Source: Nitrospinales bacterium
GTDB taxonomy: Bacteria > Nitrospinota > Nitrospinia > Nitrospinales > VA-1
Direction: 5' to 3'
Length of the DNA: 64,000 nucleotides
Assembly: GCA_965262115.1 (NCBI GenBank)
Contig: OZ253496.1
Coordinates: 2,016,001-2,080,000, forward strand
Under the pieces are notes generated by a model. It was not told the origin of the DNA. It ran no database searches and saw only the letters and a list, made by a program, of their open reading frames with translations. Positions 1 to 64,000 of this stretch are shown here, piece after piece. Within the stretch, counting starts at the first letter, position 1. Each line of letters begins with the position of its first letter. A program made the translations under genes and the position numbers.

Positions 1-445
<445 letters not shown>

Positions 446-447
446 CC

Positions 448-537
448 CCAGCGTGACGCTGGACTCAGTGGCAAAATTTTATCTTCTGAGCAAAGAGCTG
501 TCTCGGCTTGATCAGCTATTGCTATCTGCCCCCTGCG
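448..537 (+). repeat. Hairpin-capped intergenic repeat (family H)
   Basis: CCAGCG-TGA-CGCTGG hairpin 3 nt after the ferredoxin stop, followed by core ...GCAAAGAGCTGTCTCGGCTTGA. Confidence 0.75.
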
Positions 538-606
538 TAATATTCTTCCTTGGCCTTCGTGCCCCAGAGGGGTACAAGGGGAAAAATCTTAAGAGCAAGG
601 GATATC

Positions 607-828
607 ATGAAAGAAGAAGTCGAAGAAGTTCTGGAGAGTGTGCGACCCATGCTCATTAAGGATGGCGGTAACGTCGAGCTGGTGGACATTACCGACGGAG
701 TTGTAAAACTCCGGCTCGTGGGATCTTGCGTTTCCTGCTCCAGTTCCACCATGACCCTGAAGATGGGCATTGAAAAAGCCTTAAAAAAAGCTATCCCGAT
801 GGTACGTTGCGTTGAATCAGTAGAATAA
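607..828 (+). CDS. NifU C-terminal domain (NfuA-like) Fe-S carrier protein
   Basis: VRPMLIKDGGNVELV...LVGSCVSCSSSTMTLKMGIE; ATG at 607. Confidence 0.9.
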   Translation: MKEEVEEVLESVRPMLIKDGGNVELVDITDGVVKLRLVGSCVSCSSSTMTLKMGIEKALKKAIPMVRCVESVE

Positions 829-936
829 CTATTCCTCTTTTCCAATTTGACCCAAGGCCCCTTGACGGAACATCGGGGCATATTTTTTTTCTGGTACCTT
901 AATCCCCGATCTTTTCCCATCCAGGACAGAACCTTT

Positions 937-1458
937 ATGATTTTCCAGAAAAAACCCGCATTATTTTACCATCTGACATCTGCTTGTGTTGTGCTGTTGC
1001 TTTCTTCGACGCTTGCCCTGGCAGAACCCGGGGAAACCATACCGGCACCGGACTTCACCCTCAAATCTCTTAGCGGGGAGGAAGTCCGTCTCAGCAATCA
1101 AAGGGGGAAATACGTTCTGGTTAATTTCTGGGCCACCTGGTGCGGTCCCTGCAAAATAGAAATGCCCTCACTGGAAACCCTGCACCAGCGTTTTAAATCG
1201 AAGAACTTTTCCCTGCTTGCCATCTCCAACGATATGTTCGGAGCAAAGATTGTAGAACCTTTTGTCAAAGCCCACAATCTTTCCTTCCCCATTCTGCTCG
1301 ACCAGCAATTGCAGGCCAGCAACAAATTTGGAGTGGTCAGCCTGCCCACCACTTTTATGATTGACCCGGAAGGCAATATCATCGGTGAACTAAGAGGGGC
1401 GGAAGACTGGGCCAGCCCGGACAACATCCGGTACTTTGAAAACCTTTTGGCAAACTGA
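937..1458 (+). CDS. TlpA/ResA-like thiol-disulfide oxidoreductase with signal peptide
   Basis: APDFTL, NFWATWCGPCKIEMP, LPTTFMID; likely ATG at 937. Confidence 0.9.
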   Translation: MIFQKKPALFYHLTSACVVLLLSSTLALAEPGETIPAPDFTLKSLSGEEVRLSNQRGKYVLVNFWATWCGPCKIEMPSLETLHQRFKSKNFSLLAISNDMFGAKIVEPFVKAHNLSFPILLDQQLQASNKFGVVSLPTTFMIDPEGNIIGELRGAEDWASPDNIRYFENLLAN

Positions 1459-1469
1459 GCCCGTTGTCC

Positions 1470-3239
1470 ATGAGAGATTCCTTATCCATATTGGCAAAAG
1501 TAATTACCCTATTCACCCTCCTTTTATTATGCCCTCATGAAGGGTGGGCCCAGCCCAAGCACGATCATTCCCTTGAAGGGGATATGGTTTATATTCCGCC
1601 CGGCCCTTTTTTATTCGGCACCAATAAAAAAGACAAGGCCGCCGAGGCACTTTCTCTGGGTATCCCCAAACCATGGTATGCTGACGAAAATCCGCAACAG
1701 AAAATTTTTCTCAAAGAATTCTATATTGACCGTTATGAGGTCACCCACAGACGCTATAAAAAATATATCGATGATCTGGGAGCCGTTCCTCCTGCAAACT
1801 GGCAAGGCGTAAATTTTCCGGAAGGTAAAGATAACGAGCCGGTAACGCATGTCACCTGGTATGATGCGGCAAACTTCTGCCAATGGGCGAAAAAAAAATT
1901 GCCCACCGAAAAACTTTGGGAGCGAGCCGCAAGAGGTAAAGAAGGCTTGGAATATCCTTGGGGCAACATATTTCAAGCAAGATGGGCCAACCATTCGGAC
2001 CGGCCCGGAAGTAAAAACCAGCCAGTTGTCGTCGGTTCTTTTCCAAAAAGTGTCAGCCCTGAAGGTGTTCATGATCTGATCGGAAATGTGTGGGAATGGG
2101 TAGATGACGATTACCAGCCTTATAAAGGAAGCACATATAAAAGCGAATATTATCAGGCGGGCTTAAAAATCCTGCGCGGCCATTCCGCCAGTGATATTGG
2201 GCATTTCCCCGGTGCTCTCTACAACCAAGCCATCGAAATGTTCGCCCGTAGCGGTTACCGGCAATATGCAGGTGCCGACGAACCCGCTCCAGATGTAGGG
2301 TTTCGATGCACCAGCACAACCCAGCCCGCTGCTATGAAAGCGGTAATCTCTGCTTTCGCGAAAACCAAAAAAGGCGCGTCTTTCACAAACGCCGCGCCCT
2401 CGATTTCTTCTTCACTTGAGGAACCAATCGTTTCAGAGTCTGCGCCCCTGAATCCTTTTCAACCCAAACCCAATCTGCCAGATTCTGGAATCATTGCACT
2501 GACCTTTCTGGCGTTTATTGCAGGAGTATTCAGCTTCTTATCCCCCTGCACACTGCCCATTCTTCCCGCTTATTTCGCGGTGACTGCTCAATCCGACCGG
2601 ACCCGCATGGGCCTCATGTCTCTGGCTTTCTTTTTTGGTCTGGCATCCTTGTTTGTGGCGATGGGAGCCTCCGCCAGCGCTTTGGGCCAAGTTCTCAGGG
2701 ATTATATGTTCCAGATCACCCAGGTCGGAGGAGGCATCGTGGGAATTTTCGGTGTCATGACCCTTTTCGGAAAGGGTTTTTCTGGAGCCACCTTTCAAGG
2801 CAAACCCACTTCCACGTTCATAGGGTATTTTTTGTTTGGCGCAACCTTCGCATTAGGTTGGACCCCCTGTGTTGGGCCCATCCTGTCCAGCATTCTCATG
2901 CTCGCGGCTTCGGAAAAAACCGTTTCGCAGGGAATGATCCTGCTCTTCTTTTACGCGGTGGGACTGGGGCTTCCCCTCATCATCGTTGCCACAGTGTGTG
3001 GCAATCTGCCCAAAGACGGTTTGTTCTGGACCCTGCTTCGCGGCAAAGGCTGGGACCTCACGATAGGAGGAAAAACTTTTTTTCTCCATACCACCAACCT
3101 GTTCAGTGGCATTCTGCTGATCGCACTGGGCATCGTTCTGGCAACGGGCTACATGACTTATATCAATAGCCTTATCCCCATAGAAGTTCAGCTCTGGTTC
3201 AGCGAATTCGAGGAGGCTGTTTTACACTGGTTCCTATAA
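1470..3239 (+). CDS. Fusion of an FGE-sulfatase (SUMF1/EgtB-like) domain and a CcdA/DsbD transmembrane domain
   Basis: N-half: FYIDRYEVT, LPTEKLWERAARG, GNVWEWV, VGFRC. C-half: SFLSPCTLPILPAY and GWTPCVGPIL (CcdA cysteine pair). Confidence 0.85.
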   Translation: MRDSLSILAKVITLFTLLLLCPHEGWAQPKHDHSLEGDMVYIPPGPFLFGTNKKDKAAEALSLGIPKPWYADENPQQKIFLKEFYIDRYEVTHRRYKKYIDDLGAVPPANWQGVNFPEGKDNEPVTHVTWYDAANFCQWAKKKLPTEKLWERAARGKEGLEYPWGNIFQARWANHSDRPGSKNQPVVVGSFPKSVSPEGVHDLIGNVWEWVDDDYQPYKGSTYKSEYYQAGLKILRGHSASDIGHFPGALYNQAIEMFARSGYRQYAGADEPAPDVGFRCTSTTQPAAMKAVISAFAKTKKGASFTNAAPSISSSLEEPIVSESAPLNPFQPKPNLPDSGIIALTFLAFIAGVFSFLSPCTLPILPAYFAVTAQSDRTRMGLMSLAFFFGLASLFVAMGASASALGQVLRDYMFQITQVGGGIVGIFGVMTLFGKGFSGATFQGKPTSTFIGYFLFGATFALGWTPCVGPILSSILMLAASEKTVSQGMILLFFYAVGLGLPLIIVATVCGNLPKDGLFWTLLRGKGWDLTIGGKTFFLHTTNLFSGILLIALGIVLATGYMTYINSLIPIEVQLWFSEFEEAVLHWFL

Positions 3240-3404
3240 GCGGGGCAAGCCTCCGCAGCCAAAAGGTCTGTTCCTTTACTGCAAACAAGCCCCCTCAGGC
3301 TTCTGGATATGAAATTCCTATTGTTCAATAAACTGCCATTGAATACCAGAACCGATATTTGCTAAAATAAAGACTGAGAAGTAGTGATTTCACCAGGAGT
3401 GACC

Positions 3405-4058
3405 ATGAACTGGGTATCTAAAATTCTCGTCGTGTTGTTGCTGGCCCTCCCGGCCTGTTCGGGAGGAGACCTTTGCATAACCCAAGATTCTTCGTTGCAA
3501 TAGCTCCTCAGAATGACAAAATAGCCTTTTATTGTCATGCTGAGCTAGTGATATTTGACCTTTGAATTCTTGCCCCGTAGGGGTATCTCGAAGCATCTCG
3601 CTTTTCTGCTTTATAGACTTACGCAAAGGTCTCGTTCGGGAGTGGACTCCGTCACCAAAAAACGCTGGAGTAATTCCGAAAACACCGTCTCGATCGTCGA
3701 TATGACATCGAGAGATTTTCGCCTCATGGACGCAGGATCCAGACTGCAGGGAGCCATTGAAGAAAATCTTGAGACCACCGGTTATATCCTGGCCGGAAAG
3801 AACGCCCACTATCACCTAAAGTATAAGGTTTTGGAATTCGATGAAGGCAATCGAATGGCCCGAATCGCAACTATGGGCATGTCCGATTCCGCCAAAGCCC
3901 AACTGCGGGTGAAAGCCGCGCTTTACGATAACGGAGATATGGTCGGCGCCTGGAAAATCGACTCGTGGGTATCCGGAGGAATCACCGGCGGCTCCGAAGA
4001 CAATCTTTATGAAACCACCGCCAAAGAAATCGCCGACTACTTGAGAGGCGATTATTAA
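3405..4058 (+). pseudogene. DUF4410-like lipoprotein gene interrupted by a MITE
   Basis: ATG 3405 gives MNWVSKILVVLLLALPA-CSG (lipobox). Removing 3466-3642 restores a continuous frame into GVDSVTKKRW...DEGNRMARI. The insert carries an in-frame TAG. Confidence 0.85.
3466..3633. mobile_element. 168-bp MITE, copy 1
   Basis: TIRs GAGACCTTTGCATAA / TTACGCAAAGGTCTC; 9-bp direct repeat GTTCGGGAG at 3457-3465 and 3634-3642. Confidence 0.92.
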
Positions 4059-4092
4059 GCAAGACTCCTATCCATTCCTGGTTTATTCCTTT

Positions 4093-4788
4093 TCAAATAT
4101 CTTTGGCACAACGAAAGCCGATAAAGTTCAACTTCTCTTCAGGGGCCATCCAGTTACGAAACCATGAAGGTGAAAACTTAATCGTGAGATGGGTTTGCAA
4201 TAAGCCACCACGAACGACTTTGAATTTTTCCGCTTGCCCCACAAGCATGTAATCATCCGTCACCCACTCCCAGACATTATGACCCATACCATAAATGCCA
4301 TAAGGGCTGATCCAGTCCGTCCTCTTGTCCACCGGTTCCGGCATAAATCCTGAGAATCCGTTGTTGGGGTGATCGATAAAAATTTTCCAGGGCCACTTGC
4401 GCACATCCGTACCCCGCGCCGCTTTCTCCCATTCAATTTCGTTAGGCAAACGCTTGCCCTCAGCCTGACAAAAAGCCTCCGCCTCAGCATAGGTCACAAA
4501 CGCCACTGGCCAACGCGCCTTTTTAGGATTGAATGAATGTTGCGGTAAGAATTTTTTGTAGGCTTCGTGGCTCACCTCATACCGGTCAATAAAATAAGCT
4601 CCGGACTGCACCGGTTTCCCCCCCTGGGTTCCTAGTTCCTCCGCATCCCCCATGATGAATTCTCCAGCCGGAATATAAACCATCTTCTCAGGAACAACGA
4701 TCCCAGCAGGAACCTCTACAGATATCTGCTTAACGCTATAGGAATCGCAGGAAGACAGGAAAATTAAAAGAAGAAAAAAGCGGATCAT
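4093..4788 (-). CDS. FGE-sulfatase-domain lipoprotein
   Basis: Lipobox FLSSC; YFIDRYEV, RLPNEIEWEKAARG, NVWEWV, IGFRC. Confidence 0.85.
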   Translation of the reverse strand: MIRFFLLLIFLSSCDSYSVKQISVEVPAGIVVPEKMVYIPAGEFIMGDAEELGTQGGKPVQSGAYFIDRYEVSHEAYKKFLPQHSFNPKKARWPVAFVTYAEAEAFCQAEGKRLPNEIEWEKAARGTDVRKWPWKIFIDHPNNGFSGFMPEPVDKRTDWISPYGIYGMGHNVWEWVTDDYMLVGQAEKFKVVRGGLLQTHLTIKFSPSWFRNWMAPEEKLNFIGFRCAKDI

Positions 4789-4848
4789 GTAGGGAGACCA
4801 TTTACAATGATGGCCATTTTAGCAACCCCCCTAGCCCTCCTTATCAGG

Positions 4849-5057
4849 GAGACCTTTGCATAACCCAAGATTCTTCGTTGCAATAGCTCCTCAGAATGAC
4901 AAAATAGCCTTTTATTGTCATGCTGAGCTAGTGATATTTGACCTTTGAATTCTTGCCCCGTAGGGGTATGTGATATCCTCTTCATTAAACTTCATGCCCC
5001 GTAGGGGTATCTCGAAGCATCTCACTTTTCTGCTTTATAGACTTACGCAAAGCTCTC
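4849..5057. mobile_element. 209-bp MITE, copy 2 (copy 1 plus an extra 41-bp micro-element)
   Basis: Near-identical to 3466-3633; flanks CTTATCAGG / CTTGTCAGG; extra segment 4969-5009. Confidence 0.9.
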
Positions 5058-5066
5058 CTTGTCAGG

Positions 5067-5192
5067 GGGGAACTGGGCAAGAGTCTATTAGGCCGAGATA
5101 AAGTTTTGCTAGCCAATTAGAGCCATTGCCAGCTGGCCCCATGTTTATATTCTCACCTTAGCCTTCATGCCCCGGAGGGGTACGCCTAGTGG
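5067..5192 (-). repeat. Family H repeat carrying a 41-bp micro-element (5142-5182) in its terminal hairpin
   Basis: Removing 5142-5182 restores CTGGCCCCACGCCTAGTGG, identical to 50242-50260. Confidence 0.8.
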
Positions 5193-5941
5193 TTGTCCGG
5201 ACGTTCATCGAAAAAATGGAACACTTCGCCGCCGTTGATGGGCAGGGGGGTTTTGTCTAAGTCCAGGGGATGGTCGACACCCGGCTGGATAGTTCCATCT
5301 ACAGAATAAGGTCCGTTCATCGACCAGTAATTGCGCTTGCGCGAATCAAGAAATTTAATACTGGTGATGTATTTGATATTTTTGTAGCCATACTTGAAAG
5401 GCATGATCAACCTCAGGGGAAATCCATGATCGCGGCTCAACGGCTGGCCATCCATACGCAGGACAAAGAGGACACGGGGCCGGAGCAATTCTTCCAGCGC
5501 AAAACTTTCGTAATAGGAATCGGCGGACTGGATATAAACAAACTTTGCGGACGGATCGGGCTGGACCTGTTTCAACAGCTCTTCAAAGCGGAATCCCTCC
5601 CACCTGGCTTTGGCGGACCAGCATTCAACACACTTGAGCCGCGAAACCTGGGAATGCATTTTTAATCCGAACAAATCCTCATAAGCAAGACCGACGGGTT
5701 TTTTAACCATCCCCCCTATCGCCAGTCCCCAGTTTTGCATCTCCACACCGAGAAACGGATTAGCGCTGCGAATATGGAAACCGGGAGTATCCCGGTTCTG
5801 GACGTATTGCTTGGGAATGTTTTTGTCGTTACGAAAATCGTCTGCCCACCCGGATTTTTTCGGCATCAACGCCGACAAAGTAGTCAGGGAAAATATTTTC
5901 AGGAAATTTCTGCGATCAAATTTAAAAGGTGATGAACTCAT
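5186..5941 (-). CDS. Tat-exported molybdopterin oxidoreductase (MsrP/YedY/sulfite-oxidase family)
   Basis: DRRNFLK twin-arginine signal; CVECWS; HGFPLRL..PFKYGYKNIKYI. Confidence 0.88.
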   Translation of the reverse strand: MSSSPFKFDRRNFLKIFSLTTLSALMPKKSGWADDFRNDKNIPKQYVQNRDTPGFHIRSANPFLGVEMQNWGLAIGGMVKKPVGLAYEDLFGLKMHSQVSRLKCVECWSAKARWEGFRFEELLKQVQPDPSAKFVYIQSADSYYESFALEELLRPRVLFVLRMDGQPLSRDHGFPLRLIMPFKYGYKNIKYITSIKFLDSRKRNYWSMNGPYSVDGTIQPGVDHPLDLDKTPLPINGGEVFHFFDERPDNH

Positions 5942-5954
5942 ACCCTTCCTCCAA

Positions 5955-6755
5955 TCAACGCAAACCCAAAACGTCCTGCATATCGTAAACGCCGTTGGGC
6001 TGGCCTAAAATCCACTGCGCCGCACGAATGGAGCCCCGGGCGAAGGTCTCCCGGCTCTGGGCACGATGGAACACTTCAAAATTTTCTCCCATGCCGCCGA
6101 ATAAAACCCGATGCTCACCGATGATGTCTCCCGCCCGCAACGTGTGAATGCCGATTTCTTTCGGGGTGCGCACGGCAATGCCTTTTCTTCCATAAACGCC
6201 AACCTCTTCGAGGTTTCTTCCCAACGAATAGGCAACGATTTCTGATATACGCACGGCGGTGCCGCTGGGCGCATCCTTTTTAAACTTATGATGCGCCTCA
6301 ACAATTTCCACATCATATGCGTCCCCCAACACCCGTGCCGCGTCTGCAACCAGCTTGAACAAAACGTTAACGCCAATGCTCATATTGGGAGCCACGACAC
6401 AGGGAATTTTTTTGCCAATCTGCTCAATCTCTCCGCGTTGCTCCGGAGAAAACCCGGTCGTGCCCACCACCACAGACCTCCCTTTATCCGCAGCAGCGTT
6501 AAGGGTGAAAATACTTGAAGCCGGAGTGGTAAAATCAATTGCCACATCACAGGTTTCAAAAGCTTTTACAGGGTCATCCATCACTACGACTCCCTTGTTT
6601 CCGATCCCTGCTACTTCACCAAGATCTTTACCGATAACCTCGCTGCCTGCACGCTCTGTTCCTCCGCCCAGCTCCACACCCTCAATGTCTTCAATGCATG
6701 CGGCAATGGTCTTTCCCATGCGCCCGGCAATACCTATTACAAGAATCTTCGTCAA
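5955..6755 (-). CDS. dapB: 4-hydroxy-tetrahydrodipicolinate reductase
   Basis: GIAGRMG, GTTG, EAHHKFKKDAPSGTA. Confidence 0.97.
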   Translation of the reverse strand: MTKILVIGIAGRMGKTIAACIEDIEGVELGGGTERAGSEVIGKDLGEVAGIGNKGVVVMDDPVKAFETCDVAIDFTTPASSIFTLNAAADKGRSVVVGTTGFSPEQRGEIEQIGKKIPCVVAPNMSIGVNVLFKLVADAARVLGDAYDVEIVEAHHKFKKDAPSGTAVRISEIVAYSLGRNLEEVGVYGRKGIAVRTPKEIGIHTLRAGDIIGEHRVLFGGMGENFEVFHRAQSRETFARGSIRAAQWILGQPNGVYDMQDVLGLR

Positions 6756-6815
6756 AAATTTTTCCCTTCATTATTTCTTCATTGAACGCTTATTAAAGTC
6801 TCACTAGCTGTGAGA

Positions 6816-7688
6816 CTATGCCAAAGCGTAGGCGGCAAGTATTGCCTGCAATTGCGCCAGATGTTCCTCTGTAGGCGCACACAACGGCGGACGAAACTCA
6901 TTTTCAATTCGGCCCATGAGTGCCAGAGCAGCTTTTACCGGAATGGGATTGGTCTCGATAAACATGATGTCGTTCAACTTCAACAACTCGTAGTGCAGAG
7001 TTTTTGCTGTTTCCACATCCCCTGACCGGGCCGCCTGGACCAGTTTGGCAAACTTGCCGGGAACCAGATTAGCCGTCACCGAGATCACTCCTTTGCCGCC
7101 AATGGCGAGGATCGGCCAAGTCAGCGCGTCTTCACCCGAAATCACTTCAAAGTCCGGCCCACAGGAATCAATGATCTCACTGACCTGCACCAGAGAACCG
7201 GAAGCCTCTTTAATGCCGATAATATTCTTGATGCTGCTCAAACGCGCAACAGTGTCGGGCACCATATTGATGGCGGTGCGGCTGGGAACATTATAAAGAA
7301 CAACCGGCAGATCGGTCTCCTTTGCCACAGCAGAAAAATGCTGGAACAAACCCTCCTGGGTCGGCTTGTTGTAATAGGGCGTGATCAACAACGCTCCATC
7401 TGCGCCAATTTTCTGGGCGCGCTGGGTCAACTCCACCGCTTCCTGGGTCGCGTTCGACCCCGTACCCGCCAGAACGGGAATCCGTCCTTTGCAGTTATCA
7501 ACCGTGATCTGGATCACCTCTGCATGCTCGGCATGGTTTAAGGTGGCCGACTCACCAGTGGTGCCACAGGGCACGATTCCGTTGGTTCCATTTTCTATAT
7601 GAAACTCGATCAACCCGCGTAAGGCCGAGGCATCTACTTTTCCGTTTTTAAACGGAGTCACTATGGCAACAAACGAACCTTCGAACAT
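6816..7688 (-). CDS. dapA: 4-hydroxy-tetrahydrodipicolinate synthase
   Basis: GTTGESATL, PYYNKP, YNVPSRT, GIKEASG. Confidence 0.97.
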   Translation of the reverse strand: MFEGSFVAIVTPFKNGKVDASALRGLIEFHIENGTNGIVPCGTTGESATLNHAEHAEVIQITVDNCKGRIPVLAGTGSNATQEAVELTQRAQKIGADGALLITPYYNKPTQEGLFQHFSAVAKETDLPVVLYNVPSRTAINMVPDTVARLSSIKNIIGIKEASGSLVQVSEIIDSCGPDFEVISGEDALTWPILAIGGKGVISVTANLVPGKFAKLVQAARSGDVETAKTLHYELLKLNDIMFIETNPIPVKAALALMGRIENEFRPPLCAPTEEHLAQLQAILAAYALA

Positions 7689-7706
7689 GAGAACCTGATA
7701 GTTTGA

Positions 7707-8528
7707 TTAATATTCCGCAAGCGTGCCTTCAAAAGCTATGCGAGCGGGTCCTTCCAGATAAACCACCGAACTTTTGCCAGCGTCACCATTGGTCGCTTCA
7801 AAATCCACTTTCAAAATATCCCCGCCCCGGGTTTCCACTGCGACAGGAGGCTGAACCATATTTTTATAATAAGATAACAGGGCCGAGGCCACCACCCCCG
7901 TTCCACAAGCCAGGGTTTCGTCTTCCACTCCACGTTCGTAGGTGCGAATCTTAAGCGCCCGGTCACCAACCTTCTCGACAAAGTCGACATTGGTTCCGAC
8001 CGGGGCGAATGAATCGTGGAAACGGATGCCATGACCCGTCTCCTTCACATTCACGTTCTCGACATTATCAGAATAAATAATAGCGTGCGGCACGCCCGTG
8101 TTGAGGCTGTCCACCTGATATTCAGTTCCATTCAGGGCGAGGGCAATATCCTGCTGCAAATTTTCCGGCGCAGTGAGTTTGACCTTCACGATTGCTCCAT
8201 TCACCTCCGCACCAATGACCCCGGCCAGGGTTTCTAAAGTCATTTTGGCGGGAGCGATGTTCTTTTCCACCGCATAGCGGGCCACACAACGACCGCCATT
8301 GCCGCACATCTCGGCGGAGGAACCATCTTCGTTATAAAAATCCCATTTGATATCGGCTTTATCCGAGTTCTCGACAAAGATCACCCCATCCGCACCGATA
8401 GACATTTTGCGGTCGCACACGCGCCGGACAAAATCGAGCTTTTTGTCATCGTCTAGTACCGGCACCCGATTATCAATGATGATGAAATCGTTGCCACTGC
8501 CACTCATTTTTGTGAACTGAATCGCCAT
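7707..8528 (-). CDS. dapF: Diaminopimelate epimerase
   Basis: GSGNDF, EMCGNGGRC, ERGVEDETLACGTG. Confidence 0.97.
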   Translation of the reverse strand: MAIQFTKMSGSGNDFIIIDNRVPVLDDDKKLDFVRRVCDRKMSIGADGVIFVENSDKADIKWDFYNEDGSSAEMCGNGGRCVARYAVEKNIAPAKMTLETLAGVIGAEVNGAIVKVKLTAPENLQQDIALALNGTEYQVDSLNTGVPHAIIYSDNVENVNVKETGHGIRFHDSFAPVGTNVDFVEKVGDRALKIRTYERGVEDETLACGTGVVASALLSYYKNMVQPPVAVETRGGDILKVDFEATNGDAGKSSVVYLEGPARIAFEGTLAEY

Positions 8529-8724
8529 ATCCAAACTTATCTATTTAATATTGTATTCTTTCTTGAGATGCTGAATAACCCCTGAAGGGTGCAAACTGGC
8601 CCAAACAAACCATTTACGCTACCACCAGCCTACAGAGGTGAAGAGATTCTACCATACCGCTTGACACTGGGAAAGATTACCTTCAGGGCCAAAACAATAA
8701 ATGAGCGGTCTCTGAATTAATCGC

Positions 8725-8752
8725 TTGCAAATGTACGGCTTTAGCGTACAAT
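8725..8752 (+). promoter_or_regulatory. Sigma70-type promoter of higBA overlapped by a palindromic operator
   Basis: TTGCAA-16nt-TACAAT; inverted repeat TGTACG..CGTACA at 8732-8750; ATG only 6 nt downstream, so probably leaderless. Confidence 0.65.
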
Positions 8753-8758
8753 ATTGCC

Positions 8759-9043
8759 ATGATAATAAAGAGGATCCGCCACAAGGGATTAAAGAGATTC
8801 ATTGAGAAAAATGATCCCAAAGGCCTCCCCTCTTATAAAGTTGAAAAAATTCGAGACATTATCACCGCTCTGATGGTGGCGGAAAACTTAAAAGATTTAC
8901 CGGTATTACCAGGGTGGCGGCTTCACAAATTGACGGGTCAGCGCAAAGGCATGTGGAGCATTTCGATCTCTGGAAACTGGCGGATCACATTCGAAATACA
9001 AAGTGACGAAATACATGATTTGAATATGGAGGATTATCACTGA
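8759..9043 (+). CDS. higB: HigB (RelE/ParE-family) toxin
   Basis: RHKGLK...LHKLTG.RKG.WSISISGNWRITF....DYH. Confidence 0.9.
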   Translation: MIIKRIRHKGLKRFIEKNDPKGLPSYKVEKIRDIITALMVAENLKDLPVLPGWRLHKLTGQRKGMWSISISGNWRITFEIQSDEIHDLNMEDYH

Positions 9044-9336
9044 TGTCCAATACAGCAATGATGCCATCTCATCCTGGGGAATTTATTCGCAGACATGTTT
9101 TGGAACCCATTGAACTTTCGATCAGCAAAGCGGCTGAAGTTCTTGGCGTAAGACGGGCGACCCTGTCCGATCTGGTCAATGGCAAAACAAGCCTGTCCCC
9201 GGAAATGGCCCTGAGACTGGAAAAAGCGTTCGACATCAAGATGGATTTCCTGCTACGCATGCAAGCACTCTACGACTCAGCAAGCATGCGGCAATCCAAA
9301 AAGAAGATTGATGTTGTACGGTTTCAGGTGAGGTAG
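9043..9336 (+). CDS. higA: HigA antitoxin (HTH-XRE)
   Basis: HPGEFI...AEVLGVRRATLSDLVNGK.SLSPEMALRL; coupled to the toxin stop. Confidence 0.9.
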   Translation: MSNTAMMPSHPGEFIRRHVLEPIELSISKAAEVLGVRRATLSDLVNGKTSLSPEMALRLEKAFDIKMDFLLRMQALYDSASMRQSKKKIDVVRFQVR

Positions 9337-9555
9337 GAAACGAAGCAAGCCAGGCGAACGCAACCACAGATGGACACCGATGGACGCGGATAGCCGATTG
9401 ATTTTAAAGCTCCCTCTTTTTCAAAGAGGATTACAGAATTATGTCCGGTTATCGGGAACGACAAGACTGGCTCCGCCAAAACGGTGCGGGGATGGATTTC
9501 TAAAAGACTAAAAGGTATTTATATTTACAATGTTACACCTCAAAATGGAGTGCTT

Positions 9556-10285
9556 ATGCCTATGTCGGATGCGGACAAAAACTTTATAAGACTGGTCAGA
9601 GAACTCATCGCTATTGAATCGGAGGGTTTTTCAGTTGAACCCAACGAGAAAGAGAAACTTGAAGCTGATTTTCATGAGGCTTGGCTGAAAATAGATAGAG
9701 TGGGGCTTCGAGAATACCAAGACCCTGGTTTAGCAGAATGCATGAGGTTTTTAATCCAAGCAACCAAAGACGACCCTTTTAAGATTAATGAAGATTGTAG
9801 CGACTGGCACGACTGGTGGAGAGATGAAGGGCTAGACCAGTGGCCCTCTCATATCAGAAGATATTTTGAATTGGTTCCACCCTATATCCGGGCCGGGTCT
9901 AGCATACCCAAGGATGAGAACCCTTTATTCAGAATCAAGATGGTGTTTTATTTATGAAAATTTTAATGCATGCATTGTTCTTTCGAGAGGCATTATAGAA
10001 GCCGTTGGAAAATATGAAATACCGTGGGTCAAGCTCTTAAAATTTAGTAATAAATCTAGTGGGGAAAAGGTGTAAGCCGCAGAAATTGTTAAGTATATGA
10101 AGGAGGAAGGGGAAATCGTAAGACCTGAACTAGCAGATAATATTTTGAAAAAGATCGTATACAAAGCCAACGATATTCTTCATAACGGGAAAACGGCATC
10201 GAAGGAAGAGTGTTTAGAAGCTACTGAGTGTGTAAAAACTCTTTTGGAGGAAGTGTACGCCAAAAAACCCTATAAAAACAATTAA
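9556..10285 (+). pseudogene. Disrupted gene with a DUF4145/HEPN-like C-terminal region
   Basis: Three ORF pieces: frameshift near 9915-9930 into CFIYENFNACIVLSRGIIE, in-frame TAA at 10073-10075, then KANDILH. Confidence 0.55.
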
Positions 10286-10404
10286 TCGTAAACTAAAGGC
10301 ACTTTTGGCCCACCCGCACTGAATGTAAAACACCCCAACCCTCGTGGTATTCCACCCTGGCCTTCTGCCCGGAACGGGTACTTTGAGAAAGAGGGAGAAA
10401 AAGC

Positions 10405-10515
10405 AACCCCCCATTCCCCCCTTATCAGGGGGGAACGGGGCAAGGGCTTAATTGATCCGAGACGACTCTTCGCCAGCCAAAGAGAGCTATTGCACACTGG
10501 CCCCACGCCGAGTGG
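10405..10515 (-). repeat. CCCCCTTATCAGGGGG hairpin plus family H repeat abutting the MMPL stop
   Basis: CCGAGACGACTC..GCCAGC..GCTATTGCACACTGGCCCCACGCCGAGTGG. Confidence 0.75.
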
Positions 10516-13227
10516 TTAGACGCGCCAGCCTTTGGCGGTGCTGAGTTTCAGGAGTGCGGGTAAAAAGGTGACAGATGCGATGAGGCAGTTGAACACGCCC
10601 AGGGTCAGCACCAGCCCCAGACTGAAGACTCCATAATGGTCGGCCACCATCATACTGCCGAACCCGATCATAGTAGTGAGGGAACTGAGCAGAACAGCTC
10701 GACCGGTACTTTTTCCTAAAACGCTGGCATTTTTATCTTCTTCTTCCCGATAACGGTGGGTGATGTGAATGCCATTGACCACGCCTATCCCGAGAATGAG
10801 TGGCAGGATGACGAGGTTCGCCATGTTCAGCCTGAGCCCTATCAGTTCCATAACGCCCACGGTCCAGATCGACCCTGCCAGCACCGGAAGCAAAACGAAA
10901 AAAACCGTTCGTACATTCCTAAACAGGAAAGACACATAAATAATGATCGCGGTCATGGCGTAGATTCCGCCTTTGACATAACCTTCTGTCATCAACCGGG
11001 TGGACTCAAACATATGTATGGCGTTGCCGGTGACATTGGGGTCTATTGATCTCAGGTCGTTTAAATATATCTGGCGTTGATCGAGATCCCAAACATCCAC
11101 GCTGGGAAAAATATGCGCCACGTATTTACCTTTTTGCGAGATGTAACGCTTTCTCAGGGTTTCGGGAATTTCTTCCAGCCGCACCAACTTCACCTCGGCA
11201 TTGGCTTGGAGTTCTTCCATAAGAGAACGATAATCGGCAAACAGCAACTGCGAGAAATTTTCGAGTCTTTTTTCCGCCAGGCCAGGTTCCACCTTCCGGC
11301 TTTTTTCCATAAAATTCCTGACACGGTCTCCCGCCACCTGCACCTGATCGAACGGGTCATCCTTCCTACCCTGCAGTTTGAACTGGATGCGGTTGAGAGT
11401 TTTGATCAACGCTTTTAAGGAAAAATCTGCATCTTCAGGTTCTACTTCGAGATCGCGCAAAAGTGGCGCGAGGTTTTCGCGGATGGTGCGTGCGTTTTCT
11501 TCCTGATTATCGGGGATCACCGCTGTGATGCTCTCAACCCGGGCCACAGTTGGCAGGGCCTTGAGTTGACGTTCCTTTTCCTGAATCTCTTCCAAAGAGT
11601 CGGCCAGCATGGCGGCGGACCAGGCGGAACGCCCGGCACTTTCAAGAATTTTCATTTCATATTGAACCGCCTCGGTTCCCTTGGCCTGTAGGTTGAGCAG
11701 GTTATAGTCGAAACGCAGGTCTTTCAATGACAAAGAAGCGATGACGACTAGAACGATGCACACTCCGATGATGAGGTAATAATGATCGAACAGTTTATCG
11801 ATGCTCCCCCTTTGTTCGGCTGATTTTGCCTGTGCGTAACTGGGCTTGCGCCATTTTTCTTCCAGCGTGACCAGTGCGGGGAGCACCAGAAGCATGGCGA
11901 CCATGCAGAAAAGAATTCCCCATCCAGCGATCCAGCCCAGTTCCACAATACCGATGAAGTCGGTCAGCACCATGGCGCCAAATGCCATGGCGGTGGTGAT
12001 GGCACCGGAAAAGTTTCCCTTGCCTGTTCCTTGCAGAGTTTTATGCAGGGCTGGCAGGATTTCGTTGCCTTGCTGGCGTTCCTCCTTAAAACGTTCGAGG
12101 ATATGGATTCCAAAATCTATACCCAATCCAATCAGGATGGTGGTGAACACAATGGAAAGAATATTCAAGTGACCGATGGTCAGGGTCGTGAATCCCATCG
12201 TCCAACTCAAACCGAGCAGAAGGCAGAACACGGCCAGAAGGGGTTTGACCACCCCCCGATAAGCGATGATGAACAACAGGGCGACCCCTGTCAGAGCAAT
12301 TTTAGATGCGGTTTCGACATCGGACTGGGTGGTCACCATTTCATCGCTGGATATCACATCTTCGCCGGTGAGCCCGACCGTGACATTGGGAAAACCTTTT
12401 TTTGTTTCAGCAATGAATTGACGGGCCTGATTGACCGCATCCTTGTAACTGGTGAAGCTGGTTTCGTCATCATTGGGCACCACCAGTATGAAAAGCAGGT
12501 CTCCGTTTTCAGAGACCATATACCCCTTGTCGCGCAGGGAATCGCTACCACCTTTAAATAATGCCTGCCAAGGTGAGCGATAACCGGTTTCACCCATCAG
12601 GAACCGGGTCATTTCTTCCAGAAGCCGGATCAACAGGTTGAGGTCTCCCTCATCCTTGCTGTCTTCCTCGTCTTCCTCACCGAGAAAATCGGTCAACAGG
12701 GAATCGACCATGCCCGAACTAATTTCAGTATTGATGCTGAACAAAAGCGGATTGAGTCCGGGGGAAGCATTCACCGATTCGAGAAAACCCTGATGGTCTT
12801 CCAGCTTGCGGCTCAAAGTTTCCAATTCATCCTTATCGAGATAAAGCAGGAACCGCGAGCGGAAGTAATCGATATCGATTTTATAAACAACCTTGGAAAA
12901 CAGATCGGGCTGGGCTTTAAGTTTTTTATTCAGTGCTTCGGCAAAGTCGGCCATGTCGGAAGAGTTTTTTCCTTCCACCACCACAACCATACCGCTCAGG
13001 TCTTCAAACTGTGCACGATAATTTTTATAGAGTTTGACATAAGGCAGGCCTTTGGCGACCAGATCGCCGCGTCCCGTTTTAAAAGTGAGTTTTTGCGCGG
13101 TCACCCACAAAGACAGAATGGCTAAAACCAGGGATGCGACAACAACAAGCAGGGAACGCCGATAGGCAAATCGTTCAATGGCAGAAAGGCAACGGCTGAG
13201 AAAACCATTAGCGGATGAGGATGACAT
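10516..13227 (-). CDS. MMPL/RND family transporter, HpnN-like
   Basis: Two RND halves; ILIGLGIDFGIH, LILGIGVVNGIH, SSLTTMIGFGS. Confidence 0.85.
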   Translation of the reverse strand: MSSSSANGFLSRCLSAIERFAYRRSLLVVVASLVLAILSLWVTAQKLTFKTGRGDLVAKGLPYVKLYKNYRAQFEDLSGMVVVVEGKNSSDMADFAEALNKKLKAQPDLFSKVVYKIDIDYFRSRFLLYLDKDELETLSRKLEDHQGFLESVNASPGLNPLLFSINTEISSGMVDSLLTDFLGEEDEEDSKDEGDLNLLIRLLEEMTRFLMGETGYRSPWQALFKGGSDSLRDKGYMVSENGDLLFILVVPNDDETSFTSYKDAVNQARQFIAETKKGFPNVTVGLTGEDVISSDEMVTTQSDVETASKIALTGVALLFIIAYRGVVKPLLAVFCLLLGLSWTMGFTTLTIGHLNILSIVFTTILIGLGIDFGIHILERFKEERQQGNEILPALHKTLQGTGKGNFSGAITTAMAFGAMVLTDFIGIVELGWIAGWGILFCMVAMLLVLPALVTLEEKWRKPSYAQAKSAEQRGSIDKLFDHYYLIIGVCIVLVVIASLSLKDLRFDYNLLNLQAKGTEAVQYEMKILESAGRSAWSAAMLADSLEEIQEKERQLKALPTVARVESITAVIPDNQEENARTIRENLAPLLRDLEVEPEDADFSLKALIKTLNRIQFKLQGRKDDPFDQVQVAGDRVRNFMEKSRKVEPGLAEKRLENFSQLLFADYRSLMEELQANAEVKLVRLEEIPETLRKRYISQKGKYVAHIFPSVDVWDLDQRQIYLNDLRSIDPNVTGNAIHMFESTRLMTEGYVKGGIYAMTAIIIYVSFLFRNVRTVFFVLLPVLAGSIWTVGVMELIGLRLNMANLVILPLILGIGVVNGIHITHRYREEEDKNASVLGKSTGRAVLLSSLTTMIGFGSMMVADHYGVFSLGLVLTLGVFNCLIASVTFLPALLKLSTAKGWRV

Positions 13228-13313
13228 GGAATTTACAATTCAGGAAATGAGCAAGAGCACTTTGAGGCCATCGATACTTCCAACTCACCTAAATTAGCCA
13301 TTGCTCATTTAAT

Positions 13314-13406
13314 CCGGCATGACGCTGGTAGTTGGCGTGGCCTGTTCAGCCGAGACAACTCGTTGCCAGCAATAAAAGTTTTGCCGGCTGGCCCTACGCC
13401 GAGTAG
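13314..13406 (-). repeat. Family H repeat
   Basis: AGCCGAGACAACTCGTTGCCAGC..CTGGCC-CTACGCCGAGTAG (CTAC/GTAG stem variant). Confidence 0.75.
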
Positions 13407-14008
13407 TTAGAAACGCATACCCATTGTGAAGAGGTGGGCATTGAGTCCGATATTAGGAAACTTAATTTCGGCATTTGAAACATGAAAGAACCGGTAGTTG
13501 ATCGAATAGGCGCCTTCCTCTTTAAAGAATTCCAGCCCGGCTCCGCCATGAAGCAGAAACTGAAACTCAGTACCCAGTTCGCGCTCGGCGACATCTTTCC
13601 GGTCGGTCAGGGAAAAACCTGCACCAATGAGGAAGTTCGGAGCCCAATTTCTTTCAGGACTGAGAAATTTATACTGGGCCATCAGCGGCGAAAACCCAAC
13701 CAAGTATTTATCGCGATCAGAAAAGGCGAGCCCGGCTTCCACATGATAAAACCACGCCTCCTGATACTAGGAATCGCCGATCAATCCAGTCAGGTTATAT
13801 TGCCAGTTCGGAAAAAAGAATAAAAAACCCCCAGATCTGTACGATTTGGCCCGGGAGGGATGTCAATGGTCCAGACCCAGCCCAATTGGGCGCCAAAATC
13901 GGAGCTTCCTTTCTCAAATCTTTGTGAAAAGTTGTCAGCTCCCGCAGTCGCCACATTGAACATCAAAAAAACTGCAAGCCAAGGAACCGCATGCAAAATA
14001 ATCCTCAT
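13407..14008 (-). pseudogene. PagL/acyloxyacyl-hydrolase-like outer-membrane beta-barrel, disrupted
   Basis: Signal peptide; +1 frameshift in a G/T run near 13830; in-frame TAG near 13768; C-terminal YRFFHVSNA..PNIGLN..GMRF. Confidence 0.75.
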
Positions 14009-14168
14009 ATCTTACTGTTTCCTGAAGGTTAAAATCTATTCAATCGCGCTCATCAAGGACGAATTGTAACATAAAAGCACCTGAATTCCAGGCAATTATT
14101 TGCATTTGTCTTCATATCTGTTTGTGTTATAATCGGCCTTTTCTCAAATAAATAAAGGGATTTTCGCT

Positions 14169-14381
14169 ATGATGGGAATAGGTTTTCCAGAATTAATGAT
14201 CATTTTGGTCATTATCATGATCATTTTCGGGGCTGGAAAGTTGCCGGAAATCGGCAGTGCTTTTGGTAACAGCATTCGGAACTTCAAAAAATCCATGAAG
14301 GAAGCCGAAGAGGGTACGGAAGAACTTCCGGAAGTGGCTGATGCAACAGAAGCGGCTGATGCGGCAAAAGAGGTGTCCTAA
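14169..14381 (+). CDS. tatA: Twin-arginine translocase TatA/E
   Basis: [34 protein letters not shown]. Confidence 0.95.
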
Positions 14382-14650
14382 GGAGATGGCAATGAACCCG
14401 AGACTGCTGAGAATCCTGTGGCCTCTACCTCCGAACCGGAAGAAAAGTAAATCACTCCCCCTTGTTCCCTCCCCCTCCAGGACGGGTTCTTTTTTTTACG
14501 AGGTTTCGCCTTTATTTGACGAATCGCTTTGTATTTAAAAGCATCCTAAGATAACTGGAATAAAAAGGGTGAAATTGCAAATCCCGGCCGGTTCCCATAA
14601 AAGAAACCCTGCCTTTTCCCAGCAGAAAATAAAACTGGATTTGCTCTTTT

Positions 14651-15280
14651 ATGTCCTTCACCCAGCAAAAAGAAGATAAAGAAATAGAAGAAGCTCTAGT
14701 CAGGGATCTTCAAGCCGGTAATCTTGATGCTTATGACAAGATTGCTGAGCTTTATCAAAAGAAAATATACGCCCTTAGTTTCAATCTGATGCGCAACCAA
14801 ATGGATGCGCAGGATGTGACTCAGGAGGTCCTCCTGACTCTGTTCAGGAGGATCAATACGTTTCAGGGCAAATCGGCGTTTTCAAGCTGGGTTTATCGCA
14901 TTACCTTGAACGCCAGTTATATGAAACTGAGGAGCAAGAAAAAGGAACCCAATGTTTCCATTGACGAATTACTACCCTATTTTAACGGGGCTGGGTTCCA
15001 GCAGGAAAAAATTCAGGACTGGTCGGAAAATACCGAGTCCTTGTTGTTCACCAATGAAACACGCGAGGTCATCAACAAAGCCGTTGGCCTTTTGCCTGAA
15101 AAGGAAAAAGTGGTTTTCTTATTGCGGGACGTAGAAGGCCTTTCAACCGAAAAAGTGGGCGAAATATTAGACCTGACCATTCCGGCGGTAAAGTCGAGAC
15201 TGCACCGGGCCCGATTGTTTTTGCGAAAAAAACTTTCAGGCTACTTTGAGGAATATAATTCCAAAAAGGGGGAAACATGA
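14651..15280 (+). CDS. ECF RNA polymerase sigma factor
   Basis: DAQDVTQEV, FSSWVYRITLN, VKSRLHRAR. Confidence 0.93.
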   Translation: MSFTQQKEDKEIEEALVRDLQAGNLDAYDKIAELYQKKIYALSFNLMRNQMDAQDVTQEVLLTLFRRINTFQGKSAFSSWVYRITLNASYMKLRSKKKEPNVSIDELLPYFNGAGFQQEKIQDWSENTESLLFTNETREVINKAVGLLPEKEKVVFLLRDVEGLSTEKVGEILDLTIPAVKSRLHRARLFLRKKLSGYFEEYNSKKGET

Positions 15281-15525
15281 TCTGCTGTAAAGAATGCATT
15301 GATCTGCTATACGATTATATTGACGGGTCGCTGGAACAGGACACCAGTAAATCCCTTGAAGAACATTTCGCGGAATGCCCCCCCTGCATTGCTTTTTTGA
15401 ACACTTACAAGTCGACAACCACTATTTGTCGGGATATCTTGAACCAAATTGAAATCCCCGATGAAGTTCGTCGTACCCTGCAAAGTTTTTTAAAAGAGCA
15501 TAAAAACCAGGAAGAAAAGAAGTAA
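15277..15525 (+). CDS. Zinc-finger (zf-HC2) anti-sigma factor
   Basis: HFAECPPC (HxxxCxxC); overlaps the sigma stop. Confidence 0.88.
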   Translation: MICCKECIDLLYDYIDGSLEQDTSKSLEEHFAECPPCIAFLNTYKSTTTICRDILNQIEIPDEVRRTLQSFLKEHKNQEEKK

Positions 15526-15692
15526 CCTCTCTCCCCAATCGCAGGGGGAAAGACAGGAACATTCCCGGCGCACAATACATTGACAAATCACGCGGGTTTA
15601 TTTATATTTTTTATATAGCTACATATTGAGATTTTTCACCTCAAACCTGATAAAATCATTTAATTATAATAACTCTCTTTCGAGGCAAGGAT

Positions 15693-16181
15693 ATGGTTGA
15701 AATGAAAGTTGAGGGCCTTACGCTGGATCCACTCACCAACATGCCCATCATTATCTTGAAAGATTCAACCGGTTCCAAGGCCCTTCCTATATGGGTGGGT
15801 TATTTTGAAGCCAACGCAATCGCCTTGGAAATAGAAAAAATCTCCACGCCACGCCCCATGACGCATGATTTGCTCAAAAACCTGATTCAAAATATGAAAG
15901 CGGAAGTCAACCATATCCTCGTCAATGAATTAAAAGACAACACCTTTTATGCTGTCATTTCCCTGGTATGCGGAGACCTTACCCTTGCTATAGACTCACG
16001 CCCCTCCGATGCCATCGCGCTGGCGCTGAGGACCAAGGCACCCATTTTTGTTGAAGAGAAAGTGATTGAAGCTGCTAAAAGCCTGGACCTCCCCGATCCG
16101 CAAAAAACTAAAACGGATGATGACAAGCAGTGGAAAAACTGGCTGGACAATATAAAACCAGAGGACTTTGGCAAACTTTGA
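15693..16181 (+). CDS. Bifunctional nuclease family protein (DUF151)
   Basis: LPIWVG..EA.AI, RPMTHDL, DSRPSDAIALA. Confidence 0.92.
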   Translation: MVEMKVEGLTLDPLTNMPIIILKDSTGSKALPIWVGYFEANAIALEIEKISTPRPMTHDLLKNLIQNMKAEVNHILVNELKDNTFYAVISLVCGDLTLAIDSRPSDAIALALRTKAPIFVEEKVIEAAKSLDLPDPQKTKTDDDKQWKNWLDNIKPEDFGKL

Positions 16182-16196
16182 GAGCGCCCCTCTAGC

Positions 16197-16275
16197 AACC
16201 CCTCCGGGGCATGTGTAATATTTCTTCATTTGCATTCATGCCCTGAAATGGTAAAAACTAAGGAAAAATTTCACA
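16197..16275. repeat. Two nested micro-elements: a plus copy (16214-16253) inside a minus copy
   Basis: Removing 16214-16253 leaves the reverse complement of TGTGAAATTTTTCCTTAGTTTTCATGCCCCGGAGGGGTT. Confidence 0.7.
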
Positions 16276-16457
16276 CGAGAGAGGCAACCGAGCCACGCCC
16301 GGTGGGGACAGACTCCACACCTTCGGCGGCTACGCCGGTTAAGCCGAGAAAACTTGTTGCTAGCCACCCCTTGGCAGAGAACCATATCCAGTAAAGCCGT
16401 CATGAGCGATTGCATGCAAAAACAACTCTTGCCAATTATATTATCGGCGGTACGCCG

Positions 16458-17321
16458 GTGAAAAATATAGGGTTATTTTGCAAACCAAGACCCTCGGTAG
16501 ACCCGAAAGTAGTCAGCGACCTGGTGCAATGGTTGCGGGAGCGGGGTTGCAAGCTTCATATAGATCAGAATACCGCCGAGTTTACCGGTGAAACAGCCTC
16601 CCATGAAGAAATTCCCAGCCTCTCTGAACTGATCATCGTGCTTGGAGGAGACGGAACCTTGTTAAAGGTGGTCCGCATCGCCCACTCGCACGGCGTCCCT
16701 ATTCTGGGGGTCAACCTCGGGAGCCTGGGTTTTTTAACCGAAACCACCCTTGAAAACCTCTATCCCACCCTTCAAAGCGCCTTAAACGGAGAATGTAAAA
16801 TAGAACACCGCATGTTGCTGAATGCCTCGCTCTGGCGCGAGGGAAAAAAAATACAAGATTTTAATGTGTTGAACGATATTGTCATCAACAAAGGCGCTCT
16901 AGCCAGAATCGTAAACCTTACCGTACTGGTTAACGACCAACCCATGACCTCCTACCGAGCCGACGGATTGATCATTGCCACGCCAACAGGCTCCACCGCT
17001 TATTCTCTCTCGGCAGGAGGACCCATCATTCATCCCAGTATGCAGGCTTTGGTGTTGAGCCCGATTTGTCCTTTTGACCTGACAAACCGACCCATTGTGG
17101 TTCCCGACACCTCAAAAATAAAAGTGGAACTGGCCAAACGCCATGAAGACGAAGATGTCAGAATAACGCTTGATGGGCAAATGGGTTGCGATATGAAGTC
17201 CGGAGATATCCTTGCAGCGGAAAAGGCCCGGATATCGGTAAAGTTGGTGCAGGCTCCGGGAAAAAACTATTATCAAACCCTGAGGAAAAAACTTCATTGG
17301 GGAAGCACCACAGAAAGTTAA
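16458..17321 (+). CDS. nadK: NAD(+) kinase
   Basis: LGGDGT, GVNLGSLGFL, LNDIVI, DGLIIATPTGSTAYSLSAGGP. Confidence 0.95.
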   Translation: MKNIGLFCKPRPSVDPKVVSDLVQWLRERGCKLHIDQNTAEFTGETASHEEIPSLSELIIVLGGDGTLLKVVRIAHSHGVPILGVNLGSLGFLTETTLENLYPTLQSALNGECKIEHRMLLNASLWREGKKIQDFNVLNDIVINKGALARIVNLTVLVNDQPMTSYRADGLIIATPTGSTAYSLSAGGPIIHPSMQALVLSPICPFDLTNRPIVVPDTSKIKVELAKRHEDEDVRITLDGQMGCDMKSGDILAAEKARISVKLVQAPGKNYYQTLRKKLHWGSTTES

Positions 17322-17360
17322 ATCCTACCCTCCGGTGCTAACACCCGGGTCGCTCAATTT

Positions 17361-18263
17361 ATGAATCAAAATATTGTTTCCTGCGGTCATAAAATTGATA
17401 TCGGAACTCGTGTGGTTTTATGGAACGAAGGCTTTGTTTGCCCCAACAAGCGAGGCCGGTCTGCCTGTTCCCATCACGACCCCGTGCTCAATGACGCACC
17501 ATCCAGAAAAGATTCGGCCTATAAAATCCTGAAACCCGAATCGGCTTACAAAGAACTGGTGCAACACGTTCACCAGTTTGTTCTGCATTACGATGCCTGC
17601 TACAGTTCCTACCACTGCCACCAAGTGATGACGGAAAGTTCTTTTAAGGGTAGCCATTTCTATCTTGATCTCGATGGCACCATTTACCAGACCTGTGACT
17701 TGTACTGGAAAACCAATACTGCACCTGCCGATGACCGGCAAGGCAACGAAAGGGCAATCCATGTCGAGATGGCAAATCTTTCATGGGAAGCTTTGGCTAA
17801 AGAATCTGAATGGCTCCCTTCCAGACAGGATAAGTACCGAAAAAAAAGAGGTCAGTGGGTGCTGGAACTGCCCAATGACTACCGCAGAAAAATCCGCACA
17901 GCCGGATTCCAGGCCAACCCATCACGAACTTACGGCACAAGGGGATACTTCAGCAAAAAGATCAATGGCCGAGTGGTCCGCATGTGGGATTTTACCGAGC
18001 AACAGTATCAAGCTCTGATCAAGCTCTGTATCGGCATCAACCAAATTCTACCCAGGATTAAACTGCAAGTGCCATTCGACAAAAGTTCCGGCCGACACCC
18101 TCTCGACAGATTAAAAAACTACTCTAAATTTTCCGGTATCCTGGGCCATGCTCATGTGCAAAAGGGCGTAAACGGACTGGAGTGCAAGCACGATCCCGGA
18201 TCAGCCTTCAACTGGGCCCGGTTAAAAAAAGCCTTCGACTCAGCGGAGAACCTCCGCAGGTAA
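17361..18263 (+). CDS. N-acetylmuramoyl-L-alanine amidase (Amidase_2-like)
   Basis: VLHYD, SHFYLDLDGTIYQ, HVEM, FTEQQYQAL, GHAH...KHDPG.AFNW. Confidence 0.8.
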   Translation: MNQNIVSCGHKIDIGTRVVLWNEGFVCPNKRGRSACSHHDPVLNDAPSRKDSAYKILKPESAYKELVQHVHQFVLHYDACYSSYHCHQVMTESSFKGSHFYLDLDGTIYQTCDLYWKTNTAPADDRQGNERAIHVEMANLSWEALAKESEWLPSRQDKYRKKRGQWVLELPNDYRRKIRTAGFQANPSRTYGTRGYFSKKINGRVVRMWDFTEQQYQALIKLCIGINQILPRIKLQVPFDKSSGRHPLDRLKNYSKFSGILGHAHVQKGVNGLECKHDPGSAFNWARLKKAFDSAENLRR

Positions 18264-18344
18264 CCAGCAATAGCTCCTAAAGCCAAGAGATCGACTGCTA
18301 GCAGTACGTGATATTCTTCCTAAACATTCAGGGGTAAAAAGCTA

Positions 18345-18455
18345 TTTACCCCTTGGGCTTTTAAGCCCGTCCCGAAGCGCAGATCGTTGTGTCCTGTTTT
18401 GATTAACCCGAACAGTTGCCTGGGCCACTGAGCCCGCATCGGCAAGGCTGGGAGA
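18345..18455 (+). ncRNA. IS110 bridge RNA (target- and donor-binding loops), 5' part apparently missing
   Basis: TTTACCCCT-hairpin(GGGCTTTTAAGCCC)-GT-CCCGAAG, then ACAGTTGCC-hairpin(GGGC..GCCC)-GGCAAG-GCTGG. Guides match the flanking target and the element right end. Confidence 0.75.
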
Positions 18456-19420
18456 CCAAATTATGAATCAGAAACCCCATTTTATTGGCATCGATATTTC
18501 TAAACTCCATCTGGATGTTGCTGACAGCATGACTCAAGAAACCTGGCAAACCGCTAACAATGAAGAAGGGATTGCTGGTTTGGTCGAGAGTTTATCCGCC
18601 TTAAATCCTCCATTGATCGTTTTGGAAGCCACAGGCGGCTTAGAGATCCCGTTGGCTTCGGCCCTGGTTGCGGGTCGACTGCCAGTAGCCGTGGTCAACC
18701 CACGGCAAGTTCGTGATTTTGCCAAAGCCACCGGGAAACTGGCAAAAACCGATGTCATTGATTCTCTTGTGCTGGCCCATTTTGCCAGGGCCGTACGTCC
18801 TGAGGTCAGGAAAATCAAAGACGAAGAATCTCTTGAACTCTCAGCTCTAGTGACACGCCGTCGCCAGTTGATCGAGATGCTGACCAAAGAAAAAACCCGT
18901 CTAAAACAAGCTCCAAAATGGATATGTAAAGACATTAAGGAGCATATCGAATCTCTTAAAAAACGCTTGCGAAAAATCGATGGCGACCTTTCCAGAACCA
19001 TCAAAAACAGTTCTGCCTGGCGTGAGCACGACCAGATCATACAAAGTGTTCCCGGTGCCGGTCCCGTTCTGGCTGTCAACCTCTTGGCCGGGGTTTCGGA
19101 ACTTGGAGTTCTTAATCAGAAGCAAATCGCCGCCCTCATCGGTCTCGCTCCCCTCAATCGGGACAGCGGAAAGTTCGGTGTATCCGGGGCGGCCGCGCCA
19201 ATGTGCGTGCCGCTTTATACATGGCCGCCGTCACTGCCATGCAGCATAATCCCGTGATTCGTACCTTTTACACACGCCTCATCGAAAAGGGCAAACCCTT
19301 TAAAGTTGCCATTACCGCATGCATGAGAAAGTTATTAACGATCATCAATACCATGATCAAAACAAAAACACTCTGGAATGAAAATCTCATTGCCAGCACT
19401 TGACATTTAACACAGTTGCT
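18352..19420 (+). mobile_element. IS110-family (IS621-like) element, defective
   Basis: CT core at both junctions (18352-18353, 19419-19420); TTGACA -35 box at 19400-19405; flanks rejoin to TACCCCTTCGGGGCATGAAG. Confidence 0.82.
18463..19403 (+). pseudogene. IS110 DEDD recombinase, frameshifted
   Basis: IGIDISK, LEATGG, KTDVID, SVPGAG, GLAP..RDSG; frameshift near 19175; C-terminus RAALYMAA...ACMRKLL in another frame. Confidence 0.92.
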
Positions 19421-19454
19421 TCGGGGCATGAAGACAAATGAAGAGGACATCACA

Positions 19455-19794
19455 AAGATAACTGCCGCCTTTTTTAATATGTCCCGCTCCATACGAAGGC
19501 GAGCGTTTTCTCGCCGCAACTGCTGCAACTCATCTCCCGGCTTAAGCTGTCCTTTGCCGGGAAACGCATTCCCCTGATCCTCCTCATACTCCTGTTTCCA
19601 GCGACCCAGAAGGGCAGAACGGATTCCCAGATCCCGGGACACCCGGGCAATGCTATCGCCTACTTCAATAACCAATCGAACCGCTTCTAACTTGAATTCT
19701 TTACTGAAACTCCTGCGTTTGGTTCCCATAAAAACACCTCCAAAAGTGTATTATCCACACTTTTCGATGTGTCCACCAATTCAGGGGAAGATCA
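19455..19794 (-). mobile_element. IS3-family remnant (left end plus orfA, truncated)
   Basis: orfA RRSFSKEFKLEAVRL...LRRENARLRMERDILKKAA; left end TGATCTTCCCCTGAATTGGTGGACAC; no orfB. Confidence 0.85.
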
Positions 19795-19959
19795 GTTGGA
19801 TTATGGATCGTCAAAGACAATCCACACCCCCCCCCTCATGAGAGGGGAGGATCAATGAGAATCTCGACTTATGCAAAGGTCTCTTGCTAGAGGAGGTTGT
19901 CATGCTGAGTTTATTGAAGCATCGCGATTTTCAGGTTTTTCGGCTTATGCAAAGGTCTC
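19795..19959. mobile_element. Nested MITE remnants (two tandem TTATGCAAAGGTCTC ends)
   Basis: TIRs at 19869-19883 and 19945-19959; 19795-19883 resembles the reverse complement of the first part of MITE copy 3. Confidence 0.75.
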
Positions 19960-20054
19960 ATGAAGTGGGAAGCGGGACTTTAGCCCTGCCGCCTGCAGCG
20001 GTTACATGACAAGAAACGCCGGTTTGTCATTCTTGAGGAGCACCGTGACGAAGA

Positions 20055-20093
20055 CGCGATATTTTTCCTTAAACTTCGTGCCCTGCAGGGGTA
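20055..20093 (+). repeat. Micro-element inserted into a GTCATT..GAGGAGC..GACGAAGA|ATCC REP-like motif
   Basis: CGCGATATTTTTCCTTAAACTTCGTGCCCTGCAGGGGTA. Confidence 0.7.
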
Positions 20094-20169
20094 ATCCGGG
20101 GCTATGCATCGGTCACGTAATCCGCAAATTTTTCAACTTAGCAAAGGCTTCAGATTCCGTGATCAATTT

Positions 20170-20451
20170 AGCCCCATCATCCCGCCATTGATGTCCTGGA
20201 ACAGTGTCAGCCATCTGATGAAGGAACACTATGGTTTAGCCATGAAGTTCAAGGATATTCTTGCGACTTATAAATCGGCCGAAGACCTGATTAATATCGG
20301 GGCTTACACCCGCGGCAGTAATCCAAAAATTGATCAGGCTATTCAAAAATACGAACTTATGATTCCCTACCTCAAGCAGGGAATTGTAGAAAGTGTTGAC
20401 TGGCGAACCAGTATGAATGAATTGAAAAAAATTCTGGAGGATGAATCTTGA
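20170..20451 (+). pseudogene. fliI: 3' remnant of flagellar export ATPase FliI
   Basis: HPAIDVL/NSVS.LM (frameshifted), then ATYKSAEDLINIGAY.RGSNPKIDQAI; most of the gene is absent. Confidence 0.82.
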
Positions 20452-20881
20452 GTTTCCGGTGCGAGACCATGCTTCGTTTGAATAAGAATAAGGAAGACCT
20501 GCTACAGAAGGATATGGGGCAGATCAACCTTCTCTATCAACGGCAACAGGATCGAAAGCTGCTGATGCAGGATGCCACAGAGAATAGCAAGAATGAGCTG
20601 AACCAGAAGAAAAGATCGGGTGTTAGTAGTGAAACAATGATTTTGTATGACAATTTTGCCAGAGGAACCAGGATTCAAGGGGAGAGACAGGATAAAATAA
20701 TGTCTGAAATTAACACCAAGCTTGAGGCCAAGAAGGAAGAAGTGGCTGAAGCTATGCGAAAGCGCCGGACTATGGAAATATTGAAAGAACGGGATTTCTT
20801 GAAAGAGAAAAAATCATGGAAAAGAAGGAAACGGCGATCCATGATGAGGTGGCTTCCAATCTCTGGATAAGAAAATTTTGA
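20448..20881 (+). pseudogene. fliJ: Flagellar export chaperone FliJ, frameshifted near its 3' end
   Basis: Follows fliI; coiled-coil; one A missing in an A-run near 20810 separates KEKK from IMEKKETAIHDE. Confidence 0.65.
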
Positions 20882-20888
20882 TGGGCAA

Positions 20889-21528
20889 ATGATGAAGTTT
20901 AAACTAATTTCTATTTTTTTGATTGCGGCAGGTTTCATCCTGGCGGGAAGATCATACCTTGCCGGAAACCTGGAGTCTGCTTATGCCCAAGTGAAACAGC
21001 TCGATGAAAAGGCTGGGGAGGTCCGGGAAGGAGAAAAGGTATTGCCCGTAGAGGAGGAAAAAGAAAAAATCCAATTGCCGGGCCAGATGCCTGCGGTCAG
21101 CCCTGAAACGTTCAGGATGATAGAAACTATAGAAAATAAGAATCGCGAGCTTAAAAAACGGGAAGAGAAATTACGCCTCAAGGAAGTTCGGCTGGAGGCA
21201 TTGGAAGCCAAAGTCCGGAAAGACCTGAAAAAAAATTGAGCAAAGTATTTCCGAGTCGAAACATCAAATGGGAGTTCAAGATGAAAAGACCAGGAAAAAT
21301 GTGGAGGCTCTGATCAAGGTTTATTCCAGTATGAAACCGGAAGATGCGGCCAATCTGGTTGAAGCTGTGAATGAAGAGCTTGCTTTGCAAATTATTTCGG
21401 GAATGAAAAGTAAAATCGCGGGACAAGTTTTAAGCAAGCTGGATGTTAAAGTTGCCAAGCGAATCAGTGAAAAAATGGCTGGCAAGAAAGATAAGCCTGC
21501 GAGGGAATCCGCTCCTCCAGGCAACTAG
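20889..21528 (+). pseudogene. MotE/FlbB-like (MgtE_N) flagellar protein, frameshifted
   Basis: N-terminal TM helix plus coiled coil; +1 in the A8 run near 21230; C-terminal LIKVYSSMKPEDAA...MKSKIAGQVL. Confidence 0.75.
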
Positions 21529-21565
21529 CAGGTTGTCAAACTCGTTGACCAATGCAGTGGGCTGT

Positions 21566-22210
21566 TTAGTTCTTCAAGCTTTGGGAGGTTTCGGGAGATT
21601 CGGGATTGGTCATGCCAAAGGATATGATCATCTTCAAGCCTTCTTCCACGGACATTTCCATGGCAATGGTGTCCTTTTCCGGAACCATGAACAGGAATCC
21701 TGTCGTGGGATTGGGTGAGGTGGGGACAAATACATTGAGCATTTTTTCATCCGTCGCGTCCTTGATACCATCCGGTGTGTTGCAGCATACGATTCCCAGT
21801 GTTTTCAGTGGCTCGCGGGGATAGGTAATGAGAACCATTTTTTGAAAACTGGCTGTCTCGGTCAGGGAGAGGGTGTCCACAACCTTTTTGATACTCGTGT
21901 AAATAACCCGAACCACCGGAATTTGGTGAAGAAGTTTTTCTCCCAGGGCCACAATTTTTTTTCCGATAAAGTTTGTGCCAAACAGTCCCACCCCTATAAT
22001 AAACAGGGCGAGCAGGAGAAATCCCGTGCCCGGGATATTCCACTCCTCCAGCAACTGCATGCCTTGAGGCCCAAAGATTCCTTTGACCACCGGTGCCATG
22101 GCACTGTCTACGCGAGTGATGACAAAGGACAGGATTATATAGGTCAGGCCTGCCGGAATGGTTACCAGTAATCCGGCGATTAGATTTTTTTTGAATGTTT
22201 TTTTGAACAT
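21566..22210 (-). CDS. DUF502 family membrane protein
   Basis: IPVVRVIY, VFVPTSPNPTTGFL, EEGLKMIISFG. Confidence 0.9.
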   Translation of the reverse strand: MFKKTFKKNLIAGLLVTIPAGLTYIILSFVITRVDSAMAPVVKGIFGPQGMQLLEEWNIPGTGFLLLALFIIGVGLFGTNFIGKKIVALGEKLLHQIPVVRVIYTSIKKVVDTLSLTETASFQKMVLITYPREPLKTLGIVCCNTPDGIKDATDEKMLNVFVPTSPNPTTGFLFMVPEKDTIAMEMSVEEGLKMIISFGMTNPESPETSQSLKN

Positions 22211-22238
22211 GGAGGATTTCCTGCGGCCTGGTTTTCCT

Positions 22239-22841
22239 TTATTTCAGGGTCTTAATATGTTTTTTGACTTGAACGGATAATGCCGAATGACTGACTGAGG
22301 CCAATTCGACAAACCGTTGGTAAAAATGAATCGCAGATTTAATGTTTCCTTCATCTTCGTACAATACTGCAAGATTATAGTGGGTTCCCGCATGAGCTGG
22401 ATTGATTTTGAGAGCCTGGTTTAAAACGGACTTGGATCTTCCAAACAGGTCAATACGTTTATAGGCCACTGCCAGGTTGTTCAACGCCTCCAGATTCTCG
22501 GGGTCAATCAAGACCGCTTTTTGATAATTTCGAATAGCTCCAGGAAAATCTTTTTTGGCATAGTATACCACGCCAATATTATTATAAGGCTTTGCGTAAT
22601 CGGGGTTTAAATAAATAGCCCTGAGAAATTCTTCGATAGCCCGGTCGTATTGGCGCAATTCTTTGTAGATCACCCCTATATTGTTGTAAATGTTGGGGTT
22701 GTTGGCATCGAGTTTCACGGCTTTGGAATAATTTGTCAAAGCCTTTTCCCAATTTCGTGACTGCTGATAAAAAATAGCCTGATTGAAATAATAATCACTG
22801 CTTTTAAAAATATTTGGTTCCGATGGTGTCGAAAATGACAT
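22239..22841 (-). CDS. TPR-repeat protein (probably a C-terminal fragment of a longer gene)
   Basis: Multiple TPR repeats (YNNIGVIY..A..LNP). Confidence 0.75.
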   Translation of the reverse strand: MSFSTPSEPNIFKSSDYYFNQAIFYQQSRNWEKALTNYSKAVKLDANNPNIYNNIGVIYKELRQYDRAIEEFLRAIYLNPDYAKPYNNIGVVYYAKKDFPGAIRNYQKAVLIDPENLEALNNLAVAYKRIDLFGRSKSVLNQALKINPAHAGTHYNLAVLYEDEGNIKSAIHFYQRFVELASVSHSALSVQVKKHIKTLK

Positions 22842-22914
22842 TGAGTCGATTTCGGGTGCGAAAGTCGTTGCGGCTGGCTTTTCGGAGTTAAAGAGGCAAC
22901 AGGGGCTGGTTCCG

Positions 22915-23095
22915 GCATCATGGCCAGTTCCTGAACATACTGGATGTCTCCCCGAGCCGTATCCCCCGCCACCGACACATCAATGGTTGACGTGTCAAAC
23001 ATCGGGGCGGCCACGGCCCCGATAATTCCCATCACCAGTATCACGCTGATAATCTCAATCAGTGTGAAGCCTTTTGTATTTTTCAAATGCTTCAT
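22915..23095 (-). pseudogene. Type IV pilin/pseudopilin N-terminal remnant
   Basis: MKHLKNTKG|FTLIEIISVILVMGIIGAVAAP prepilin cleavage motif, then an abrupt switch to Pro-rich sequence. Confidence 0.75.
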
Positions 23096-23341
23096 GCAAC
23101 TCACTCTAGGCAGAAACGTGTGAAAAGCTCTCCAACTACAATTATAGGAGCGGAAAAAAGGGCTGTCAAAAAAGAACCGCCAGTTCTTCATGAGCCGCTT
23201 TAGATGGTTTTTACAGAAAAATTGTCAACCATTTTACCTGATTTTATTCATAGCGAATGGTATAAGGGTGATGTGGTGCCTCATACTGAATGTTATGTGT
23301 AAGAAAGCGATAGAAATCGAATATGGAGTAAGTAAGAAGCT

Positions 23342-24394
23342 ATGAGATACTTTTTATATAGGAAGAAAGGTAGAGAAGTCCTGCCCGTTGAGGACAAAGG
23401 CTCAAATAAACTGGCAAAAGAAAAATTAGAATCTTTCTACCAACAAAAGGAGCAATTAAAAATTCCAAAAAGATTTATCAATGAATGGGATAGTGTTGCA
23501 TTATTTCATTCACAAGGTGAGATAGAAAAAGCTAATGCCATTATGATTCCTGAAGAAAAATCTACATTTGCACTAAACAATACTTTAAATGACCTAACAG
23601 CCAAGGAATGGTTGCCTGAGACAGTTTCAGTGTTTAGTCAAAAAGGATTAGGAGCAAACCATAAAAATGCTCAAATTGAAAAACAACATCCAGCACCTTT
23701 TTCTTTTCAAGATATTGGGAGACTTTTACAATTTTATACTAAAGAAAATCAAAAAGTATTAGACCCTTTCTCAGGAGTGGCATCTACAGTAAAGGCTTGT
23801 GCCATAAATGACAGAATTGGATATGGAATAGAACTAAATTTGAAATACCATCAACTTGGCTTAGAGAGAATAGAAAAGGAAATATCTGATTCAAGCAAAT
23901 ACAAAAATAAACAAAGTCTGATTCACGGAGATAGTAAGAAAGAGATAAAAAAATTCAAGAAAGATTTTTTTGATTTTATCATTACAAGTCCTCCATATTG
24001 GAATATCTTGGATACTGTTGATCACAAAAATGGAGCGAGAGTGGAAAATGGATTAGATCATAAATATAGTGAAGAAAAAAACGACTTGGCAAATATTGAA
24101 GTATACAATAATTTTTTAGAAGAGTTATCCTCGTTTTTTAATAACTGTTCAAAATATCTAAAAAAGAATAAATATTTGAATGTTATTGTTAGTGACTTCA
24201 GGAAAAAAAATAAGTATTTTATTTTTCACGCAGACCTTGCTAGAGAAATTGAAAAGAAAGGAAATTTTCAAATTAAAGGAATCAGAATATTATATCAAAG
24301 ACACAAAAGCATTTACCCGTACGGTTACCCTTTCTCTTTTGTGCCGAATTTACATCACCAAAATGTCCTGATATTCCAAAACAGAAAGAAGTAA
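23342..24394 (+). CDS. DNA methyltransferase (motif I before SPPY; likely N4-cytosine)
   Basis: HPAPF, LDPFSGVAST, GIELN, ITSPPYW; AT-rich. Confidence 0.88.
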   Translation: MRYFLYRKKGREVLPVEDKGSNKLAKEKLESFYQQKEQLKIPKRFINEWDSVALFHSQGEIEKANAIMIPEEKSTFALNNTLNDLTAKEWLPETVSVFSQKGLGANHKNAQIEKQHPAPFSFQDIGRLLQFYTKENQKVLDPFSGVASTVKACAINDRIGYGIELNLKYHQLGLERIEKEISDSSKYKNKQSLIHGDSKKEIKKFKKDFFDFIITSPPYWNILDTVDHKNGARVENGLDHKYSEEKNDLANIEVYNNFLEELSSFFNNCSKYLKKNKYLNVIVSDFRKKNKYFIFHADLAREIEKKGNFQIKGIRILYQRHKSIYPYGYPFSFVPNLHHQNVLIFQNRKK

Positions 24395-25164
24395 TGATCG
24401 AATTGAACAAAATACATATTGGTGATTGCATTAAAGGAATGCAGAAAATTGAAAATGAATCTGTTGATTTAATAATTGCTGACCCACCATATAATTTGAA
24501 TAAAGATTTTGGCGAAAGTAGTGCGAGATGGAATAATACCTATGATTGGTTGAAATGGTCAAAGGCATGGATTGATGTTGGTATTTCAAAGTTGAAGCCA
24601 ACAGGCTCAATCTTTATTTATGGGATACATCATTATCTATGTTACATCCAAGTGTATTTATACGAAAAAGAATTAAATTACAGAAGACAACTAATTTGGC
24701 ATTATGAAAATGGGTTTTCTACTTATCAAAAAACACCTTCTGCTACTTATGAAGCCATCTTGTGGTTTTCAAAGTCGGACAAATTTACATATCATAAGAT
24801 TAGAGAGCCATACAAAAGTCAAAAAAGACTAAAAAATAAAATAACAAAAAATGGTAAAGTTTGGAAACCACATCCAGAGGGGAGACATACGGGGGATGTC
24901 TGGAATATTCCTGTTCTTGCAGGTAAAAGATTTGAAAAAGAAAAGGTAAATCATCCGACACAAAAACCCTTAAAACTTTGTGATAGAATCATCAATCATT
25001 TTTCTAATGAGGGAGATTTAGTGTTAATACCTTTTGGAGGTTCAGGAAGTGAGTGTGTTAGTGCTTTAAAAAACAAAAGGGAATTCATAGCTTTTGAGGC
25101 AAACAAAGGATACGTCAAGATTGCCAATATTCGGTTGGCCGAAGCCACTGACCTACTCCAATAA
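24394..25164 (+). CDS. Beta-class N6A/N4C DNA methyltransferase
   Basis: IADPPYN, HPTQKP, LIPFGGSGS. Confidence 0.92.
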   Translation: MIELNKIHIGDCIKGMQKIENESVDLIIADPPYNLNKDFGESSARWNNTYDWLKWSKAWIDVGISKLKPTGSIFIYGIHHYLCYIQVYLYEKELNYRRQLIWHYENGFSTYQKTPSATYEAILWFSKSDKFTYHKIREPYKSQKRLKNKITKNGKVWKPHPEGRHTGDVWNIPVLAGKRFEKEKVNHPTQKPLKLCDRIINHFSNEGDLVLIPFGGSGSECVSALKNKREFIAFEANKGYVKIANIRLAEATDLLQ

Positions 25165-25210
25165 ACCAGTTTGGGTAAATAATTAATGACTTTGTAGGTA
25201 TAAAAAGGAT

Positions 25211-26466
25211 GTGAAAATTTTCCACATCAGTTTAATGATTTAGAAAAATTATTTAATGCTCTTCTTGTTGTCAAGGAATTGATTGATGACGAAACACCTT
25301 TAAAAGACGATAATTTTGGAGAATTATTAGCTCGTAAACAGATTTATACTTATCGAGATAAGGTGCTCTCAATTGACCAGTTTTTAGCCCAGGAAGAGGC
25401 GAAGCCGAGAGCAAGTAGAGGATATTTAACTGTTGCCAGAGATATTAGGCGTTTGTTTCAGCTATTGGGATTTTTAACCGTATTTGAAGACAAGTCCGCT
25501 AAATTTAGCGTAGTAGGAATTCAATTATTAGCTTCTCCATCTGGTGAAATTAGAAAAGAGTTGTGGAAAAACGCATTCTTGCAGTTAGGCTTAGAAGGAA
25601 CGGACGGAGAAATCAGTCATCCATATAGGATTCTGCTCAAATTAGTTCGGGACAAACCTGGTTTAGAAACCCAAAAATTGATGCTAGCTTTAGAAGCGGA
25701 GAATAACTCTGATGAGGAGTATAAACGAATAATCAATCTTACGGCAAAGTCACTTGAAGAAATTATTGATAGCACAGGGACAAGCAATTCAATGGCAAAA
25801 AATGCTGTAAAAATATTACCAGCAATTGCTGAACAACTTGGTGATATTACAAGGCAAAATGGTAAAGCATCCCCAATTGGGGAAGTTGTTGTCACAGAGG
25901 ATGAAATTATAACAGAAATTCCTAATGAGGCAGTAAACGATCAAGGAATATTATATTCTCAATACAGAAAAGTTTTATCGGGTGATATTGCAAAAGACCC
26001 AATATTCAATAAGATTTCTACTGTTAGTATAGATTTAGCAGAATCAATAAGAATCAGGCAGGATAGACTTGCACTTTATCAGCAGATAGTTAGAAAATTA
26101 GGACTGATCTGCGATAAAAGAAGATTTGAGTTATACGAGGGTAAATTTGATTGTTTGGCATTAAAGCCAGAAAAAGCCTTACTTTTCGAAGGAAAGACAA
26201 TTAAAGATAGTTCTTCGGATCAAGAGAAACAAACAATAAAAGGCGTTGGGCAATTAAAATATTACAATTATTCAATTATCTATAAACAAATGAAATTTTC
26301 TAATGGGAAAGAATTTATTGTTTATTCGCAACAACCTAATGCGGATTTAATTGAATTCTGTCACTCTGAAAATATCGAAGTAGTCTGGATTGAGAATGAT
26401 GAATTTTTCATTGAAAATAGAGAAACTTTAGGAGCAATTAAATTTGACCCGTTGAATTTTATATAA
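25211..26466 (+). CDS. Putative type IIS-like restriction endonuclease (PD-(D/E)xK), possibly frameshifted at its start
   Basis: Follows two MTases; HPYRILLKL and FDCLA..LLFEGKT; RBS AAAGGA plus GTG at 25211 is one base out of frame with NFPHQFNDLEKL. Confidence 0.6.
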
Positions 26467-26475
26467 AGAGTACAA

Positions 26476-26790
26476 ATGAATAAAAAAGATAAAACTAAAA
26501 TTCAGATACTTGCTCGTGAAGGAAAGCAACTTTCAAAAATTATGTAGCAAGATTTTCCTGAATATGAGTATTGGGAAATTTATGAGGCTGTGCATGATGG
26601 TAGTGGTAAGAGTGTATTGGGTGTAAAACGAACTATAGCTAACCGCTTGGCAACCTTGACCAGCACTGGTAGAAGACAAGAGCGTAAGGCTGTAGTAAAA
26701 GAAGTTGAAGATTTGGTGTGGCATCTTTATAAAAGCCTAAAAACAGGCCAACAAAAGTTCCAGTCAATTAGAAAGATACTAGACAAATAA
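26476..26790 (+). pseudogene. Small hypothetical gene with an internal nonsense codon
   Basis: MNKKDKTKIQILAREGKQLSKIM*QDFPEYEYWEIYEAVHDG...; TAG at 26545-26547 in frame. Confidence 0.65.
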
Positions 26791-26791
26791 A

Positions 26792-26867
26792 ACATAACAA
26801 GGCCAATTAACGCAGATGATTTACTACGTTGCGCCCCGTAAATTTCCGGTTATGCGAGGTGTTACGC
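26792..26867 (+). other. Integron attC recombination site
   Basis: ACATAAC just after a stop; inner TAACGC/GGTTA boxes; central imperfect palindrome; GTTACGC followed by RBS and ATG. Confidence 0.7.
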
Positions 26868-26889
26868 CAATGAAAAGGAGAATACATGA

Positions 26890-27269
26890 ATGGCTACTAA
26901 AAGAATATTCATCAGCTTTGCGATTGAAGATTCTCAGTATCGTGATTTATTAAAAGGACAGTCACTTATACGACTTCACTATTTACATATACAGATATGT
27001 CTGCCAAACAAGCATGGGACAGTAAATGGAAAACTAATTGCCGTACCCGAATTAAAGGGTGCGATGGTGTTATTGCACTAATCAGCAAAAATACAAAAAA
27101 TGCAGATGGTGCTAAATGGGAAATGCAGTGCGCAAATGATGAGGAAATACCAATGATTGGCATACATATTCATAAAGATGATAAAGGGCAAATCCCACCA
27201 CAGTTGGCAAATAAAAATGTTGTTAACTGGTCATGGGATGCTATTGGGAACTTTATAAATGGGTTGTAA
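26890..27269 (+). pseudogene. TIR-domain protein (ThsB/DUF1863-like), single-base frameshift
   Basis: RIFISFAIED / DMSAK..W...CRTRIKGCDGVIALIS......WE..CA.....P.IGI; frame break near 26968. Confidence 0.8.
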
Positions 27270-27275
27270 AAATCA

Positions 27276-27773
27276 GTGGTAGCCTCACAGGATGAATATG
27301 GTGAGGCTTATAAACTTCATTTGCTTGAGCAATATAAGCTATATGTTGAAATGGCTGATAGGATAAGTAGTAGAAGGCAAACTGCAAATTCCTTTTTCTT
27401 GTCAGTTAATACAGCAGTTATTGTTTTAGTGGGATATGTAAACTTTGAGAGTAAAACAGTTTCTGAATTTTATTGGCTAGTTTCTCTCTCTGGCATAGCC
27501 TTATGTTTTATGTGGTGCAGGCTTATACGCTCTTATAGAGATTTGAATTCTGCAAAGTTCAAGGTTATCTGTGAAATAGAGGCGTTATTGCCTGTTTAAC
27601 TATATGGCATGGAGTGGAAGAATGTAGAGGAAGGAAGAAACTCAAAGCTATACTTACCATTTACTCATATAGAAATCTTCATTCCTTGGATATTTTTATT
27701 TATTCATGTATTTGTATTCCTCAAAGCAACATCCTTGTTCTCGGTTTTAATGCAGGTATGTGGTAGCAAATAA
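27276..27773 (+). pseudogene. Small multi-pass membrane protein (putative defence effector) with premature stop
   Basis: LEQYKLYVEMADRISSRRQTANSFF, TM helices, SYRDLNSAKFKVI; TAA at 27597-27599, frame continues to 27773. Confidence 0.7.
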
Positions 27774-27779
27774 ATAATG

Positions 27780-27852
27780 GTACAACAAAGCAAATTCACT
27801 TGGATGTCAAAAAGTGCCGCCTCGCTCTGCATCTTTATTTTGCCGGTGAAAG
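27780..27852 (+). other. Degenerate/truncated attC site
   Basis: GTACAAC..AAATTCACTTGGA...GCCGGTGA; terminal GTT box not found. Confidence 0.5.
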
Positions 27853-28003
27853 CATTGGCGGACCAAATGAGTAGCGGTGTTAGCTACTTCGAGCAGTTTG
27901 TCTGGGACTTGGAAAAGCGCGGGGTATCAAACATTGATGTTCCTGTAATGATTATTGGTATTGATGTGGATTAGTAACGAAAAGTATTTACAGCCGGGTT
28001 TGT

Positions 28004-29122
28004 TCAGGCGGGCAGTTGGCACATATCCTGGTGATTCGATTTGCGTTTGGAGTTTCCATTTTTCCCGTTAGGCTGGCTATAGCGGAAAACTTTTCCTTCA
28101 TAGTTGGTGATGACCACTTCATGTTCGTTGTGCTCGACGACACTGTTGGGGAGCAGTCTTACTTTGCCGCCTCCGCCCGGGGCGTCGATCACGAAATAGG
28201 GCACCGCCATGCCGGAGGTGTGGCCCATGAGGTCTCGCAAAATGTCGAGGCCTTTTTCTACCGAGGTGCGAAAGTGGTCGGTCCCCTCCGTCATGTCAGC
28301 CTGATAAATATAATAAGGTTTGATGCGGTTCTTCAGCAATTTCAGCATCAACTCTTTCATGATCTGTGAATCGTCATTGACCCCCTTTAGCAATACTGTC
28401 TGACTGCCTAAGGGGATGCCGCTGTCGGCAAGCATGGCACAAGCTTTTTCCACTTCAGGAGTGATCTCCGCAGGGTGGTTAAAGTGCATATTGAAATACA
28501 GTGGGTGGTATTTTTTTAATATCGAGCACAGGTTTTCCGTCACCCTGGCTGGCAAGGTTCCGGGAACCCGTGTGCCAATGCGAATGATTTCCAGATGCGG
28601 GATGGAGCGCAGCTCACCGAGGATTCTGTCCAGTTCTTTATCGGGGACGAGAAGCGGGTCTCCGCCGGACATGATCACGTCACGGATTTCAGGATTGTTG
28701 CGGATGTATTCAATGCCCTGTCTGAGTGTTTCACGGGTGACGATTCCGGGAAAACCGATTTTCCGCTTTCTCGTGCAGAACCGGCAGACAATGGGGCATT
28801 GGTTGTTGATCATCAGCAGTACCCGGTCCGGATAGCGATGCACCAACTCGGGAACGGGCATATCGCCTTCCTCATTAAGCGGATCGGAGACCAGGGTCTC
28901 TCCATCTATATAGTCGTCCAACTCTTCGAGGGTGGGTACCACCTGTTTCCATAAAGGGTCATTGGGACCCTTAATGAGATTCAGGAAATAGGAATTGATG
29001 CGTATGGGGTAGAGTTCGCCTACCTTCTTAAGTCGTTCCCTATATTCATGAGATTCGGGAATGAACGGCAGGTCTTCAATCTTCACCGCGCTCTGGCTGA
29101 GTTGTTGTTGCCAAGGCTCCAT
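28004..29122 (-). CDS. KamA-family radical SAM aminomutase
   Basis: HRYPDRVL, CPIVCRFCTRKR, SGGDPL, HFNHPAE, DAPGGGGK. Confidence 0.92.
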   Translation of the reverse strand: MEPWQQQLSQSAVKIEDLPFIPESHEYRERLKKVGELYPIRINSYFLNLIKGPNDPLWKQVVPTLEELDDYIDGETLVSDPLNEEGDMPVPELVHRYPDRVLLMINNQCPIVCRFCTRKRKIGFPGIVTRETLRQGIEYIRNNPEIRDVIMSGGDPLLVPDKELDRILGELRSIPHLEIIRIGTRVPGTLPARVTENLCSILKKYHPLYFNMHFNHPAEITPEVEKACAMLADSGIPLGSQTVLLKGVNDDSQIMKELMLKLLKNRIKPYYIYQADMTEGTDHFRTSVEKGLDILRDLMGHTSGMAVPYFVIDAPGGGGKVRLLPNSVVEHNEHEVVITNYEGKVFRYSQPNGKNGNSKRKSNHQDMCQLPA

Positions 29123-29143
29123 GTTTTTTCCTTATTTTTGTGG

Positions 29144-29243
29144 CCAGCGTGACGCTGGACTCAATTTGCAATAACTTTTGCTTGCTAGCAATCGTCCATG
29201 ATGTCTCAAACGAGCCCTTGCCAGTTGCCTCCACGGCTAGTGG
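29144..29243 (+). repeat. Family H repeat with hairpins at both ends
   Basis: CCAGCGTGACGCTGG ... core ... CCACGGCTAGTGG. Confidence 0.75.
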
Positions 29244-29248
29244 GAAGA

Positions 29249-29485
29249 TTAAGAATTGACCGGATAGGTCTTTTTAAGATAGTCGATGATTTCGTATTCA
29301 TCGTCAAGGACGACACCACCATCCACCAAAACCGGAACGGTGGTTTGCCCAGATATTTCGTGAACTTCCTGGCGCTGATGATGAGGCCAAGGGACATCTA
29401 TTTTTTCATATTCCAGACTCATTTGCGCCAGAACATCTCTAACCATAGCGCAGTAACCGCATCCGTCTAAATTATAGAGTTTCAT
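29249..29485 (-). CDS. Glutaredoxin / GST-N domain protein
   Basis: CGYC, SGQTTVPVLVD. Confidence 0.88.
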   Translation of the reverse strand: MKLYNLDGCGYCAMVRDVLAQMSLEYEKIDVPWPHHQRQEVHEISGQTTVPVLVDGGVVLDDEYEIIDYLKKTYPVNS

Positions 29486-29495
29486 AATTATAAAA

Positions 29496-30896
29496 CTACC
29501 TTGAGTCTTTTATGGCACAGGGCATCATCACCGCGTCGGCCATACCGTGAATTTTCTTTTTATCCTGTGGGCAAAGCGTCGCCAGAATTCCCGCCAGATG
29601 AGTGGTGTTTTCCACCACAAAATAGTAAGGCGTCAGCCGCACCCGGCTCTGCATGGTTTCCATCTGGCCCGAATTGCGGTCCAGATACGAAACCGGCACC
29701 CGTTTTCCCTTGTAAAACTTCTGTAAAATCGAAGTTTGGTCGGGGAATTGTTGCAAACCTTTCGTCAAGGTCTCCCGCCAAACTTCTCCAGAAACATCGT
29801 GCCCGACCACAACCCCCCGGCTTCCCCAGGATTCCGGTGAGAAACCCGAAGGCTTGATCACCATTTCGCGTTCCTTTTGGGTCAAACCCATCAATTCCTG
29901 CCAGTCCTGAACCGGAGCGCCTTTTAACTGCAATCCCGGAATCACCCCAAAAGGAGGCATGGAACGAGAATCGAGAACCCATGTTTCAGGAATTAGATGA
30001 GATAAGGTGTTAAAAGTTTCAGAACCCAATGCTTTTTCCCAATCCGCTTTCAGAGCAGGATGATGGAATAATGCAAAACTGAGTTTTTCCTCCAAGCAGG
30101 TTTTGTAAGGGGGGGTGGTCACGACCTGGCCCTTTTTTGCCGCATACATCATCAATTCGGATTTTGGGATGTTTTTGAGATCAAATAACTCGAAAAAACG
30201 ATACAGGACATCGATGCGAAGCCATTTCCCTTCATCCTGGATGAAAAGCCCCTCTTCGCGAAATTGAACCTCTTTGGGGTGCACCGTGTATGCCGGAAAA
30301 CCCTTTCCATTTAACAGGGTGGCCAGCCACTCCATCTCGCTTCGATAGTCATGGGCTTCATCAGAGACGACAATGGCGATGCAGGGATTTTCCCCCTTGG
30401 CCAGCGATTCGGCCATGTTGTAAAACAGCGATGGGATTCCACCCTCAGAGTCGCCAATAATCTGCCATGAGGGGTCTTTATAGAGGGACATGAGTTCAGC
30501 GGTCAGGCCGAACCCTCCGGGAACCGAGTCCAGTTCCGTCACAGCAAAGCCATCTTCCGTCACAATCACATCAGGTCTGATGATAGATGGCAAGGTCTGG
30601 CGAAACCGCTTCATTCGGCCAAACTCGATCAACTCGGCAGGTTTGCCTGCATCCAGATACTGATAGAACCACTTGGTTTCTTTGGCACTTTCCAGATAAA
30701 GTTTGTTCCAGGCGGAGTAGAATTTAAGGAGTTGGGGGCCAAGTTGGTGGAAAAACTCTGCGTCTTCTGAAGAGAGAAAAAACGGTTCCGGCGAAATCCG
30801 CCAGCGGTTTCCAGAATTTTCTGACTCCGCAAACAAGCCGGAACGGGTCAGCGAGGTCTGGATTTCAGTGCAAATGTTTTCAGGTTGGGCAATCAT
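29496..30896 (-). CDS. Putative ATP-grasp ligase (glutathionylspermidine-synthase / circularly permuted type)
   Basis: IRPD, TELDSVPGG, YRFFE, VIKPSGFS..WGSRGV, ILQKF. Confidence 0.6.
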   Translation of the reverse strand: MIAQPENICTEIQTSLTRSGLFAESENSGNRWRISPEPFFLSSEDAEFFHQLGPQLLKFYSAWNKLYLESAKETKWFYQYLDAGKPAELIEFGRMKRFRQTLPSIIRPDVIVTEDGFAVTELDSVPGGFGLTAELMSLYKDPSWQIIGDSEGGIPSLFYNMAESLAKGENPCIAIVVSDEAHDYRSEMEWLATLLNGKGFPAYTVHPKEVQFREEGLFIQDEGKWLRIDVLYRFFELFDLKNIPKSELMMYAAKKGQVVTTPPYKTCLEEKLSFALFHHPALKADWEKALGSETFNTLSHLIPETWVLDSRSMPPFGVIPGLQLKGAPVQDWQELMGLTQKEREMVIKPSGFSPESWGSRGVVVGHDVSGEVWRETLTKGLQQFPDQTSILQKFYKGKRVPVSYLDRNSGQMETMQSRVRLTPYYFVVENTTHLAGILATLCPQDKKKIHGMADAVMMPCAIKDSR

Positions 30897-31000
30897 GCGT
30901 CCTCAGACTAAAAAAATAAACCTTAATTGTCAAATTTGCTGTCAGCAGATAGGGTGTTACAATATCCACCTTATAATGTAACCACTTAGATAAAGAAACC

Positions 31001-31684
31001 ATGGAAAAAGATTCACAACAGGCAGGAATCATTCCCCTTTTCCCGTTGCCCTCAACTGTGTTTTATCCCGGCACTCCTTTGCCTCTGCATATTTTTGAGC
31101 CTCGATACCGAAAAATGGCCGCCGATGCCCTGGAAGGCGAACGTAAAATAGGTATGGTTCTTTTAAAACCGGATTGGGAAGCGACCTATTTTGACAAACC
31201 GGCTATCTATCCCATAGGCTGCGTCGGGAGTATTGAAAAGGAAATCCGTCATCCTGACGGAAAATATAATTTTACTCTGGTTGGGTTGCGCCGGTTTCGT
31301 ATCGTGAAGGAAGTGAAAGGAAAACTCTACCGTTGCGCCGAAATTGATCTACTCGAAGAACAGAACGAACAGGCAATCGGTGAAGAACCCAATACCACCC
31401 GCGACGGTTTGATTGAAAGATATAGAGAGTTCACCAGCCTGATTCCCGAGAGCAGTGCGTTGAAAGAGGAACCCGACTGGAACCTGGGCGAAAAACTCAG
31501 CCAGTTTGTCGACCGGTTTGCCTATAGGTTGGATATTCCCCTGGAACAAAAACAATCCTTTCTTGAGGAACAGGATGTGCTAAGCCGCGCCCGGTTCCTT
31601 CACGAGTTCCTTAAAATGAAAATCGATCTCGTCCACCTCTCTAAAGTTCGTAACGTCACTCCCGACTCCGTCCGCTGGAACTGA
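31001..31684 (+). CDS. LON peptidase substrate-binding domain protein
   Basis: IPLFPL..VFYPG.PLPLHIFEPRYR.M. Confidence 0.9.
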   Translation: MEKDSQQAGIIPLFPLPSTVFYPGTPLPLHIFEPRYRKMAADALEGERKIGMVLLKPDWEATYFDKPAIYPIGCVGSIEKEIRHPDGKYNFTLVGLRRFRIVKEVKGKLYRCAEIDLLEEQNEQAIGEEPNTTRDGLIERYREFTSLIPESSALKEEPDWNLGEKLSQFVDRFAYRLDIPLEQKQSFLEEQDVLSRARFLHEFLKMKIDLVHLSKVRNVTPDSVRWN

Positions 31685-31783
31685 CCGGCGAACCGCCGCT
31701 GGCAGATAACAAAAACTTATTAAGCCGAAATGACTTTTTGCCAGCCCAAAAAAGGTATTGCAGTCGCCCCAACGGCTAGTGGG
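31685..31783 (-). repeat. Family H repeat filling a convergent intergenic gap
   Basis: TTAAGCCGAAATGACTTTTTGCCAGC..TATTGCAGTCGCCCCAACGGCTAGTGG. Confidence 0.7.
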
Positions 31784-32549
31784 CGGCTCGCCGCGGAATG
31801 ATCAAACTTAAGCAGGTCACTCCGCCATCGGCTTTTTCGAATTCACTCATTTCCAGTTCGAGGGTTTCAAATCCATGTGCACGAATTTTTTCGCTGATAT
31901 TGGGGAATCCTGCGGGCATCAGGACCCTGTTGCCCAATGCCAGGCAATTGGCGGCGTGGGACTCGTTCTCAGTCACTTCGATCCAGTCAAACTGTTTCAG
32001 GTTTGAAGCATCCACCCGCTTGGGGTCAATGACCAACAGGTTGTTGCCGAGAAAGGTGGCCGCACTTTTAAGATGCAATCCTTTGGTCACGGCGACAGGC
32101 ACTATCTTTTTGGAGGTGAGTTTGGCAAGCGCATGGATAGCTCTCAAATTGGTGCGTTTAGAAAGTCCGACAAAAATTGCATCGGGAGTGTCCATCACAT
32201 CCCCGCCGTCGAGGGTCGCTGGGGAATCGAGGGTTACACAGTCCCCATATGTTTTCAGCACAGCAGCGGTGGATTGGACTTCATCCTGACGCGAGAGTTC
32301 TTTCATCGGGCAAAGCAGGATTTCATCTGCAAGGATAACGGCGGTGTCTTCCACAAACGTGGCATCAGGGAGGTTATCTTGAATGGGCAGGTACTCCACT
32401 TTGCATCCGGCCCGCTTGAGAGCTTCCACATAATTTTCGTGTTGGCTGAGAGCGGTTGCAAGGTCGATATTATTCTTCCCCGGATGCTCCGATAAAGCCT
32501 GGGGGAATTTCAGGCCAGGTTTTCTCACTAATGCCGTGAACGTGGGCAT
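31776..32549 (-). CDS. Dimethylargininase / amidinotransferase family protein
   Basis: PDATFVEDTA, LDGGDV, GLSKRTN, HLKS, DGGVTCLS. Confidence 0.9.
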   Translation of the reverse strand: MPTFTALVRKPGLKFPQALSEHPGKNNIDLATALSQHENYVEALKRAGCKVEYLPIQDNLPDATFVEDTAVILADEILLCPMKELSRQDEVQSTAAVLKTYGDCVTLDSPATLDGGDVMDTPDAIFVGLSKRTNLRAIHALAKLTSKKIVPVAVTKGLHLKSAATFLGNNLLVIDPKRVDASNLKQFDWIEVTENESHAANCLALGNRVLMPAGFPNISEKIRAHGFETLELEMSEFEKADGGVTCLSLIIPRRAAH

Positions 32550-32569
32550 ACGAGGCTTCCTTCAGCGAT

Positions 32570-33043
32570 TCAGTCGCAGGTGGGGGTGTTCATCATCCGG
32601 GAAAAATAAAGCATGGGAAAAAGCTTTTTGGCTTTCCTGAGAATTTTCATGGTGGCCTTGTTGGGTTTGAGTCCATTCGCGATTTTGTCAGGCCGGGCGA
32701 TATAAGTCAGTCCACTAATCATGGTGAAATCGTGGCGGTTAAAACGCATGACTTTGCGTTGATATTCATCGGGGTGACCAAAAATTTTATCCAGTTGAGG
32801 AACAAACCTTTCTTCTACTGCATAAAGCTCTCCATGCATCATCCCGGCATTATCATTGGTTGGCTCGATGTTGGCTAACCCTAGTTCTTTTTGTCCTCCG
32901 TTATCGATGGGGACTTTGTTGAAGACCAGTTGCCAGGCCGAGAGCGTTACGGAAGATTTGAATACATATTCCAGTCCCTGTTCCTTAAAATAATCTTCAT
33001 TGATCAATTCGTTGTACGCGAAAAAATGGATGACATCAGCCAT
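32570..33043 (-). CDS. Gamma-glutamylcyclotransferase-like protein
   Basis: N-terminal FFAY, LVFNK...ANIEP...GELY..LD pattern. Confidence 0.65.
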   Translation of the reverse strand: MADVIHFFAYNELINEDYFKEQGLEYVFKSSVTLSAWQLVFNKVPIDNGGQKELGLANIEPTNDNAGMMHGELYAVEERFVPQLDKIFGHPDEYQRKVMRFNRHDFTMISGLTYIARPDKIANGLKPNKATMKILRKAKKLFPMLYFSRMMNTPTCD

Positions 33044-33325
33044 TATTAATACTCCTGTTCCAAGTCATTTAACTTATGGGCCTTATTTGATTTCACCCCA
33101 GGGTCCCCGGCAAAGAGCTTGCCGGTCATGGGGAAATTATGATAGTATCAAAAAAATCATTCCTACGTGGTCGTCATTTTCAGTTTGATGGGTATAATTT
33201 TCAAGCCAGGGCGATTCTTGCAAAATGAATTATCAGCAATAGACTGATTCTATAAAAATATATATATTTTCCCGGAAGAATTCGATTAAAGGGTGATTAT
33301 TTCTTTCTAATTTAAGGAGTTGTTT

Positions 33326-33658
33326 ATGTCAGCCAAAGTGGTCACGGTTTCCGACGCCGAATTTGAGCAAACGGTTCTAAAGTCTGACAAGCCGGTTATG
33401 CTGGATTTCTGGGCCGAGTGGTGCCAGCCCTGCAAAATGCTCACGCCTACCGTTGAAGAGCTTGCTGGGGATTTTGAGGATCAAATCCTGGTGGGGAAAA
33501 TAAATGTGGATGATAACCCCACTACCGCAACCACATATGGCATCCGCGGTATCCCGACTCTGCTTTTCATCAAGGGGGGACAGGTGGTTCAGCAGATTGT
33601 AGGGGTAAAATCGAAAGCGGAAATCAAGAAAGTCATCGAGGAAAACCTGCTGGCTTAG
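33326..33658 (+). CDS. trxA: Thioredoxin
   Basis: DFWAEWCQPCK, GIRGIPTL. Confidence 0.93.
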   Translation: MSAKVVTVSDAEFEQTVLKSDKPVMLDFWAEWCQPCKMLTPTVEELAGDFEDQILVGKINVDDNPTTATTYGIRGIPTLLFIKGGQVVQQIVGVKSKAEIKKVIEENLLA

Positions 33659-33691
33659 ACCAACTGGCTTTCCATAAGAGTTTAAATAAAT

Positions 33692-33728
33692 AAACCCCCT
33701 TTTCCCGATTGGTAAAAGGGGGTTTTGT
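33692..33728 (+). terminator. Intrinsic terminator after trxA (possibly bidirectional)
   Basis: AAACCCCCTTTT...AAAAGGGGGTTTT. Confidence 0.7.
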
Positions 33729-33746
33729 TGTTTTGACCGGGCCACG

Positions 33747-33857
33747 CTCCTTGGCAGGAGGGGAACTGGGCAAGAACCCGTTAAGCCGAGACAACTCGTT
33801 GCTCGCCAGCAAAAGTTATGGCTACTGGCCCCCGCCGAGTGGGCGGAGGTTCTCCGC
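33747..33857 (-). repeat. Family H repeat at the bioB stop
   Basis: TTAAGCCGAGACAACTCGTTGC..CTGGCCCCCGCCGAGTGG-GCGGAGGTTCTCCGC. Confidence 0.78.
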
Positions 33858-34849
33858 TAAATAGAGGTATAGACCGGGCGCAGTCCCAAGCCTTCGATCA
33901 TGTCGATATCTCTTTTCGGGTCTTGGCCTTTGGTCGTGAGATAGTTGCCTCCCAGAATTCCGTTGGCCCCGGCAGAGAACAGTCGTTCCTGCTGGTCGGT
34001 CAGCACTTCTTCCCGTCCTCCGCAGACGAACAGGTCGATATCCGGTAAGATCAGCCGCAAAAGGGCGATGGTTCTGAGGGCCTCATAATGTTCCATGGGT
34101 TCCAGATGGTCGAGCCCGGTTCCCTCAATCGGTTTTAGAAAATTGATAGGAAAAGATTGTGTGCCCAACTCGCGAATGGAAAAAGCCAGTTCGGCCCTTT
34201 GCGCGAACGATTCCCCCATCCCGAAGATTCCGCCCACGCAGACTTGCAGTCCCGCCTCCTTGGCGTTTTGTACGGCATTGACCTCATCTTCATAGGTATG
34301 GGTGGTAACGATTTTATCAAAATGGCTTTTTGCAGTTTCCAGATTATGGTGGCACCGATCCAGTCCCGCCGCTTTCAACTCCTTCAAATGTTCCAATGGC
34401 ATCAGCCCCAGGGAGCAGCAGGTTTCAAGCTGGGTTTCAGCCTTGATACGTTTAATGGCTTCTATCACCCGGTCCAATTCCTTTCGGTCATCGAGAGAAG
34501 TTCCAGAAGCAACGATGGAAAATTCATTAGATCCAAACGCTTCAGCCTCTTTCGCGGCAGCAACGATTTCCTCGACATCCATGAGCTCATATTCAGGCGA
34601 ATCAGTCTTGAACGAGCTCGATTGTGCACAGAAGGAACAGTCTTCCACGCACCGACCGGATTTTGCGTTGACGATGGAGCAGATTTTAACGTCCTGTCCT
34701 TTATACTGCTCACGAATGCGGTTGGTCCCTATAAAGAGATAGTCCAGTTCGTCGTGGCTCAGCGATTCCAGTTGTAAAGCCTGGTCATAAGAAATCGATT
34801 GGCCTTTCAAGGCGGTGTCGACCATAGAATCTATCAATTCTTTACGCAT
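33857..34849 (-). CDS. bioB: Biotin synthase
   Basis: NAKSGRCVEDCSFCAQS, HNLET, PINFL, GNYLTT. Confidence 0.95.
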   Translation of the reverse strand: MRKELIDSMVDTALKGQSISYDQALQLESLSHDELDYLFIGTNRIREQYKGQDVKICSIVNAKSGRCVEDCSFCAQSSSFKTDSPEYELMDVEEIVAAAKEAEAFGSNEFSIVASGTSLDDRKELDRVIEAIKRIKAETQLETCCSLGLMPLEHLKELKAAGLDRCHHNLETAKSHFDKIVTTHTYEDEVNAVQNAKEAGLQVCVGGIFGMGESFAQRAELAFSIRELGTQSFPINFLKPIEGTGLDHLEPMEHYEALRTIALLRLILPDIDLFVCGGREEVLTDQQERLFSAGANGILGGNYLTTKGQDPKRDIDMIEGLGLRPVYTSI

Positions 34850-34901
34850 TGAATTTTTCGTTCTCTAAGGGTTGAAATGAGGGCCTTATCATAGAGCTTC
34901 T

Positions 34902-36986
34902 TCACTCATAACTCAATAGATTCACCAATTCTTCTGCAGAATGGACGGGAGCGAGGCAGATCCCTTGTCGACAGACATAAGCGGTGCCTTTTCCTTTCAC
35001 CAGTTTCCGGTCTTTTAACAGGGGGATTGATTTCCCGGCGCTTTCAATTTCGTCCTCATAGGAGAAGGCAAAAACTGCGTTCGGATAAAACCCTTTACGC
35101 AGGGTATCGAGCAGTTCCTGTGTGGCGGGGTCATTTCTTTTTCCCACCACGGCAACCTCTTTGAGTCCGCCAAGATATAAATGCAGAGCCTGGAGCATGA
35201 AGGCCGAGTTGAGGCCATACTCCATCAGTTCGTCATTAAAACTTAAAAATATCTTTTCTGCCTTTTGGGACAGGGCGGGGTCGGCCAGATAGGCGGAAAG
35301 CCGTAGCAGGGATAGGGCCGCGTTGCTGTTTCCGGCAGGTTCTACCCCATCGTAGCCGCTGATTTGCCTCACCAACAACTCTTCCCCGTCGCTCGCTGTC
35401 TCGTGAAACGTGCCGTTTTCATTGTAGAATTTGTCCTCCACCCTCTGCATTAGTTCGCGAGCGGTTTGAATATAATGGGGTTCATAAGTGGCTTCATACA
35501 AGTCCATGCAGGCCGTGGCAGTGGCGGTGTAATCGCACAGGTAGCCGTCATAGCGAGCTTCTCCATCGCGATAGCGCCGCAGGATTTTTCCTTCAGGCGT
35601 GCGTAACCGGGTGAGAATAAACTCCATGGCGCGTGCAGATTTCTGTATCCGATCTACATCGTCCAGCACCCTTCCTGTTTTTGCCATGGCGCTGATCATC
35701 AGGGCATTCCAGGAAGTGAGAATCTTGTCATCGAGCAGAGGGCGGATGCGCTGACTGCGAACTTCAAGAAGCTTTTCCCGGGCGCTTTCAAGTTCGGCCC
35801 TGGCATCGGCCTCCTGCATACCCACTTCTTTGGCGACAGTTTCCGGTCCCCGGGTGACGTTTAAAATATTTTTGCCTTCAAAGTTTCCGTCAGGAGTGAT
35901 GTTGTAATAGGAGATCGCAACGCTTGCGGTTTTTCTTCCGAGAATCTTTTCGACTTCCTCCTGAGTCCATACATAAAACTTGCCTTCAACTCCTTCGCTG
36001 TCGGCATCTTCAGCGCTGAAGAAGGCGCCTTCTTCGGAAGTCATATCCCGGTCAATATATTGCAAAAGGTCGTTGGCAAACTCGGCGAACTCTTTTTTAC
36101 CGGAGACCTGATAGGTTTCAATCAAAGCGGTGGTGAACAGGGCGTTATCATAGAGCATTTTCTCGAAATGCGGCACCAGCCATTTGTAATCTGTGCTGTA
36201 ACGCGAAAGTCCCCCACCGATCTGGTCATAAATTCCGCCATACTTCATAGCCTTGAGCGTATTTTCTGTCATCGTCAGGCTGTTGGCGTGTCCCGTGCGG
36301 TGATATTGCCGGAGCAGGAGTGACAGGCCCATCGAAGGCGGAAATTTATTTTGCTGTTGAAACTGAAAGCCGTGGTTGAGCCGGTCATAATGTTTTTCAA
36401 ATAGCTCGACGGTTTTGTCTTCCCCGGCAAAGTCCAAATCGTCCGGCTCGGCGGAGCTCGGTTCGCGGGTGGAAGATTGGCGGATATAGTCCACCAGAGC
36501 TTTAGTCTGCTTGCCAATTTTGTCCTGCTCGTTTTTCCAGGTATTGATGAGAAACTGCAGGACATCCAGAAAAGAGGGTAAGTTATGGCGGCGCTCAGGC
36601 GGGAAATAAGTGCCGCCGTAAAAAGGGATCCCGTCCGGTGTCAGAAATACATTGAGCGGCCAGCCACCCTGCTGGCCCAAAGCCTGCACCGCTTGCATGT
36701 AGATACTGTCGACATCCGGTCTCTCTTCGCGATCCACCTTGATGCTGACGAAACTTTCATTGAGCACTGCCGCCAGAACCGGGTCTTCAAACGATTCATT
36801 CTCCATCACATGGCACCAGTGGCAAGTGGCATAGCCGATGCTCACCAGAACCGGCAGGTTTTTTTCCTTGGCGATCTTGAATGGTTCGTCGCCCCACGGA
36901 TGCCAGTTAACCGGATTGTGTGCGTGTTGCAGAAGATAAGGACTTTTTTCTGTTATGAGTAAATTTGTGTAGGTGTGTTCAACCAT
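34902..36986 (-). CDS. YyaL/DUF255 thioredoxin-domain protein
   Basis: [43 protein letters not shown]. Confidence 0.93.
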
Positions 36987-37010
36987 TTCTTTGTTGTGGA
37001 ATTGTCTTTT

Positions 37011-38264
37011 CTAAAGCTCTTCGAATCGCCGGAAAAAATCCGGAAATGATTTTTCCACGCAAGTGGGATTTTTGATACGGACTCCAGGTATTTTTAATCC
37101 GGCCACCGCGAAGCTCATGGCCATGCGGTGGTCGTTATAAGTTTCGATTTCGGTGCCCGAATAATCTCCCGGTTTTACGATGAGGGTGTCTTCTCCGGCT
37201 TCGATTTCCGCGCCCAGACGGGTTAATTCTGCCGCCAATGCATAGATGCGGTCGGTTTCTTTGATCCTGAGGTTGCCGATCCCCTGAATCACGGTTTCCC
37301 CTTTGGCGAATAGAGCTGTTACGGCCAAGGTCTGCACTGCATCCGGCATATTATTCATATTGATGGTGATTCCCCTTAAAGGGTTTCCTTTTATATGCAG
37401 GGTGTTGGCTTTTTTTTCTACCTGGCACCCCATTTTTTCCAGAACCGAAGTGAATTGCGCGTCTCCCTGAACGCTGTCGGGATTGATACCGGTGAGGGTC
37501 ACTTCTCCACCAGTCACTGCTGCTGCTGCCAGAAAATAAGAGGCGCTCGACCAGTCGCTTTCCACCCGGTAGGTCTGGGATTTATAGCGGTCTCCGGCTT
37601 TGATTTTGAAACGCTGATAACTCTCATTTTCAACATGGACCCCGAAAGTCTTCATGATGTCGAGAGTAATGTCGGCATAAGATTTGGAAGTGAGGTCTCC
37701 CTGGATATGAACGCAGGTGTCGTTTTTGAAATAAGGCGCTGAAAGTAAAATGGAAGTGAGATATTGACTGCTTTTATCACCGGCGAGTTTGATCTCTCCT
37801 CCCGGTACTTCTCCGCCTGCAATATCTATCGGCGGACAGCCGTTGCCATTAGCCGATACCGCCTGGACTCCCATTTGCGTGAGACAATCCAGAAGGTCTG
37901 CCAGAGGCCTTTCGTGCATGCGTTCATCACCGTCGAGCCGGGTTTTCCCTGGTGCCAGGGCAGAAAAGGTTGTGAGAAACCGCATGGTGGTTCCAGCGTT
38001 GCCAATAAAAATATCTTCGCCGGGTGAGGAAAGTTTTCCACCCGTTCCGGAAACGATAAAGGTTTCTTTTTCTTCCTGAACCGGAATTCCGAAGGCTTTA
38101 AGAGCGCGGATCATGTATTTCGTGTCATCGCTCACCAGCGGTTTTTCTAAACGGCATTCTCCATCGGTGAGTCCGGCGATCAGCAATGCCCGATTGGTAT
38201 AACTTTTAGAGCCGGGAAGGGTGACAGTCGCTTTAAGATTCTGTACAGGCTTAATTTCTATCAA
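37011..38264 (-). CDS. aroA: EPSP synthase
   Basis: PGSKSYTNR, GNAGTTMRF, SSQYL, KETDRI, DHRMAM. Confidence 0.96.
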   Translation of the reverse strand: MIEIKPVQNLKATVTLPGSKSYTNRALLIAGLTDGECRLEKPLVSDDTKYMIRALKAFGIPVQEEKETFIVSGTGGKLSSPGEDIFIGNAGTTMRFLTTFSALAPGKTRLDGDERMHERPLADLLDCLTQMGVQAVSANGNGCPPIDIAGGEVPGGEIKLAGDKSSQYLTSILLSAPYFKNDTCVHIQGDLTSKSYADITLDIMKTFGVHVENESYQRFKIKAGDRYKSQTYRVESDWSSASYFLAAAAVTGGEVTLTGINPDSVQGDAQFTSVLEKMGCQVEKKANTLHIKGNPLRGITINMNNMPDAVQTLAVTALFAKGETVIQGIGNLRIKETDRIYALAAELTRLGAEIEAGEDTLIVKPGDYSGTEIETYNDHRMAMSFAVAGLKIPGVRIKNPTCVEKSFPDFFRRFEEL

Positions 38265-38433
38265 GGTCTGAAAAAAATTGAGGGTTTAAAGTAAGGAAAT
38301 ATACCACAGCCCCACGCCTAGTGGGCCCGACTGTTGTTTCGATTGGGGGATTCTGATATGATCGGATTTTCTAAAGGGGTTCGGTTCAATTATCTTTATG
38401 TTTTTAAAGGCTCTTGGGTAGTGGGGTGTGGGT

Positions 38434-38727
38434 ATGGCCGAGAATGAAAAAGAATCCTTATGGTACCGGTTGTGGGATCACAGGCAACTGAAAGAGAAAC
38501 AGCGTCTGCGGTCGTTTGTCCCTTATATCCTTTATGGGATCGCAGTTTTTTACGGGATCATTTATTTGTCAATTCTCAATACTGTCAACCGGGAGAAAAC
38601 AGGGACCACCGTTAAAACCTGGTTTGGAGGAGATAGCCAGGCAATCATTGACGCCAGAGTAAAAGAAGAACAGGAAATTAAAGAAAGTTTTAAAGCTTTG
38701 CGCAAACGTGTCTCCGGTGGCCACTAG
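38434..38727 (+). CDS. Small hypothetical membrane protein
   Basis: One TM segment; plausible ORF. Confidence 0.55.
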   Translation: MAENEKESLWYRLWDHRQLKEKQRLRSFVPYILYGIAVFYGIIYLSILNTVNREKTGTTVKTWFGGDSQAIIDARVKEEQEIKESFKALRKRVSGGH

Positions 38728-38805
38728 CCAGCGTGACGCTGGACCCAAATTATAATAGCTTTTGTTTGCCAGCAAAGAGTAATCTCGGCTGAATAAGTAA
38801 AAAAG
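38721..38805 (+). repeat. Family H repeat overlapping a stop codon
   Basis: CCACTAG-CCAGCGTGACGCTGG..ATAGCTTTTGTTTGCCAGCAAAGAGTAATCTCGGCTGAA. Confidence 0.78.
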
Positions 38806-38847
38806 CAAGTCTTGTGATAGAAGAAAGTTTGATTTCCCCCTGATAAG

Positions 38848-39028
38848 GAGAGCTTTGCATAACCAGAGACTCTCATTGATCCTCCCCTCTCATGAGGGGA
38901 GGCAAGGCGTAGCTGCGGAGGGGTGTGGATTATTTTTACGGAATTCATAATCCAACCCTCCCCTGGCCCCTCCCTATGAAGGGAGGGGAAATTTCTGCTT
39001 CCGCATTTTCTACTTACGCAAAGGTCTC
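38848..39028. mobile_element. 181-bp MITE, copy 3 (same TIRs, different interior)
   Basis: GAGAGCTTTGCATAA / TTACGCAAAGGTCTC; 9-bp TSD CCTGATAAG at 38839-38847 and 39029-39037. Confidence 0.88.
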
Positions 39029-39059
39029 CCTGATAAGGGGGAATGAGGGGGTTTAGGTT

Positions 39060-39125
39060 GTCATGCTGGGCTAGTGATATTTGACCTTTGAATTCTTGCC
39101 CCGCAGGGGTATCTCGAAGCATCTC
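39060..39125 (+). repeat. GTCATGCTG..TCGAAGCATC REP-like motif carrying a micro-element (39074-39111)
   Basis: Nearly identical to the interior of MITE copies 1 and 2. Confidence 0.8.
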
Positions 39126-39194
39126 GCTCCTATGATTTTTCGACTTGCGTAGCGGTAAAAAATTGTTTCTAACTGTTTGCGGAGATATTCCTCC

Positions 39195-39743
39195 ATGAAA
39201 CGTTTAGTATTTATTTCTAACTGGTTTTACCTGTTTTCTCTCTGCCTGTGGGTCGGGGGCATGTTCCTGTTGGGTATTCTGGTGGAAATCATGGTGCGGA
39301 TTAATTTGAAGGACCAGCCACAGGTGGCCAGTACCATCATGAACAAAGTCATGGATGTTTTCAATGTCCATATCATCTATACCTGCATCACATTTATGGT
39401 TTTGGCTGAGGTGATCAAGTTTCTCGTGGCCCGATACAGTTCTGCCGGTTATGAACCGCAAGTGGTGACAAAACGTAAATACACCCGCGAGGTGTGCCTG
39501 GCGGTCATGATCGTTTTGGCTTTGTATATTGGTAGCGTTCTCAGGCCAGAGATGCACGCCATGGACCAACTCAAGAAAGCCAATCCCGCCGACCAGAGAC
39601 TACAAATCCAATTCGATCGTTTCCATTCCAAGCTGACCTGGATTTATACGGTAAATATGATTCTGGGTCTGAGCTTGTTCTATATTAACGGCAAGGAGAT
39701 GGCCCACTTCCGGGCTACTGGGCGTGAGGCCAATGAGCAATAG
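39195..39743 (+). CDS. DUF4149-like membrane protein
   Basis: LWVGGMF, four TM segments, FDRFHSK. Confidence 0.7.
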   Translation: MKRLVFISNWFYLFSLCLWVGGMFLLGILVEIMVRINLKDQPQVASTIMNKVMDVFNVHIIYTCITFMVLAEVIKFLVARYSSAGYEPQVVTKRKYTREVCLAVMIVLALYIGSVLRPEMHAMDQLKKANPADQRLQIQFDRFHSKLTWIYTVNMILGLSLFYINGKEMAHFRATGREANEQ

Positions 39744-39835
39744 CTTATTACTGCTGACAACTGTGTCCTCGGCTCCAGGAGCCATTGCCCAATTTACCCC
39801 TCCCAGGGGAATGGGCCGAGAGGCCGACTGAGGGC

Positions 39836-40807
39836 ATGATAAAGATATTGCAAGTTACCAGCGGAGGTTCTCCGCTTAAGTGGGTGTTGGTATGTTCTGC
39901 CTTTTTTCTTTTTGGGGTTTCTTCTGTTCAGGCTAAGCATGCTGGTGTGGAGCATGATGAGTCTGGAGAATCCAAAACTTCCATCGCCCGACTCGATCCC
40001 GATGACGTTTTAAATATGTCCTTCATTCAAGCCGGTAAATTTGTCCGGGGTTCCAATTTTGAAGGGAACAAGGAGGCTTTTAAAATGTGCCGCAGGTATG
40101 ATAAGTCCTGCAAGCTCTGGTGGTTCTCCGATGAGTACTCAGAGAAACTGGTGATGTTGGACAATTACTGGATAGATATTGATGAAGTGACCAATGAAAA
40201 ATATTTGGAGTTTGTCAAAGCCACCGGGCACCCCCCTGCTTTAGATGATTCCTGTAGCACCGATGCGTGCCGGGAAGGAAACTTGTGGGAGGGAGCATCT
40301 TTTCCTCGGATGATCCGTAAGCAACCTGTTACACAGATAAGCTGGTATGATGCGAAAGCCTACTGCAAATGGCGGAGCAAGCGTCTGCCTACGGAAGCGG
40401 AGTGGGAAAAAGCTGCCCGCGGTCCCGCTGGGAGCATGTACCCATGGGGCAATGCCTCCCCCAAGGGCCGGGCCACCTTTAATCGAAAATGGAAAGGGGT
40501 CCTCACCATGACCAATGTTGGCAGTTACCCTAACGGAGTCTCCCTTTATGGATTGCATGATATGGCTGGTAATGTCTGGGAATGGGTGGACGACTGGTAT
40601 CACCGTACCTATTATACTCGAGGCCCTAAAAATAATCCCAAGGGCTATACCGAGGGCGAGTTTAAATCCCTTCGCGGTGGGTCTTGGGTCAATTTTCCCG
40701 ATTCCTTGCGGAGTGCGTTTCGCAGGTGGAGTCGGCCCGATGTCCGGTTCAACGATACTGGTTTTCGTTGCGCTAGGTCCGCATCCCCTGATTTTGAATT
40801 CAGATAA
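39836..40807 (+). CDS. FGE-sulfatase-domain protein (start uncertain)
   Basis: EVTNEKY, RLPTEAEWEKAARG, DMAGNVWEWV, RGGSW, TGFRC. Confidence 0.88.
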   Translation: MIKILQVTSGGSPLKWVLVCSAFFLFGVSSVQAKHAGVEHDESGESKTSIARLDPDDVLNMSFIQAGKFVRGSNFEGNKEAFKMCRRYDKSCKLWWFSDEYSEKLVMLDNYWIDIDEVTNEKYLEFVKATGHPPALDDSCSTDACREGNLWEGASFPRMIRKQPVTQISWYDAKAYCKWRSKRLPTEAEWEKAARGPAGSMYPWGNASPKGRATFNRKWKGVLTMTNVGSYPNGVSLYGLHDMAGNVWEWVDDWYHRTYYTRGPKNNPKGYTEGEFKSLRGGSWVNFPDSLRSAFRRWSRPDVRFNDTGFRCARSASPDFEFR

Positions 40808-40813
40808 CCATTT

Positions 40814-42484
40814 ATGACTGATAAACCAAAAAGATCTGATGAGTTGACCGACCAAGAACGGGAGTTGTTAAAACCCTACGTCTCGGATGTCGATGCAAAT
40901 GTGTTTGCCCTGGAGAACCTGAATTCGGAAGTGATCGGTGGAGCTCTGGCCCGTTACAGCCGGGCGCCGACCGGATTCAAGGAAACGGTCGTGCGCGAGT
41001 TTTTGAATCCGGATGGCAGTCCCAACGATGTCAAGGGTTCCCAAATGATCGACCGTGTGGTCAACAAGTTTGGCGATGAATCTGTCGCCGAGTTGGCGGT
41101 TGCTCCCTTGTGCATAGAAGAAATCTCCAACCTGATGACCAAGGTCATCGAAGATTGCAGGATAGGCGGTTCGCCCATCGAAGAGTCGACCCGCTATGTT
41201 CTCTACGACGCCAAAAAGAACGGACGCTGGCGTTATGTGTGTCCGAGTAATATCAAGGAGTCCGAACTCGGAAATGCTTTCGTGGCCAACATGGATTTTC
41301 TTTTTGAAACCTATGCGCAGATGGTGGAACCCATGAAGGCGTTGTTTCAAAAGCGCCTGACTCCGGAAGCGTTTGAGATCGAGGTGGAACGCGATGGCAA
41401 GATTCAAAAAGCGGGACGGAAATCCCTTGAAGACGAGAACGAAATCAAGGCGCATCGCATCGCCTACAATTTCACCATCCGCAGTGCGGCGTGCGATGTG
41501 ATCCGCTGTATTCTTCCTGCCTGCACCCAGGCCAATGTCGGGCTGGTGGGCAACGGGCGGTTTTTTTCTGGTCTGATTACCAAACTGCTGTCGCACGATT
41601 TATGCGAAGCGCATGAGCTTGCCGTGTCGATTCGCAAAGCCCTCAATACCCAGATCCCCACTTTCATCAAACGGGCCGGACGAAATGCCTATGTGGCGGA
41701 CAATCACCATGCCATGAGGAATTTGTGCCGGGAACTTTTTGCCTCGGTCGAAATCGAAACCTCCGCCGAAGTGGAGTTGCTGGAAGACAGTCCCGAAGAC
41801 CAGCGGATCAACCTGCTGTCCAATATGATTTTTCCTTATGTCCAGCATTCTTCCTGCCAGATTCGCGCCATCGTGACGTCTTTGCCTGAAGAACGCAAAA
41901 ATCAAATTTTTGCAACCTATATTGGGTCGCGGCAGAGCAAGCGCGACCGCGCCGGCAGGGCGTTGGAATATGGTTATCCCATCCAATTTGATATCCTTGC
42001 CGGATTCGCCGAGTACCGCGACCTGCAACGTCACCGCATGCTCACCCAGCAAAGGCAGGACCTGGGTATCGACCTGGGTTATTCGGTGCCGGAGGAAATT
42101 GACGAGATCGGCATGAGTCAGCAGGTGCAGGAATGTTTCGAGCGCACCGAGTCATTGCACCGTGACCTGAAACGGACCGGGATGAAGCAGGAAGCGCAAT
42201 ATGCTACCCTGTTCAACCACTTCATCCGCTGGAACATGGGCATGAACCTCAGGGAGTTGGGGCATTTTGTTGAACTGCGTACCCAGAAGGCCGGTCACCC
42301 CAAATACCGGCGCACGGCGCAAATGATGGCCGCGCTCTACCTCAAACGCCATCCGGAGATGGAACCGGTTCTCAAATTCGTCGACTACAACGACTACGAT
42401 GGTGGCATCACCCGTGCGGATCAAGAAGCCCGCACGGCCCGCAAAAGCCTCGCCTCCAACCTCTTCGACGACCAAGACTGCTAG
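40814..42484 (+). CDS. thyX: Long, duplicated-domain FAD-dependent thymidylate synthase (ThyX-like)
   Basis: ARYSR, GDESVAEL, EESTRY, DLQRHR, NLRE..HFVELRT. Confidence 0.8.
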   Translation: MTDKPKRSDELTDQERELLKPYVSDVDANVFALENLNSEVIGGALARYSRAPTGFKETVVREFLNPDGSPNDVKGSQMIDRVVNKFGDESVAELAVAPLCIEEISNLMTKVIEDCRIGGSPIEESTRYVLYDAKKNGRWRYVCPSNIKESELGNAFVANMDFLFETYAQMVEPMKALFQKRLTPEAFEIEVERDGKIQKAGRKSLEDENEIKAHRIAYNFTIRSAACDVIRCILPACTQANVGLVGNGRFFSGLITKLLSHDLCEAHELAVSIRKALNTQIPTFIKRAGRNAYVADNHHAMRNLCRELFASVEIETSAEVELLEDSPEDQRINLLSNMIFPYVQHSSCQIRAIVTSLPEERKNQIFATYIGSRQSKRDRAGRALEYGYPIQFDILAGFAEYRDLQRHRMLTQQRQDLGIDLGYSVPEEIDEIGMSQQVQECFERTESLHRDLKRTGMKQEAQYATLFNHFIRWNMGMNLRELGHFVELRTQKAGHPKYRRTAQMMAALYLKRHPEMEPVLKFVDYNDYDGGITRADQEARTARKSLASNLFDDQDC

Positions 42485-42668
42485 CGCAGGGCCAGTGAGC
42501 AATAGCTTTAATTTGCCAGCAAAAGGTATAGGCGGCTTGATGAGCCTTTGCCCAATTGCCTCCCCTGCTAAAGGACGCGCAGGGCCAGTTTGCAACAACC
42601 CGTTGGGCCGCGAACGCCATTGCCAGCGGTCAAAAGATATTGCAAGTTACCAGTGGAGGTGCTCCACG
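42478..42668 (+). repeat. Tandem family H repeats
   Basis: CTGCTAGCGCAG-GGCCAGTGAGCAATAGC... second GGCCAGT ... AAAGATATTGCAAGTTACCAGTGGAGGTGCTCCAC (also seen at 39840-39877). Confidence 0.72.
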
Positions 42669-42756
42669 AGATTTTTAGAAAAATTTATCATTTTATGGTA
42701 GGCTTAGGCCCTTTATTATTCCCCTCCCAACCATTCTTGAATGAGAGATCAAAGCG

Positions 42757-44298
42757 ATGAAAATTGGTGTTCCCAAAGAAGTTCATGTTGGCGAAAAACG
42801 GGTGGCCACCACCCCGGAGGTCGCAAAACAACTTATCAAACTGGGTTTTGAAGTCGCGATTGAGGCAGGTGCCGGTTCGGCCGCCCATTATTCAGATGCT
42901 TCTTACGTCGAAGCGGACGTAACGGTTGTTAAAAATTCCCAGGAGATTTGGACCGAAAGCGACATTATTTTAAAAGTCCGTGCACCGGAGCAGAATAAAG
43001 GCGAAATCGATTTACTGCATGAAAAGCAGATATTGATCACTTTTCTTTGGCCGGCGCAGAATCCGGAATTGCTCCAGAAGCTGGCAGAGAAAAAAGTGAC
43101 GGCTTTGGCGATGGATAGCATCCCGCGCATATCCCGTGCACAAAAAATGGACGCGCTCAGCTCGATGGCGAACATTGCCGGATACCGTGCGATTGTTGAA
43201 GCTGCCCAGCATTTTGGCAGGTTCTTCACCGGGCAGATCACGGCGGCGGGTAAGATTCCTCCTGCTAAAGTCATGGTGATCGGCGCAGGGGTTGCTGGAC
43301 TCTCTGCCATTGGTGCTGCGAAAAGTATGGGTGCCATTGTGAGAGCTTTTGATACCCGACCGGAAGTGAAAGAACAGGTCGAGAGTATGGATGCGGAGTT
43401 CCTGGAACTCGATTTTGAGGAAGAGGGTTCGGGCACCGGCGGTTACGCAAAAGTGATGAGCAAGGAATTTATTGAAGCGGAAATGGCTCTGTTCGCGGAA
43501 CAGGCGAAGGAAGTGGATATTATTATCACCACCGCGCTGATTCCCGGAAAACCAGCACCGGAACTGATTAAAGAAGAAATGGTCGCTTCCATGAAAGACG
43601 GGAGCGTGATTGTAGACCTCGCGGCGGAACAAGGAGGTAACTGCAAGTTAAGCCAGGCGAACGAGGTGGTTCAAGCCTATGGCGTTTCGATCATCGGTTA
43701 CACCGATTTGCCCAGTCGTTTGGCAGGACAGTCCAGCCAGTTATATGCCACGAATTTGCGCCATCTGCTTACGGACATGTGTCCGGATAAAGATGGCAAC
43801 GTGATAGTCGATTTTGATGATGAAGTGGTTCGCGGAGCCACAGTTGTTAAGGATGGAGAGATTACCTGGCCGCCACCTGCACCAAAACTTTCGGCGGCAC
43901 CCCCAAAGGCAGCTGAAAAACCTGCGGAGCCTGTGGAAATCAAGGAAGAGAAACCCTCGGTGGCGGGCCCATTTATCACCTTTGGCGTGGGGGCTCTGGC
44001 CTTGCTTGGCTTGGGTTCCGTCGCACCCGCTTCCTTCATGGCCCACTTTACGGTTTTTGTCCTGGCCTGCTTTGTTGGTTACATGGTCATCTGGAATGTC
44101 AAGGCTGCTTTGCATACGCCGCTCATGAGCGTGACCAATGCTATCAGCAGTATCATTATTATTGGCGCTCTTTTGCAGATCAGTTCGGAAGAAAAGGCGA
44201 TCGTGTGGGTGGCCGGGTTTGCGGTGCTGATTACATCCATTAATATTGCAGGCGGATTCGGGGTAACACGCCGCATGCTCGAAATGTTTCGTAGATAG
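42757..44298 (+). CDS. pntA: NAD(P) transhydrogenase alpha subunit
   Basis: [43 protein letters not shown]. Confidence 0.97.
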
Positions 44299-44309
44299 GA
44301 GGCGAGAAG

Positions 44310-45704
44310 ATGAGTGAAGGTATCGTAACCGCCTCTTATGTCGGGGCAACTATTTTATTTATTCTGGCGTTAGGCGGATTGAGCAATCAGGAAACCGCAA
44401 GGCGCGGTAACCTTTTTGGAATGATCGGCATGGCCGTGGCCCTGCTTGCCACGATGTTCGCCGTGACAGCGAACCTGGAAATTCTCATTGTCGGCATGCT
44501 AATCGGTGCGAGCATCGGCCTGGTTCTGGCCAAGCGGGTGCAGATGACGCAAATGCCCGAACTGGTTGCCATGTTGCACAGTTTCGTAGGGCTGGCGGCG
44601 GTTCTGGTTGGATTTGCTAATTTTATGGACCCGGGACGTTTGCAACATTACACCGGTGTTGAATTGACCATCCACGATGTGGAGACTTATCTGGGAATCC
44701 TCATTGGTGCCATCACCCTGTCAGGTTCTGTCATCGCGTTTGGAAAACTGAGCGGCAAGATCGGCGGTAATCCCATGTTAATTCCGGGTCGGCATTGGTT
44801 CAACCTGGGCCTGCTGCTTGGTTCCATCTATTTCTGTGTCGTATTTGTTGAGCAATCGGCCGCAGGGGGTGGACTCAATCCTCTGTTGATCATGACAGGA
44901 ATCGCGTTGTTGTTCGGGATTCATATGGTCATGGCTATCGGCGGTGCCGACATGCCGGTTGTGGTTTCCATGCTCAACAGTTATTCCGGCTGGGCTGCTG
45001 CTGCTACCGGTTTCATGCTCAATAACGACCTGCTCATTGTCACTGGCGCGCTGGTCGGCAGTAGTGGTGCTATCCTCAGTTACATCATGTGCCGGGCGAT
45101 GAACCGTAAGTTTCTGGCGGTTATTGCTGGCGGATTCGGCACGACAACAGGGAGGGGTTCCGCTTCAGCTGAAGAGCAGGGTGAAGTGGTCGCGTTGCAA
45201 GCTCCCGAAGTTGCCAACCTGTTGGCGGATTCTAAAGAAATCATGATCATTCCGGGTTATGGCATGGCGGTGGCGCAGGCACAACATATCGTCAATGAAA
45301 TCACCAAAACTCTCAGTTCCAAAAAAATAAATGTGCGTTTTGGCATTCATCCTGTTGCGGGGCGAATGCCGGGGCATATGAACGTCTTGCTGGCGGAAGC
45401 CAAGGTGCCTTACGACATCGTTTTTGAAATGGATGAAATTAATGACGACTTTCCCGACATTGATGTTTCCATCGTCATCGGCGCCAACGACATTGTCAAT
45501 CCTTCTGCGCAAACCGATCCGGACAGTCCGATTGCCGGTATGCCGGTTATGGAATGTTGGAAAAGTAAAACCACCATCGTGCTGAAACGGAGTATGGCGA
45601 CCGGTTATGCAGGGGTGCAGAACCCATTGTTCTTTAAAGAGAACACGCGCATGTTGTTTGGCGATGCCCGAACCAGTCTGGATGAGGTTTTCAAAAACCT
45701 TTAA
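44310..45704 (+). CDS. pntB: NAD(P) transhydrogenase beta subunit
   Basis: [39 protein letters not shown]. Confidence 0.97.
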
Positions 45705-45858
45705 AGGGTGGGTGCCAAAAGAAATGTCCGCTGGAGCCAGAATATTTTCCCGGACGGAAACCTCCGGGAATAGTTTTGGGCTCTATAGATTTTCCCTTCT
45801 GTTTTATTAGCGATCAGCAAATCACCCTCCCGGTTCCAATCTATGCCATAAGGATTGT

Positions 45859-46176
45859 ATGCCCAAAGCGCACAGTAAAAATGAAATTTATATGGGTATG
45901 GTGTTGATGGGCGCCACCGGACTGGCTATGGGCTGGGTGATACACAGCCCGCTTCTAATGACTATTTCAGGACTCTTGGGATTGGTGGTTGGTGGATTTA
46001 TAGGTTGGCTGGGCGGTCGGCGTTATATGTTCATCATCTGTCTGGGAATTTTGATCGGTGCTTTTTTTGGCTATCGCACCGGCGATCAGGATATTCTCAT
46101 CATTGCCGCAGGAAGCGGCGGCGCCATCGCCGGGTTCATGGGAGCGCAAATAGAACAGTTTTTCAACCGCCACTAG
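45859..46176 (+). CDS. Small glycine-rich membrane protein
   Basis: Four Gly-rich hydrophobic segments. Confidence 0.65.
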   Translation: MPKAHSKNEIYMGMVLMGATGLAMGWVIHSPLLMTISGLLGLVVGGFIGWLGGRRYMFIICLGILIGAFFGYRTGDQDILIIAAGSGGAIAGFMGAQIEQFFNRH

Positions 46177-46343
46177 GCGCCAGCGTGGCGCTGGACTCAT
46201 TGGGAAATAACTCTTTGTGGCACGATTCCCACCGGGCGTGGCCCGGCGGTTAGCGGAACACGGGGTTCCGCTTTCACAAGACCAATACAATCAATGCGTT
46301 ACCAAAGGTCAAGCAGAAAGGCGAGAAAAAACAGGGCGTTACA

Positions 46344-47414
46344 TTAGGAGGAATAAAATGAGGAGGCTTTATATTGCACAATACCCCGCGACATGAGGAC
46401 ATTGAGGACAGCGACTCCGGGAACACCCAGTATCATGCCCGCAAGTCCAAACAGTTCTCCGCCTAGCAAAACGGCCAGGATCACGGCTACCGGGTGGAGC
46501 CCGATGTTATCACCCACCACGCGGGGTGTGATGACCATGCCTTCCAGAGCTTGGACCACGCCGAAGACACCGGCGACAGCCAGCACCGGCACCCACTCCT
46601 GAGTATGCATAAAAGTCAAAAGCGCAGAGGGCACAAAACCCAAAACCAGTCCCAGATAAGGAACCAGGTTGACCAGCCCCGCCATCATTCCCAGCGACAG
46701 GCTCATCGGGGTGTCGCACAAAAACAGACCGATCGAATACATTGTTCCCATCAAACCAGCGACTACTAACTGCCCACGCACAAAACGCGAGAGCACCTGG
46801 TCAATTTCCAGAACAATGTCTTTGGTTTTTTCCTGAAACCGGGGCGGCACCAGTTTTAATAATTTTTCATTGATCGAGTCAAAATCACGCAGCAAATAAA
46901 ACATCACCACAGGAATGATCACCAGATTGGCAAACATCAGAATAATATTGAACAGGTTTGAAATCGACCCCCAGATAAATTTACCGGAAAACTGCAGGAT
47001 CTTCATTGGCAGTTCCCCAAAACGCGACAGCCCTTCATTGACAAACTCTTCAACCTTTGCAGGATCTAATCCGCTGATCATATCCAGGATTGGACGAAAC
47101 CATTTCTGGAAGATTCCAATATAGGTGGGTATATTTTTTGCGAGACTTTCCGCCTGCATGCTAAAAATCGGTACCAGTAAAAGTCCAGCACCCACCGCCA
47201 GAAAGAAAAAAGCCAGCATCAAGACCAAAACGGAAAGGGTTCTTGAAAGCTTAAAAGAAACCAACCGATCTACCAGGGGGTCCAGCAGGTAAGCCAGCGC
47301 AAACGCGATAAAAAAGGGAGCCACGACGCGGCGAGAAAAATAAAGCGCAACGCAGATTCCCAGAGTCACTGCAAAAGAAATAAATAACAGGTTTTTATTT
47401 TTTTCCTGATTCAT
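46344..47414 (-). CDS. AI-2E family transporter
   Basis: AYLLDPLV, FYLLRD, FVRGQL, VPYLG, GLHPV. Confidence 0.92.
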   Translation of the reverse strand: MNQEKNKNLLFISFAVTLGICVALYFSRRVVAPFFIAFALAYLLDPLVDRLVSFKLSRTLSVLVLMLAFFFLAVGAGLLLVPIFSMQAESLAKNIPTYIGIFQKWFRPILDMISGLDPAKVEEFVNEGLSRFGELPMKILQFSGKFIWGSISNLFNIILMFANLVIIPVVMFYLLRDFDSINEKLLKLVPPRFQEKTKDIVLEIDQVLSRFVRGQLVVAGLMGTMYSIGLFLCDTPMSLSLGMMAGLVNLVPYLGLVLGFVPSALLTFMHTQEWVPVLAVAGVFGVVQALEGMVITPRVVGDNIGLHPVAVILAVLLGGELFGLAGMILGVPGVAVLNVLMSRGIVQYKASSFYSS

Positions 47415-47493
47415 TTTTACAGGGCCTCTATTTATTCGGTAATTTTTCCTTGGGCAACTCGCAGGCCCTTATTTCATAAGGGCCGATCATGGC

Positions 47494-47532
47494 TGTTATA
47501 TTCTTCATCAGCTTTCATGCCCCATAGGGGTA
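47494..47532 (+). repeat. Micro-element copy
   Basis: TGTTATATTCTTCATCAGCTTTCATGCCCCATAGGGGTA. Confidence 0.72.
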
Positions 47533-47557
47533 CAAAAACAATTTTTAAAGATACCCT

Positions 47558-48532
47558 TTACATGTCCGACATAGATAACGGCGGAGCTTCAGGAACCTTC
47601 TTCACCGGCGCCTCCGCTCCTTTTTCCCGATAACGGTGGAATGAAGGGACAAGAAAATCTGCAAGCTTTTTACTGGCAATGTTAAAAGCTTCCAGTTCCG
47701 CCTGCAAAGCCTGCGCATGCTTGATCGTGGAAAACTCTGCCTTGGCCGCGATCAACGATGACTCCAAAGTCGACACCATTTTGATGCTGATATTGGCTTG
47801 AACCGTTTTGGTGTTCTCTTTCGCATTTTTTCCGCGCAGGCGGGACACAGCCGTACCCACGATAACGATATCAGCGTCCGCTTTCAACCCAATACTCTTT
47901 GCAGATTTAAGATCGCCCTTGATGGCTTTGAGGACGGTTGTTTCAGAAATTATTTCGCGCAGTTGTTCTCGGCCTATCACTTCTATTCCTTCCTCCATCA
48001 GGTTTTTGGTCAACTGGGTTTCTGAAATTGGAAAGATGTCCCAAAAAGAATTGACCGGAGCAGAAGTAAAACTTTTCTCTTTTATCAGCACAGCCACTTT
48101 ATTTTCACTGATCGGACCGGCAATCACCCCCAACCCTGCCAAGGCCTGGCTCACCGCAGAGGAAAAAAAACGCATTTCCAATCTCACCTCACTGGTTTGA
48201 TTGACCATGTCATCATAGGCTTCTACAAAGCGATAGCTTTTTACATAACGAGAAGAACGCCGCATAATTTTCCGGAGGTCTCTCTGGCTGGCTTCAAACT
48301 CCTCATCCCCCATCATTTCTTTCAACGCTTCTTCCAGGCCATTCTTCAGAGCCAGGTTCACGGCTTTTTCCCGGGCGACCACATAGTTTTCCCCTTTTGC
48401 TTGAACGGTTGCGGAACCCTCGTAAACATCGCCCATCTTTTGTTGCGCAAACACTTCGGCATTAAAAAATCCGCCAACAGTAAAGAGCCAGAAACCCAGC
48501 AGAAGAGACGGAACCCATCTCGTCATGTTCAT
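47558..48532 (-). CDS. Exported hypothetical protein (possibly FlgT-N / CsgG-like fold)
   Basis: Signal peptide; AREKAVNLAL..., ADADIVIVG. Confidence 0.6.
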   Translation of the reverse strand: MNMTRWVPSLLLGFWLFTVGGFFNAEVFAQQKMGDVYEGSATVQAKGENYVVAREKAVNLALKNGLEEALKEMMGDEEFEASQRDLRKIMRRSSRYVKSYRFVEAYDDMVNQTSEVRLEMRFFSSAVSQALAGLGVIAGPISENKVAVLIKEKSFTSAPVNSFWDIFPISETQLTKNLMEEGIEVIGREQLREIISETTVLKAIKGDLKSAKSIGLKADADIVIVGTAVSRLRGKNAKENTKTVQANISIKMVSTLESSLIAAKAEFSTIKHAQALQAELEAFNIASKKLADFLVPSFHRYREKGAEAPVKKVPEAPPLSMSDM

Positions 48533-49293
48533 GCCCTCTTCTTTCGTCGCGCCTTAACGGGTTCAGGCTCATTCATGACAAGTTTTTTCAACGATTTAAT
48601 TTCTTTGGAACTGAGAAATCGGCAGGCCCCCAGGGGAAGACCTGTCAGGTTTAATCCTGCAAAGTGGGTGCGCTGGAGTTTGATCACCGGGTGGCCGATA
48701 TGCTCACACACTTTTTTGATATGATGGTTTTTGCCTTCCACCAGCGTTAAAATGAGGAAGCAGTTTTTGCCGCTGACCCTTCCCACCTTTGCCTCCATAG
48801 GCTTGAACTTGCTGTCTTCAAGATGCACCCCCCGGGCCAGCCTTTTTAAGGTTTTTTCATTCGGCACTCCCGACACCTTGACCTTATAGGTGCGGGGCAC
48901 CGCATACTTGGGGTCCAGCAGTTTCTTTGCAAGCAGGCCATCATTGGTGAACAGCAATGCGCCCTGGGTATTGTAATCCAGACGGCCGACGGGAAAAACC
49001 CGGGCCTCCACCACCCGAACATATTCCATAACAGTGGTTCGCCCCCGCTTGTCATCATTCATCGTGGTCAGGCAACCCGTAGGCTTGTTCAAAATAACGT
49101 AGGCCGATTCCTGGCGGCGGGGAATCAGTTTTCCCTGCACCCTGATAGGGTCCTTGACCGGATCGGCCAGAGACCCCAACTTAATCACAACCTGATCGTT
49201 CACACGAACCTTACCCTGCTCAATCCATCTTTCCGCTTCACGGCGAGAAGCAAGCCCGGCATCGGCAATTATTTTTTGCAAACGAATTTTCAT
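48529..49293 (-). CDS. rluB: RluB-like pseudouridine synthase
   Basis: RLQKIIADAGLASRR (S4 domain), PVGRLDY; next to scpB. Confidence 0.88.
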   Translation of the reverse strand: MKIRLQKIIADAGLASRREAERWIEQGKVRVNDQVVIKLGSLADPVKDPIRVQGKLIPRRQESAYVILNKPTGCLTTMNDDKRGRTTVMEYVRVVEARVFPVGRLDYNTQGALLFTNDGLLAKKLLDPKYAVPRTYKVKVSGVPNEKTLKRLARGVHLEDSKFKPMEAKVGRVSGKNCFLILTLVEGKNHHIKKVCEHIGHPVIKLQRTHFAGLNLTGLPLGACRFLSSKEIKSLKKLVMNEPEPVKARRKKRA

Positions 49294-49319
49294 GATACAG
49301 GGAAAAAATTAAAGAGAGG

Positions 49320-49404
49320 GCGGAGAACCTCCGCTGGTAACTGGCAATATCTTTATCTTGCGCGCAAACGCTTTCTCGGCATAACTTGCCTCCCTCGCTA
49401 GAGG
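49320..49404 (+). repeat. Family H repeat
   Basis: GCGGAGAACCTCCGC..GCAATATCTTT..TCTCGGC..CCTCGCTAGAGG overlapping the scpB stop. Confidence 0.72.
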
Positions 49405-50018
49405 GCACCGTCTTCAATGTCAGACTCGGCCTCGCTGGTCGAGGCCTCGGAAGCCGAGAATTCGATTTGAGTTTGAAGTGGAGGATCTTCCCCTTCCAGC
49501 TCTTCCCTCAAATCTTCCAGCGTGGGTAAATCGCTCAAATCCTTCAGGCCAAAATACTCGAGGAATTTTTGTGTCGTCCGATACATGATGGGTCGGCCCG
49601 GAACTTTTTTCCTGCCAGCTGGGCTAATCACTTTTTTCTCTAAAAGGGTCTTGAGCACACCGCTTGAGTCCACCCCGCGGATTTCATCCACCTCCTGACG
49701 GGTGAGCGGTTGCTTGTAGGCAATGATCGACAGGGTATCCAGACTGGGTTGAGACAACCGGGTAGAGCGATCAAGTTTCAGGAACTTCCTGATAAAATCG
49801 TTGTATTCATGCCGGGTGCAAAGCTGATAACCATCCGCCACTTCGGTGATCTGCAAGTTGCGCGAGTTATACTCTTCCCTCAATTCGTCAAGAATGGATT
49901 GCAGTTGACCTTTATCGGTTCCATCCAGGAAAATTTTGCAAAGTTCACTGGCATTGATCGGCTGGTCTGCCGCCAAAAGAATATTCTCAACAATCGATTT
50001 TAATTCTTCATGTTCCAT
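49398..50018 (-). CDS. scpB: SMC-Scp complex subunit ScpB
   Basis: TLSIIAYKQP.TR.EVDEIRGV, PGRP.MY.TT.KFL..FGL. Confidence 0.95.
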   Translation of the reverse strand: MEHEELKSIVENILLAADQPINASELCKIFLDGTDKGQLQSILDELREEYNSRNLQITEVADGYQLCTRHEYNDFIRKFLKLDRSTRLSQPSLDTLSIIAYKQPLTRQEVDEIRGVDSSGVLKTLLEKKVISPAGRKKVPGRPIMYRTTQKFLEYFGLKDLSDLPTLEDLREELEGEDPPLQTQIEFSASEASTSEAESDIEDGAL

Positions 50019-50073
50019 ATTTATTCCAGAGTTACCAAAGCCATCCACTCTAGCAGGCTACTGCCTCCATGAT

Positions 50074-50180
50074 CGTCACCCTAAGTTTATCGAAGGGTGC
50101 GTGAACAACAGGCGAGATGCTTCGACATACCCCTTTGGGGCAAGAAGGCAAAGGTTAATTCCCACTAGCTCAGCATGACA
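50074..50180. repeat. Inverted REP-like pair with a micro-element (50128-50165, minus strand)
   Basis: GTCACCCTAAGTTTATCGAAGGG ... GATGCTTCGACA[TACCCCTTTGGGGCA..CCCAC]TAGCTCAGCATGAC. Confidence 0.72.
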
Positions 50181-50199
50181 TCCATGAAAATTCCCATTC

Positions 50200-50260
50200 A
50201 GCAGAGACAACTCTTTGCTCGCCAAATAAAGCGAAGGCACACTGGCCCCACGCCTAGTGG
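50200..50260 (-). repeat. Family H repeat overlapping the dcd stop
   Basis: GAGACAACTCTTTGC..CACTGGCCCCACGCCTAGTGG. Confidence 0.75.
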
Positions 50261-51435
50261 TCGGGGTAGAAGTATTTGCTCAACGCCAAGCCTTGCGAGT
50301 GGTAATTCGAGTTCAAGGACCGACCATACAACTTTTCGGGTCGTTCCACCACTTTTTCAAACTTCAGACGGCAGAAGGTCTGACCATCCTCTACCATAAA
50401 AGGTACGTCATGGGGGCGCACTTCCATCACCGCCCGGGTACCCTGATTCATGAGCTCATCCGTTCCGTTCCAACCAAACCCGGAGTCGAAAAAACCTGCG
50501 TAATGAGTGCGAAGTTCTCCACTGTTGGGTTCATAAGCAATCATTTCCGCCAGCCAGTCGGGCCAGATGCACACTCTTTCCTTCGACATCATTATATAGA
50601 AACTTTCCGGCTCCAGAATCAACCTATTCTTTTTGTTTTTGTAAATTGGCTCCCAGAAGTCATCCGCCCGATAGTGCCGGATTTTGGAAAGATCAATAAC
50701 CGTTGAATTGGTCTTGGCCTTGTAGGCGATGATCGATTCCGGCTGGTCCCCTGCAACATCCACGCTGACATAAACCCCTTCCTCTACCTTCACCTCATCG
50801 ACAGGAATGGAGAATCCGTTTCGATCAAATAAAATAGGATTTGTCTTATATTTGATCACCAACTTCTTTTTATCCAGACTCTGCGATATGACATGCGCGA
50901 TACGCAACTGGTTGAGCGACAACCCGGTGTGTATCTTCACCGGAAAAGAGCGGGGAAGGATTTCCAGATACAGCCTTCCCCGGTAACCGCGCGGGATCTC
51001 ATCAAACCGATGCCCCTTATCCACAATGACACGGGTGAACATATCCAGCCTGCCGGTCGAACTTTTTGGGTTGGCTAAACCATATAGGGAAGACGGTAGA
51101 GCCAGCTCTTCCATCAGAGGAATCAGATAAATGGCGTTTTTTTCCAATATCCCGCCATCGGTAATATCAAAATCGTAAAGCGTGACCTCCTTGAGCTTCG
51201 TTTCCACCTTTTCATTTTCCGGGAGGAAACTGCATTGGATTCGGTAGGCCTTGGGCCCAAGCCGCAAATCCAGGCTCACGGGCTGAATCTGCGAGGCTTC
51301 GACCGGCTCCTGGGAGCGGATTATTCCCTGACGGTACGCCTGCTCAATCAACTGGCAAGGGAGATATCCGGACTTCCTCTTCAAATAAGCCATCAGGTCC
51401 GCTTCCAATATTTTACCTTCTGTTGTGGAGTTCAT
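50254..51435 (-). CDS. dcd: 2'-deoxycytidine 5'-triphosphate deaminase (long two-domain type)
   Basis: QIQPVSLDLRLG, NPKSSTGRLD, HYAGFFDSGFG. Confidence 0.88.
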   Translation of the reverse strand: MNSTTEGKILEADLMAYLKRKSGYLPCQLIEQAYRQGIIRSQEPVEASQIQPVSLDLRLGPKAYRIQCSFLPENEKVETKLKEVTLYDFDITDGGILEKNAIYLIPLMEELALPSSLYGLANPKSSTGRLDMFTRVIVDKGHRFDEIPRGYRGRLYLEILPRSFPVKIHTGLSLNQLRIAHVISQSLDKKKLVIKYKTNPILFDRNGFSIPVDEVKVEEGVYVSVDVAGDQPESIIAYKAKTNSTVIDLSKIRHYRADDFWEPIYKNKKNRLILEPESFYIMMSKERVCIWPDWLAEMIAYEPNSGELRTHYAGFFDSGFGWNGTDELMNQGTRAVMEVRPHDVPFMVEDGQTFCRLKFEKVVERPEKLYGRSLNSNYHSQGLALSKYFYPDH

Positions 51436-51689
51436 TAAAATCAAAGAGTTTATGATGCTGTTGGAAAACCTGCCCCAAAAACCATTTTCAGCAAAGAAAC
51501 TGCCCTTTGCCGCCTTTTCATTGGGTCCACCCGGTTGACAGGCAGTTTGAGGCTATGATTTAATCGTATTACTCAAAATAATTCAACCTGATTATTCTAA
51601 ATCAAAGGAATAAAAATCCTTTTCAGGCGATCTTTAAAAGATTGGTCTTTTAATAACAGTTTCATCCCAAGCAAGGTTCCAAAAAAACT

Positions 51690-53672
51690 ATGAGCTCCAA
51701 AAACAAAAAAATTGAGTCACCCGGCAGTCCCTTGAAACGCGCTTTTCTGACATTAATTTGGGTGGGCGTATTGGGCGTTGGGCTGTGGGCCTTGATGCAT
51801 TATTCAGCGCCTGAAAGCAATCTGGAACCTTATAATAAAATTCAGGAAGCCAAAACGGAACGTGAAAAAACGGAACGTGAAAAAGCGGAACGTGAGCAAG
51901 CGAAACCTGAAAATAAAGCAGCCGAATTCACCCTTCTTCCCAGCGATCTGGACACGGGGAACCTGATTAAAACCGCCACATCCCCCCTGCAGACTCCACA
52001 ATCGCAACTGCCCCGGGAGACCCTGGAACATATCCAAAAAGGCATGCTGTTGACCGAGGAAGGCAAGTTCAATGCGGGAGATATAGAATTCGAAAAAGCC
52101 GCCAAGATCAGCCCCAATTCACCGGAACTGTTTTCTATCTGGGGCGCGGCGCTTCGTATGGCGAAAAAGTTTGTAGGCGCCAACCGGCGTTTTGCCCGGG
52201 CTCATGAACTCTCGCCTAATGACGAAGAAATCACGTTTAACTGGGGCATGGCCGAACTGGAAGCCGATCATCCTGAAGAAGCCACTCGACTGTTTCAAAA
52301 AACCGTCAAGCTTTCTCCCAACAACTTTATGGCCTACAACATGCTGGGCAAATCCCTCGGCCGCCAGAAAATGTACGAAGAGGAGAGATCGGCCTACAAG
52401 AAGGCCATTTTTATCAACCCGGATTTTGCCCAGAGCCATTTCAACCTGGGTATTGTATTGGGCATCCAGAAAAAGTTTGAAACCGCCGCGCCGCATTTCC
52501 TCAAAGCCATTGAATTGGACAAGCAGTTCGAAAAACCCTTCGTCATCCAGATGCTAACCGCATTGGGACTCTATGACCCGGCGGCTGAAAAACCCATCAA
52601 GAAAGACACACCACCGGTTCAGCAGGCAAAATCCGACACTCCGCCAGCGGAAGTAAAAGTCGAACAAGTCAGCGACGATAAAAAGTCCGAAGGCTCCGAC
52701 CATAAAATGGAAGAAGGGTCCAAGAAAGTTAAAAACACCACTACGGTCAAAGGCAATATCCAGATCAACAGCAAAAAACCCGGACCCAACACGCTGGTAT
52801 TTCTGGAAACCAAAAGCAAACTGAGAGTTAGCAGCCAGAAACCTCAAAAGTTAACCATTCGCCAAAACGGGTTGCAGTTCAGTCCCCAGCATTCGGTGAT
52901 ACAGGTAGGTTCCACCGTCACCTTCTCCAATGAAGACCGCGAGGTGCACAATATTTTTTCCAAATCTCTGAGCAACCAGTTCAATCTCGGGGCTATGGCG
53001 TCGGGCTCTTTCAAAACCTTCGAGTTCACCCAGGCCGGACCCGTGGTGCTGAGATGCAATATGCATAAAGACATGATCGGAACCCTGTTCGTCGTGCCAA
53101 ATGGCTATTACACCAAACCTGATACCAACGGAGACTACCAGTTCGACAACATCAAAAGTGAAGGCTACATCATGCAGGTCTGGGACCCCATGCTGGCCCC
53201 GGATGAAGTGGAAGCCAACCTCCTGTCCGCTGACCTGACCGGTGTCGACCAAACTTTCGATTTCAATATCAAGTCCGCTTCGGTTGCAAATGAAATCCAC
53301 GACATGACAGACCCGACCGATTACAACGCGATTGTGGACAATATCGAAAAAGAAATGCTGCAAGCCATCGAAGACTGGAAAAACGGCAAAAAGTTTATCT
53401 CCCGCAAACGCATGCTGATGGCCATCACCAAACATTATGCTGGAGAAGGCCTGAAAGGCGCGATCGCTAAAAGCTTCAGCTCCAAACGCAGTATCCTGCT
53501 GGAACAGAAAATGGATAAGATCCGCAAAGAAATTTCCGGATACGGCAAGTCTGAGGATCCGGTCACTGAGACATCGCTTATCAGCCAGGCCAAGTTCGCC
53601 GTTTCACAACTGCGCCTGAACGTCAAAGAACTCGCCGCTCGCCTTCAGCCCACTCCCGTGGGCGGGGAATAG
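51690..53672 (+). CDS. Membrane-anchored TPR protein with a cupredoxin-like / carboxypeptidase-regulatory-like region
   Basis: N-terminal TM helix, TPR repeats, then GSTVTFSNED..VHNIFS...LRCNMHKDM. Confidence 0.75.
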   Translation: MSSKNKKIESPGSPLKRAFLTLIWVGVLGVGLWALMHYSAPESNLEPYNKIQEAKTEREKTEREKAEREQAKPENKAAEFTLLPSDLDTGNLIKTATSPLQTPQSQLPRETLEHIQKGMLLTEEGKFNAGDIEFEKAAKISPNSPELFSIWGAALRMAKKFVGANRRFARAHELSPNDEEITFNWGMAELEADHPEEATRLFQKTVKLSPNNFMAYNMLGKSLGRQKMYEEERSAYKKAIFINPDFAQSHFNLGIVLGIQKKFETAAPHFLKAIELDKQFEKPFVIQMLTALGLYDPAAEKPIKKDTPPVQQAKSDTPPAEVKVEQVSDDKKSEGSDHKMEEGSKKVKNTTTVKGNIQINSKKPGPNTLVFLETKSKLRVSSQKPQKLTIRQNGLQFSPQHSVIQVGSTVTFSNEDREVHNIFSKSLSNQFNLGAMASGSFKTFEFTQAGPVVLRCNMHKDMIGTLFVVPNGYYTKPDTNGDYQFDNIKSEGYIMQVWDPMLAPDEVEANLLSADLTGVDQTFDFNIKSASVANEIHDMTDPTDYNAIVDNIEKEMLQAIEDWKNGKKFISRKRMLMAITKHYAGEGLKGAIAKSFSSKRSILLEQKMDKIRKEISGYGKSEDPVTETSLISQAKFAVSQLRLNVKELAARLQPTPVGGE

Positions 53673-53798
53673 GCTCCACGCCTTCGGCGTGTCGCATTGG
53701 CATAACATTGCCGTTGATGCTCGTTCTATAATATTCCCCCTGATAAGGGGGATTAAGGGGGTTCTTGAATTCAGCTTAACAAAATAGGGAGTACGACT

Positions 53799-54327
53799 AT
53801 GAAGTTAAAAGACATAAATGCCATCAATATCAAATGGGAAGGACCAAAGAATCTGGAAGAAGCACAGAAAAAAGAGAATTCAAAGAAAGATTATGGGGTT
53901 TACCAGATTTATGGTTTTCACCCAGTTTACGGATCCAATGTTCTTCTTTAATATTGGTAAAGCTGACGAGCAAAACTTCGACCTTCGGTTTGAACAACAT
54001 GGAAACTCCTGGATGAAAGCCTCCATGGAAGCCGGAGAATATAAAATATATTTGGGAAGGCTAGTTGGCGAATCTACCCCAAAAGATAAAGATTGGTCTA
54101 AAGAAATTGAAATTGCAGAAGAATTACTGATTTTCGCCCACTCCCCTGCCTACAACTCTAAAAATATTTACAGCATTGATGAAGAAAAAGTGCATGACTA
54201 CATAGTTTTTAATTGGGGAAACCGTGGGAGCTTACTCTATGAAGTGTCAGGAATGAGGATGACTGCTGATTGGAAAAATAAGGACATAGATATTGACAAA
54301 TTAGATCCCTATAAATATAACAAATAA
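53799..54327 (+). pseudogene. GIY-YIG nuclease-like gene, frameshifted
   Basis: RBS plus ATG 53799: ...DYGVYQIYGFHPVYGSNVLL; one extra A near 53950 breaks YIGKA; later E.LLI..HSPAYN. Confidence 0.72.
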
Positions 54328-54567
54328 TGATTAGACCACAAAGGAATCAAGTTACTTCCCAACCAACTATTTATAATTTTCTAATATCTGTTTTAATATT
54401 TGTTTTTCTAAAGTCGAGTCGCCGACATTCACTGCGGTGGGAAGTGCTGCCGGTTCAGATAAACCCCCTCAATCCCATCGAACAAGACGTATTCCTATTG
54501 TTCGAGTTATCAGGGGGAATATCAAGGCCGGGCCACACCTAGCCCAAATATTGCATAAGAGTTTTTA

Positions 54568-54645
54568 AATCACCCCCCAGCCCCTCTTTGAAAAAGAGGG
54601 GTTCATTGAAACTCCCCCTTCCACGAAGGGGGTCGGGGGGATTTG
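54568..54645. repeat. CCCCC..GGGGG composite palindromic REP-like element
   Basis: AAATCACCCCCAGCCCCTCTTTGAAAAAGAGGGG...CCCCCTTCCACGAAGGGGGTCGGGGGGATTT; related hairpins at about 4825, 10405, 39029 and 53736. Confidence 0.65.
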
Positions 54646-54730
54646 CCGTTATTCCCACCAAGACCACCTTTCCGTCAAAGAAAGTTATTGCCCATTTGCT
54701 TCCCTCGCTAGAGGGTGATATTTTATCTCC

Positions 54731-56176
54731 ATGAGCCTTCTCATCTATAACACCCTGACCGGAAAAAAAGAAACCTTCGTTCCCTTGAAGGAAAACCAGA
54801 TCGGCATGTACGTATGCGGGGTCACCGCCTATGACTATTGCCATGTCGGGCACGCCCGTGCCGCCATTGTCTTCGACACCTTTTACCGGTATTTCCAGTA
54901 CCTCGGCTACGAAGTTCGCTTCGTGCGCAACTTCACCGATATCGACGACAAGATCATCAACCGTGCCAATGAAGAAGGCGTGGACTGGCACGAGGTCAAC
55001 CGCAAATACATCGAAGCGTTTTATGAAGACATGGGCAAACTGAATATCGCCGCCCCCACCGAAGAACCGAAAGCCACCGACCACATCCCCGAAATGCTTG
55101 AGATGATTCAGTCTCTTGTCGATCAGGATAAAGCTTATGAATCCGAAGGCGATGTTTATTATTCGGTCAAGTCATTCAAGGGCTATGGTTCTCTTTCAGG
55201 AAAAAATATCGACGATCTGCTGGCGGGAGCCCGTGTCGAAGTCAGTGAAATTAAACATGATCCGCTGGATTTTGCTTTATGGAAAAAGAGCAAGCCAGGA
55301 GAACCTTTTTGGGAAAGCCCGTGGGGACCGGGCCGACCCGGTTGGCATATTGAATGTTCAGCAATGAGCAAAAAATATCTCGGCGACACCTTCGATATTC
55401 ATGGAGGCGGTAAGGATCTGGTTTTTCCGCACCATGAAAATGAAATCGCGCAGTCCTGCGGTTGTACTGGGAAACAACCAGTGCGCTACTGGGTGCATAA
55501 CGGATTCGTCAATATCGACAAGGAAAAGATGTCCAAGTCTCTCGGCAACTTTTTCACCATCCGTGAGGTTTATAAAAAATATCACCCGGAAGTTTTGCGC
55601 TTGTTTCTCATCAGCAGTCATTACCGCAGTCCCATCGACTTTTCGGAAAAAAATCTGGACGATGCCACCAAAGTGCTTTCCCGGTTTTATGAAGGACTGG
55701 CAGGCGCGCGCAAAAAAATCGGCGACCTGGATTTGGCATCCATCCCGGATTTCCAGAAAAAAATGAAGAACCATCCGTTGACGAAAAAGTTTGAAACGGC
55801 CATGAACGACGACTTGAATACAGCTGTGGCAATGGCGCATATGAATGAGGAGTTACGCAACCTCAACACCGCTGTGCTGGGCAAGAACGAAACTTCTCTG
55901 GAAGACCTTGCGATTGCTGCAACGGCATGGGAGAAAGCGGGTCAAAACCTGGGATTGTTTTCTCACACTCCCGAAGAGTTTGAAACGAAACTTTTCGCAA
56001 TCAAAAACCGTGACCTGGATCTGGATGTCAGTAAAATCGAACAACTGATCACAGATCGCAACTCAGCCCGCCAATCCAAAAACTGGGCGGAAGCAGACCG
56101 TTGCCGGGATGACCTGACTCAAATGGGAGTCCTCATCGAAGACACTCCGAACGGCACCGAGTGGAAATTGAAATGA
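54731..56176 (+). CDS. cysS: Cysteine-tRNA ligase
   Basis: YVCGVT, HVGH, PGWHIECSAM, KMSKS. Confidence 0.98.
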   Translation: MSLLIYNTLTGKKETFVPLKENQIGMYVCGVTAYDYCHVGHARAAIVFDTFYRYFQYLGYEVRFVRNFTDIDDKIINRANEEGVDWHEVNRKYIEAFYEDMGKLNIAAPTEEPKATDHIPEMLEMIQSLVDQDKAYESEGDVYYSVKSFKGYGSLSGKNIDDLLAGARVEVSEIKHDPLDFALWKKSKPGEPFWESPWGPGRPGWHIECSAMSKKYLGDTFDIHGGGKDLVFPHHENEIAQSCGCTGKQPVRYWVHNGFVNIDKEKMSKSLGNFFTIREVYKKYHPEVLRLFLISSHYRSPIDFSEKNLDDATKVLSRFYEGLAGARKKIGDLDLASIPDFQKKMKNHPLTKKFETAMNDDLNTAVAMAHMNEELRNLNTAVLGKNETSLEDLAIAATAWEKAGQNLGLFSHTPEEFETKLFAIKNRDLDLDVSKIEQLITDRNSARQSKNWAEADRCRDDLTQMGVLIEDTPNGTEWKLK

Positions 56177-57669
56177 CTGCAACATTCTCAGACGCGTACC
56201 TGAAGTTCACCCAAATTTATAACCAACTGCAGGTTCGGGAAGAAGACCACACCATCCGGGTCCCGGAAAAAGTCATCCGCTGTATCTGGAACGATCAATT
56301 GTTTTGCACACCCTATCTCAAAACCAAAGACGGGCAAAAACTTGAAATCGTTTATCCCGGATACTGGAATTTCGGCAAGGGACCCGACTTCACCAGCGCC
56401 ACCATCAAGGTGAATGGAAAAATTTATGAAGGCGATGTCGAACTACATGTCTACGCCACTGACTGGAACGCGCACGGGCACTCCGGGAATCCGGATTTCG
56501 ACAACGTTATCCTGCATGTCTATATGTGGCAGGGCCGAAGCAAAGAACCCCGTCCACCGGAAAAACAGAAGGGCTTCCAGTTTGAAATCAAGGATTACCT
56601 GACCAAAGGAATCCTTGAACTCAATGACGAACTGGATTTTGAGAACTACCCAACCTTAAATTCCGGCAATGTCGGCCTGTGCCACCAGCCGTTGACACAA
56701 CTTTCAGAAGAAAAGCTCACCCATCTTTTGAACGCCGCCGGTGAAGCGCGGGTGTTCACCAAAATGGAGCGGTTTCACGATTCGATCATTGTCGAGGGCT
56801 ACGAACAGACTTTTTACCGTGGCGTTGCCGAAGCTATGGGTTACCCCGAGAACAAACAGCCGTTCCAGACTCTGGCCGATACTCTACCTTTGATAGAATT
56901 GAAAAACCGGGTGCCCACAAAGACCCGCAAAGATGACCGGATTCTACATTACCAAGCCTTGCTCTTTGGTGCCTCGGGTTTGGTGAATGAAGATGCAGGA
57001 AAAAAAGCGGGGTTCCGTAAACTTCTGCCGATTTGGAATACCTACAAAGACCGGGTTCCCCATTCTCCTCTAACGAAAAAGGATTGGAGTTTCCGCGCCA
57101 TTCGACCTGCCAATTATCCTTACAGGCGACTGGCGGGATTGGCCTATTTGATCGTGCGTCACGAAAAAGCGGGGATGTTCGCCGACTTTATCGGGTCTTA
57201 TCAAAAGATTCTCGCGGGGTCCGGCCAGGAAATTCCCGATAAAAAAACTATAAACGCCTTCAACGATTTCTTTTGTGTATCCGCCGATGATTATTGGGCC
57301 AACCATTACACGCCCGACGGTAAGACCCTGTCACAACCCCAGCAACTTGTTGGTTCGGCGCGGTCCCGTGAAGTCATCATCAACATCGGTCTGCCTATCG
57401 GCCTGATCTTTGCCCGAGCGGGAAAATTCAAAGATCTGGAAACGGGACTCAACACCCTTTTTCAAACCGGCAAGAGCGCCAGCGATCATAAACTGCTTCG
57501 CTTCATGAAACATTATATTTTCGGCAACCGGGAGGAAATGCTGCGGGTATTGCGCTCCGAAAAGCAAAACCAGGGGCTGATGCAGGTTTATCAGGATTTT
57601 TGCACCCAGAACCAGAATAATTGCCTGCATTGTCCGTTTCCCGATGTAGTAAACAGGTATTTTTCCTAA
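56173..57669 (+). CDS. DUF2851 family protein
   Basis: PGYWN...GPDF, GDVELH, W..HGH, VILHV, RPANYP.RR. Confidence 0.85.
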   Translation: MTATFSDAYLKFTQIYNQLQVREEDHTIRVPEKVIRCIWNDQLFCTPYLKTKDGQKLEIVYPGYWNFGKGPDFTSATIKVNGKIYEGDVELHVYATDWNAHGHSGNPDFDNVILHVYMWQGRSKEPRPPEKQKGFQFEIKDYLTKGILELNDELDFENYPTLNSGNVGLCHQPLTQLSEEKLTHLLNAAGEARVFTKMERFHDSIIVEGYEQTFYRGVAEAMGYPENKQPFQTLADTLPLIELKNRVPTKTRKDDRILHYQALLFGASGLVNEDAGKKAGFRKLLPIWNTYKDRVPHSPLTKKDWSFRAIRPANYPYRRLAGLAYLIVRHEKAGMFADFIGSYQKILAGSGQEIPDKKTINAFNDFFCVSADDYWANHYTPDGKTLSQPQQLVGSARSREVIINIGLPIGLIFARAGKFKDLETGLNTLFQTGKSASDHKLLRFMKHYIFGNREEMLRVLRSEKQNQGLMQVYQDFCTQNQNNCLHCPFPDVVNRYFS

Positions 57670-57806
57670 AAAAAACTCCAAAAAACCCATCAATCCCATT
57701 GCGCAATCAATCAATTTCCCCTAAAATCGACATCCCCCTTGATTGTATTGAACTTTCGAGATAAAGTGATAGTCTCCCCATTCAGCAATAAGGAATACCA
57801 GTTTTA

Positions 57807-58610
57807 ATGGATCATTTAGACGAACTGGAAAATCAAAGCATTTTCATCCTGCGCGAAGCCTACAAAAACTTTAAAAACCTGGCAATGCTGTGGTCGATCG
57901 GAAAAGACTCCACCATTCTGGTCTGGCTGGCACGCAAGGCCTTTTTTGGTCATTGTCCCATTCCGTTGGTTCACATCGACACCACCTACAAAATTCCCGC
58001 CATGATTGAGTACCGGGACCGGGTCGCCAAAGAATGGGGACTTGATCTGGTGGTCGGCAAAAACCAGAAGGCGCTGGATGAAGGCATGAATCATGAAAGG
58101 GGACGATTGGTTTGCTGTGAAGCATTAAAAACCCAGGGCCTGCAATGCATCATGGAGGAGCACGGTTATACCGGGTTGATTCTGGGTATCCGAAGGGATG
58201 AAGAAGGCACCCGCGCCAAGGAACGCTATTTCTCGCCACGGGATAAAAATTTCGAATGGAATTTTAAAGACCAGCCTCCCGAGTTGTGGGATCAATATAA
58301 AACCAGTTTTTCTGACGACACGCACATCCGCATTCATCCCATCCTGCACTGGACGGAACTGAATGTCTGGGAGTACATACAAAGAGAAAAAATTCCCATC
58401 ATCGATCTCTATTTCGCCACGCCAGAAGGGACGCGCTATCGGTCTCTGGGTTGTGCCCCTTGCACCGGCACCATTAACTCCACGGCCAAATCGGTGGACG
58501 AGATCGTAGAGGAACTTAAAAACATCACCACAGCAGAGCGCTCCGGAAGGGCACAGGATCAGGAAAACACCTATGCCATGCAGAAACTGCGAGCCCGGGG
58601 ATATATGTAA
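57807..58610 (+). CDS. cysD: Sulfate adenylyltransferase subunit 2
   Basis: [30 protein letters not shown]. Confidence 0.95.
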
Positions 58611-60434
58611 ATGGGCAATAATGGTAGCGCACCAGATCTTTCCAGCCGTCTTTTACGGCTGGTCATCGTCGGTCATGTGGATCATGGAAAATCCACCCTG
58701 GTCGGACGTCTTCTCTCCGACACCGGAACTCTGCCCGAAGGCAAGCTCGACTTCGTCCGCGATATCTGCAAGCAACAGGGCAAGGAATTCGAATTCGCTT
58801 TTTTGCTAGATGCTTTGGAAGAAGAGCAGGAACAGGGCATCACCATCGACACTTCACAGATTTTTTTCCATACCGCACAGCGCAAATACGTCATCATCGA
58901 CGCACCGGGCCATAAGGAGTTTCTGAAAAACATGGTCACGGGTGCCGCCGATGCCGAGGCTGCCCTCCTGCTGATCGGTGCCAACGAAGGAGTTCAGGAA
59001 CAATCGCGCCGACACGGTTATATTTTAAAACTGCTGGGGCTCACCCAGGTCGCAGTGGTGATCAACAAAATGGATCTGATCGGTTATGACGAGAAGGTTT
59101 ATAACAATATCAAATCCGAATACACCGCCTTCCTCGATTCACTGGGGATTGAAGCGCGGGAGTTCATTCCCGTTTCCGCCAAACTCGGTGTCAACATCGC
59201 TGCATCGAAAGATGAAATGCCCTGGTACAAAGGGCCGACGGTTTTAAAAATGCTCGACCAGTTCGAGAAAAAACCACCACAAGATCATCTCCCCTTCCGC
59301 TTTCCGGTTCAGGATGTTTACAAATTTGACGAACGGCGCATCATCGCCGGACGGGTTGAATCGGGAAAGTTGAAGACCGGGGACAGGGTCATCTTCTCCC
59401 CTTCCAATAAACAGGCGGTGGTTAAATCCATCGAAGCCTGGAGCGTGCCCGATAAACCTTCTTCCGCCGCCTCTTCCGAGTCCATCGGGTTCACTCTCGA
59501 CGAACAGATATTCGTCGAGCGCGGCGATGTGTGTACCCTCATGGACCAGTTGCCCATCGTCTCCACCACCTTCGATGCCAACGTTTTCTGGATGGGTAAA
59601 CGCCACTTGGAAAAAGGCAGAAAATTCACCCTCAAATTAAACACGCAGGAAGTGGAATGCGAGGTTGTTGAGTTCAAAAAAGCCATCGATGCTTCTACTC
59701 TGGAGACTCTGACCAATCAGGATTATATTGCCAAGAATGACGTTGCCGAATTGACCTTGAGCACGCGGAACCCGGTAGCCTTTGATCTGTTCGGGTCCAT
59801 TGCCACCACCGGGAGGTTTGTTCTGGTGGATGAATACGATGTTTGCGGCGGCGGCATCATCACCACCTACACCCCGACGACCAAGTCCGATAAACTCAGG
59901 GACGAAGTCCGCACCCGGGATTTCAATTGGATCAAAAGCGAAATCAAACCCGACGAAAGAGCTTATAGAAATGGACACCGGGCAGCACTGATCCTTATTA
60001 TTGGCGACCCCGGCACCGGCAAAGGTCCGCTGGCCCGAGCATTGGAACACAGCCTGTTCCAGAATAATTTCCAAAGTTATTTGCTCGACCGCAGAAACGT
60101 TAACCTCGGAGTCGGGGCTGATCTTGAGGATCCTAAAAACAGTGGTGAAAGCGAATCGGCCCGGAGATTGGGAGAAGTGGCAAAGCTTCTTCTCGATGCT
60201 GGCCAGGTGGTGATCTCCACCTCCAACGCCTTCCATCAGGAAGACCAGGCTGATCTGAGATTATTGGCCAATCCCTATCAGGTTGTGGAAATTCAAGTGG
60301 GAAAACAATCATCCGGAGAACCCGATCTGGCCCTCTCTTTAGATGAAGCGCAAAACGTCAAAGAAGCCTCTCATAAAATTCAGAATTTTCTCAAAGAAAA
60401 GAAAATTCTGCTGGGCCACAACTATTCGATATAA
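58611..60434 (+). CDS. cysN: Sulfate adenylyltransferase subunit 1 with a C-terminal APS-kinase-like domain
   Basis: [27 protein letters not shown]-terminal GDPGTGK. Confidence 0.93.
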
Positions 60435-60465
60435 TCACTAGCAAGTAGCACAGATAGTAATAAAC

Positions 60466-60537
60466 GTCATTGCGAGCAAAGCGAAGCCATCCAGAAAAAG
60501 TCTGGATCGCACACCGCTTTCAGCGGTTCGCGATGAC
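60466..60537. repeat. REPIN-like inverted repeat
   Basis: GTCATTGCGAG..ATCCAGA-AAAAG-TCTGGAT..TTCGCGATGAC. Confidence 0.7.
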
Positions 60538-60660
60538 ATATTTACGAGACAATAGGCAACGGGTTTTGCCTTAAATTAATCGGTTGACATTACCCCGGTT
60601 ATTGGGCATTAATAGCCTTCTTGCAAAGCCAGAAAACCCAAGTTGGAGTTTTGCCTTACC

Positions 60661-60966
60661 ATGCCCAAGATCAAGATCATCAACACCGAAACCAACGAAA
60701 TCATTGATTTAAAAGCCGGTTACGGTGCCAATCTGAGAAAGGCCGCGCTCTATAACGATGCCGAGGTTTATAAAGGATTCAACAAGTTCTTAAACTGTCG
60801 CGGGCATGGCATGTGTGGCAAATGTGTGGTGGAAATCGAGCCGCTCGAAAACGTCAACCCACGCACCTTTTTTGAAAATCTCCACAAACTCGAAGACCAC
60901 CAGAAACTCGGATGTCGCGTAAAAGTCTATGGCGACATCACCGTAAAAGCCGCCATCGCCGACTGA
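60661..60966 (+). CDS. 2Fe-2S ferredoxin
   Basis: NCRGHGMCGKC...LGC. Confidence 0.88.
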   Translation: MPKIKIINTETNEIIDLKAGYGANLRKAALYNDAEVYKGFNKFLNCRGHGMCGKCVVEIEPLENVNPRTFFENLHKLEDHQKLGCRVKVYGDITVKAAIAD

Positions 60967-61012
60967 CCCTTCGAGCATTTCGTTCCTTCCCCAGTATTTT
61001 CTCATCGCTCCT

Positions 61013-61366
61013 TTATATCTTTAGAACAATGAGCAGTGGCAGGAGTGTTAGTCCGACTGCGCCGACGAAGGCATGAACCAAAACGTCCCAGCGTTTGCTG
61101 AACGGAACGATTGTGATACAGTAAAGGCAGATCAAATAATCAAACAGGCTGTTGTCATCGTGGGTCTGGTTCATCAGCAGGTAATAGCCCAGACAAAACG
61201 CAATGCTGTAAAACAGGAGCCTGTGTATTTTCAGGCTCTGGGTGGTCTTCTTCCTGAATGCCATAAACAATCCCAGAAAGATATTGAGGATATAAAATCC
61301 GATCGCGGCCACCACCCAAATGAGCGAAGGCGACGATGTTATTTTTGGGAGGAGAGTGGGTTCCAT
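61013..61366 (-). CDS. Small hypothetical membrane protein
   Basis: Four hydrophobic segments. Confidence 0.65.
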   Translation of the reverse strand: MEPTLLPKITSSPSLIWVVAAIGFYILNIFLGLFMAFRKKTTQSLKIHRLLFYSIAFCLGYYLLMNQTHDDNSLFDYLICLYCITIVPFSKRWDVLVHAFVGAVGLTLLPLLIVLKI

Positions 61367-61404
61367 AAAACAGAAAATCTCAAGAGGGTAAATCGCATAT
61401 TAAC

Positions 61405-62190
61405 ATGAATCTACAAGACCGAAAAGTGATCATCACCGGGGCCGGTGACGGTATCGGCAGAGCTCTTGCCCTGGCCTTTGCCAAAGAAGGCGCAAAGGTT
61501 GCCGTCTGCGCGCGAAGTCAGGATCGTTTGGATTCCTTGTCTGATGAAATTGAGGGTACCGGGCATCTTTTTTTCTCCGCCGATCTCGGCAAAGCGGAAG
61601 GCGTTGAAGCCTTTCACAAAAATACGGTGAAACAACTGGGCCAGGTCGATGTGTTGGTCAATAATGTCGGAGCAATTTTAAAGTTGGCCAGTTTTTTTGA
61701 ACTGACCGATCAAGACTGGGAAAATTCGTTCCAGATCAACCTGATGTCTGCCGTTCGACTGAGCCGACACTGCATTCCGTCGCTGAAAAAATCCGCTTGC
61801 GCCAGGATCATTAATATTTCATCCATTGCGGCGGCCGGGCCGCAGGAAGTTTTCCCCCACTACAGTGCTATGAAGGCCGGGCTTTCCAATTTGACTGTTT
61901 CTCTGGCCCAGACCCTTGCGCCGGACAAGATCCTGGTCAATTCCATTTCCCCCGGCCCAGTGTGGAGCAAATCATGGGAAGACGAAGCCCGGGCACAAAG
62001 TAACGGGTCTAATTTAGAACAGGTAAAAAAAGAAATCATGGAACAAACCGGAAAAACTATTCCTTTAAACCGAATGGGCATGCCGGAAGATTTAACCGGA
62101 CTGGCCCTGTTTTTAGCTTCCGACCAATCTGGTTGGATCACAGCCACGAACTTCAGCGTAGATGGCGGGGTCACCCGGAATCCTTTTTAA
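61405..62190 (+). CDS. SDR family oxidoreductase
   Basis: TGAGDGIG, VNNVG, YSAMK. Confidence 0.93.
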   Translation: MNLQDRKVIITGAGDGIGRALALAFAKEGAKVAVCARSQDRLDSLSDEIEGTGHLFFSADLGKAEGVEAFHKNTVKQLGQVDVLVNNVGAILKLASFFELTDQDWENSFQINLMSAVRLSRHCIPSLKKSACARIINISSIAAAGPQEVFPHYSAMKAGLSNLTVSLAQTLAPDKILVNSISPGPVWSKSWEDEARAQSNGSNLEQVKKEIMEQTGKTIPLNRMGMPEDLTGLALFLASDQSGWITATNFSVDGGVTRNPF

Positions 62191-62209
62191 CAGGACGCAT
62201 GCAATTGTC

Positions 62210-63472
62210 ATGACTGGAAAAACTAAATTTTTACCGGGCCTCATTATCTGCCTAAGCCTTTTCGTCGGGTGCTCGGTTTCCCGAACCACCAATCCTGATA
62301 AAACCCTGGTCACTCAAGACGCCGCAATTTTTGATAAACGGTTTGAATCCGTTTCGTTGAAGGATATTAACCTGAAAAATTTCTGGCTCCATGGCGATTC
62401 ATCCGATGACCGCGAGCCGGTTCCGTTGGACAACCACACATTTTCCCGTATCACCGAGAAGGTGAAGAAGGCGGTGGTTAATATTTACACCATTCGGCTG
62501 GAAGAGCGTAACGCCAAATTCGGCATCTCCCCTAACGATCTTTTACCGATACGAATTCCTCTTGTTTCTGCCATTCTCGATATCATTCCCTTTCAGGTCC
62601 CCATTCCTTTTAAAACGGAAGGATTCAGTCTGGGCTCGGGTTTCCTGATCAACGAGCAAGGCTACATCCTCACCAATGCTCACGTGATTTCCAATTCCGT
62701 CAATATCCGCGTCGTGCTGTCTGAGGGGAAAAAAGAATACCCCGCGAAAATAATTGGCCTCGACCGGATGACCGATACCGCCCTGATTAAAATTGAGCCG
62801 GACTTCACTCCCACCGTTTTGCCCTTCGGCTATTCGGACAAACTGAAAATGGGAGAAGTGGTTCTGGCCATGGGGAATCCGCTGGGGTTCCAGCATTCGG
62901 TAACGTCCGGGCTGATCAGCGCCAAGGAGAGAGTGGCTCCTCATGCCGGAGACCGCTACGTGAATTTTCTGCAAACCGACTCTGCCATCAACCCTGGCAG
63001 CAGTGGTGGACCTCTCGTCAATCTTCATGGAGAAGTGGTGGGAATCAATACGGCCATTATTGAACAGGCTCAATTGATTGGATTCGCCATTCCCATCAAC
63101 ACCGCAAAAGATGTCATGGGCATGTTGATCACCGGAAAAACGGAAAGAGGATGGTTTGGAGCCCACGCGGCACCGATCACAGCCGAGGAGGCCCTGGAAC
63201 TGAACTATCCGGACCTTGAAGGAATGATTGTCAAAGGTATAGAAAAAGACAGCCCCGCCGAGCAGTCCGGCCTGAAAATAAATGACATCATCACCCAATT
63301 TAATAAAATGCCAATCACCAAGCTGGCTATCTTGCGGCGGAAACTACTGGTTCTCGCCCCGGGACAGGAAATTCATTTAACCCTCTTCAGGGATGGAGAA
63401 ACCTTCGAGATCACAAGCACCCTGGCCCGGAAAAAAACTGAGAAGGAAATAGAGACCGAACCAGCCTCCTGA
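62210..63472 (+). CDS. HtrA/DegP-family serine protease lipoprotein with PDZ domain
   Basis: LFVGC lipobox, TNAHV, DTALI, QTDSAINPGSSGGPL. Confidence 0.93.
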   Translation: MTGKTKFLPGLIICLSLFVGCSVSRTTNPDKTLVTQDAAIFDKRFESVSLKDINLKNFWLHGDSSDDREPVPLDNHTFSRITEKVKKAVVNIYTIRLEERNAKFGISPNDLLPIRIPLVSAILDIIPFQVPIPFKTEGFSLGSGFLINEQGYILTNAHVISNSVNIRVVLSEGKKEYPAKIIGLDRMTDTALIKIEPDFTPTVLPFGYSDKLKMGEVVLAMGNPLGFQHSVTSGLISAKERVAPHAGDRYVNFLQTDSAINPGSSGGPLVNLHGEVVGINTAIIEQAQLIGFAIPINTAKDVMGMLITGKTERGWFGAHAAPITAEEALELNYPDLEGMIVKGIEKDSPAEQSGLKINDIITQFNKMPITKLAILRRKLLVLAPGQEIHLTLFRDGETFEITSTLARKKTEKEIETEPAS

Positions 63473-63610
63473 GTTTTTGACAGCTTGCCAACAGGTGTCG
63501 CCCGGCTTGCGTTTTAAGGAGAGTCGCAGTATTCTCCCATCTCTAAAATAAATAACCTTAAGTTTTCCTGCAGGACTCTAAGGCAACTTTAAAAACAAAC
63601 CGTATTTATT

Positions 63611-64000
63611 ATGTCTATCAATCCTCAAATTTTTCGCGAATATGATATCCGCGGTGTGGTCGGCAAAGACCTCACCCCCGAAACCGTTCAACAAATCGGG
63701 CAGGCCATCGGCACCTATATGAAACGCCAGGGCGGAAAATCGCTGGTGGTTGGATGGGATGTTCGCTCCAGTTCGTTAGAGTTCCGCGATATTTTATCCC
63801 AAGCTATTAACTCCACCGGATGCGATGTCGTGGATATCGGAATGGTCCCTACCCCCGTTTCCTACTTTGCGCTTCATCATCTTAAAGTTGATGGCGGAGT
63901 GATGATCACCGGCAGCCACAATCCGCCGGAGTTCAATGGATTCAAAATCAGCCAGGGTCAACACAGTCTGTATGGAAAAAAGATTCAGGAATTGAAAGAT
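63611..64000 (+). CDS. Phosphomannomutase/phosphoglucomutase (AlgC-like), partial
   Basis: Manual translation: MSINPQIFREYDIRGVVGKDL...VPTP...MITGSHNPPEFNGFK. Confidence 0.93.
   Translation, partial: MSINPQIFREYDIRGVVGKDLTPETVQQIGQAIGTYMKRQGGKSLVVGWDVRSSSLEFRDILSQAINSTGCDVVDIGMVPTPVSYFALHHLKVDGGVMITGSHNPPEFNGFKISQGQHSLYGKKIQELKD

Follow-up and report, generated by a model that had tools for sequence, protein, structure and literature searches.

How repeats shorter than 50 bp spread through bacterial genomes is a long-standing question, and it is raised directly by a 64,000-nucleotide stretch of a Nitrospinales genome (the window), in which a first-pass annotation had noticed a mobile element of about forty bases. 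The genome concerned (G000) is a single contig, 93.9% complete, and contains approximately 390 copies; the genome-wide HMM count proposed in that annotation gave 391 matches (E<0.1, after iteration). A strict motif yields 223 genome matches versus 0, 0 and 1 in three shuffled genomes, and the best E-value of the seed HMM against a shuffled genome was 0.12. Of the 120 genomes of the phylum Nitrospinota that were compared, 38 carry the element's 3' motif, and strict-motif counts are 301 and 84 in the relatives G013 and G007. Most copies in G000 (343 of the 391 HMM matches) lie outside ORFs of at least 100 aa. Matches are also present at 16 loci on viral contigs, full-length in three contigs and short in the rest, and no gene is common to these 16 loci. 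Rfam contains no match to the element, and no description was found in the literature searched, which covered few subscription journals.

Among 219 strict copies, 105 are 39 nt long, 48 are 40 nt, 63 are 41 nt and three are 38 nt. The size reported earlier (38-41 bp) is thereby corrected to 39-41, since four window copies start one base earlier (corrected outer bases 3547, 4930, 39073 and 50166). The ends are fixed (5' YGT, 3' GGGTA); the consensus first written, read with single Ns, omitted some 8-10 interior bases and has 0 matches within 3 edits. On the top strand the element carries a hairpin whose triloop, thought to be variable, reads G-N-A in 304 of the 318 events compared, and such triloops fold stably in DNA. 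The closing pair 30-34 is C-G in 211, G-C in 57 and T-A in 23 of these 318 events, and bases 22-25 read T-C-(A/G/T)-T. It is this covariation that argues for the structure, the folding energy being ordinary in comparison with shuffles (z -0.5 to -1.3). Interiors are highly diverse, with 183 distinct among 211 intact events, and four young inserts are 4-6 changes away from every other strict copy in the genome. As a gauge of mutagenic copying, the interior nearest-neighbour distance is 1.6 versus about 0.75 expected from decay, relatives being only partly sampled.

All copies named by the first-pass annotation are present in the window, and two were overlooked: a 39-nt copy at 536..574 (+; HMM E 2.6e-8) and a degenerate 38-nt copy at 10343..10380 (+), in a DUF559-type end repeat. 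The 39-nt copy at 3547..3585 (+; A1/T24 variant) lies within a CGTC/TGTC-type palindrome, with 26 near-identical empty copies of the host site in the genome. The same host repeat holds a 39-nt copy at 4930..4968 (+), directly followed, head-to-tail, by a 41-nt copy at 4969..5009 (+). Another 41-nt copy, an unscarred allele at 5142..5182 (+), occupies a D-family host repeat of about 100 bp, for which an empty allele is located at 50242..50260 (+). At 16197..16275 (-) there is an outer element, 39 nt long once the inner copy is removed and common to G013 and G019, in which a 40-nt element (16214..16253, +) is nested in inverse orientation after base 22. Further copies comprise a 30-nt one with an internal deletion (18307..18336, +), a 39-nt C1/G24 variant in a GIY-YIG-type end repeat (20055..20093, +), a 39-nt copy at 47494..47532 (+) and two 39-nt A1/T24 variants at 39073..39111 (+) and 50128..50166 (-). 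What had been taken as one copy, "18347/19454", is at 19454-19419 the 5' part (36 nt, minus strand) of a 41-nt element in the orfA of an IS3, cut at its hairpin by an IS110-family element. The left part of this recipient IS3 is found at 19455..19786 (-; HTH_Tnp_1, outer boundary approximate). In this copy of the IS110-family element (18340..19420, +), which targets the hairpin, some 120 non-coding bases are missing from the start, and a frameshift leaves the ORF (18463-19257) with 264 aa versus 316 aa in intact copies. The frameshift region of an IS3 is interrupted by the element.

Comparison of filled with empty sites demonstrates that insertion is exact. Taking out 5142-5182 gives the sequence of 50242-50260, and taking out 16214-16253 leaves an intact 39-nt minus-strand copy. 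Adding the 41 bp of 4969-5009, and no more, turns the first MITE into the second, as had been claimed, with 1 mismatch over ~164 aligned bases. Empty alleles are present in the same genome for 50 of 124 site classes, 45 of them best fitted without base gain or loss. Neither TSD nor TIR is present in strict copies, in empty/filled site classes or in the 318 events, and flank overlaps of at least 2 bases are no commoner (22 of the 318) than in shuffled data (29). These data uphold the first-pass view of insertion without duplication or inverted repeats, as the head-to-tail and nested window copies do for insertion in tandem and into itself. Tandem arrays consist of runs of identical units, one nested composite occurs at several unrelated sites, and short 3' pieces are left over from nested insertions, with no 5'-truncation series. 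Moreover, at orthologous loci in relatives, approximately 1 Mb aligned to G013, G019 and G007 contains six clean 39-41-bp indels, and one further presence/absence site is known. The G016 orthologue of the IS3 is empty at the point of insertion in orfA, and genomes with lineage-specific exact inserts are ~93% identical. Neither of the refuting conditions named in the first-pass annotation, a lack of polymorphism among relatives or copies that are fixed parts of one larger element, was borne out. Most differences between relatives are gains or losses of a whole host repeat, and strain-level contigs have whole-host differences, with no clean 39-41-bp skip among the joints listed. One host position can be occupied by many different element variants, some variant/host pairs recur in a second genus, and many copies have been multiplied by hosts, with 24 in one site class. 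The element is confirmed as gene-less, non-autonomous, 39-41 nt long and mobile.

No fixed target sequence is apparent among the 205 distinct targets in all DNA examined, only preferences: G at -5 (62%), a purine at -3 (79%) and almost never A at -2. In most targets the left flank at -2/-1 is not TA, and variable element bases give no signal of pairing with targets, as those of a programmable guide would. The preference for other palindromes proposed earlier is supported. For the most part the hosts are repeats at the ends of small modules encoding GIY-YIG or DUF559 nucleases. Each host repeat is hit at fixed positions which share little sequence, and similar element variants have flank bases -5 to +1 in common. 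With ori/ter placed by GC skew, orientation is unbiased between leading and lagging strands (118/219 strict, 66/125 singleton and 202/391 HMM copies), and with respect to transcription 95 copies are in the same and 93 in the opposite direction.

Evidence for an intermediate comes from bases 1 and 24, which are Watson-Crick partners in 286 of 318 events (500 shuffles: mean 160, maximum 184), with two different 1-24 pairs within 13 of 48 multi-member interior classes. Base 24 pairs with its actual right neighbour in just 58 of the 318. The simplest location of the pair is the junction of end to start, suggesting a circular intermediate. In TnpA-REP, guide base 4 pairs with -1 and base 3 with +1 (PMC3479197, PMC8266576), and a +1 pairing of comparable geometry is given for ISDra2 (PMC5934647). 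Because the pairing at this presumed joint agrees with the guide rule of TnpA-REP, HUH chemistry is our best guess for the movement. The reading favoured, tentatively and at rather below even confidence, is of a gene-less 39-41-nt element that inserts exactly and without TSD, probably as a single-stranded DNA circle handled by a trans-acting HUH strand transferase (Y1/RAYT-like). Together with bases 22-25, the four on its 5' side, the 3' hairpin would serve as a REP-like guide: one pair between base 25 and the last base and another between base 24 and base 1 would keep both ends in place to be joined. A nick at the end-to-start joint would open the circle, which would then be pasted into a single-stranded or nicked site selected with little stringency; more speculatively, preferred sites may be DNA opened by the small GIY-YIG/DUF559 nucleases or by hairpin extrusion. 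HUH joining would leave no TSD, in line with the exact insertions, and identical tandem units may be counted in its favour. The A|Y dinucleotide demanded by such a guide is not required at real targets.

G000 yielded no transposase gene of the Y1, RAYT, IS200 or IS91 type. Searches of this genome gave no Y1_Tnp match at E<=0.001, no Y2_Tnp (IS91/Helitron-like) and, in an HUH-motif scan of its ORFs, no candidate judged plausible; weak Y1_Tnp and RAYT matches were rejected, the former in a reading frame overlapping an unrelated gene and the latter overlapping a membrane protein gene. Y1 was also not found in the element-rich genomes G013 and G007, RAYT (NF047646) had no match above cut-off in 5 genomes, and IS200 (NF033573) exceeded its cut-off in 1 of 12. 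Y1_Tnp is present in 12 of 38 relatives, at loci which, apart from one partial match, are not flanked by the element; a search for a copy flanking a transposase had been proposed in the first-pass annotation. Its description of a minimal non-autonomous element moved by an HUH/Y1-type or other TSD-less enzyme holds for the element, while no gene for an HUH/Y1 mover was found in G000. Loci taken around the motif have no recurring neighbour gene. RT and IS110 were each rejected as mobiliser, both being present in 10 of 34 relatives without tracking copy number. A tyrosine-recombinase-like gene between D repeats was also discarded, as a conserved single copy with incidental flanking that stops before the usual catalytic Tyr; it was not found in G013 or G007.

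An additional feature of insertion is a two-base change in the target. Where the element has entered its own hairpin, the usual CC at -4/-3 is AG in 24 of 31 filled sites and in 0 of 339 empty ones, and in 69 filled/empty pairs these positions have 17 and 16 mismatches versus about 5 at most others. The change sits on one side only, beside the 5' end, with no reciprocal change seen at the 3' end. Two further sets of apparent scars, one at self position 19 and the other within one GIY-YIG-type repeat, were not counted, as each probably goes back to a single event that was copied along with a mobile composite or host. The HUH circle model does not account for the -4/-3 change, which HUH joining would not predict. 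An unlikely alternative is that a self-splinting single-stranded circle of 39 nt is the complete transposon, and that a strand-transfer enzyme pastes it at openings in mobile hairpins, rewriting two target bases by a chemistry outside HUH, DDE, IS110 and retrotransposition.

That the flank change lies on one side only, beside the 5' end, would also suit an RNA route: reverse transcriptase would copy a transcript or a small circular RNA at a nick, and -4/-3 would be rewritten when the second end is joined imprecisely. Identical tandem units and the diverse interiors, including those of the four young inserts, agree with this, and an RNA route has reportedly been proposed for the cyanobacterial small dispersed repeats (SDRs). 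This route is nevertheless improbable: 5'-truncation series and a bias relative to transcription are both lacking, and the closing-pair changes suit the GNA triloop of the top strand rather than a UNCG loop of the other. Furthermore, G000 has only broken RT matches, all at the start of the contig, where GC content is low and simple repeats abound, and RT is missing from G019, G007, G018 and G004.

A similarly doubtful reading dispenses with a dedicated transposase: GIY-YIG, DUF559 or similar nucleases would break host palindromes, and repair would either copy a filled repeat or capture a folded 39-mer, with co-conversion of nearby bases. The identity of the hosts, the fixed hit positions with little common sequence and the flank bases shared by similar variants favour such homing-like spread, as does the distribution of the small GIY-YIG gene, which 13 of 22 genus relatives possess and which was not found in the two with zero element copies. 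However, ends are exact at targets that are not homologous to any other host (IS3 orfA is one), and the junction covariation requires selection on a free element. In addition, the GIY-YIG query has no match in the element carriers G031 and G029, and matches in G024 and G056, which lack the strict motif.

A recombinase with a 4-nt stagger, whether of the IS110 kind or a tyrosine recombinase with a folded single strand as its substrate, as for integron integrases, could alter -4/-3 through a heteroduplex and would fit the concentration of mismatches there, but is distinctly improbable. Double-stranded DNA circles of 39 bp are not feasible, element end and target have no common 2-nt core, the 3' end has no reciprocal change, and the one tyrosine-recombinase-like candidate is that rejected above. 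The genome does contain an IS110 family of 26 copies, all with landing sites supplied by the element (26 of 26 junctions in its hairpin), with a CT core and donor ends that presumably resemble those of IS621; it cuts within the element, not at its ends, and is a parasite retargeted to the element rather than its mobiliser. For IS621 itself, PMC11208158 describes a top-strand cut after position 9 and differences between partners at positions 6-7, which would correspond to -4/-3. Finally, passive carriage of a few ancient, no longer mobile insertions in host repeats is very improbable, and as regards past mobility already largely refuted: multiplication by hosts, whole-host gains and losses and variant/host pairs recurring in another genus fit it, but not 124 site classes in one genome and 205 targets overall, lineage-specific exact inserts, many variants at one host position or a nested composite at unrelated sites.

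The 1-24 pairing, the CC to AG change and an IS110 aimed at the element's hairpin are new beyond the first-pass annotation. The family has ends that are exact, a junction pair that covaries and a scar that is reproducible, along with dated insertions in the hundreds, making the mechanism testable with a 39-nt oligonucleotide. An enzyme writing some 40-80 nt at a nick without duplication would be a potential tool, and the genome that the element shapes is that of a marine nitrite oxidiser.

With respect to known systems, the element differs from TIR-type MITEs in having no terminal inverted repeats or TSD, from IS91/Helitron-like elements in lacking a fixed target and a Y2_Tnp in G000, and from an IS110 donor in having no 2-nt core common to both junctions. 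Derivatives of IS200/IS605 (peel-and-paste) are similar in the absence of TSD and TIR, the strand-asymmetric hairpin and the inferred single-stranded circle, but the element has one hairpin rather than two, no fixed tetra- or pentanucleotide target and no TnpA found. IS200/IS605 orientation is biased to the lagging-strand template, a bias absent here, although the neutrality of the element may reflect scrambling by host repeats. Fungal mitochondrial GC clusters and double-hairpin elements are likewise 30-50-bp mobile hairpins found in tandem and nested; they belong to eukaryotic organelles, often with short TSDs, and are likened by description. Closer in kind are the SDRs, of which SDR1-8 (21-27 nt) were reportedly described in Nostoc and relatives by Elhai et al. 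in 2008 (Genome Res 18:1484). They are said to be tiny, gene-less, lineage-restricted, self-nested, located in other repeats and marked by compensatory pairing, as is the element, which is longer (39-41 nt), belongs to another phylum and is likened by description, not sequence. We know of no enzyme for the SDRs. According to PMC5861425, SDR5 inserts in HIP1.

Another parallel is with REP/REPIN-RAYT systems. In these (PMC3116915, PMC8266576, PMC3479197, PMC3733652), a short hairpin has a 4-nt stretch at its 5' foot, whose third and fourth bases correspond to the dinucleotide that spans the joint; in the element, such pairing would occur at the inferred end-to-start joint (the 286 of 318) and does not hold at targets. 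Like the element, REPs are short GC-rich stem-loops with hundreds of extragenic copies, and IS621 targets a REP (PMC11208158), much as the resident IS110 with its CT core targets a dispersed hairpin repeat. CGTC-type REPs have no known enzyme (PMC3733652). The element, by contrast, carries neither GTAG nor CGTC as a tag on the 5' side of its palindrome, moves as a single unit (polymorphic indels of 39-41 nt) and not as an inverted doublet, has two base-exact ends with a guide-like base 24 covarying with base 1, and has no RAYT in G000 or beside any copy. It behaves like a REP/RAYT system but is not a REP.

In the anatomy of the element (positions in 39-nt numbering), bases 1-8 form a conserved head starting with YGT, bases 9-20 a pyrimidine-rich variable interior that absorbs differences in length, and bases 21-39 comprise TTC, a variable base 24 and a stem (25-30 with 34-39) enclosing a 3-nt loop. 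Information falls sharply beyond bases 1 and 39. Pooling the source genome (G000) with every locus fetched from relatives gave 555 distinct copies, collapsed to 318 events; these were picked by pattern, which partly predetermines how conserved the ends look but not the pairings. The loop, described as variable in the first-pass annotation, is GNA in 304 of the 318 events, and the pair closing the stem is C-G in 211, G-C in 57 and T-A in 23. The stem G-T wobble sits on the top strand, so this is the strand that folds; folding energy by itself is nothing unusual.

All of the copies originally listed were recovered in the window with slightly corrected coordinates, together with two more (536-574 and 10343-10380), and the window has no match in Rfam. 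Across G000, a single contig of 2.68 Mb with a completeness of 93.9%, the genome-wide count that had been proposed yielded 391 matches at E<0.1 with an iterated HMM built from window copies; the top match of the seed HMM in a shuffled genome had an E of 0.12. A strict pattern retains 219 full-length copies in 124 site classes (groups of same-site copies), with lengths of 39 nt (n=105), 40 nt (n=48), 41 nt (n=63) and 38 nt (n=3), and no bias to replichore or to direction of transcription. The start of the contig (G000:C1:1 to ~60000) carries simple repeats and broken RT fragments, and GC is lowered (0.37-0.47 across the first 100 kb), which suggests non-bacterial sequence joined on. The 3' motif is present in 38/120 genomes of the phylum, including 20/22 other genomes of the genus and 6/6 of the genus labelled g10, and in few outside the family. 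A GTDB scan returned at least 80 loci, every one from Nitrospinota among the matches listed. Three viral contigs hold full-length copies; a viral contig of 50 kb has at least five copies of the element, with host repeats of the same kinds (L042-L044, L047, L048, L055), and is a possible vehicle for horizontal spread.

The element is real and has been mobile recently. For 50 of the 124 site classes G000 itself also holds an empty allele, and 45 of these comparisons are best fitted with zero bases gained or lost; no excess of target site duplication was found, in keeping with the insertion without duplication first proposed. The suggested comparison with relatives covered ~1 Mb of alignment with G013, G019 and G007 (90-94% identical and each fetched in part only) and gave six clean indels at orthologous sites, each exactly one element long. 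One further presence/absence case is known; a seventh indel candidate was discarded for 15 flank mismatches. The remaining differences are mostly whole host repeats gained or lost. Tandem and self insertion were also borne out, after bases 9, 19, 30 and 39 and, in reverse orientation, after 22. One nested composite of ~80 nt recurs at several unrelated sites, and composites therefore appear to move as units.

The reported preference for palindromes likewise holds. Hosts are CGTC/TGTC-type palindromes beside small GIY-YIG genes, C-rich palindromes beside DUF559 genes, the D family and the element itself, each with few fixed insertion positions. The 205 distinct targets agree only in having G at -5 (62%), a purine at -3 (79%) and A/T at +2 (77%) and in nearly lacking A at -2 (2%); no pairing links their flanks to the variable interior. 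The D family, a degenerate palindromic repeat of ~100 bp with small flanking hairpins and tandem arrays, has 508 HMM matches genome-wide (for example, at window 445-600 and 50230-50270). It is very dynamic between relatives, with common indels of ~9, 18 and 27-29 bp, and no associated gene was found. GIY-YIG and DUF559 genes with palindrome flanks have a REPtron-like layout (L057, L063-L068, L070, L084-L097). The available part of one study describes CGTC REPs as lacking a dedicated transposase and does not mention GIY (PMC3733652); these small nucleases are candidates for that role.

Base 1 is complementary to base 24 in 286/318 events (T-A 179, C-G 101, A-T 6), against a mean of 160 and a maximum of 184 in 500 shuffles, related copies among the events not being independent. 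Neighbouring columns have no pairing excess in this set, and base 24 pairs with its actual right neighbour in just 58/318. Two different pairs occur inside 13 of 48 multi-member interior classes, and one host site has T1/A24 in G030, a relative, and A1/T24 in G000. Most simply read, the stem continues through a joint between end and start (25 with 39, 24 with 1, 23 with 2); a circle, a tandem joint or a linear strand folded so that its ends abut would each have this geometry.

Insertion can leave a two-base scar. Comparison of 69 filled sites with their empty counterparts puts the highest mismatch counts at -4 (17) and -3 (16), followed by 11 at -5 and ~5 at most of the remaining positions; the outer edge of the compared flank at +16 is also high, where nearest matches were permitted to differ. 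At self position 30, in G000 and relatives, the left flank of filled sites is GAGCC (n=24) or GCCCC (n=7) and that of empty sites GCCCC (n=339), never GAGCC; Fisher values overstate this, as copies are not independent. The AG form accompanies at least eight different inner variants, and in one orthologous case the same outer copy is empty with CC in G013 and filled with AG in G000. At the reverse D site, 17 filled copies have AG and four CC, and 0/102 empty copies have AG, possibly reflecting two or few host-multiplied events. No such change is seen in other hosts, among them the DUF559-type site. Shuffling of halves among composites may also produce the scar.

An IS110 (24 Pfam matches in G000; window 18340-19420) parasitises the element: 26/26 right junctions lie in its hairpin, where the bottom strand supplies a CT core, and one occupied G000 locus is an intact element in G019. 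The IS110 cut falls within the element, and the IS110 is not the mobiliser. Its structured, non-coding left end, holding a target-like stretch, is as expected for a putative bridge RNA. The window copy, at its left end (18340-18350), lacks its first ~120 non-coding bases and joins the internal target-like stretch to a different flank, suggesting rearrangement at the guide sequence; another (G000:C1:2144779-2146007) has a duplicated left end. An IS3 carries a 41-nt element copy in orfA in all 15 G000 copies spanning the site (window 19455-19786, minus strand; e.g. C1:411155-412451), and the same point is empty in G016. With the insert in place, -1 frameshifting runs into a stop, and OrfAB production is not expected. 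These copies are nearly identical and thus spread recently; no insert-free IS3 was found in G000, and trans supply or transient exact excision could explain the spread. Adjoining the IS3/IS110/repeat cluster, a 115-aa ORF (20104-20451, plus strand) encodes the C-terminal domain only of a FliI/EscN-type ATPase, the remainder being absent beside it. Elsewhere, a conserved single-copy tyrosine-recombinase-like gene (261 aa; G000:C1:2164612-2165397, L309:2612-3394), present in 52/120 phylum genomes, stops just past its LLG motif and lacks the usual catalytic Tyr (30 loci inspected), and its product is possibly a domesticated DNA-binding protein.

No mobiliser of the element was found. The strongest negatives for the HUH/Y1 enzyme first suspected are G013 (one contig, 301 strict matches) and G007 (84), where neither Y1 nor RAYT was matched; the enzyme may be transient and borne on a phage or plasmid, or may belong to a family missed by the profiles. 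The ends, structure, mobility and scar are observed. For the mechanism we tentatively favour movement as a single-stranded DNA circle, in which the circle, the chemistry and an HUH-like strand transferase handling it would all be putative. An RNA intermediate with reverse transcription seems unlikely, and nuclease-triggered repair or homing with no transposase equally so. A staggered-cut recombinase is more doubtful still, and passive carriage scarcely credible.

The literature, as far as the available texts extend, contains no description of this element, which does not qualify as a REP, IS200/IS605, MITE, IS91 or IS110 donor. It behaves like an SDR-type micro-element and is partly like a single REP with a guide. 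The 1-24 pairing across the putative joint matches, as a resemblance that says nothing decisive on enzyme class, two reported systems: the TnpA-REP rule by which guide base 4 sets the base preceding the cut and guide base 3 the one following it (PMC3479197, PMC8266576), and the +1 pairing of ISDra2 (PMC5934647).

Follow-up and report, generated by a model that had tools for sequence, protein, structure and literature searches.

The stretch at 18345–19454 of the window (the whole stretch of DNA that was analysed, 64,000 nucleotides) is very probably a copy, 5′-truncated and frameshifted, of an IS110 element resembling IS621; the guides of the element match the hairpin end of a 41-bp host repeat, and intact sister copies would insert into that repeat by way of these guides.

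Element copies, recombinase and insertion sites

The ends of the element were located in the 2.68-Mb genome with BLAST and anchored searches, which yielded 26 right and 26 left ends. Full copies comprise 1196–1197 bases between two CT cores. Fifteen copies carry an intact gene for a 316-aa protein, seven (including the window copy) share the same 10-base deletion, two represent an 88 %-identical subtype with stops, and the others are fragments; repair of the frameshift, which the original prediction had called for, is unnecessary with 15 intact genes in the genome. The ATG is placed at base 230–231 of the 1196–1197 and the stop codon 15 bases before the right core. With its long left non-coding end, its short right end and no long sub-terminal inverted repeats, the element was assigned to the IS110 (IS621) group. 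It does not fall into the IS1111 group (seekRNA), defined in the available part of PMC11208160 by a long RNA-bearing right end and sub-terminal inverted repeats of 7–17 bp, since the RNA lies upstream of the gene and the right end is short.

The recombinase gene of the window copy (18463–19403, forward strand) is broken by the 10-base deletion after position 19175 and gives a product of 264 aa, which was identified as an IS110 recombinase (PF01548, PF02371). Residues D11, E55, D97, D100, and S235 of the intact copies align to the catalytic residues of IS621 (ISCro4 was likewise aligned); the window copy keeps the catalytic residues and loses the C terminus. The closest named protein relatives are from Nitrospinaceae (65–73 % identity).

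Right ends lie inside the 41-bp repeat, at TACCC-CT-NCGGG, in 25 of the 26 cases, so that unrelated targets are not the rule among the other copies. The right flanks (n=26) read CT-TCGGG (23), CT-GCGGG (2), or CT-CGGGG (1), and the left flanks (n=26) end in TACCC (22), TACCCC (2), or GACCCC (1), the remaining one being an internal duplication. The predicted target TACCC-CT-TCGGG is borne out by these ends and by guides that track the flanks in 28 pairs from relatives (see below). Of 24 paired copies, 23 have CT at each end. The repeat embedded in an IS3-family element was found empty seven times and filled six times, the filled cases having both IS3 flanks, and comparison of these filled and empty alleles revealed the duplication of CT alone, as expected of the proposed core. 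For two filled sites the orthologous empty repeat in relatives carries T.

Several copies depart from the usual arrangement. The sole copy outside the repeat (genome positions 1212814–1214010, L105) has a fully matched right guide and CCC only as left target, and the DNA surrounding it is missing at the corresponding place in three relatives. At 2144617–2144781 (L006, L110) a tandem duplicate of the left end's first 164 bases is joined at CT to a full copy; this duplicate comprises the 5′ stem-loop together with a complete target loop, without the donor loop, and only its donor-right side is canonical. The copy at 2518289–2519440 (L005) has its 5′ left end folded back into a long inverted repeat, and other DNA replaces the recombinase gene between the ends. 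An inverted local duplication at 128262 and 132042 has one repeat copy empty and the other filled with the element.

TACCCCT (18347–18353) and the tail at 19421–19454 (forward strand; target right half TCGGG plus the rest of the right part of the repeat, identified by end and flank comparison as the copy inside the IS3-family element) add up to exactly 41 bases. The pattern TACCCCT-N-CGGG occurs 139 times in the genome and was found in 28 of 61 related genomes (20 of the 22 of the same genus), with reversed controls near zero; TACCCCTTCGGG was counted 28 times against 0.24 expected, followed in 28/28 cases by the GCA of the repeat. All four loop bases occur among 144 empty repeats (A 46, G 36, C 33, T 29). 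Turnover of the repeat is fast, 34 of 66 sites in the relative G019 being without a counterpart in this genome. Copies of the repeat are nested within one another, with two hot spots lying behind TACCCCTNC and GGGGCATGAAG, and the repeat also enters other hairpin repeats without duplication. A reversed copy with nine hairpin bases deleted is located in the host DNA at 18307–18336 (reverse strand); it is intact in G019. On the other side, 19455–19794 (reverse strand, PF01527) is the orfA half of the IS3-family element, the orfB half of which is absent at the locus. This element is present here and at 16 other places, and every copy found has the 41-bp repeat near the orfA/orfB boundary; 17 orfB-side and 15 orfA-side junctions were found, the halves being reassorted among the IS110 copies. 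Farther along, at 20104–20451, the flagellar ATPase gene fliI is represented by its C-terminal part only; a search of the genome with TIGR01026 gave no N-terminal part.

Bridge RNA and guide assignment

The left end of intact copies folds into a 5′ stem-loop, a target-binding loop, and a donor-binding loop (z=−4.48); in the target loop, TTTACCCCT and CCCGAAG surround the inner hairpin and form weak pairs or none. In the window, where all features of the RNA are on the forward strand, the left target guide TTTACCCCT (TTTACCC+CT, 18345–18353) was identified by copy comparison and also forms the junction to host DNA. It is followed by the inner hairpin of the target loop (18355–18368; fold and covariation), the right target guide CCCGAAG (18371–18377), complementary to CT-TCGGG and assigned from the guide–flank match, the putative handshake bases CG (18378–18379), which fit donor positions 7 (C:G) and 6 (G:T wobble), and the right strand of the stem closing the target loop (18380–18394; fold), the partner strand of which is deleted in the window copy. 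The left donor guide ACAGTTGC(C), in the segment ACAGTTGCC (18412–18420), copies the right end of the element, and the two vary together, ACGGTTG variants occurring in guide and end at once. After the inner hairpin of the donor loop (18422–18435; fold and covariation) comes a split right donor guide (18438–18446), in which AT (18438–18439) and CAAG (18443–18446) are separated by 3 nt and are complementary to CT-TGTAT of intact copies, and then the donor-loop handshake bases GC (18447–18448), the first of which fits target position 7, as assigned with the aid of relatives.

The left half of the donor, ACAGTTG, together with the CT core (19412–19420, forward strand), is the right end of the element according to end comparison; the true left end starts CT-TGTATG, so that the full donor is ACAGTTG-CT-TGTAT. 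The original prediction had given ACAGTTG-CT-TG, the left half of which stands; the right half has to be replaced by TGTAT, read by the split guide AT…CAAG, with the GC behind it as a handshake pair. All of the segments that it had quoted, including GGCAAGGCTGG (18441–18451), TTGACA (19400–19405), and the tail, were found in their places. Its guide layout and its analogy with IS621 and REPs agree with the fold, the covariation, and the catalytic alignment, and intact copies carry the guides in the two internal loops.

A covariance model was built from 13 close relatives, which share the consensus and show changes on both sides in 7 of 29 pairs; with this model, 77 of 79 additional loci proved to have the RNA upstream of the gene. 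Two-sided changes were recorded in 19/29 pairs over 58 distinct rows, in an alignment fitted to the model. Rfam, searched at the gathering threshold, gave 0 matches in the window. For the guide–flank test both ends were placed in 44 of the 77 rows, which gave 28 distinct guide pairs; the other 33 rows, in which an end could not be located, were left out. The left guide matched the four core-proximal flank bases at a mean of 3.25/4 (shuffled 1.73) and the right guide matched its flank at 4.39/5 (shuffled 1.57); in each case 0 of 10,000 shuffles of the 28 pairs were as good. The rows are kin rather than independent, and the training set included a sequence identical to one of the pairs (L007), so that this result is a strong pattern and not a formal probability. 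In 44 of 51 rows the donor-loop handshake base suits target position 7, a number matched by 0 of 10,000 shuffles (mean 32.6), and the target-loop handshake base is complementary at donor position 7 in 47/51 rows, a figure that lends weak support since that base is near-invariant. The idea that the T or G following the left guide tracks the loop base of the target was discarded, as C targets occur in relatives with either of these bases. The circle (donor) junction did not appear in the contigs of four runs, which is uninformative; one backward joint was found, with the sequence between the ends undefined and off the cores.

In the window alone the 9-mer at 18345–18353 doubles as the junction to host DNA, and it could be taken for a mere left flank that matches a guide by chance or through an assembly artefact. 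This is extremely improbable: the 9-mer is internal in 24 of 25 copies with a target loop, its position covaries with the flanks across relatives, and the junction is present in independent contigs. The internal location and the cross-species covariation already refute the chance or artefact reading. The guide assignment likewise stands whichever of the readings of the spread discussed below holds, since it rests on the cross-species test.

By analogy with IS621, as described in the available parts of PMC11208160, PMC11208158, and PMC13626964, the joined ends of intact copies would form a promoter, TTGACA-17-TATGTT, in which the −35 box (19400–19405, forward strand) would have TATGTT as its partner, 17 bases away across the circle junction; this promoter is predicted from sequence only. 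Bridge RNA would be made from the left end, its target loop would pair with TTTACCC-CT and CT-TCGGG, and its donor loop would pair with ACAGTTG-C and CT-TGTAT. The top strand would be cut directly 3′ of CT, a position within the loop of the repeat's 4-bp hairpin, and insertion would destroy this hairpin. Expression of the RNA, its binding by the protein, and recombination directed by it would be expected of the element on the same analogy.

The window copy and the spread among repeats

In the 24 other target-loop copies the 9-mer TTTACCCCT sits 113–114 bases inside the element, with the true left end upstream of it. In the window copy host DNA ending in GCTATT runs directly into the 9-mer and the first 121–122 bases of the left end are missing, so the copy on which the original prediction was based is 5′-truncated as well as frameshifted. 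The bases are lacking because the host DNA abuts on the left target guide of the element itself, and 18345–18353 is consequently both guide and flank. The loss includes the donor right half, −10 box, 5′ stem-loop, and left strand of the target-loop stem; the deletion falls between 11-base direct repeats, TTTACCCCTTG being common to the left junction and the guide. In the truncated RNA the normal fold was not obtained, and the left target guide folds back on the host sequence AGGGGTAAA (18307–18336). A promoter scan of 18100–19500 gave two sites against 1.4 expected, neither positioned to drive the truncated RNA. The window copy is predicted to be non-autonomous, since it is 5′-truncated and frameshifted. 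Truncation at the left guide was absent at all four loci examined in relatives (L066, L030, L014, L025).

Unitigs of three of four runs, from two studies, span the truncation junction without differences at about single-copy depth (about one-eighteenth of the depth of the element), reaching 28–30 bases beyond it, which is slightly below the 31-base bridging rule. An assembly error is disfavoured, as the junction is present in contigs of three of the four runs and of both studies.

In G019, G013, and G007 the DNA that follows the left-hand gene corresponds to DNA near 1,297,300 in this genome, to the right of another copy, and on its right the window copy is flanked by the orfA half of the IS3 element, a locus other than that of the left flank. 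The two flanks do rejoin into the 41 letters of the repeat, as had been predicted; they are not the halves of one original site, coming from two loci, and rejoin only because all repeats begin alike. Two further flank swaps of the same type were found in the genome. To judge by its flanks from two different loci, the window copy is a product of rearrangement between copies. Its most likely origin is a joining of host DNA and element at the left target guide of the latter, and the deletion may have been made by slippage, by host recombination, or by the recombinase.

Twelve classes of right tail can be distinguished at the 26 ends, compared with 17 of left flank, and several right tails recur in copies at unrelated loci but not in empty repeats. 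As read from these tails, the copies are not independent target choices. Part of the spread is likely to have brought with it the right junction of a parent copy, together with some flank; the shared right tails are suggestive only of one-ended transfer or conversion. A right flank of 229 bp is syntenic with relatives at one copy; at genome position 1931072 it ends in a second repeat copy, after which local DNA resumes. Six filled sites have a matching empty repeat in G019 or G013. Two of these are clean insertions at T and four differ in loop base and tail; orthology is looser there, because one flank is altered in three of the four. With the loop base of the relative differing at 4/6 filled sites, the loop-base match within the genome may be inherited rather than chosen. 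The first control set contained 0/8 differing empty sites (p=0.015), and the addition of G013 brought one exception. Under relaxed orthology the loop base then differs at 4/6 filled versus 1/9 empty sites (two-sided Fisher test, p=0.09) and under strict orthology, with six chance non-repeat matches removed from 13 rows, at 1/3 filled versus 1/7 empty sites (p=1.0). The sites covered were 76 pattern sites of G019, 100 of G013, and 2 of G007, from partial stretches.

Several readings of this spread were weighed. Insertion may have been canonical throughout, the tails, flank swaps, and window deletion having arisen later through host homologous recombination, gene conversion, and slippage among identical copies of 1.2 kb; this comes close to an even chance. 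The neighbours in G019 are split at IS copies here at no fewer than three breakpoints (at least three), the 10-base deletion and the IS3 flanks are reassorted among copies, and the window deletion lies between 11-base direct repeats. Against this, orthologous empty sites should then fit the right guide, and only 2/6 do. Such later recombination is compatible with the best explanation, of which it would replace the last step only. It is possible, if on the unlikely side, that only a new left junction was made at the recipient TACCC-CT, that the old right junction was copied along, and that the exchange was closed by homology in the repeat tail, the loop T being largely inherited. The tails missing from empty repeats, the 17 left against 12 right classes, and the 229 bp carried to 1931072 as far as the second repeat are consistent with such one-ended spread, as is site 189714, where the relative matches 24 of 25 upstream bases but has loop base G and a different tail; transfer beginning with the left junction is described in vitro in the available part of a preprint (10.1101/2025.10.25.684509). 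The numbers are small, however, with p=0.09 at best and an exception gained with G013; two sites show clean canonical insertion, and the fast turnover leaves 34 of the 66 G019 sites unmatched.

A distinctly improbable reading is that, after a few guided insertions, a hypothetical mover of the 41-bp repeat (or the IS3 element) carried the repeat with the IS110 element inside. At 120376 a compound of repeat and IS is cleanly inserted where G019 has no repeat, the same compound recurs at 736446 while no empty copy of it exists in the genome, and both IS3 flanks are found at six copies; left unexplained are the 229-bp case, the copy outside the repeat, and the switching of tails within the repeat. 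The one-ended reading can be extended to a homing-like spread in which the left junction alone, with any loop base, would be made by the recombinase and the repeat tail would complete the copy, dragging along up to 229 bp and reshuffling the chromosome, while the left-guide DNA would act as a decoy junction and the window copy would be a product of recombination at its own guide; this combination is quite unlikely. Should one-ended transfer be true, it would provide in vivo evidence on how IS110 copies complete insertion, and guide inference from flanks would overcount independent choices of the right target.

Retargeted relatives and comparison with known systems

The two copies of the 88 %-identical subtype have the right guide CCCGCAG and the flank CT-GCGGG, a matched change of one base; they share the 229 bp of right flank and are counted as one event for this reason. 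Relatives of the same genus have right guides CCCGGAG or CCTGGAG, suited to the C version of the repeat; the single flank of G013 carries T and is matched by two wobble pairs only. Relatives from other genera have different guides and are inserted in different repeats. One target is the palindrome CCCCC-T-MACCCCC, with 4–6 exact empty matches in G052 and G027 and none in five other genomes, and another is the repeat TGTCA-N2-CTGAGC, which is likewise present where a genome lacks those guides. In a distant multi-copy relative (L032–L039), L034 and L035 share a right flank unmatched by their right guide and differ in their left flanks, possibly the same carry-over of flank. The series spans three small repeats and the T, G, and C versions of one of them, a ready set for the rules of mismatches and target hairpins, and the element would be a recently active and well-documented bridge recombinase, its activity being predicted, with a long, fully matched right guide of 7 bases.

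A literature search for the element and for one-ended IS110 spread completed in a repeat returned no report, and the supplementary data of PMC11208160 contained no match to the element in the parts covered; the element may be included in published datasets. The following comparison draws on the available parts of the works cited. With IS621 and ISCro4 (PMC11208160, PMC11208158; PDB 8wt6, 9t56) the element shares the DEDD+Ser recombinase over nearly its full length (E values 1.5e-30 and 2.4e-33), a long left and a short right end, the CT core, the order of guides, the handshake bases, a predicted junction promoter, and a host repeat as target. The handshake bases and their fit to the opposite substrate were defined for IS621 (PMC11208158), where the right donor guide is split in the same pattern. 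It differs from both in its other guides, in the donor left half ACAGTTG, in its length of 316 aa, and in being known from its sequence alone; the target here is a mobile 41-bp repeat, whereas that of IS621 is the E. coli REP.

Direct transfer, reactions at a half match, target stem-loops, and flank-extended elements are the subject of recent IS110 preprints (10.1101/2025.10.25.684509, 10.64898/2026.08.31.748434, 10.64898/2026.08.14.744561, 10.64898/2026.03.19.712850). In these routes a single junction can react alone, and natural 3′ extensions homologous to the flank are reported; in the parts of these texts that were available, no case was found of completion by homology in the target repeat or of truncation at an element's own left target guide. 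ISPpu9, ISPpu10, ISPa11, and ISRm19 are REP-targeting IS110 elements (PMC1525189; 10.64898/2026.03.19.712850). Like ISPpu9 and ISPpu10, the copies described here interrupt a palindromic repeat of the host at a single position and duplicate 2 bp, and, as with the REP-targeting elements in general, they mark rearrangement boundaries and the stem-loop of the target may add to specificity. In contrast to those elements, the cut here would fall in the loop of a 4-bp hairpin, within bases matched by the guides, and the loop base varies among the repeats, with guides of relatives that read T, G, or C. The principle of repeat-targeting IS110 elements has long been known from IS621, ISPpu9, ISPpu10, ISPa11, and ISRm19, and the element itself is a further member.
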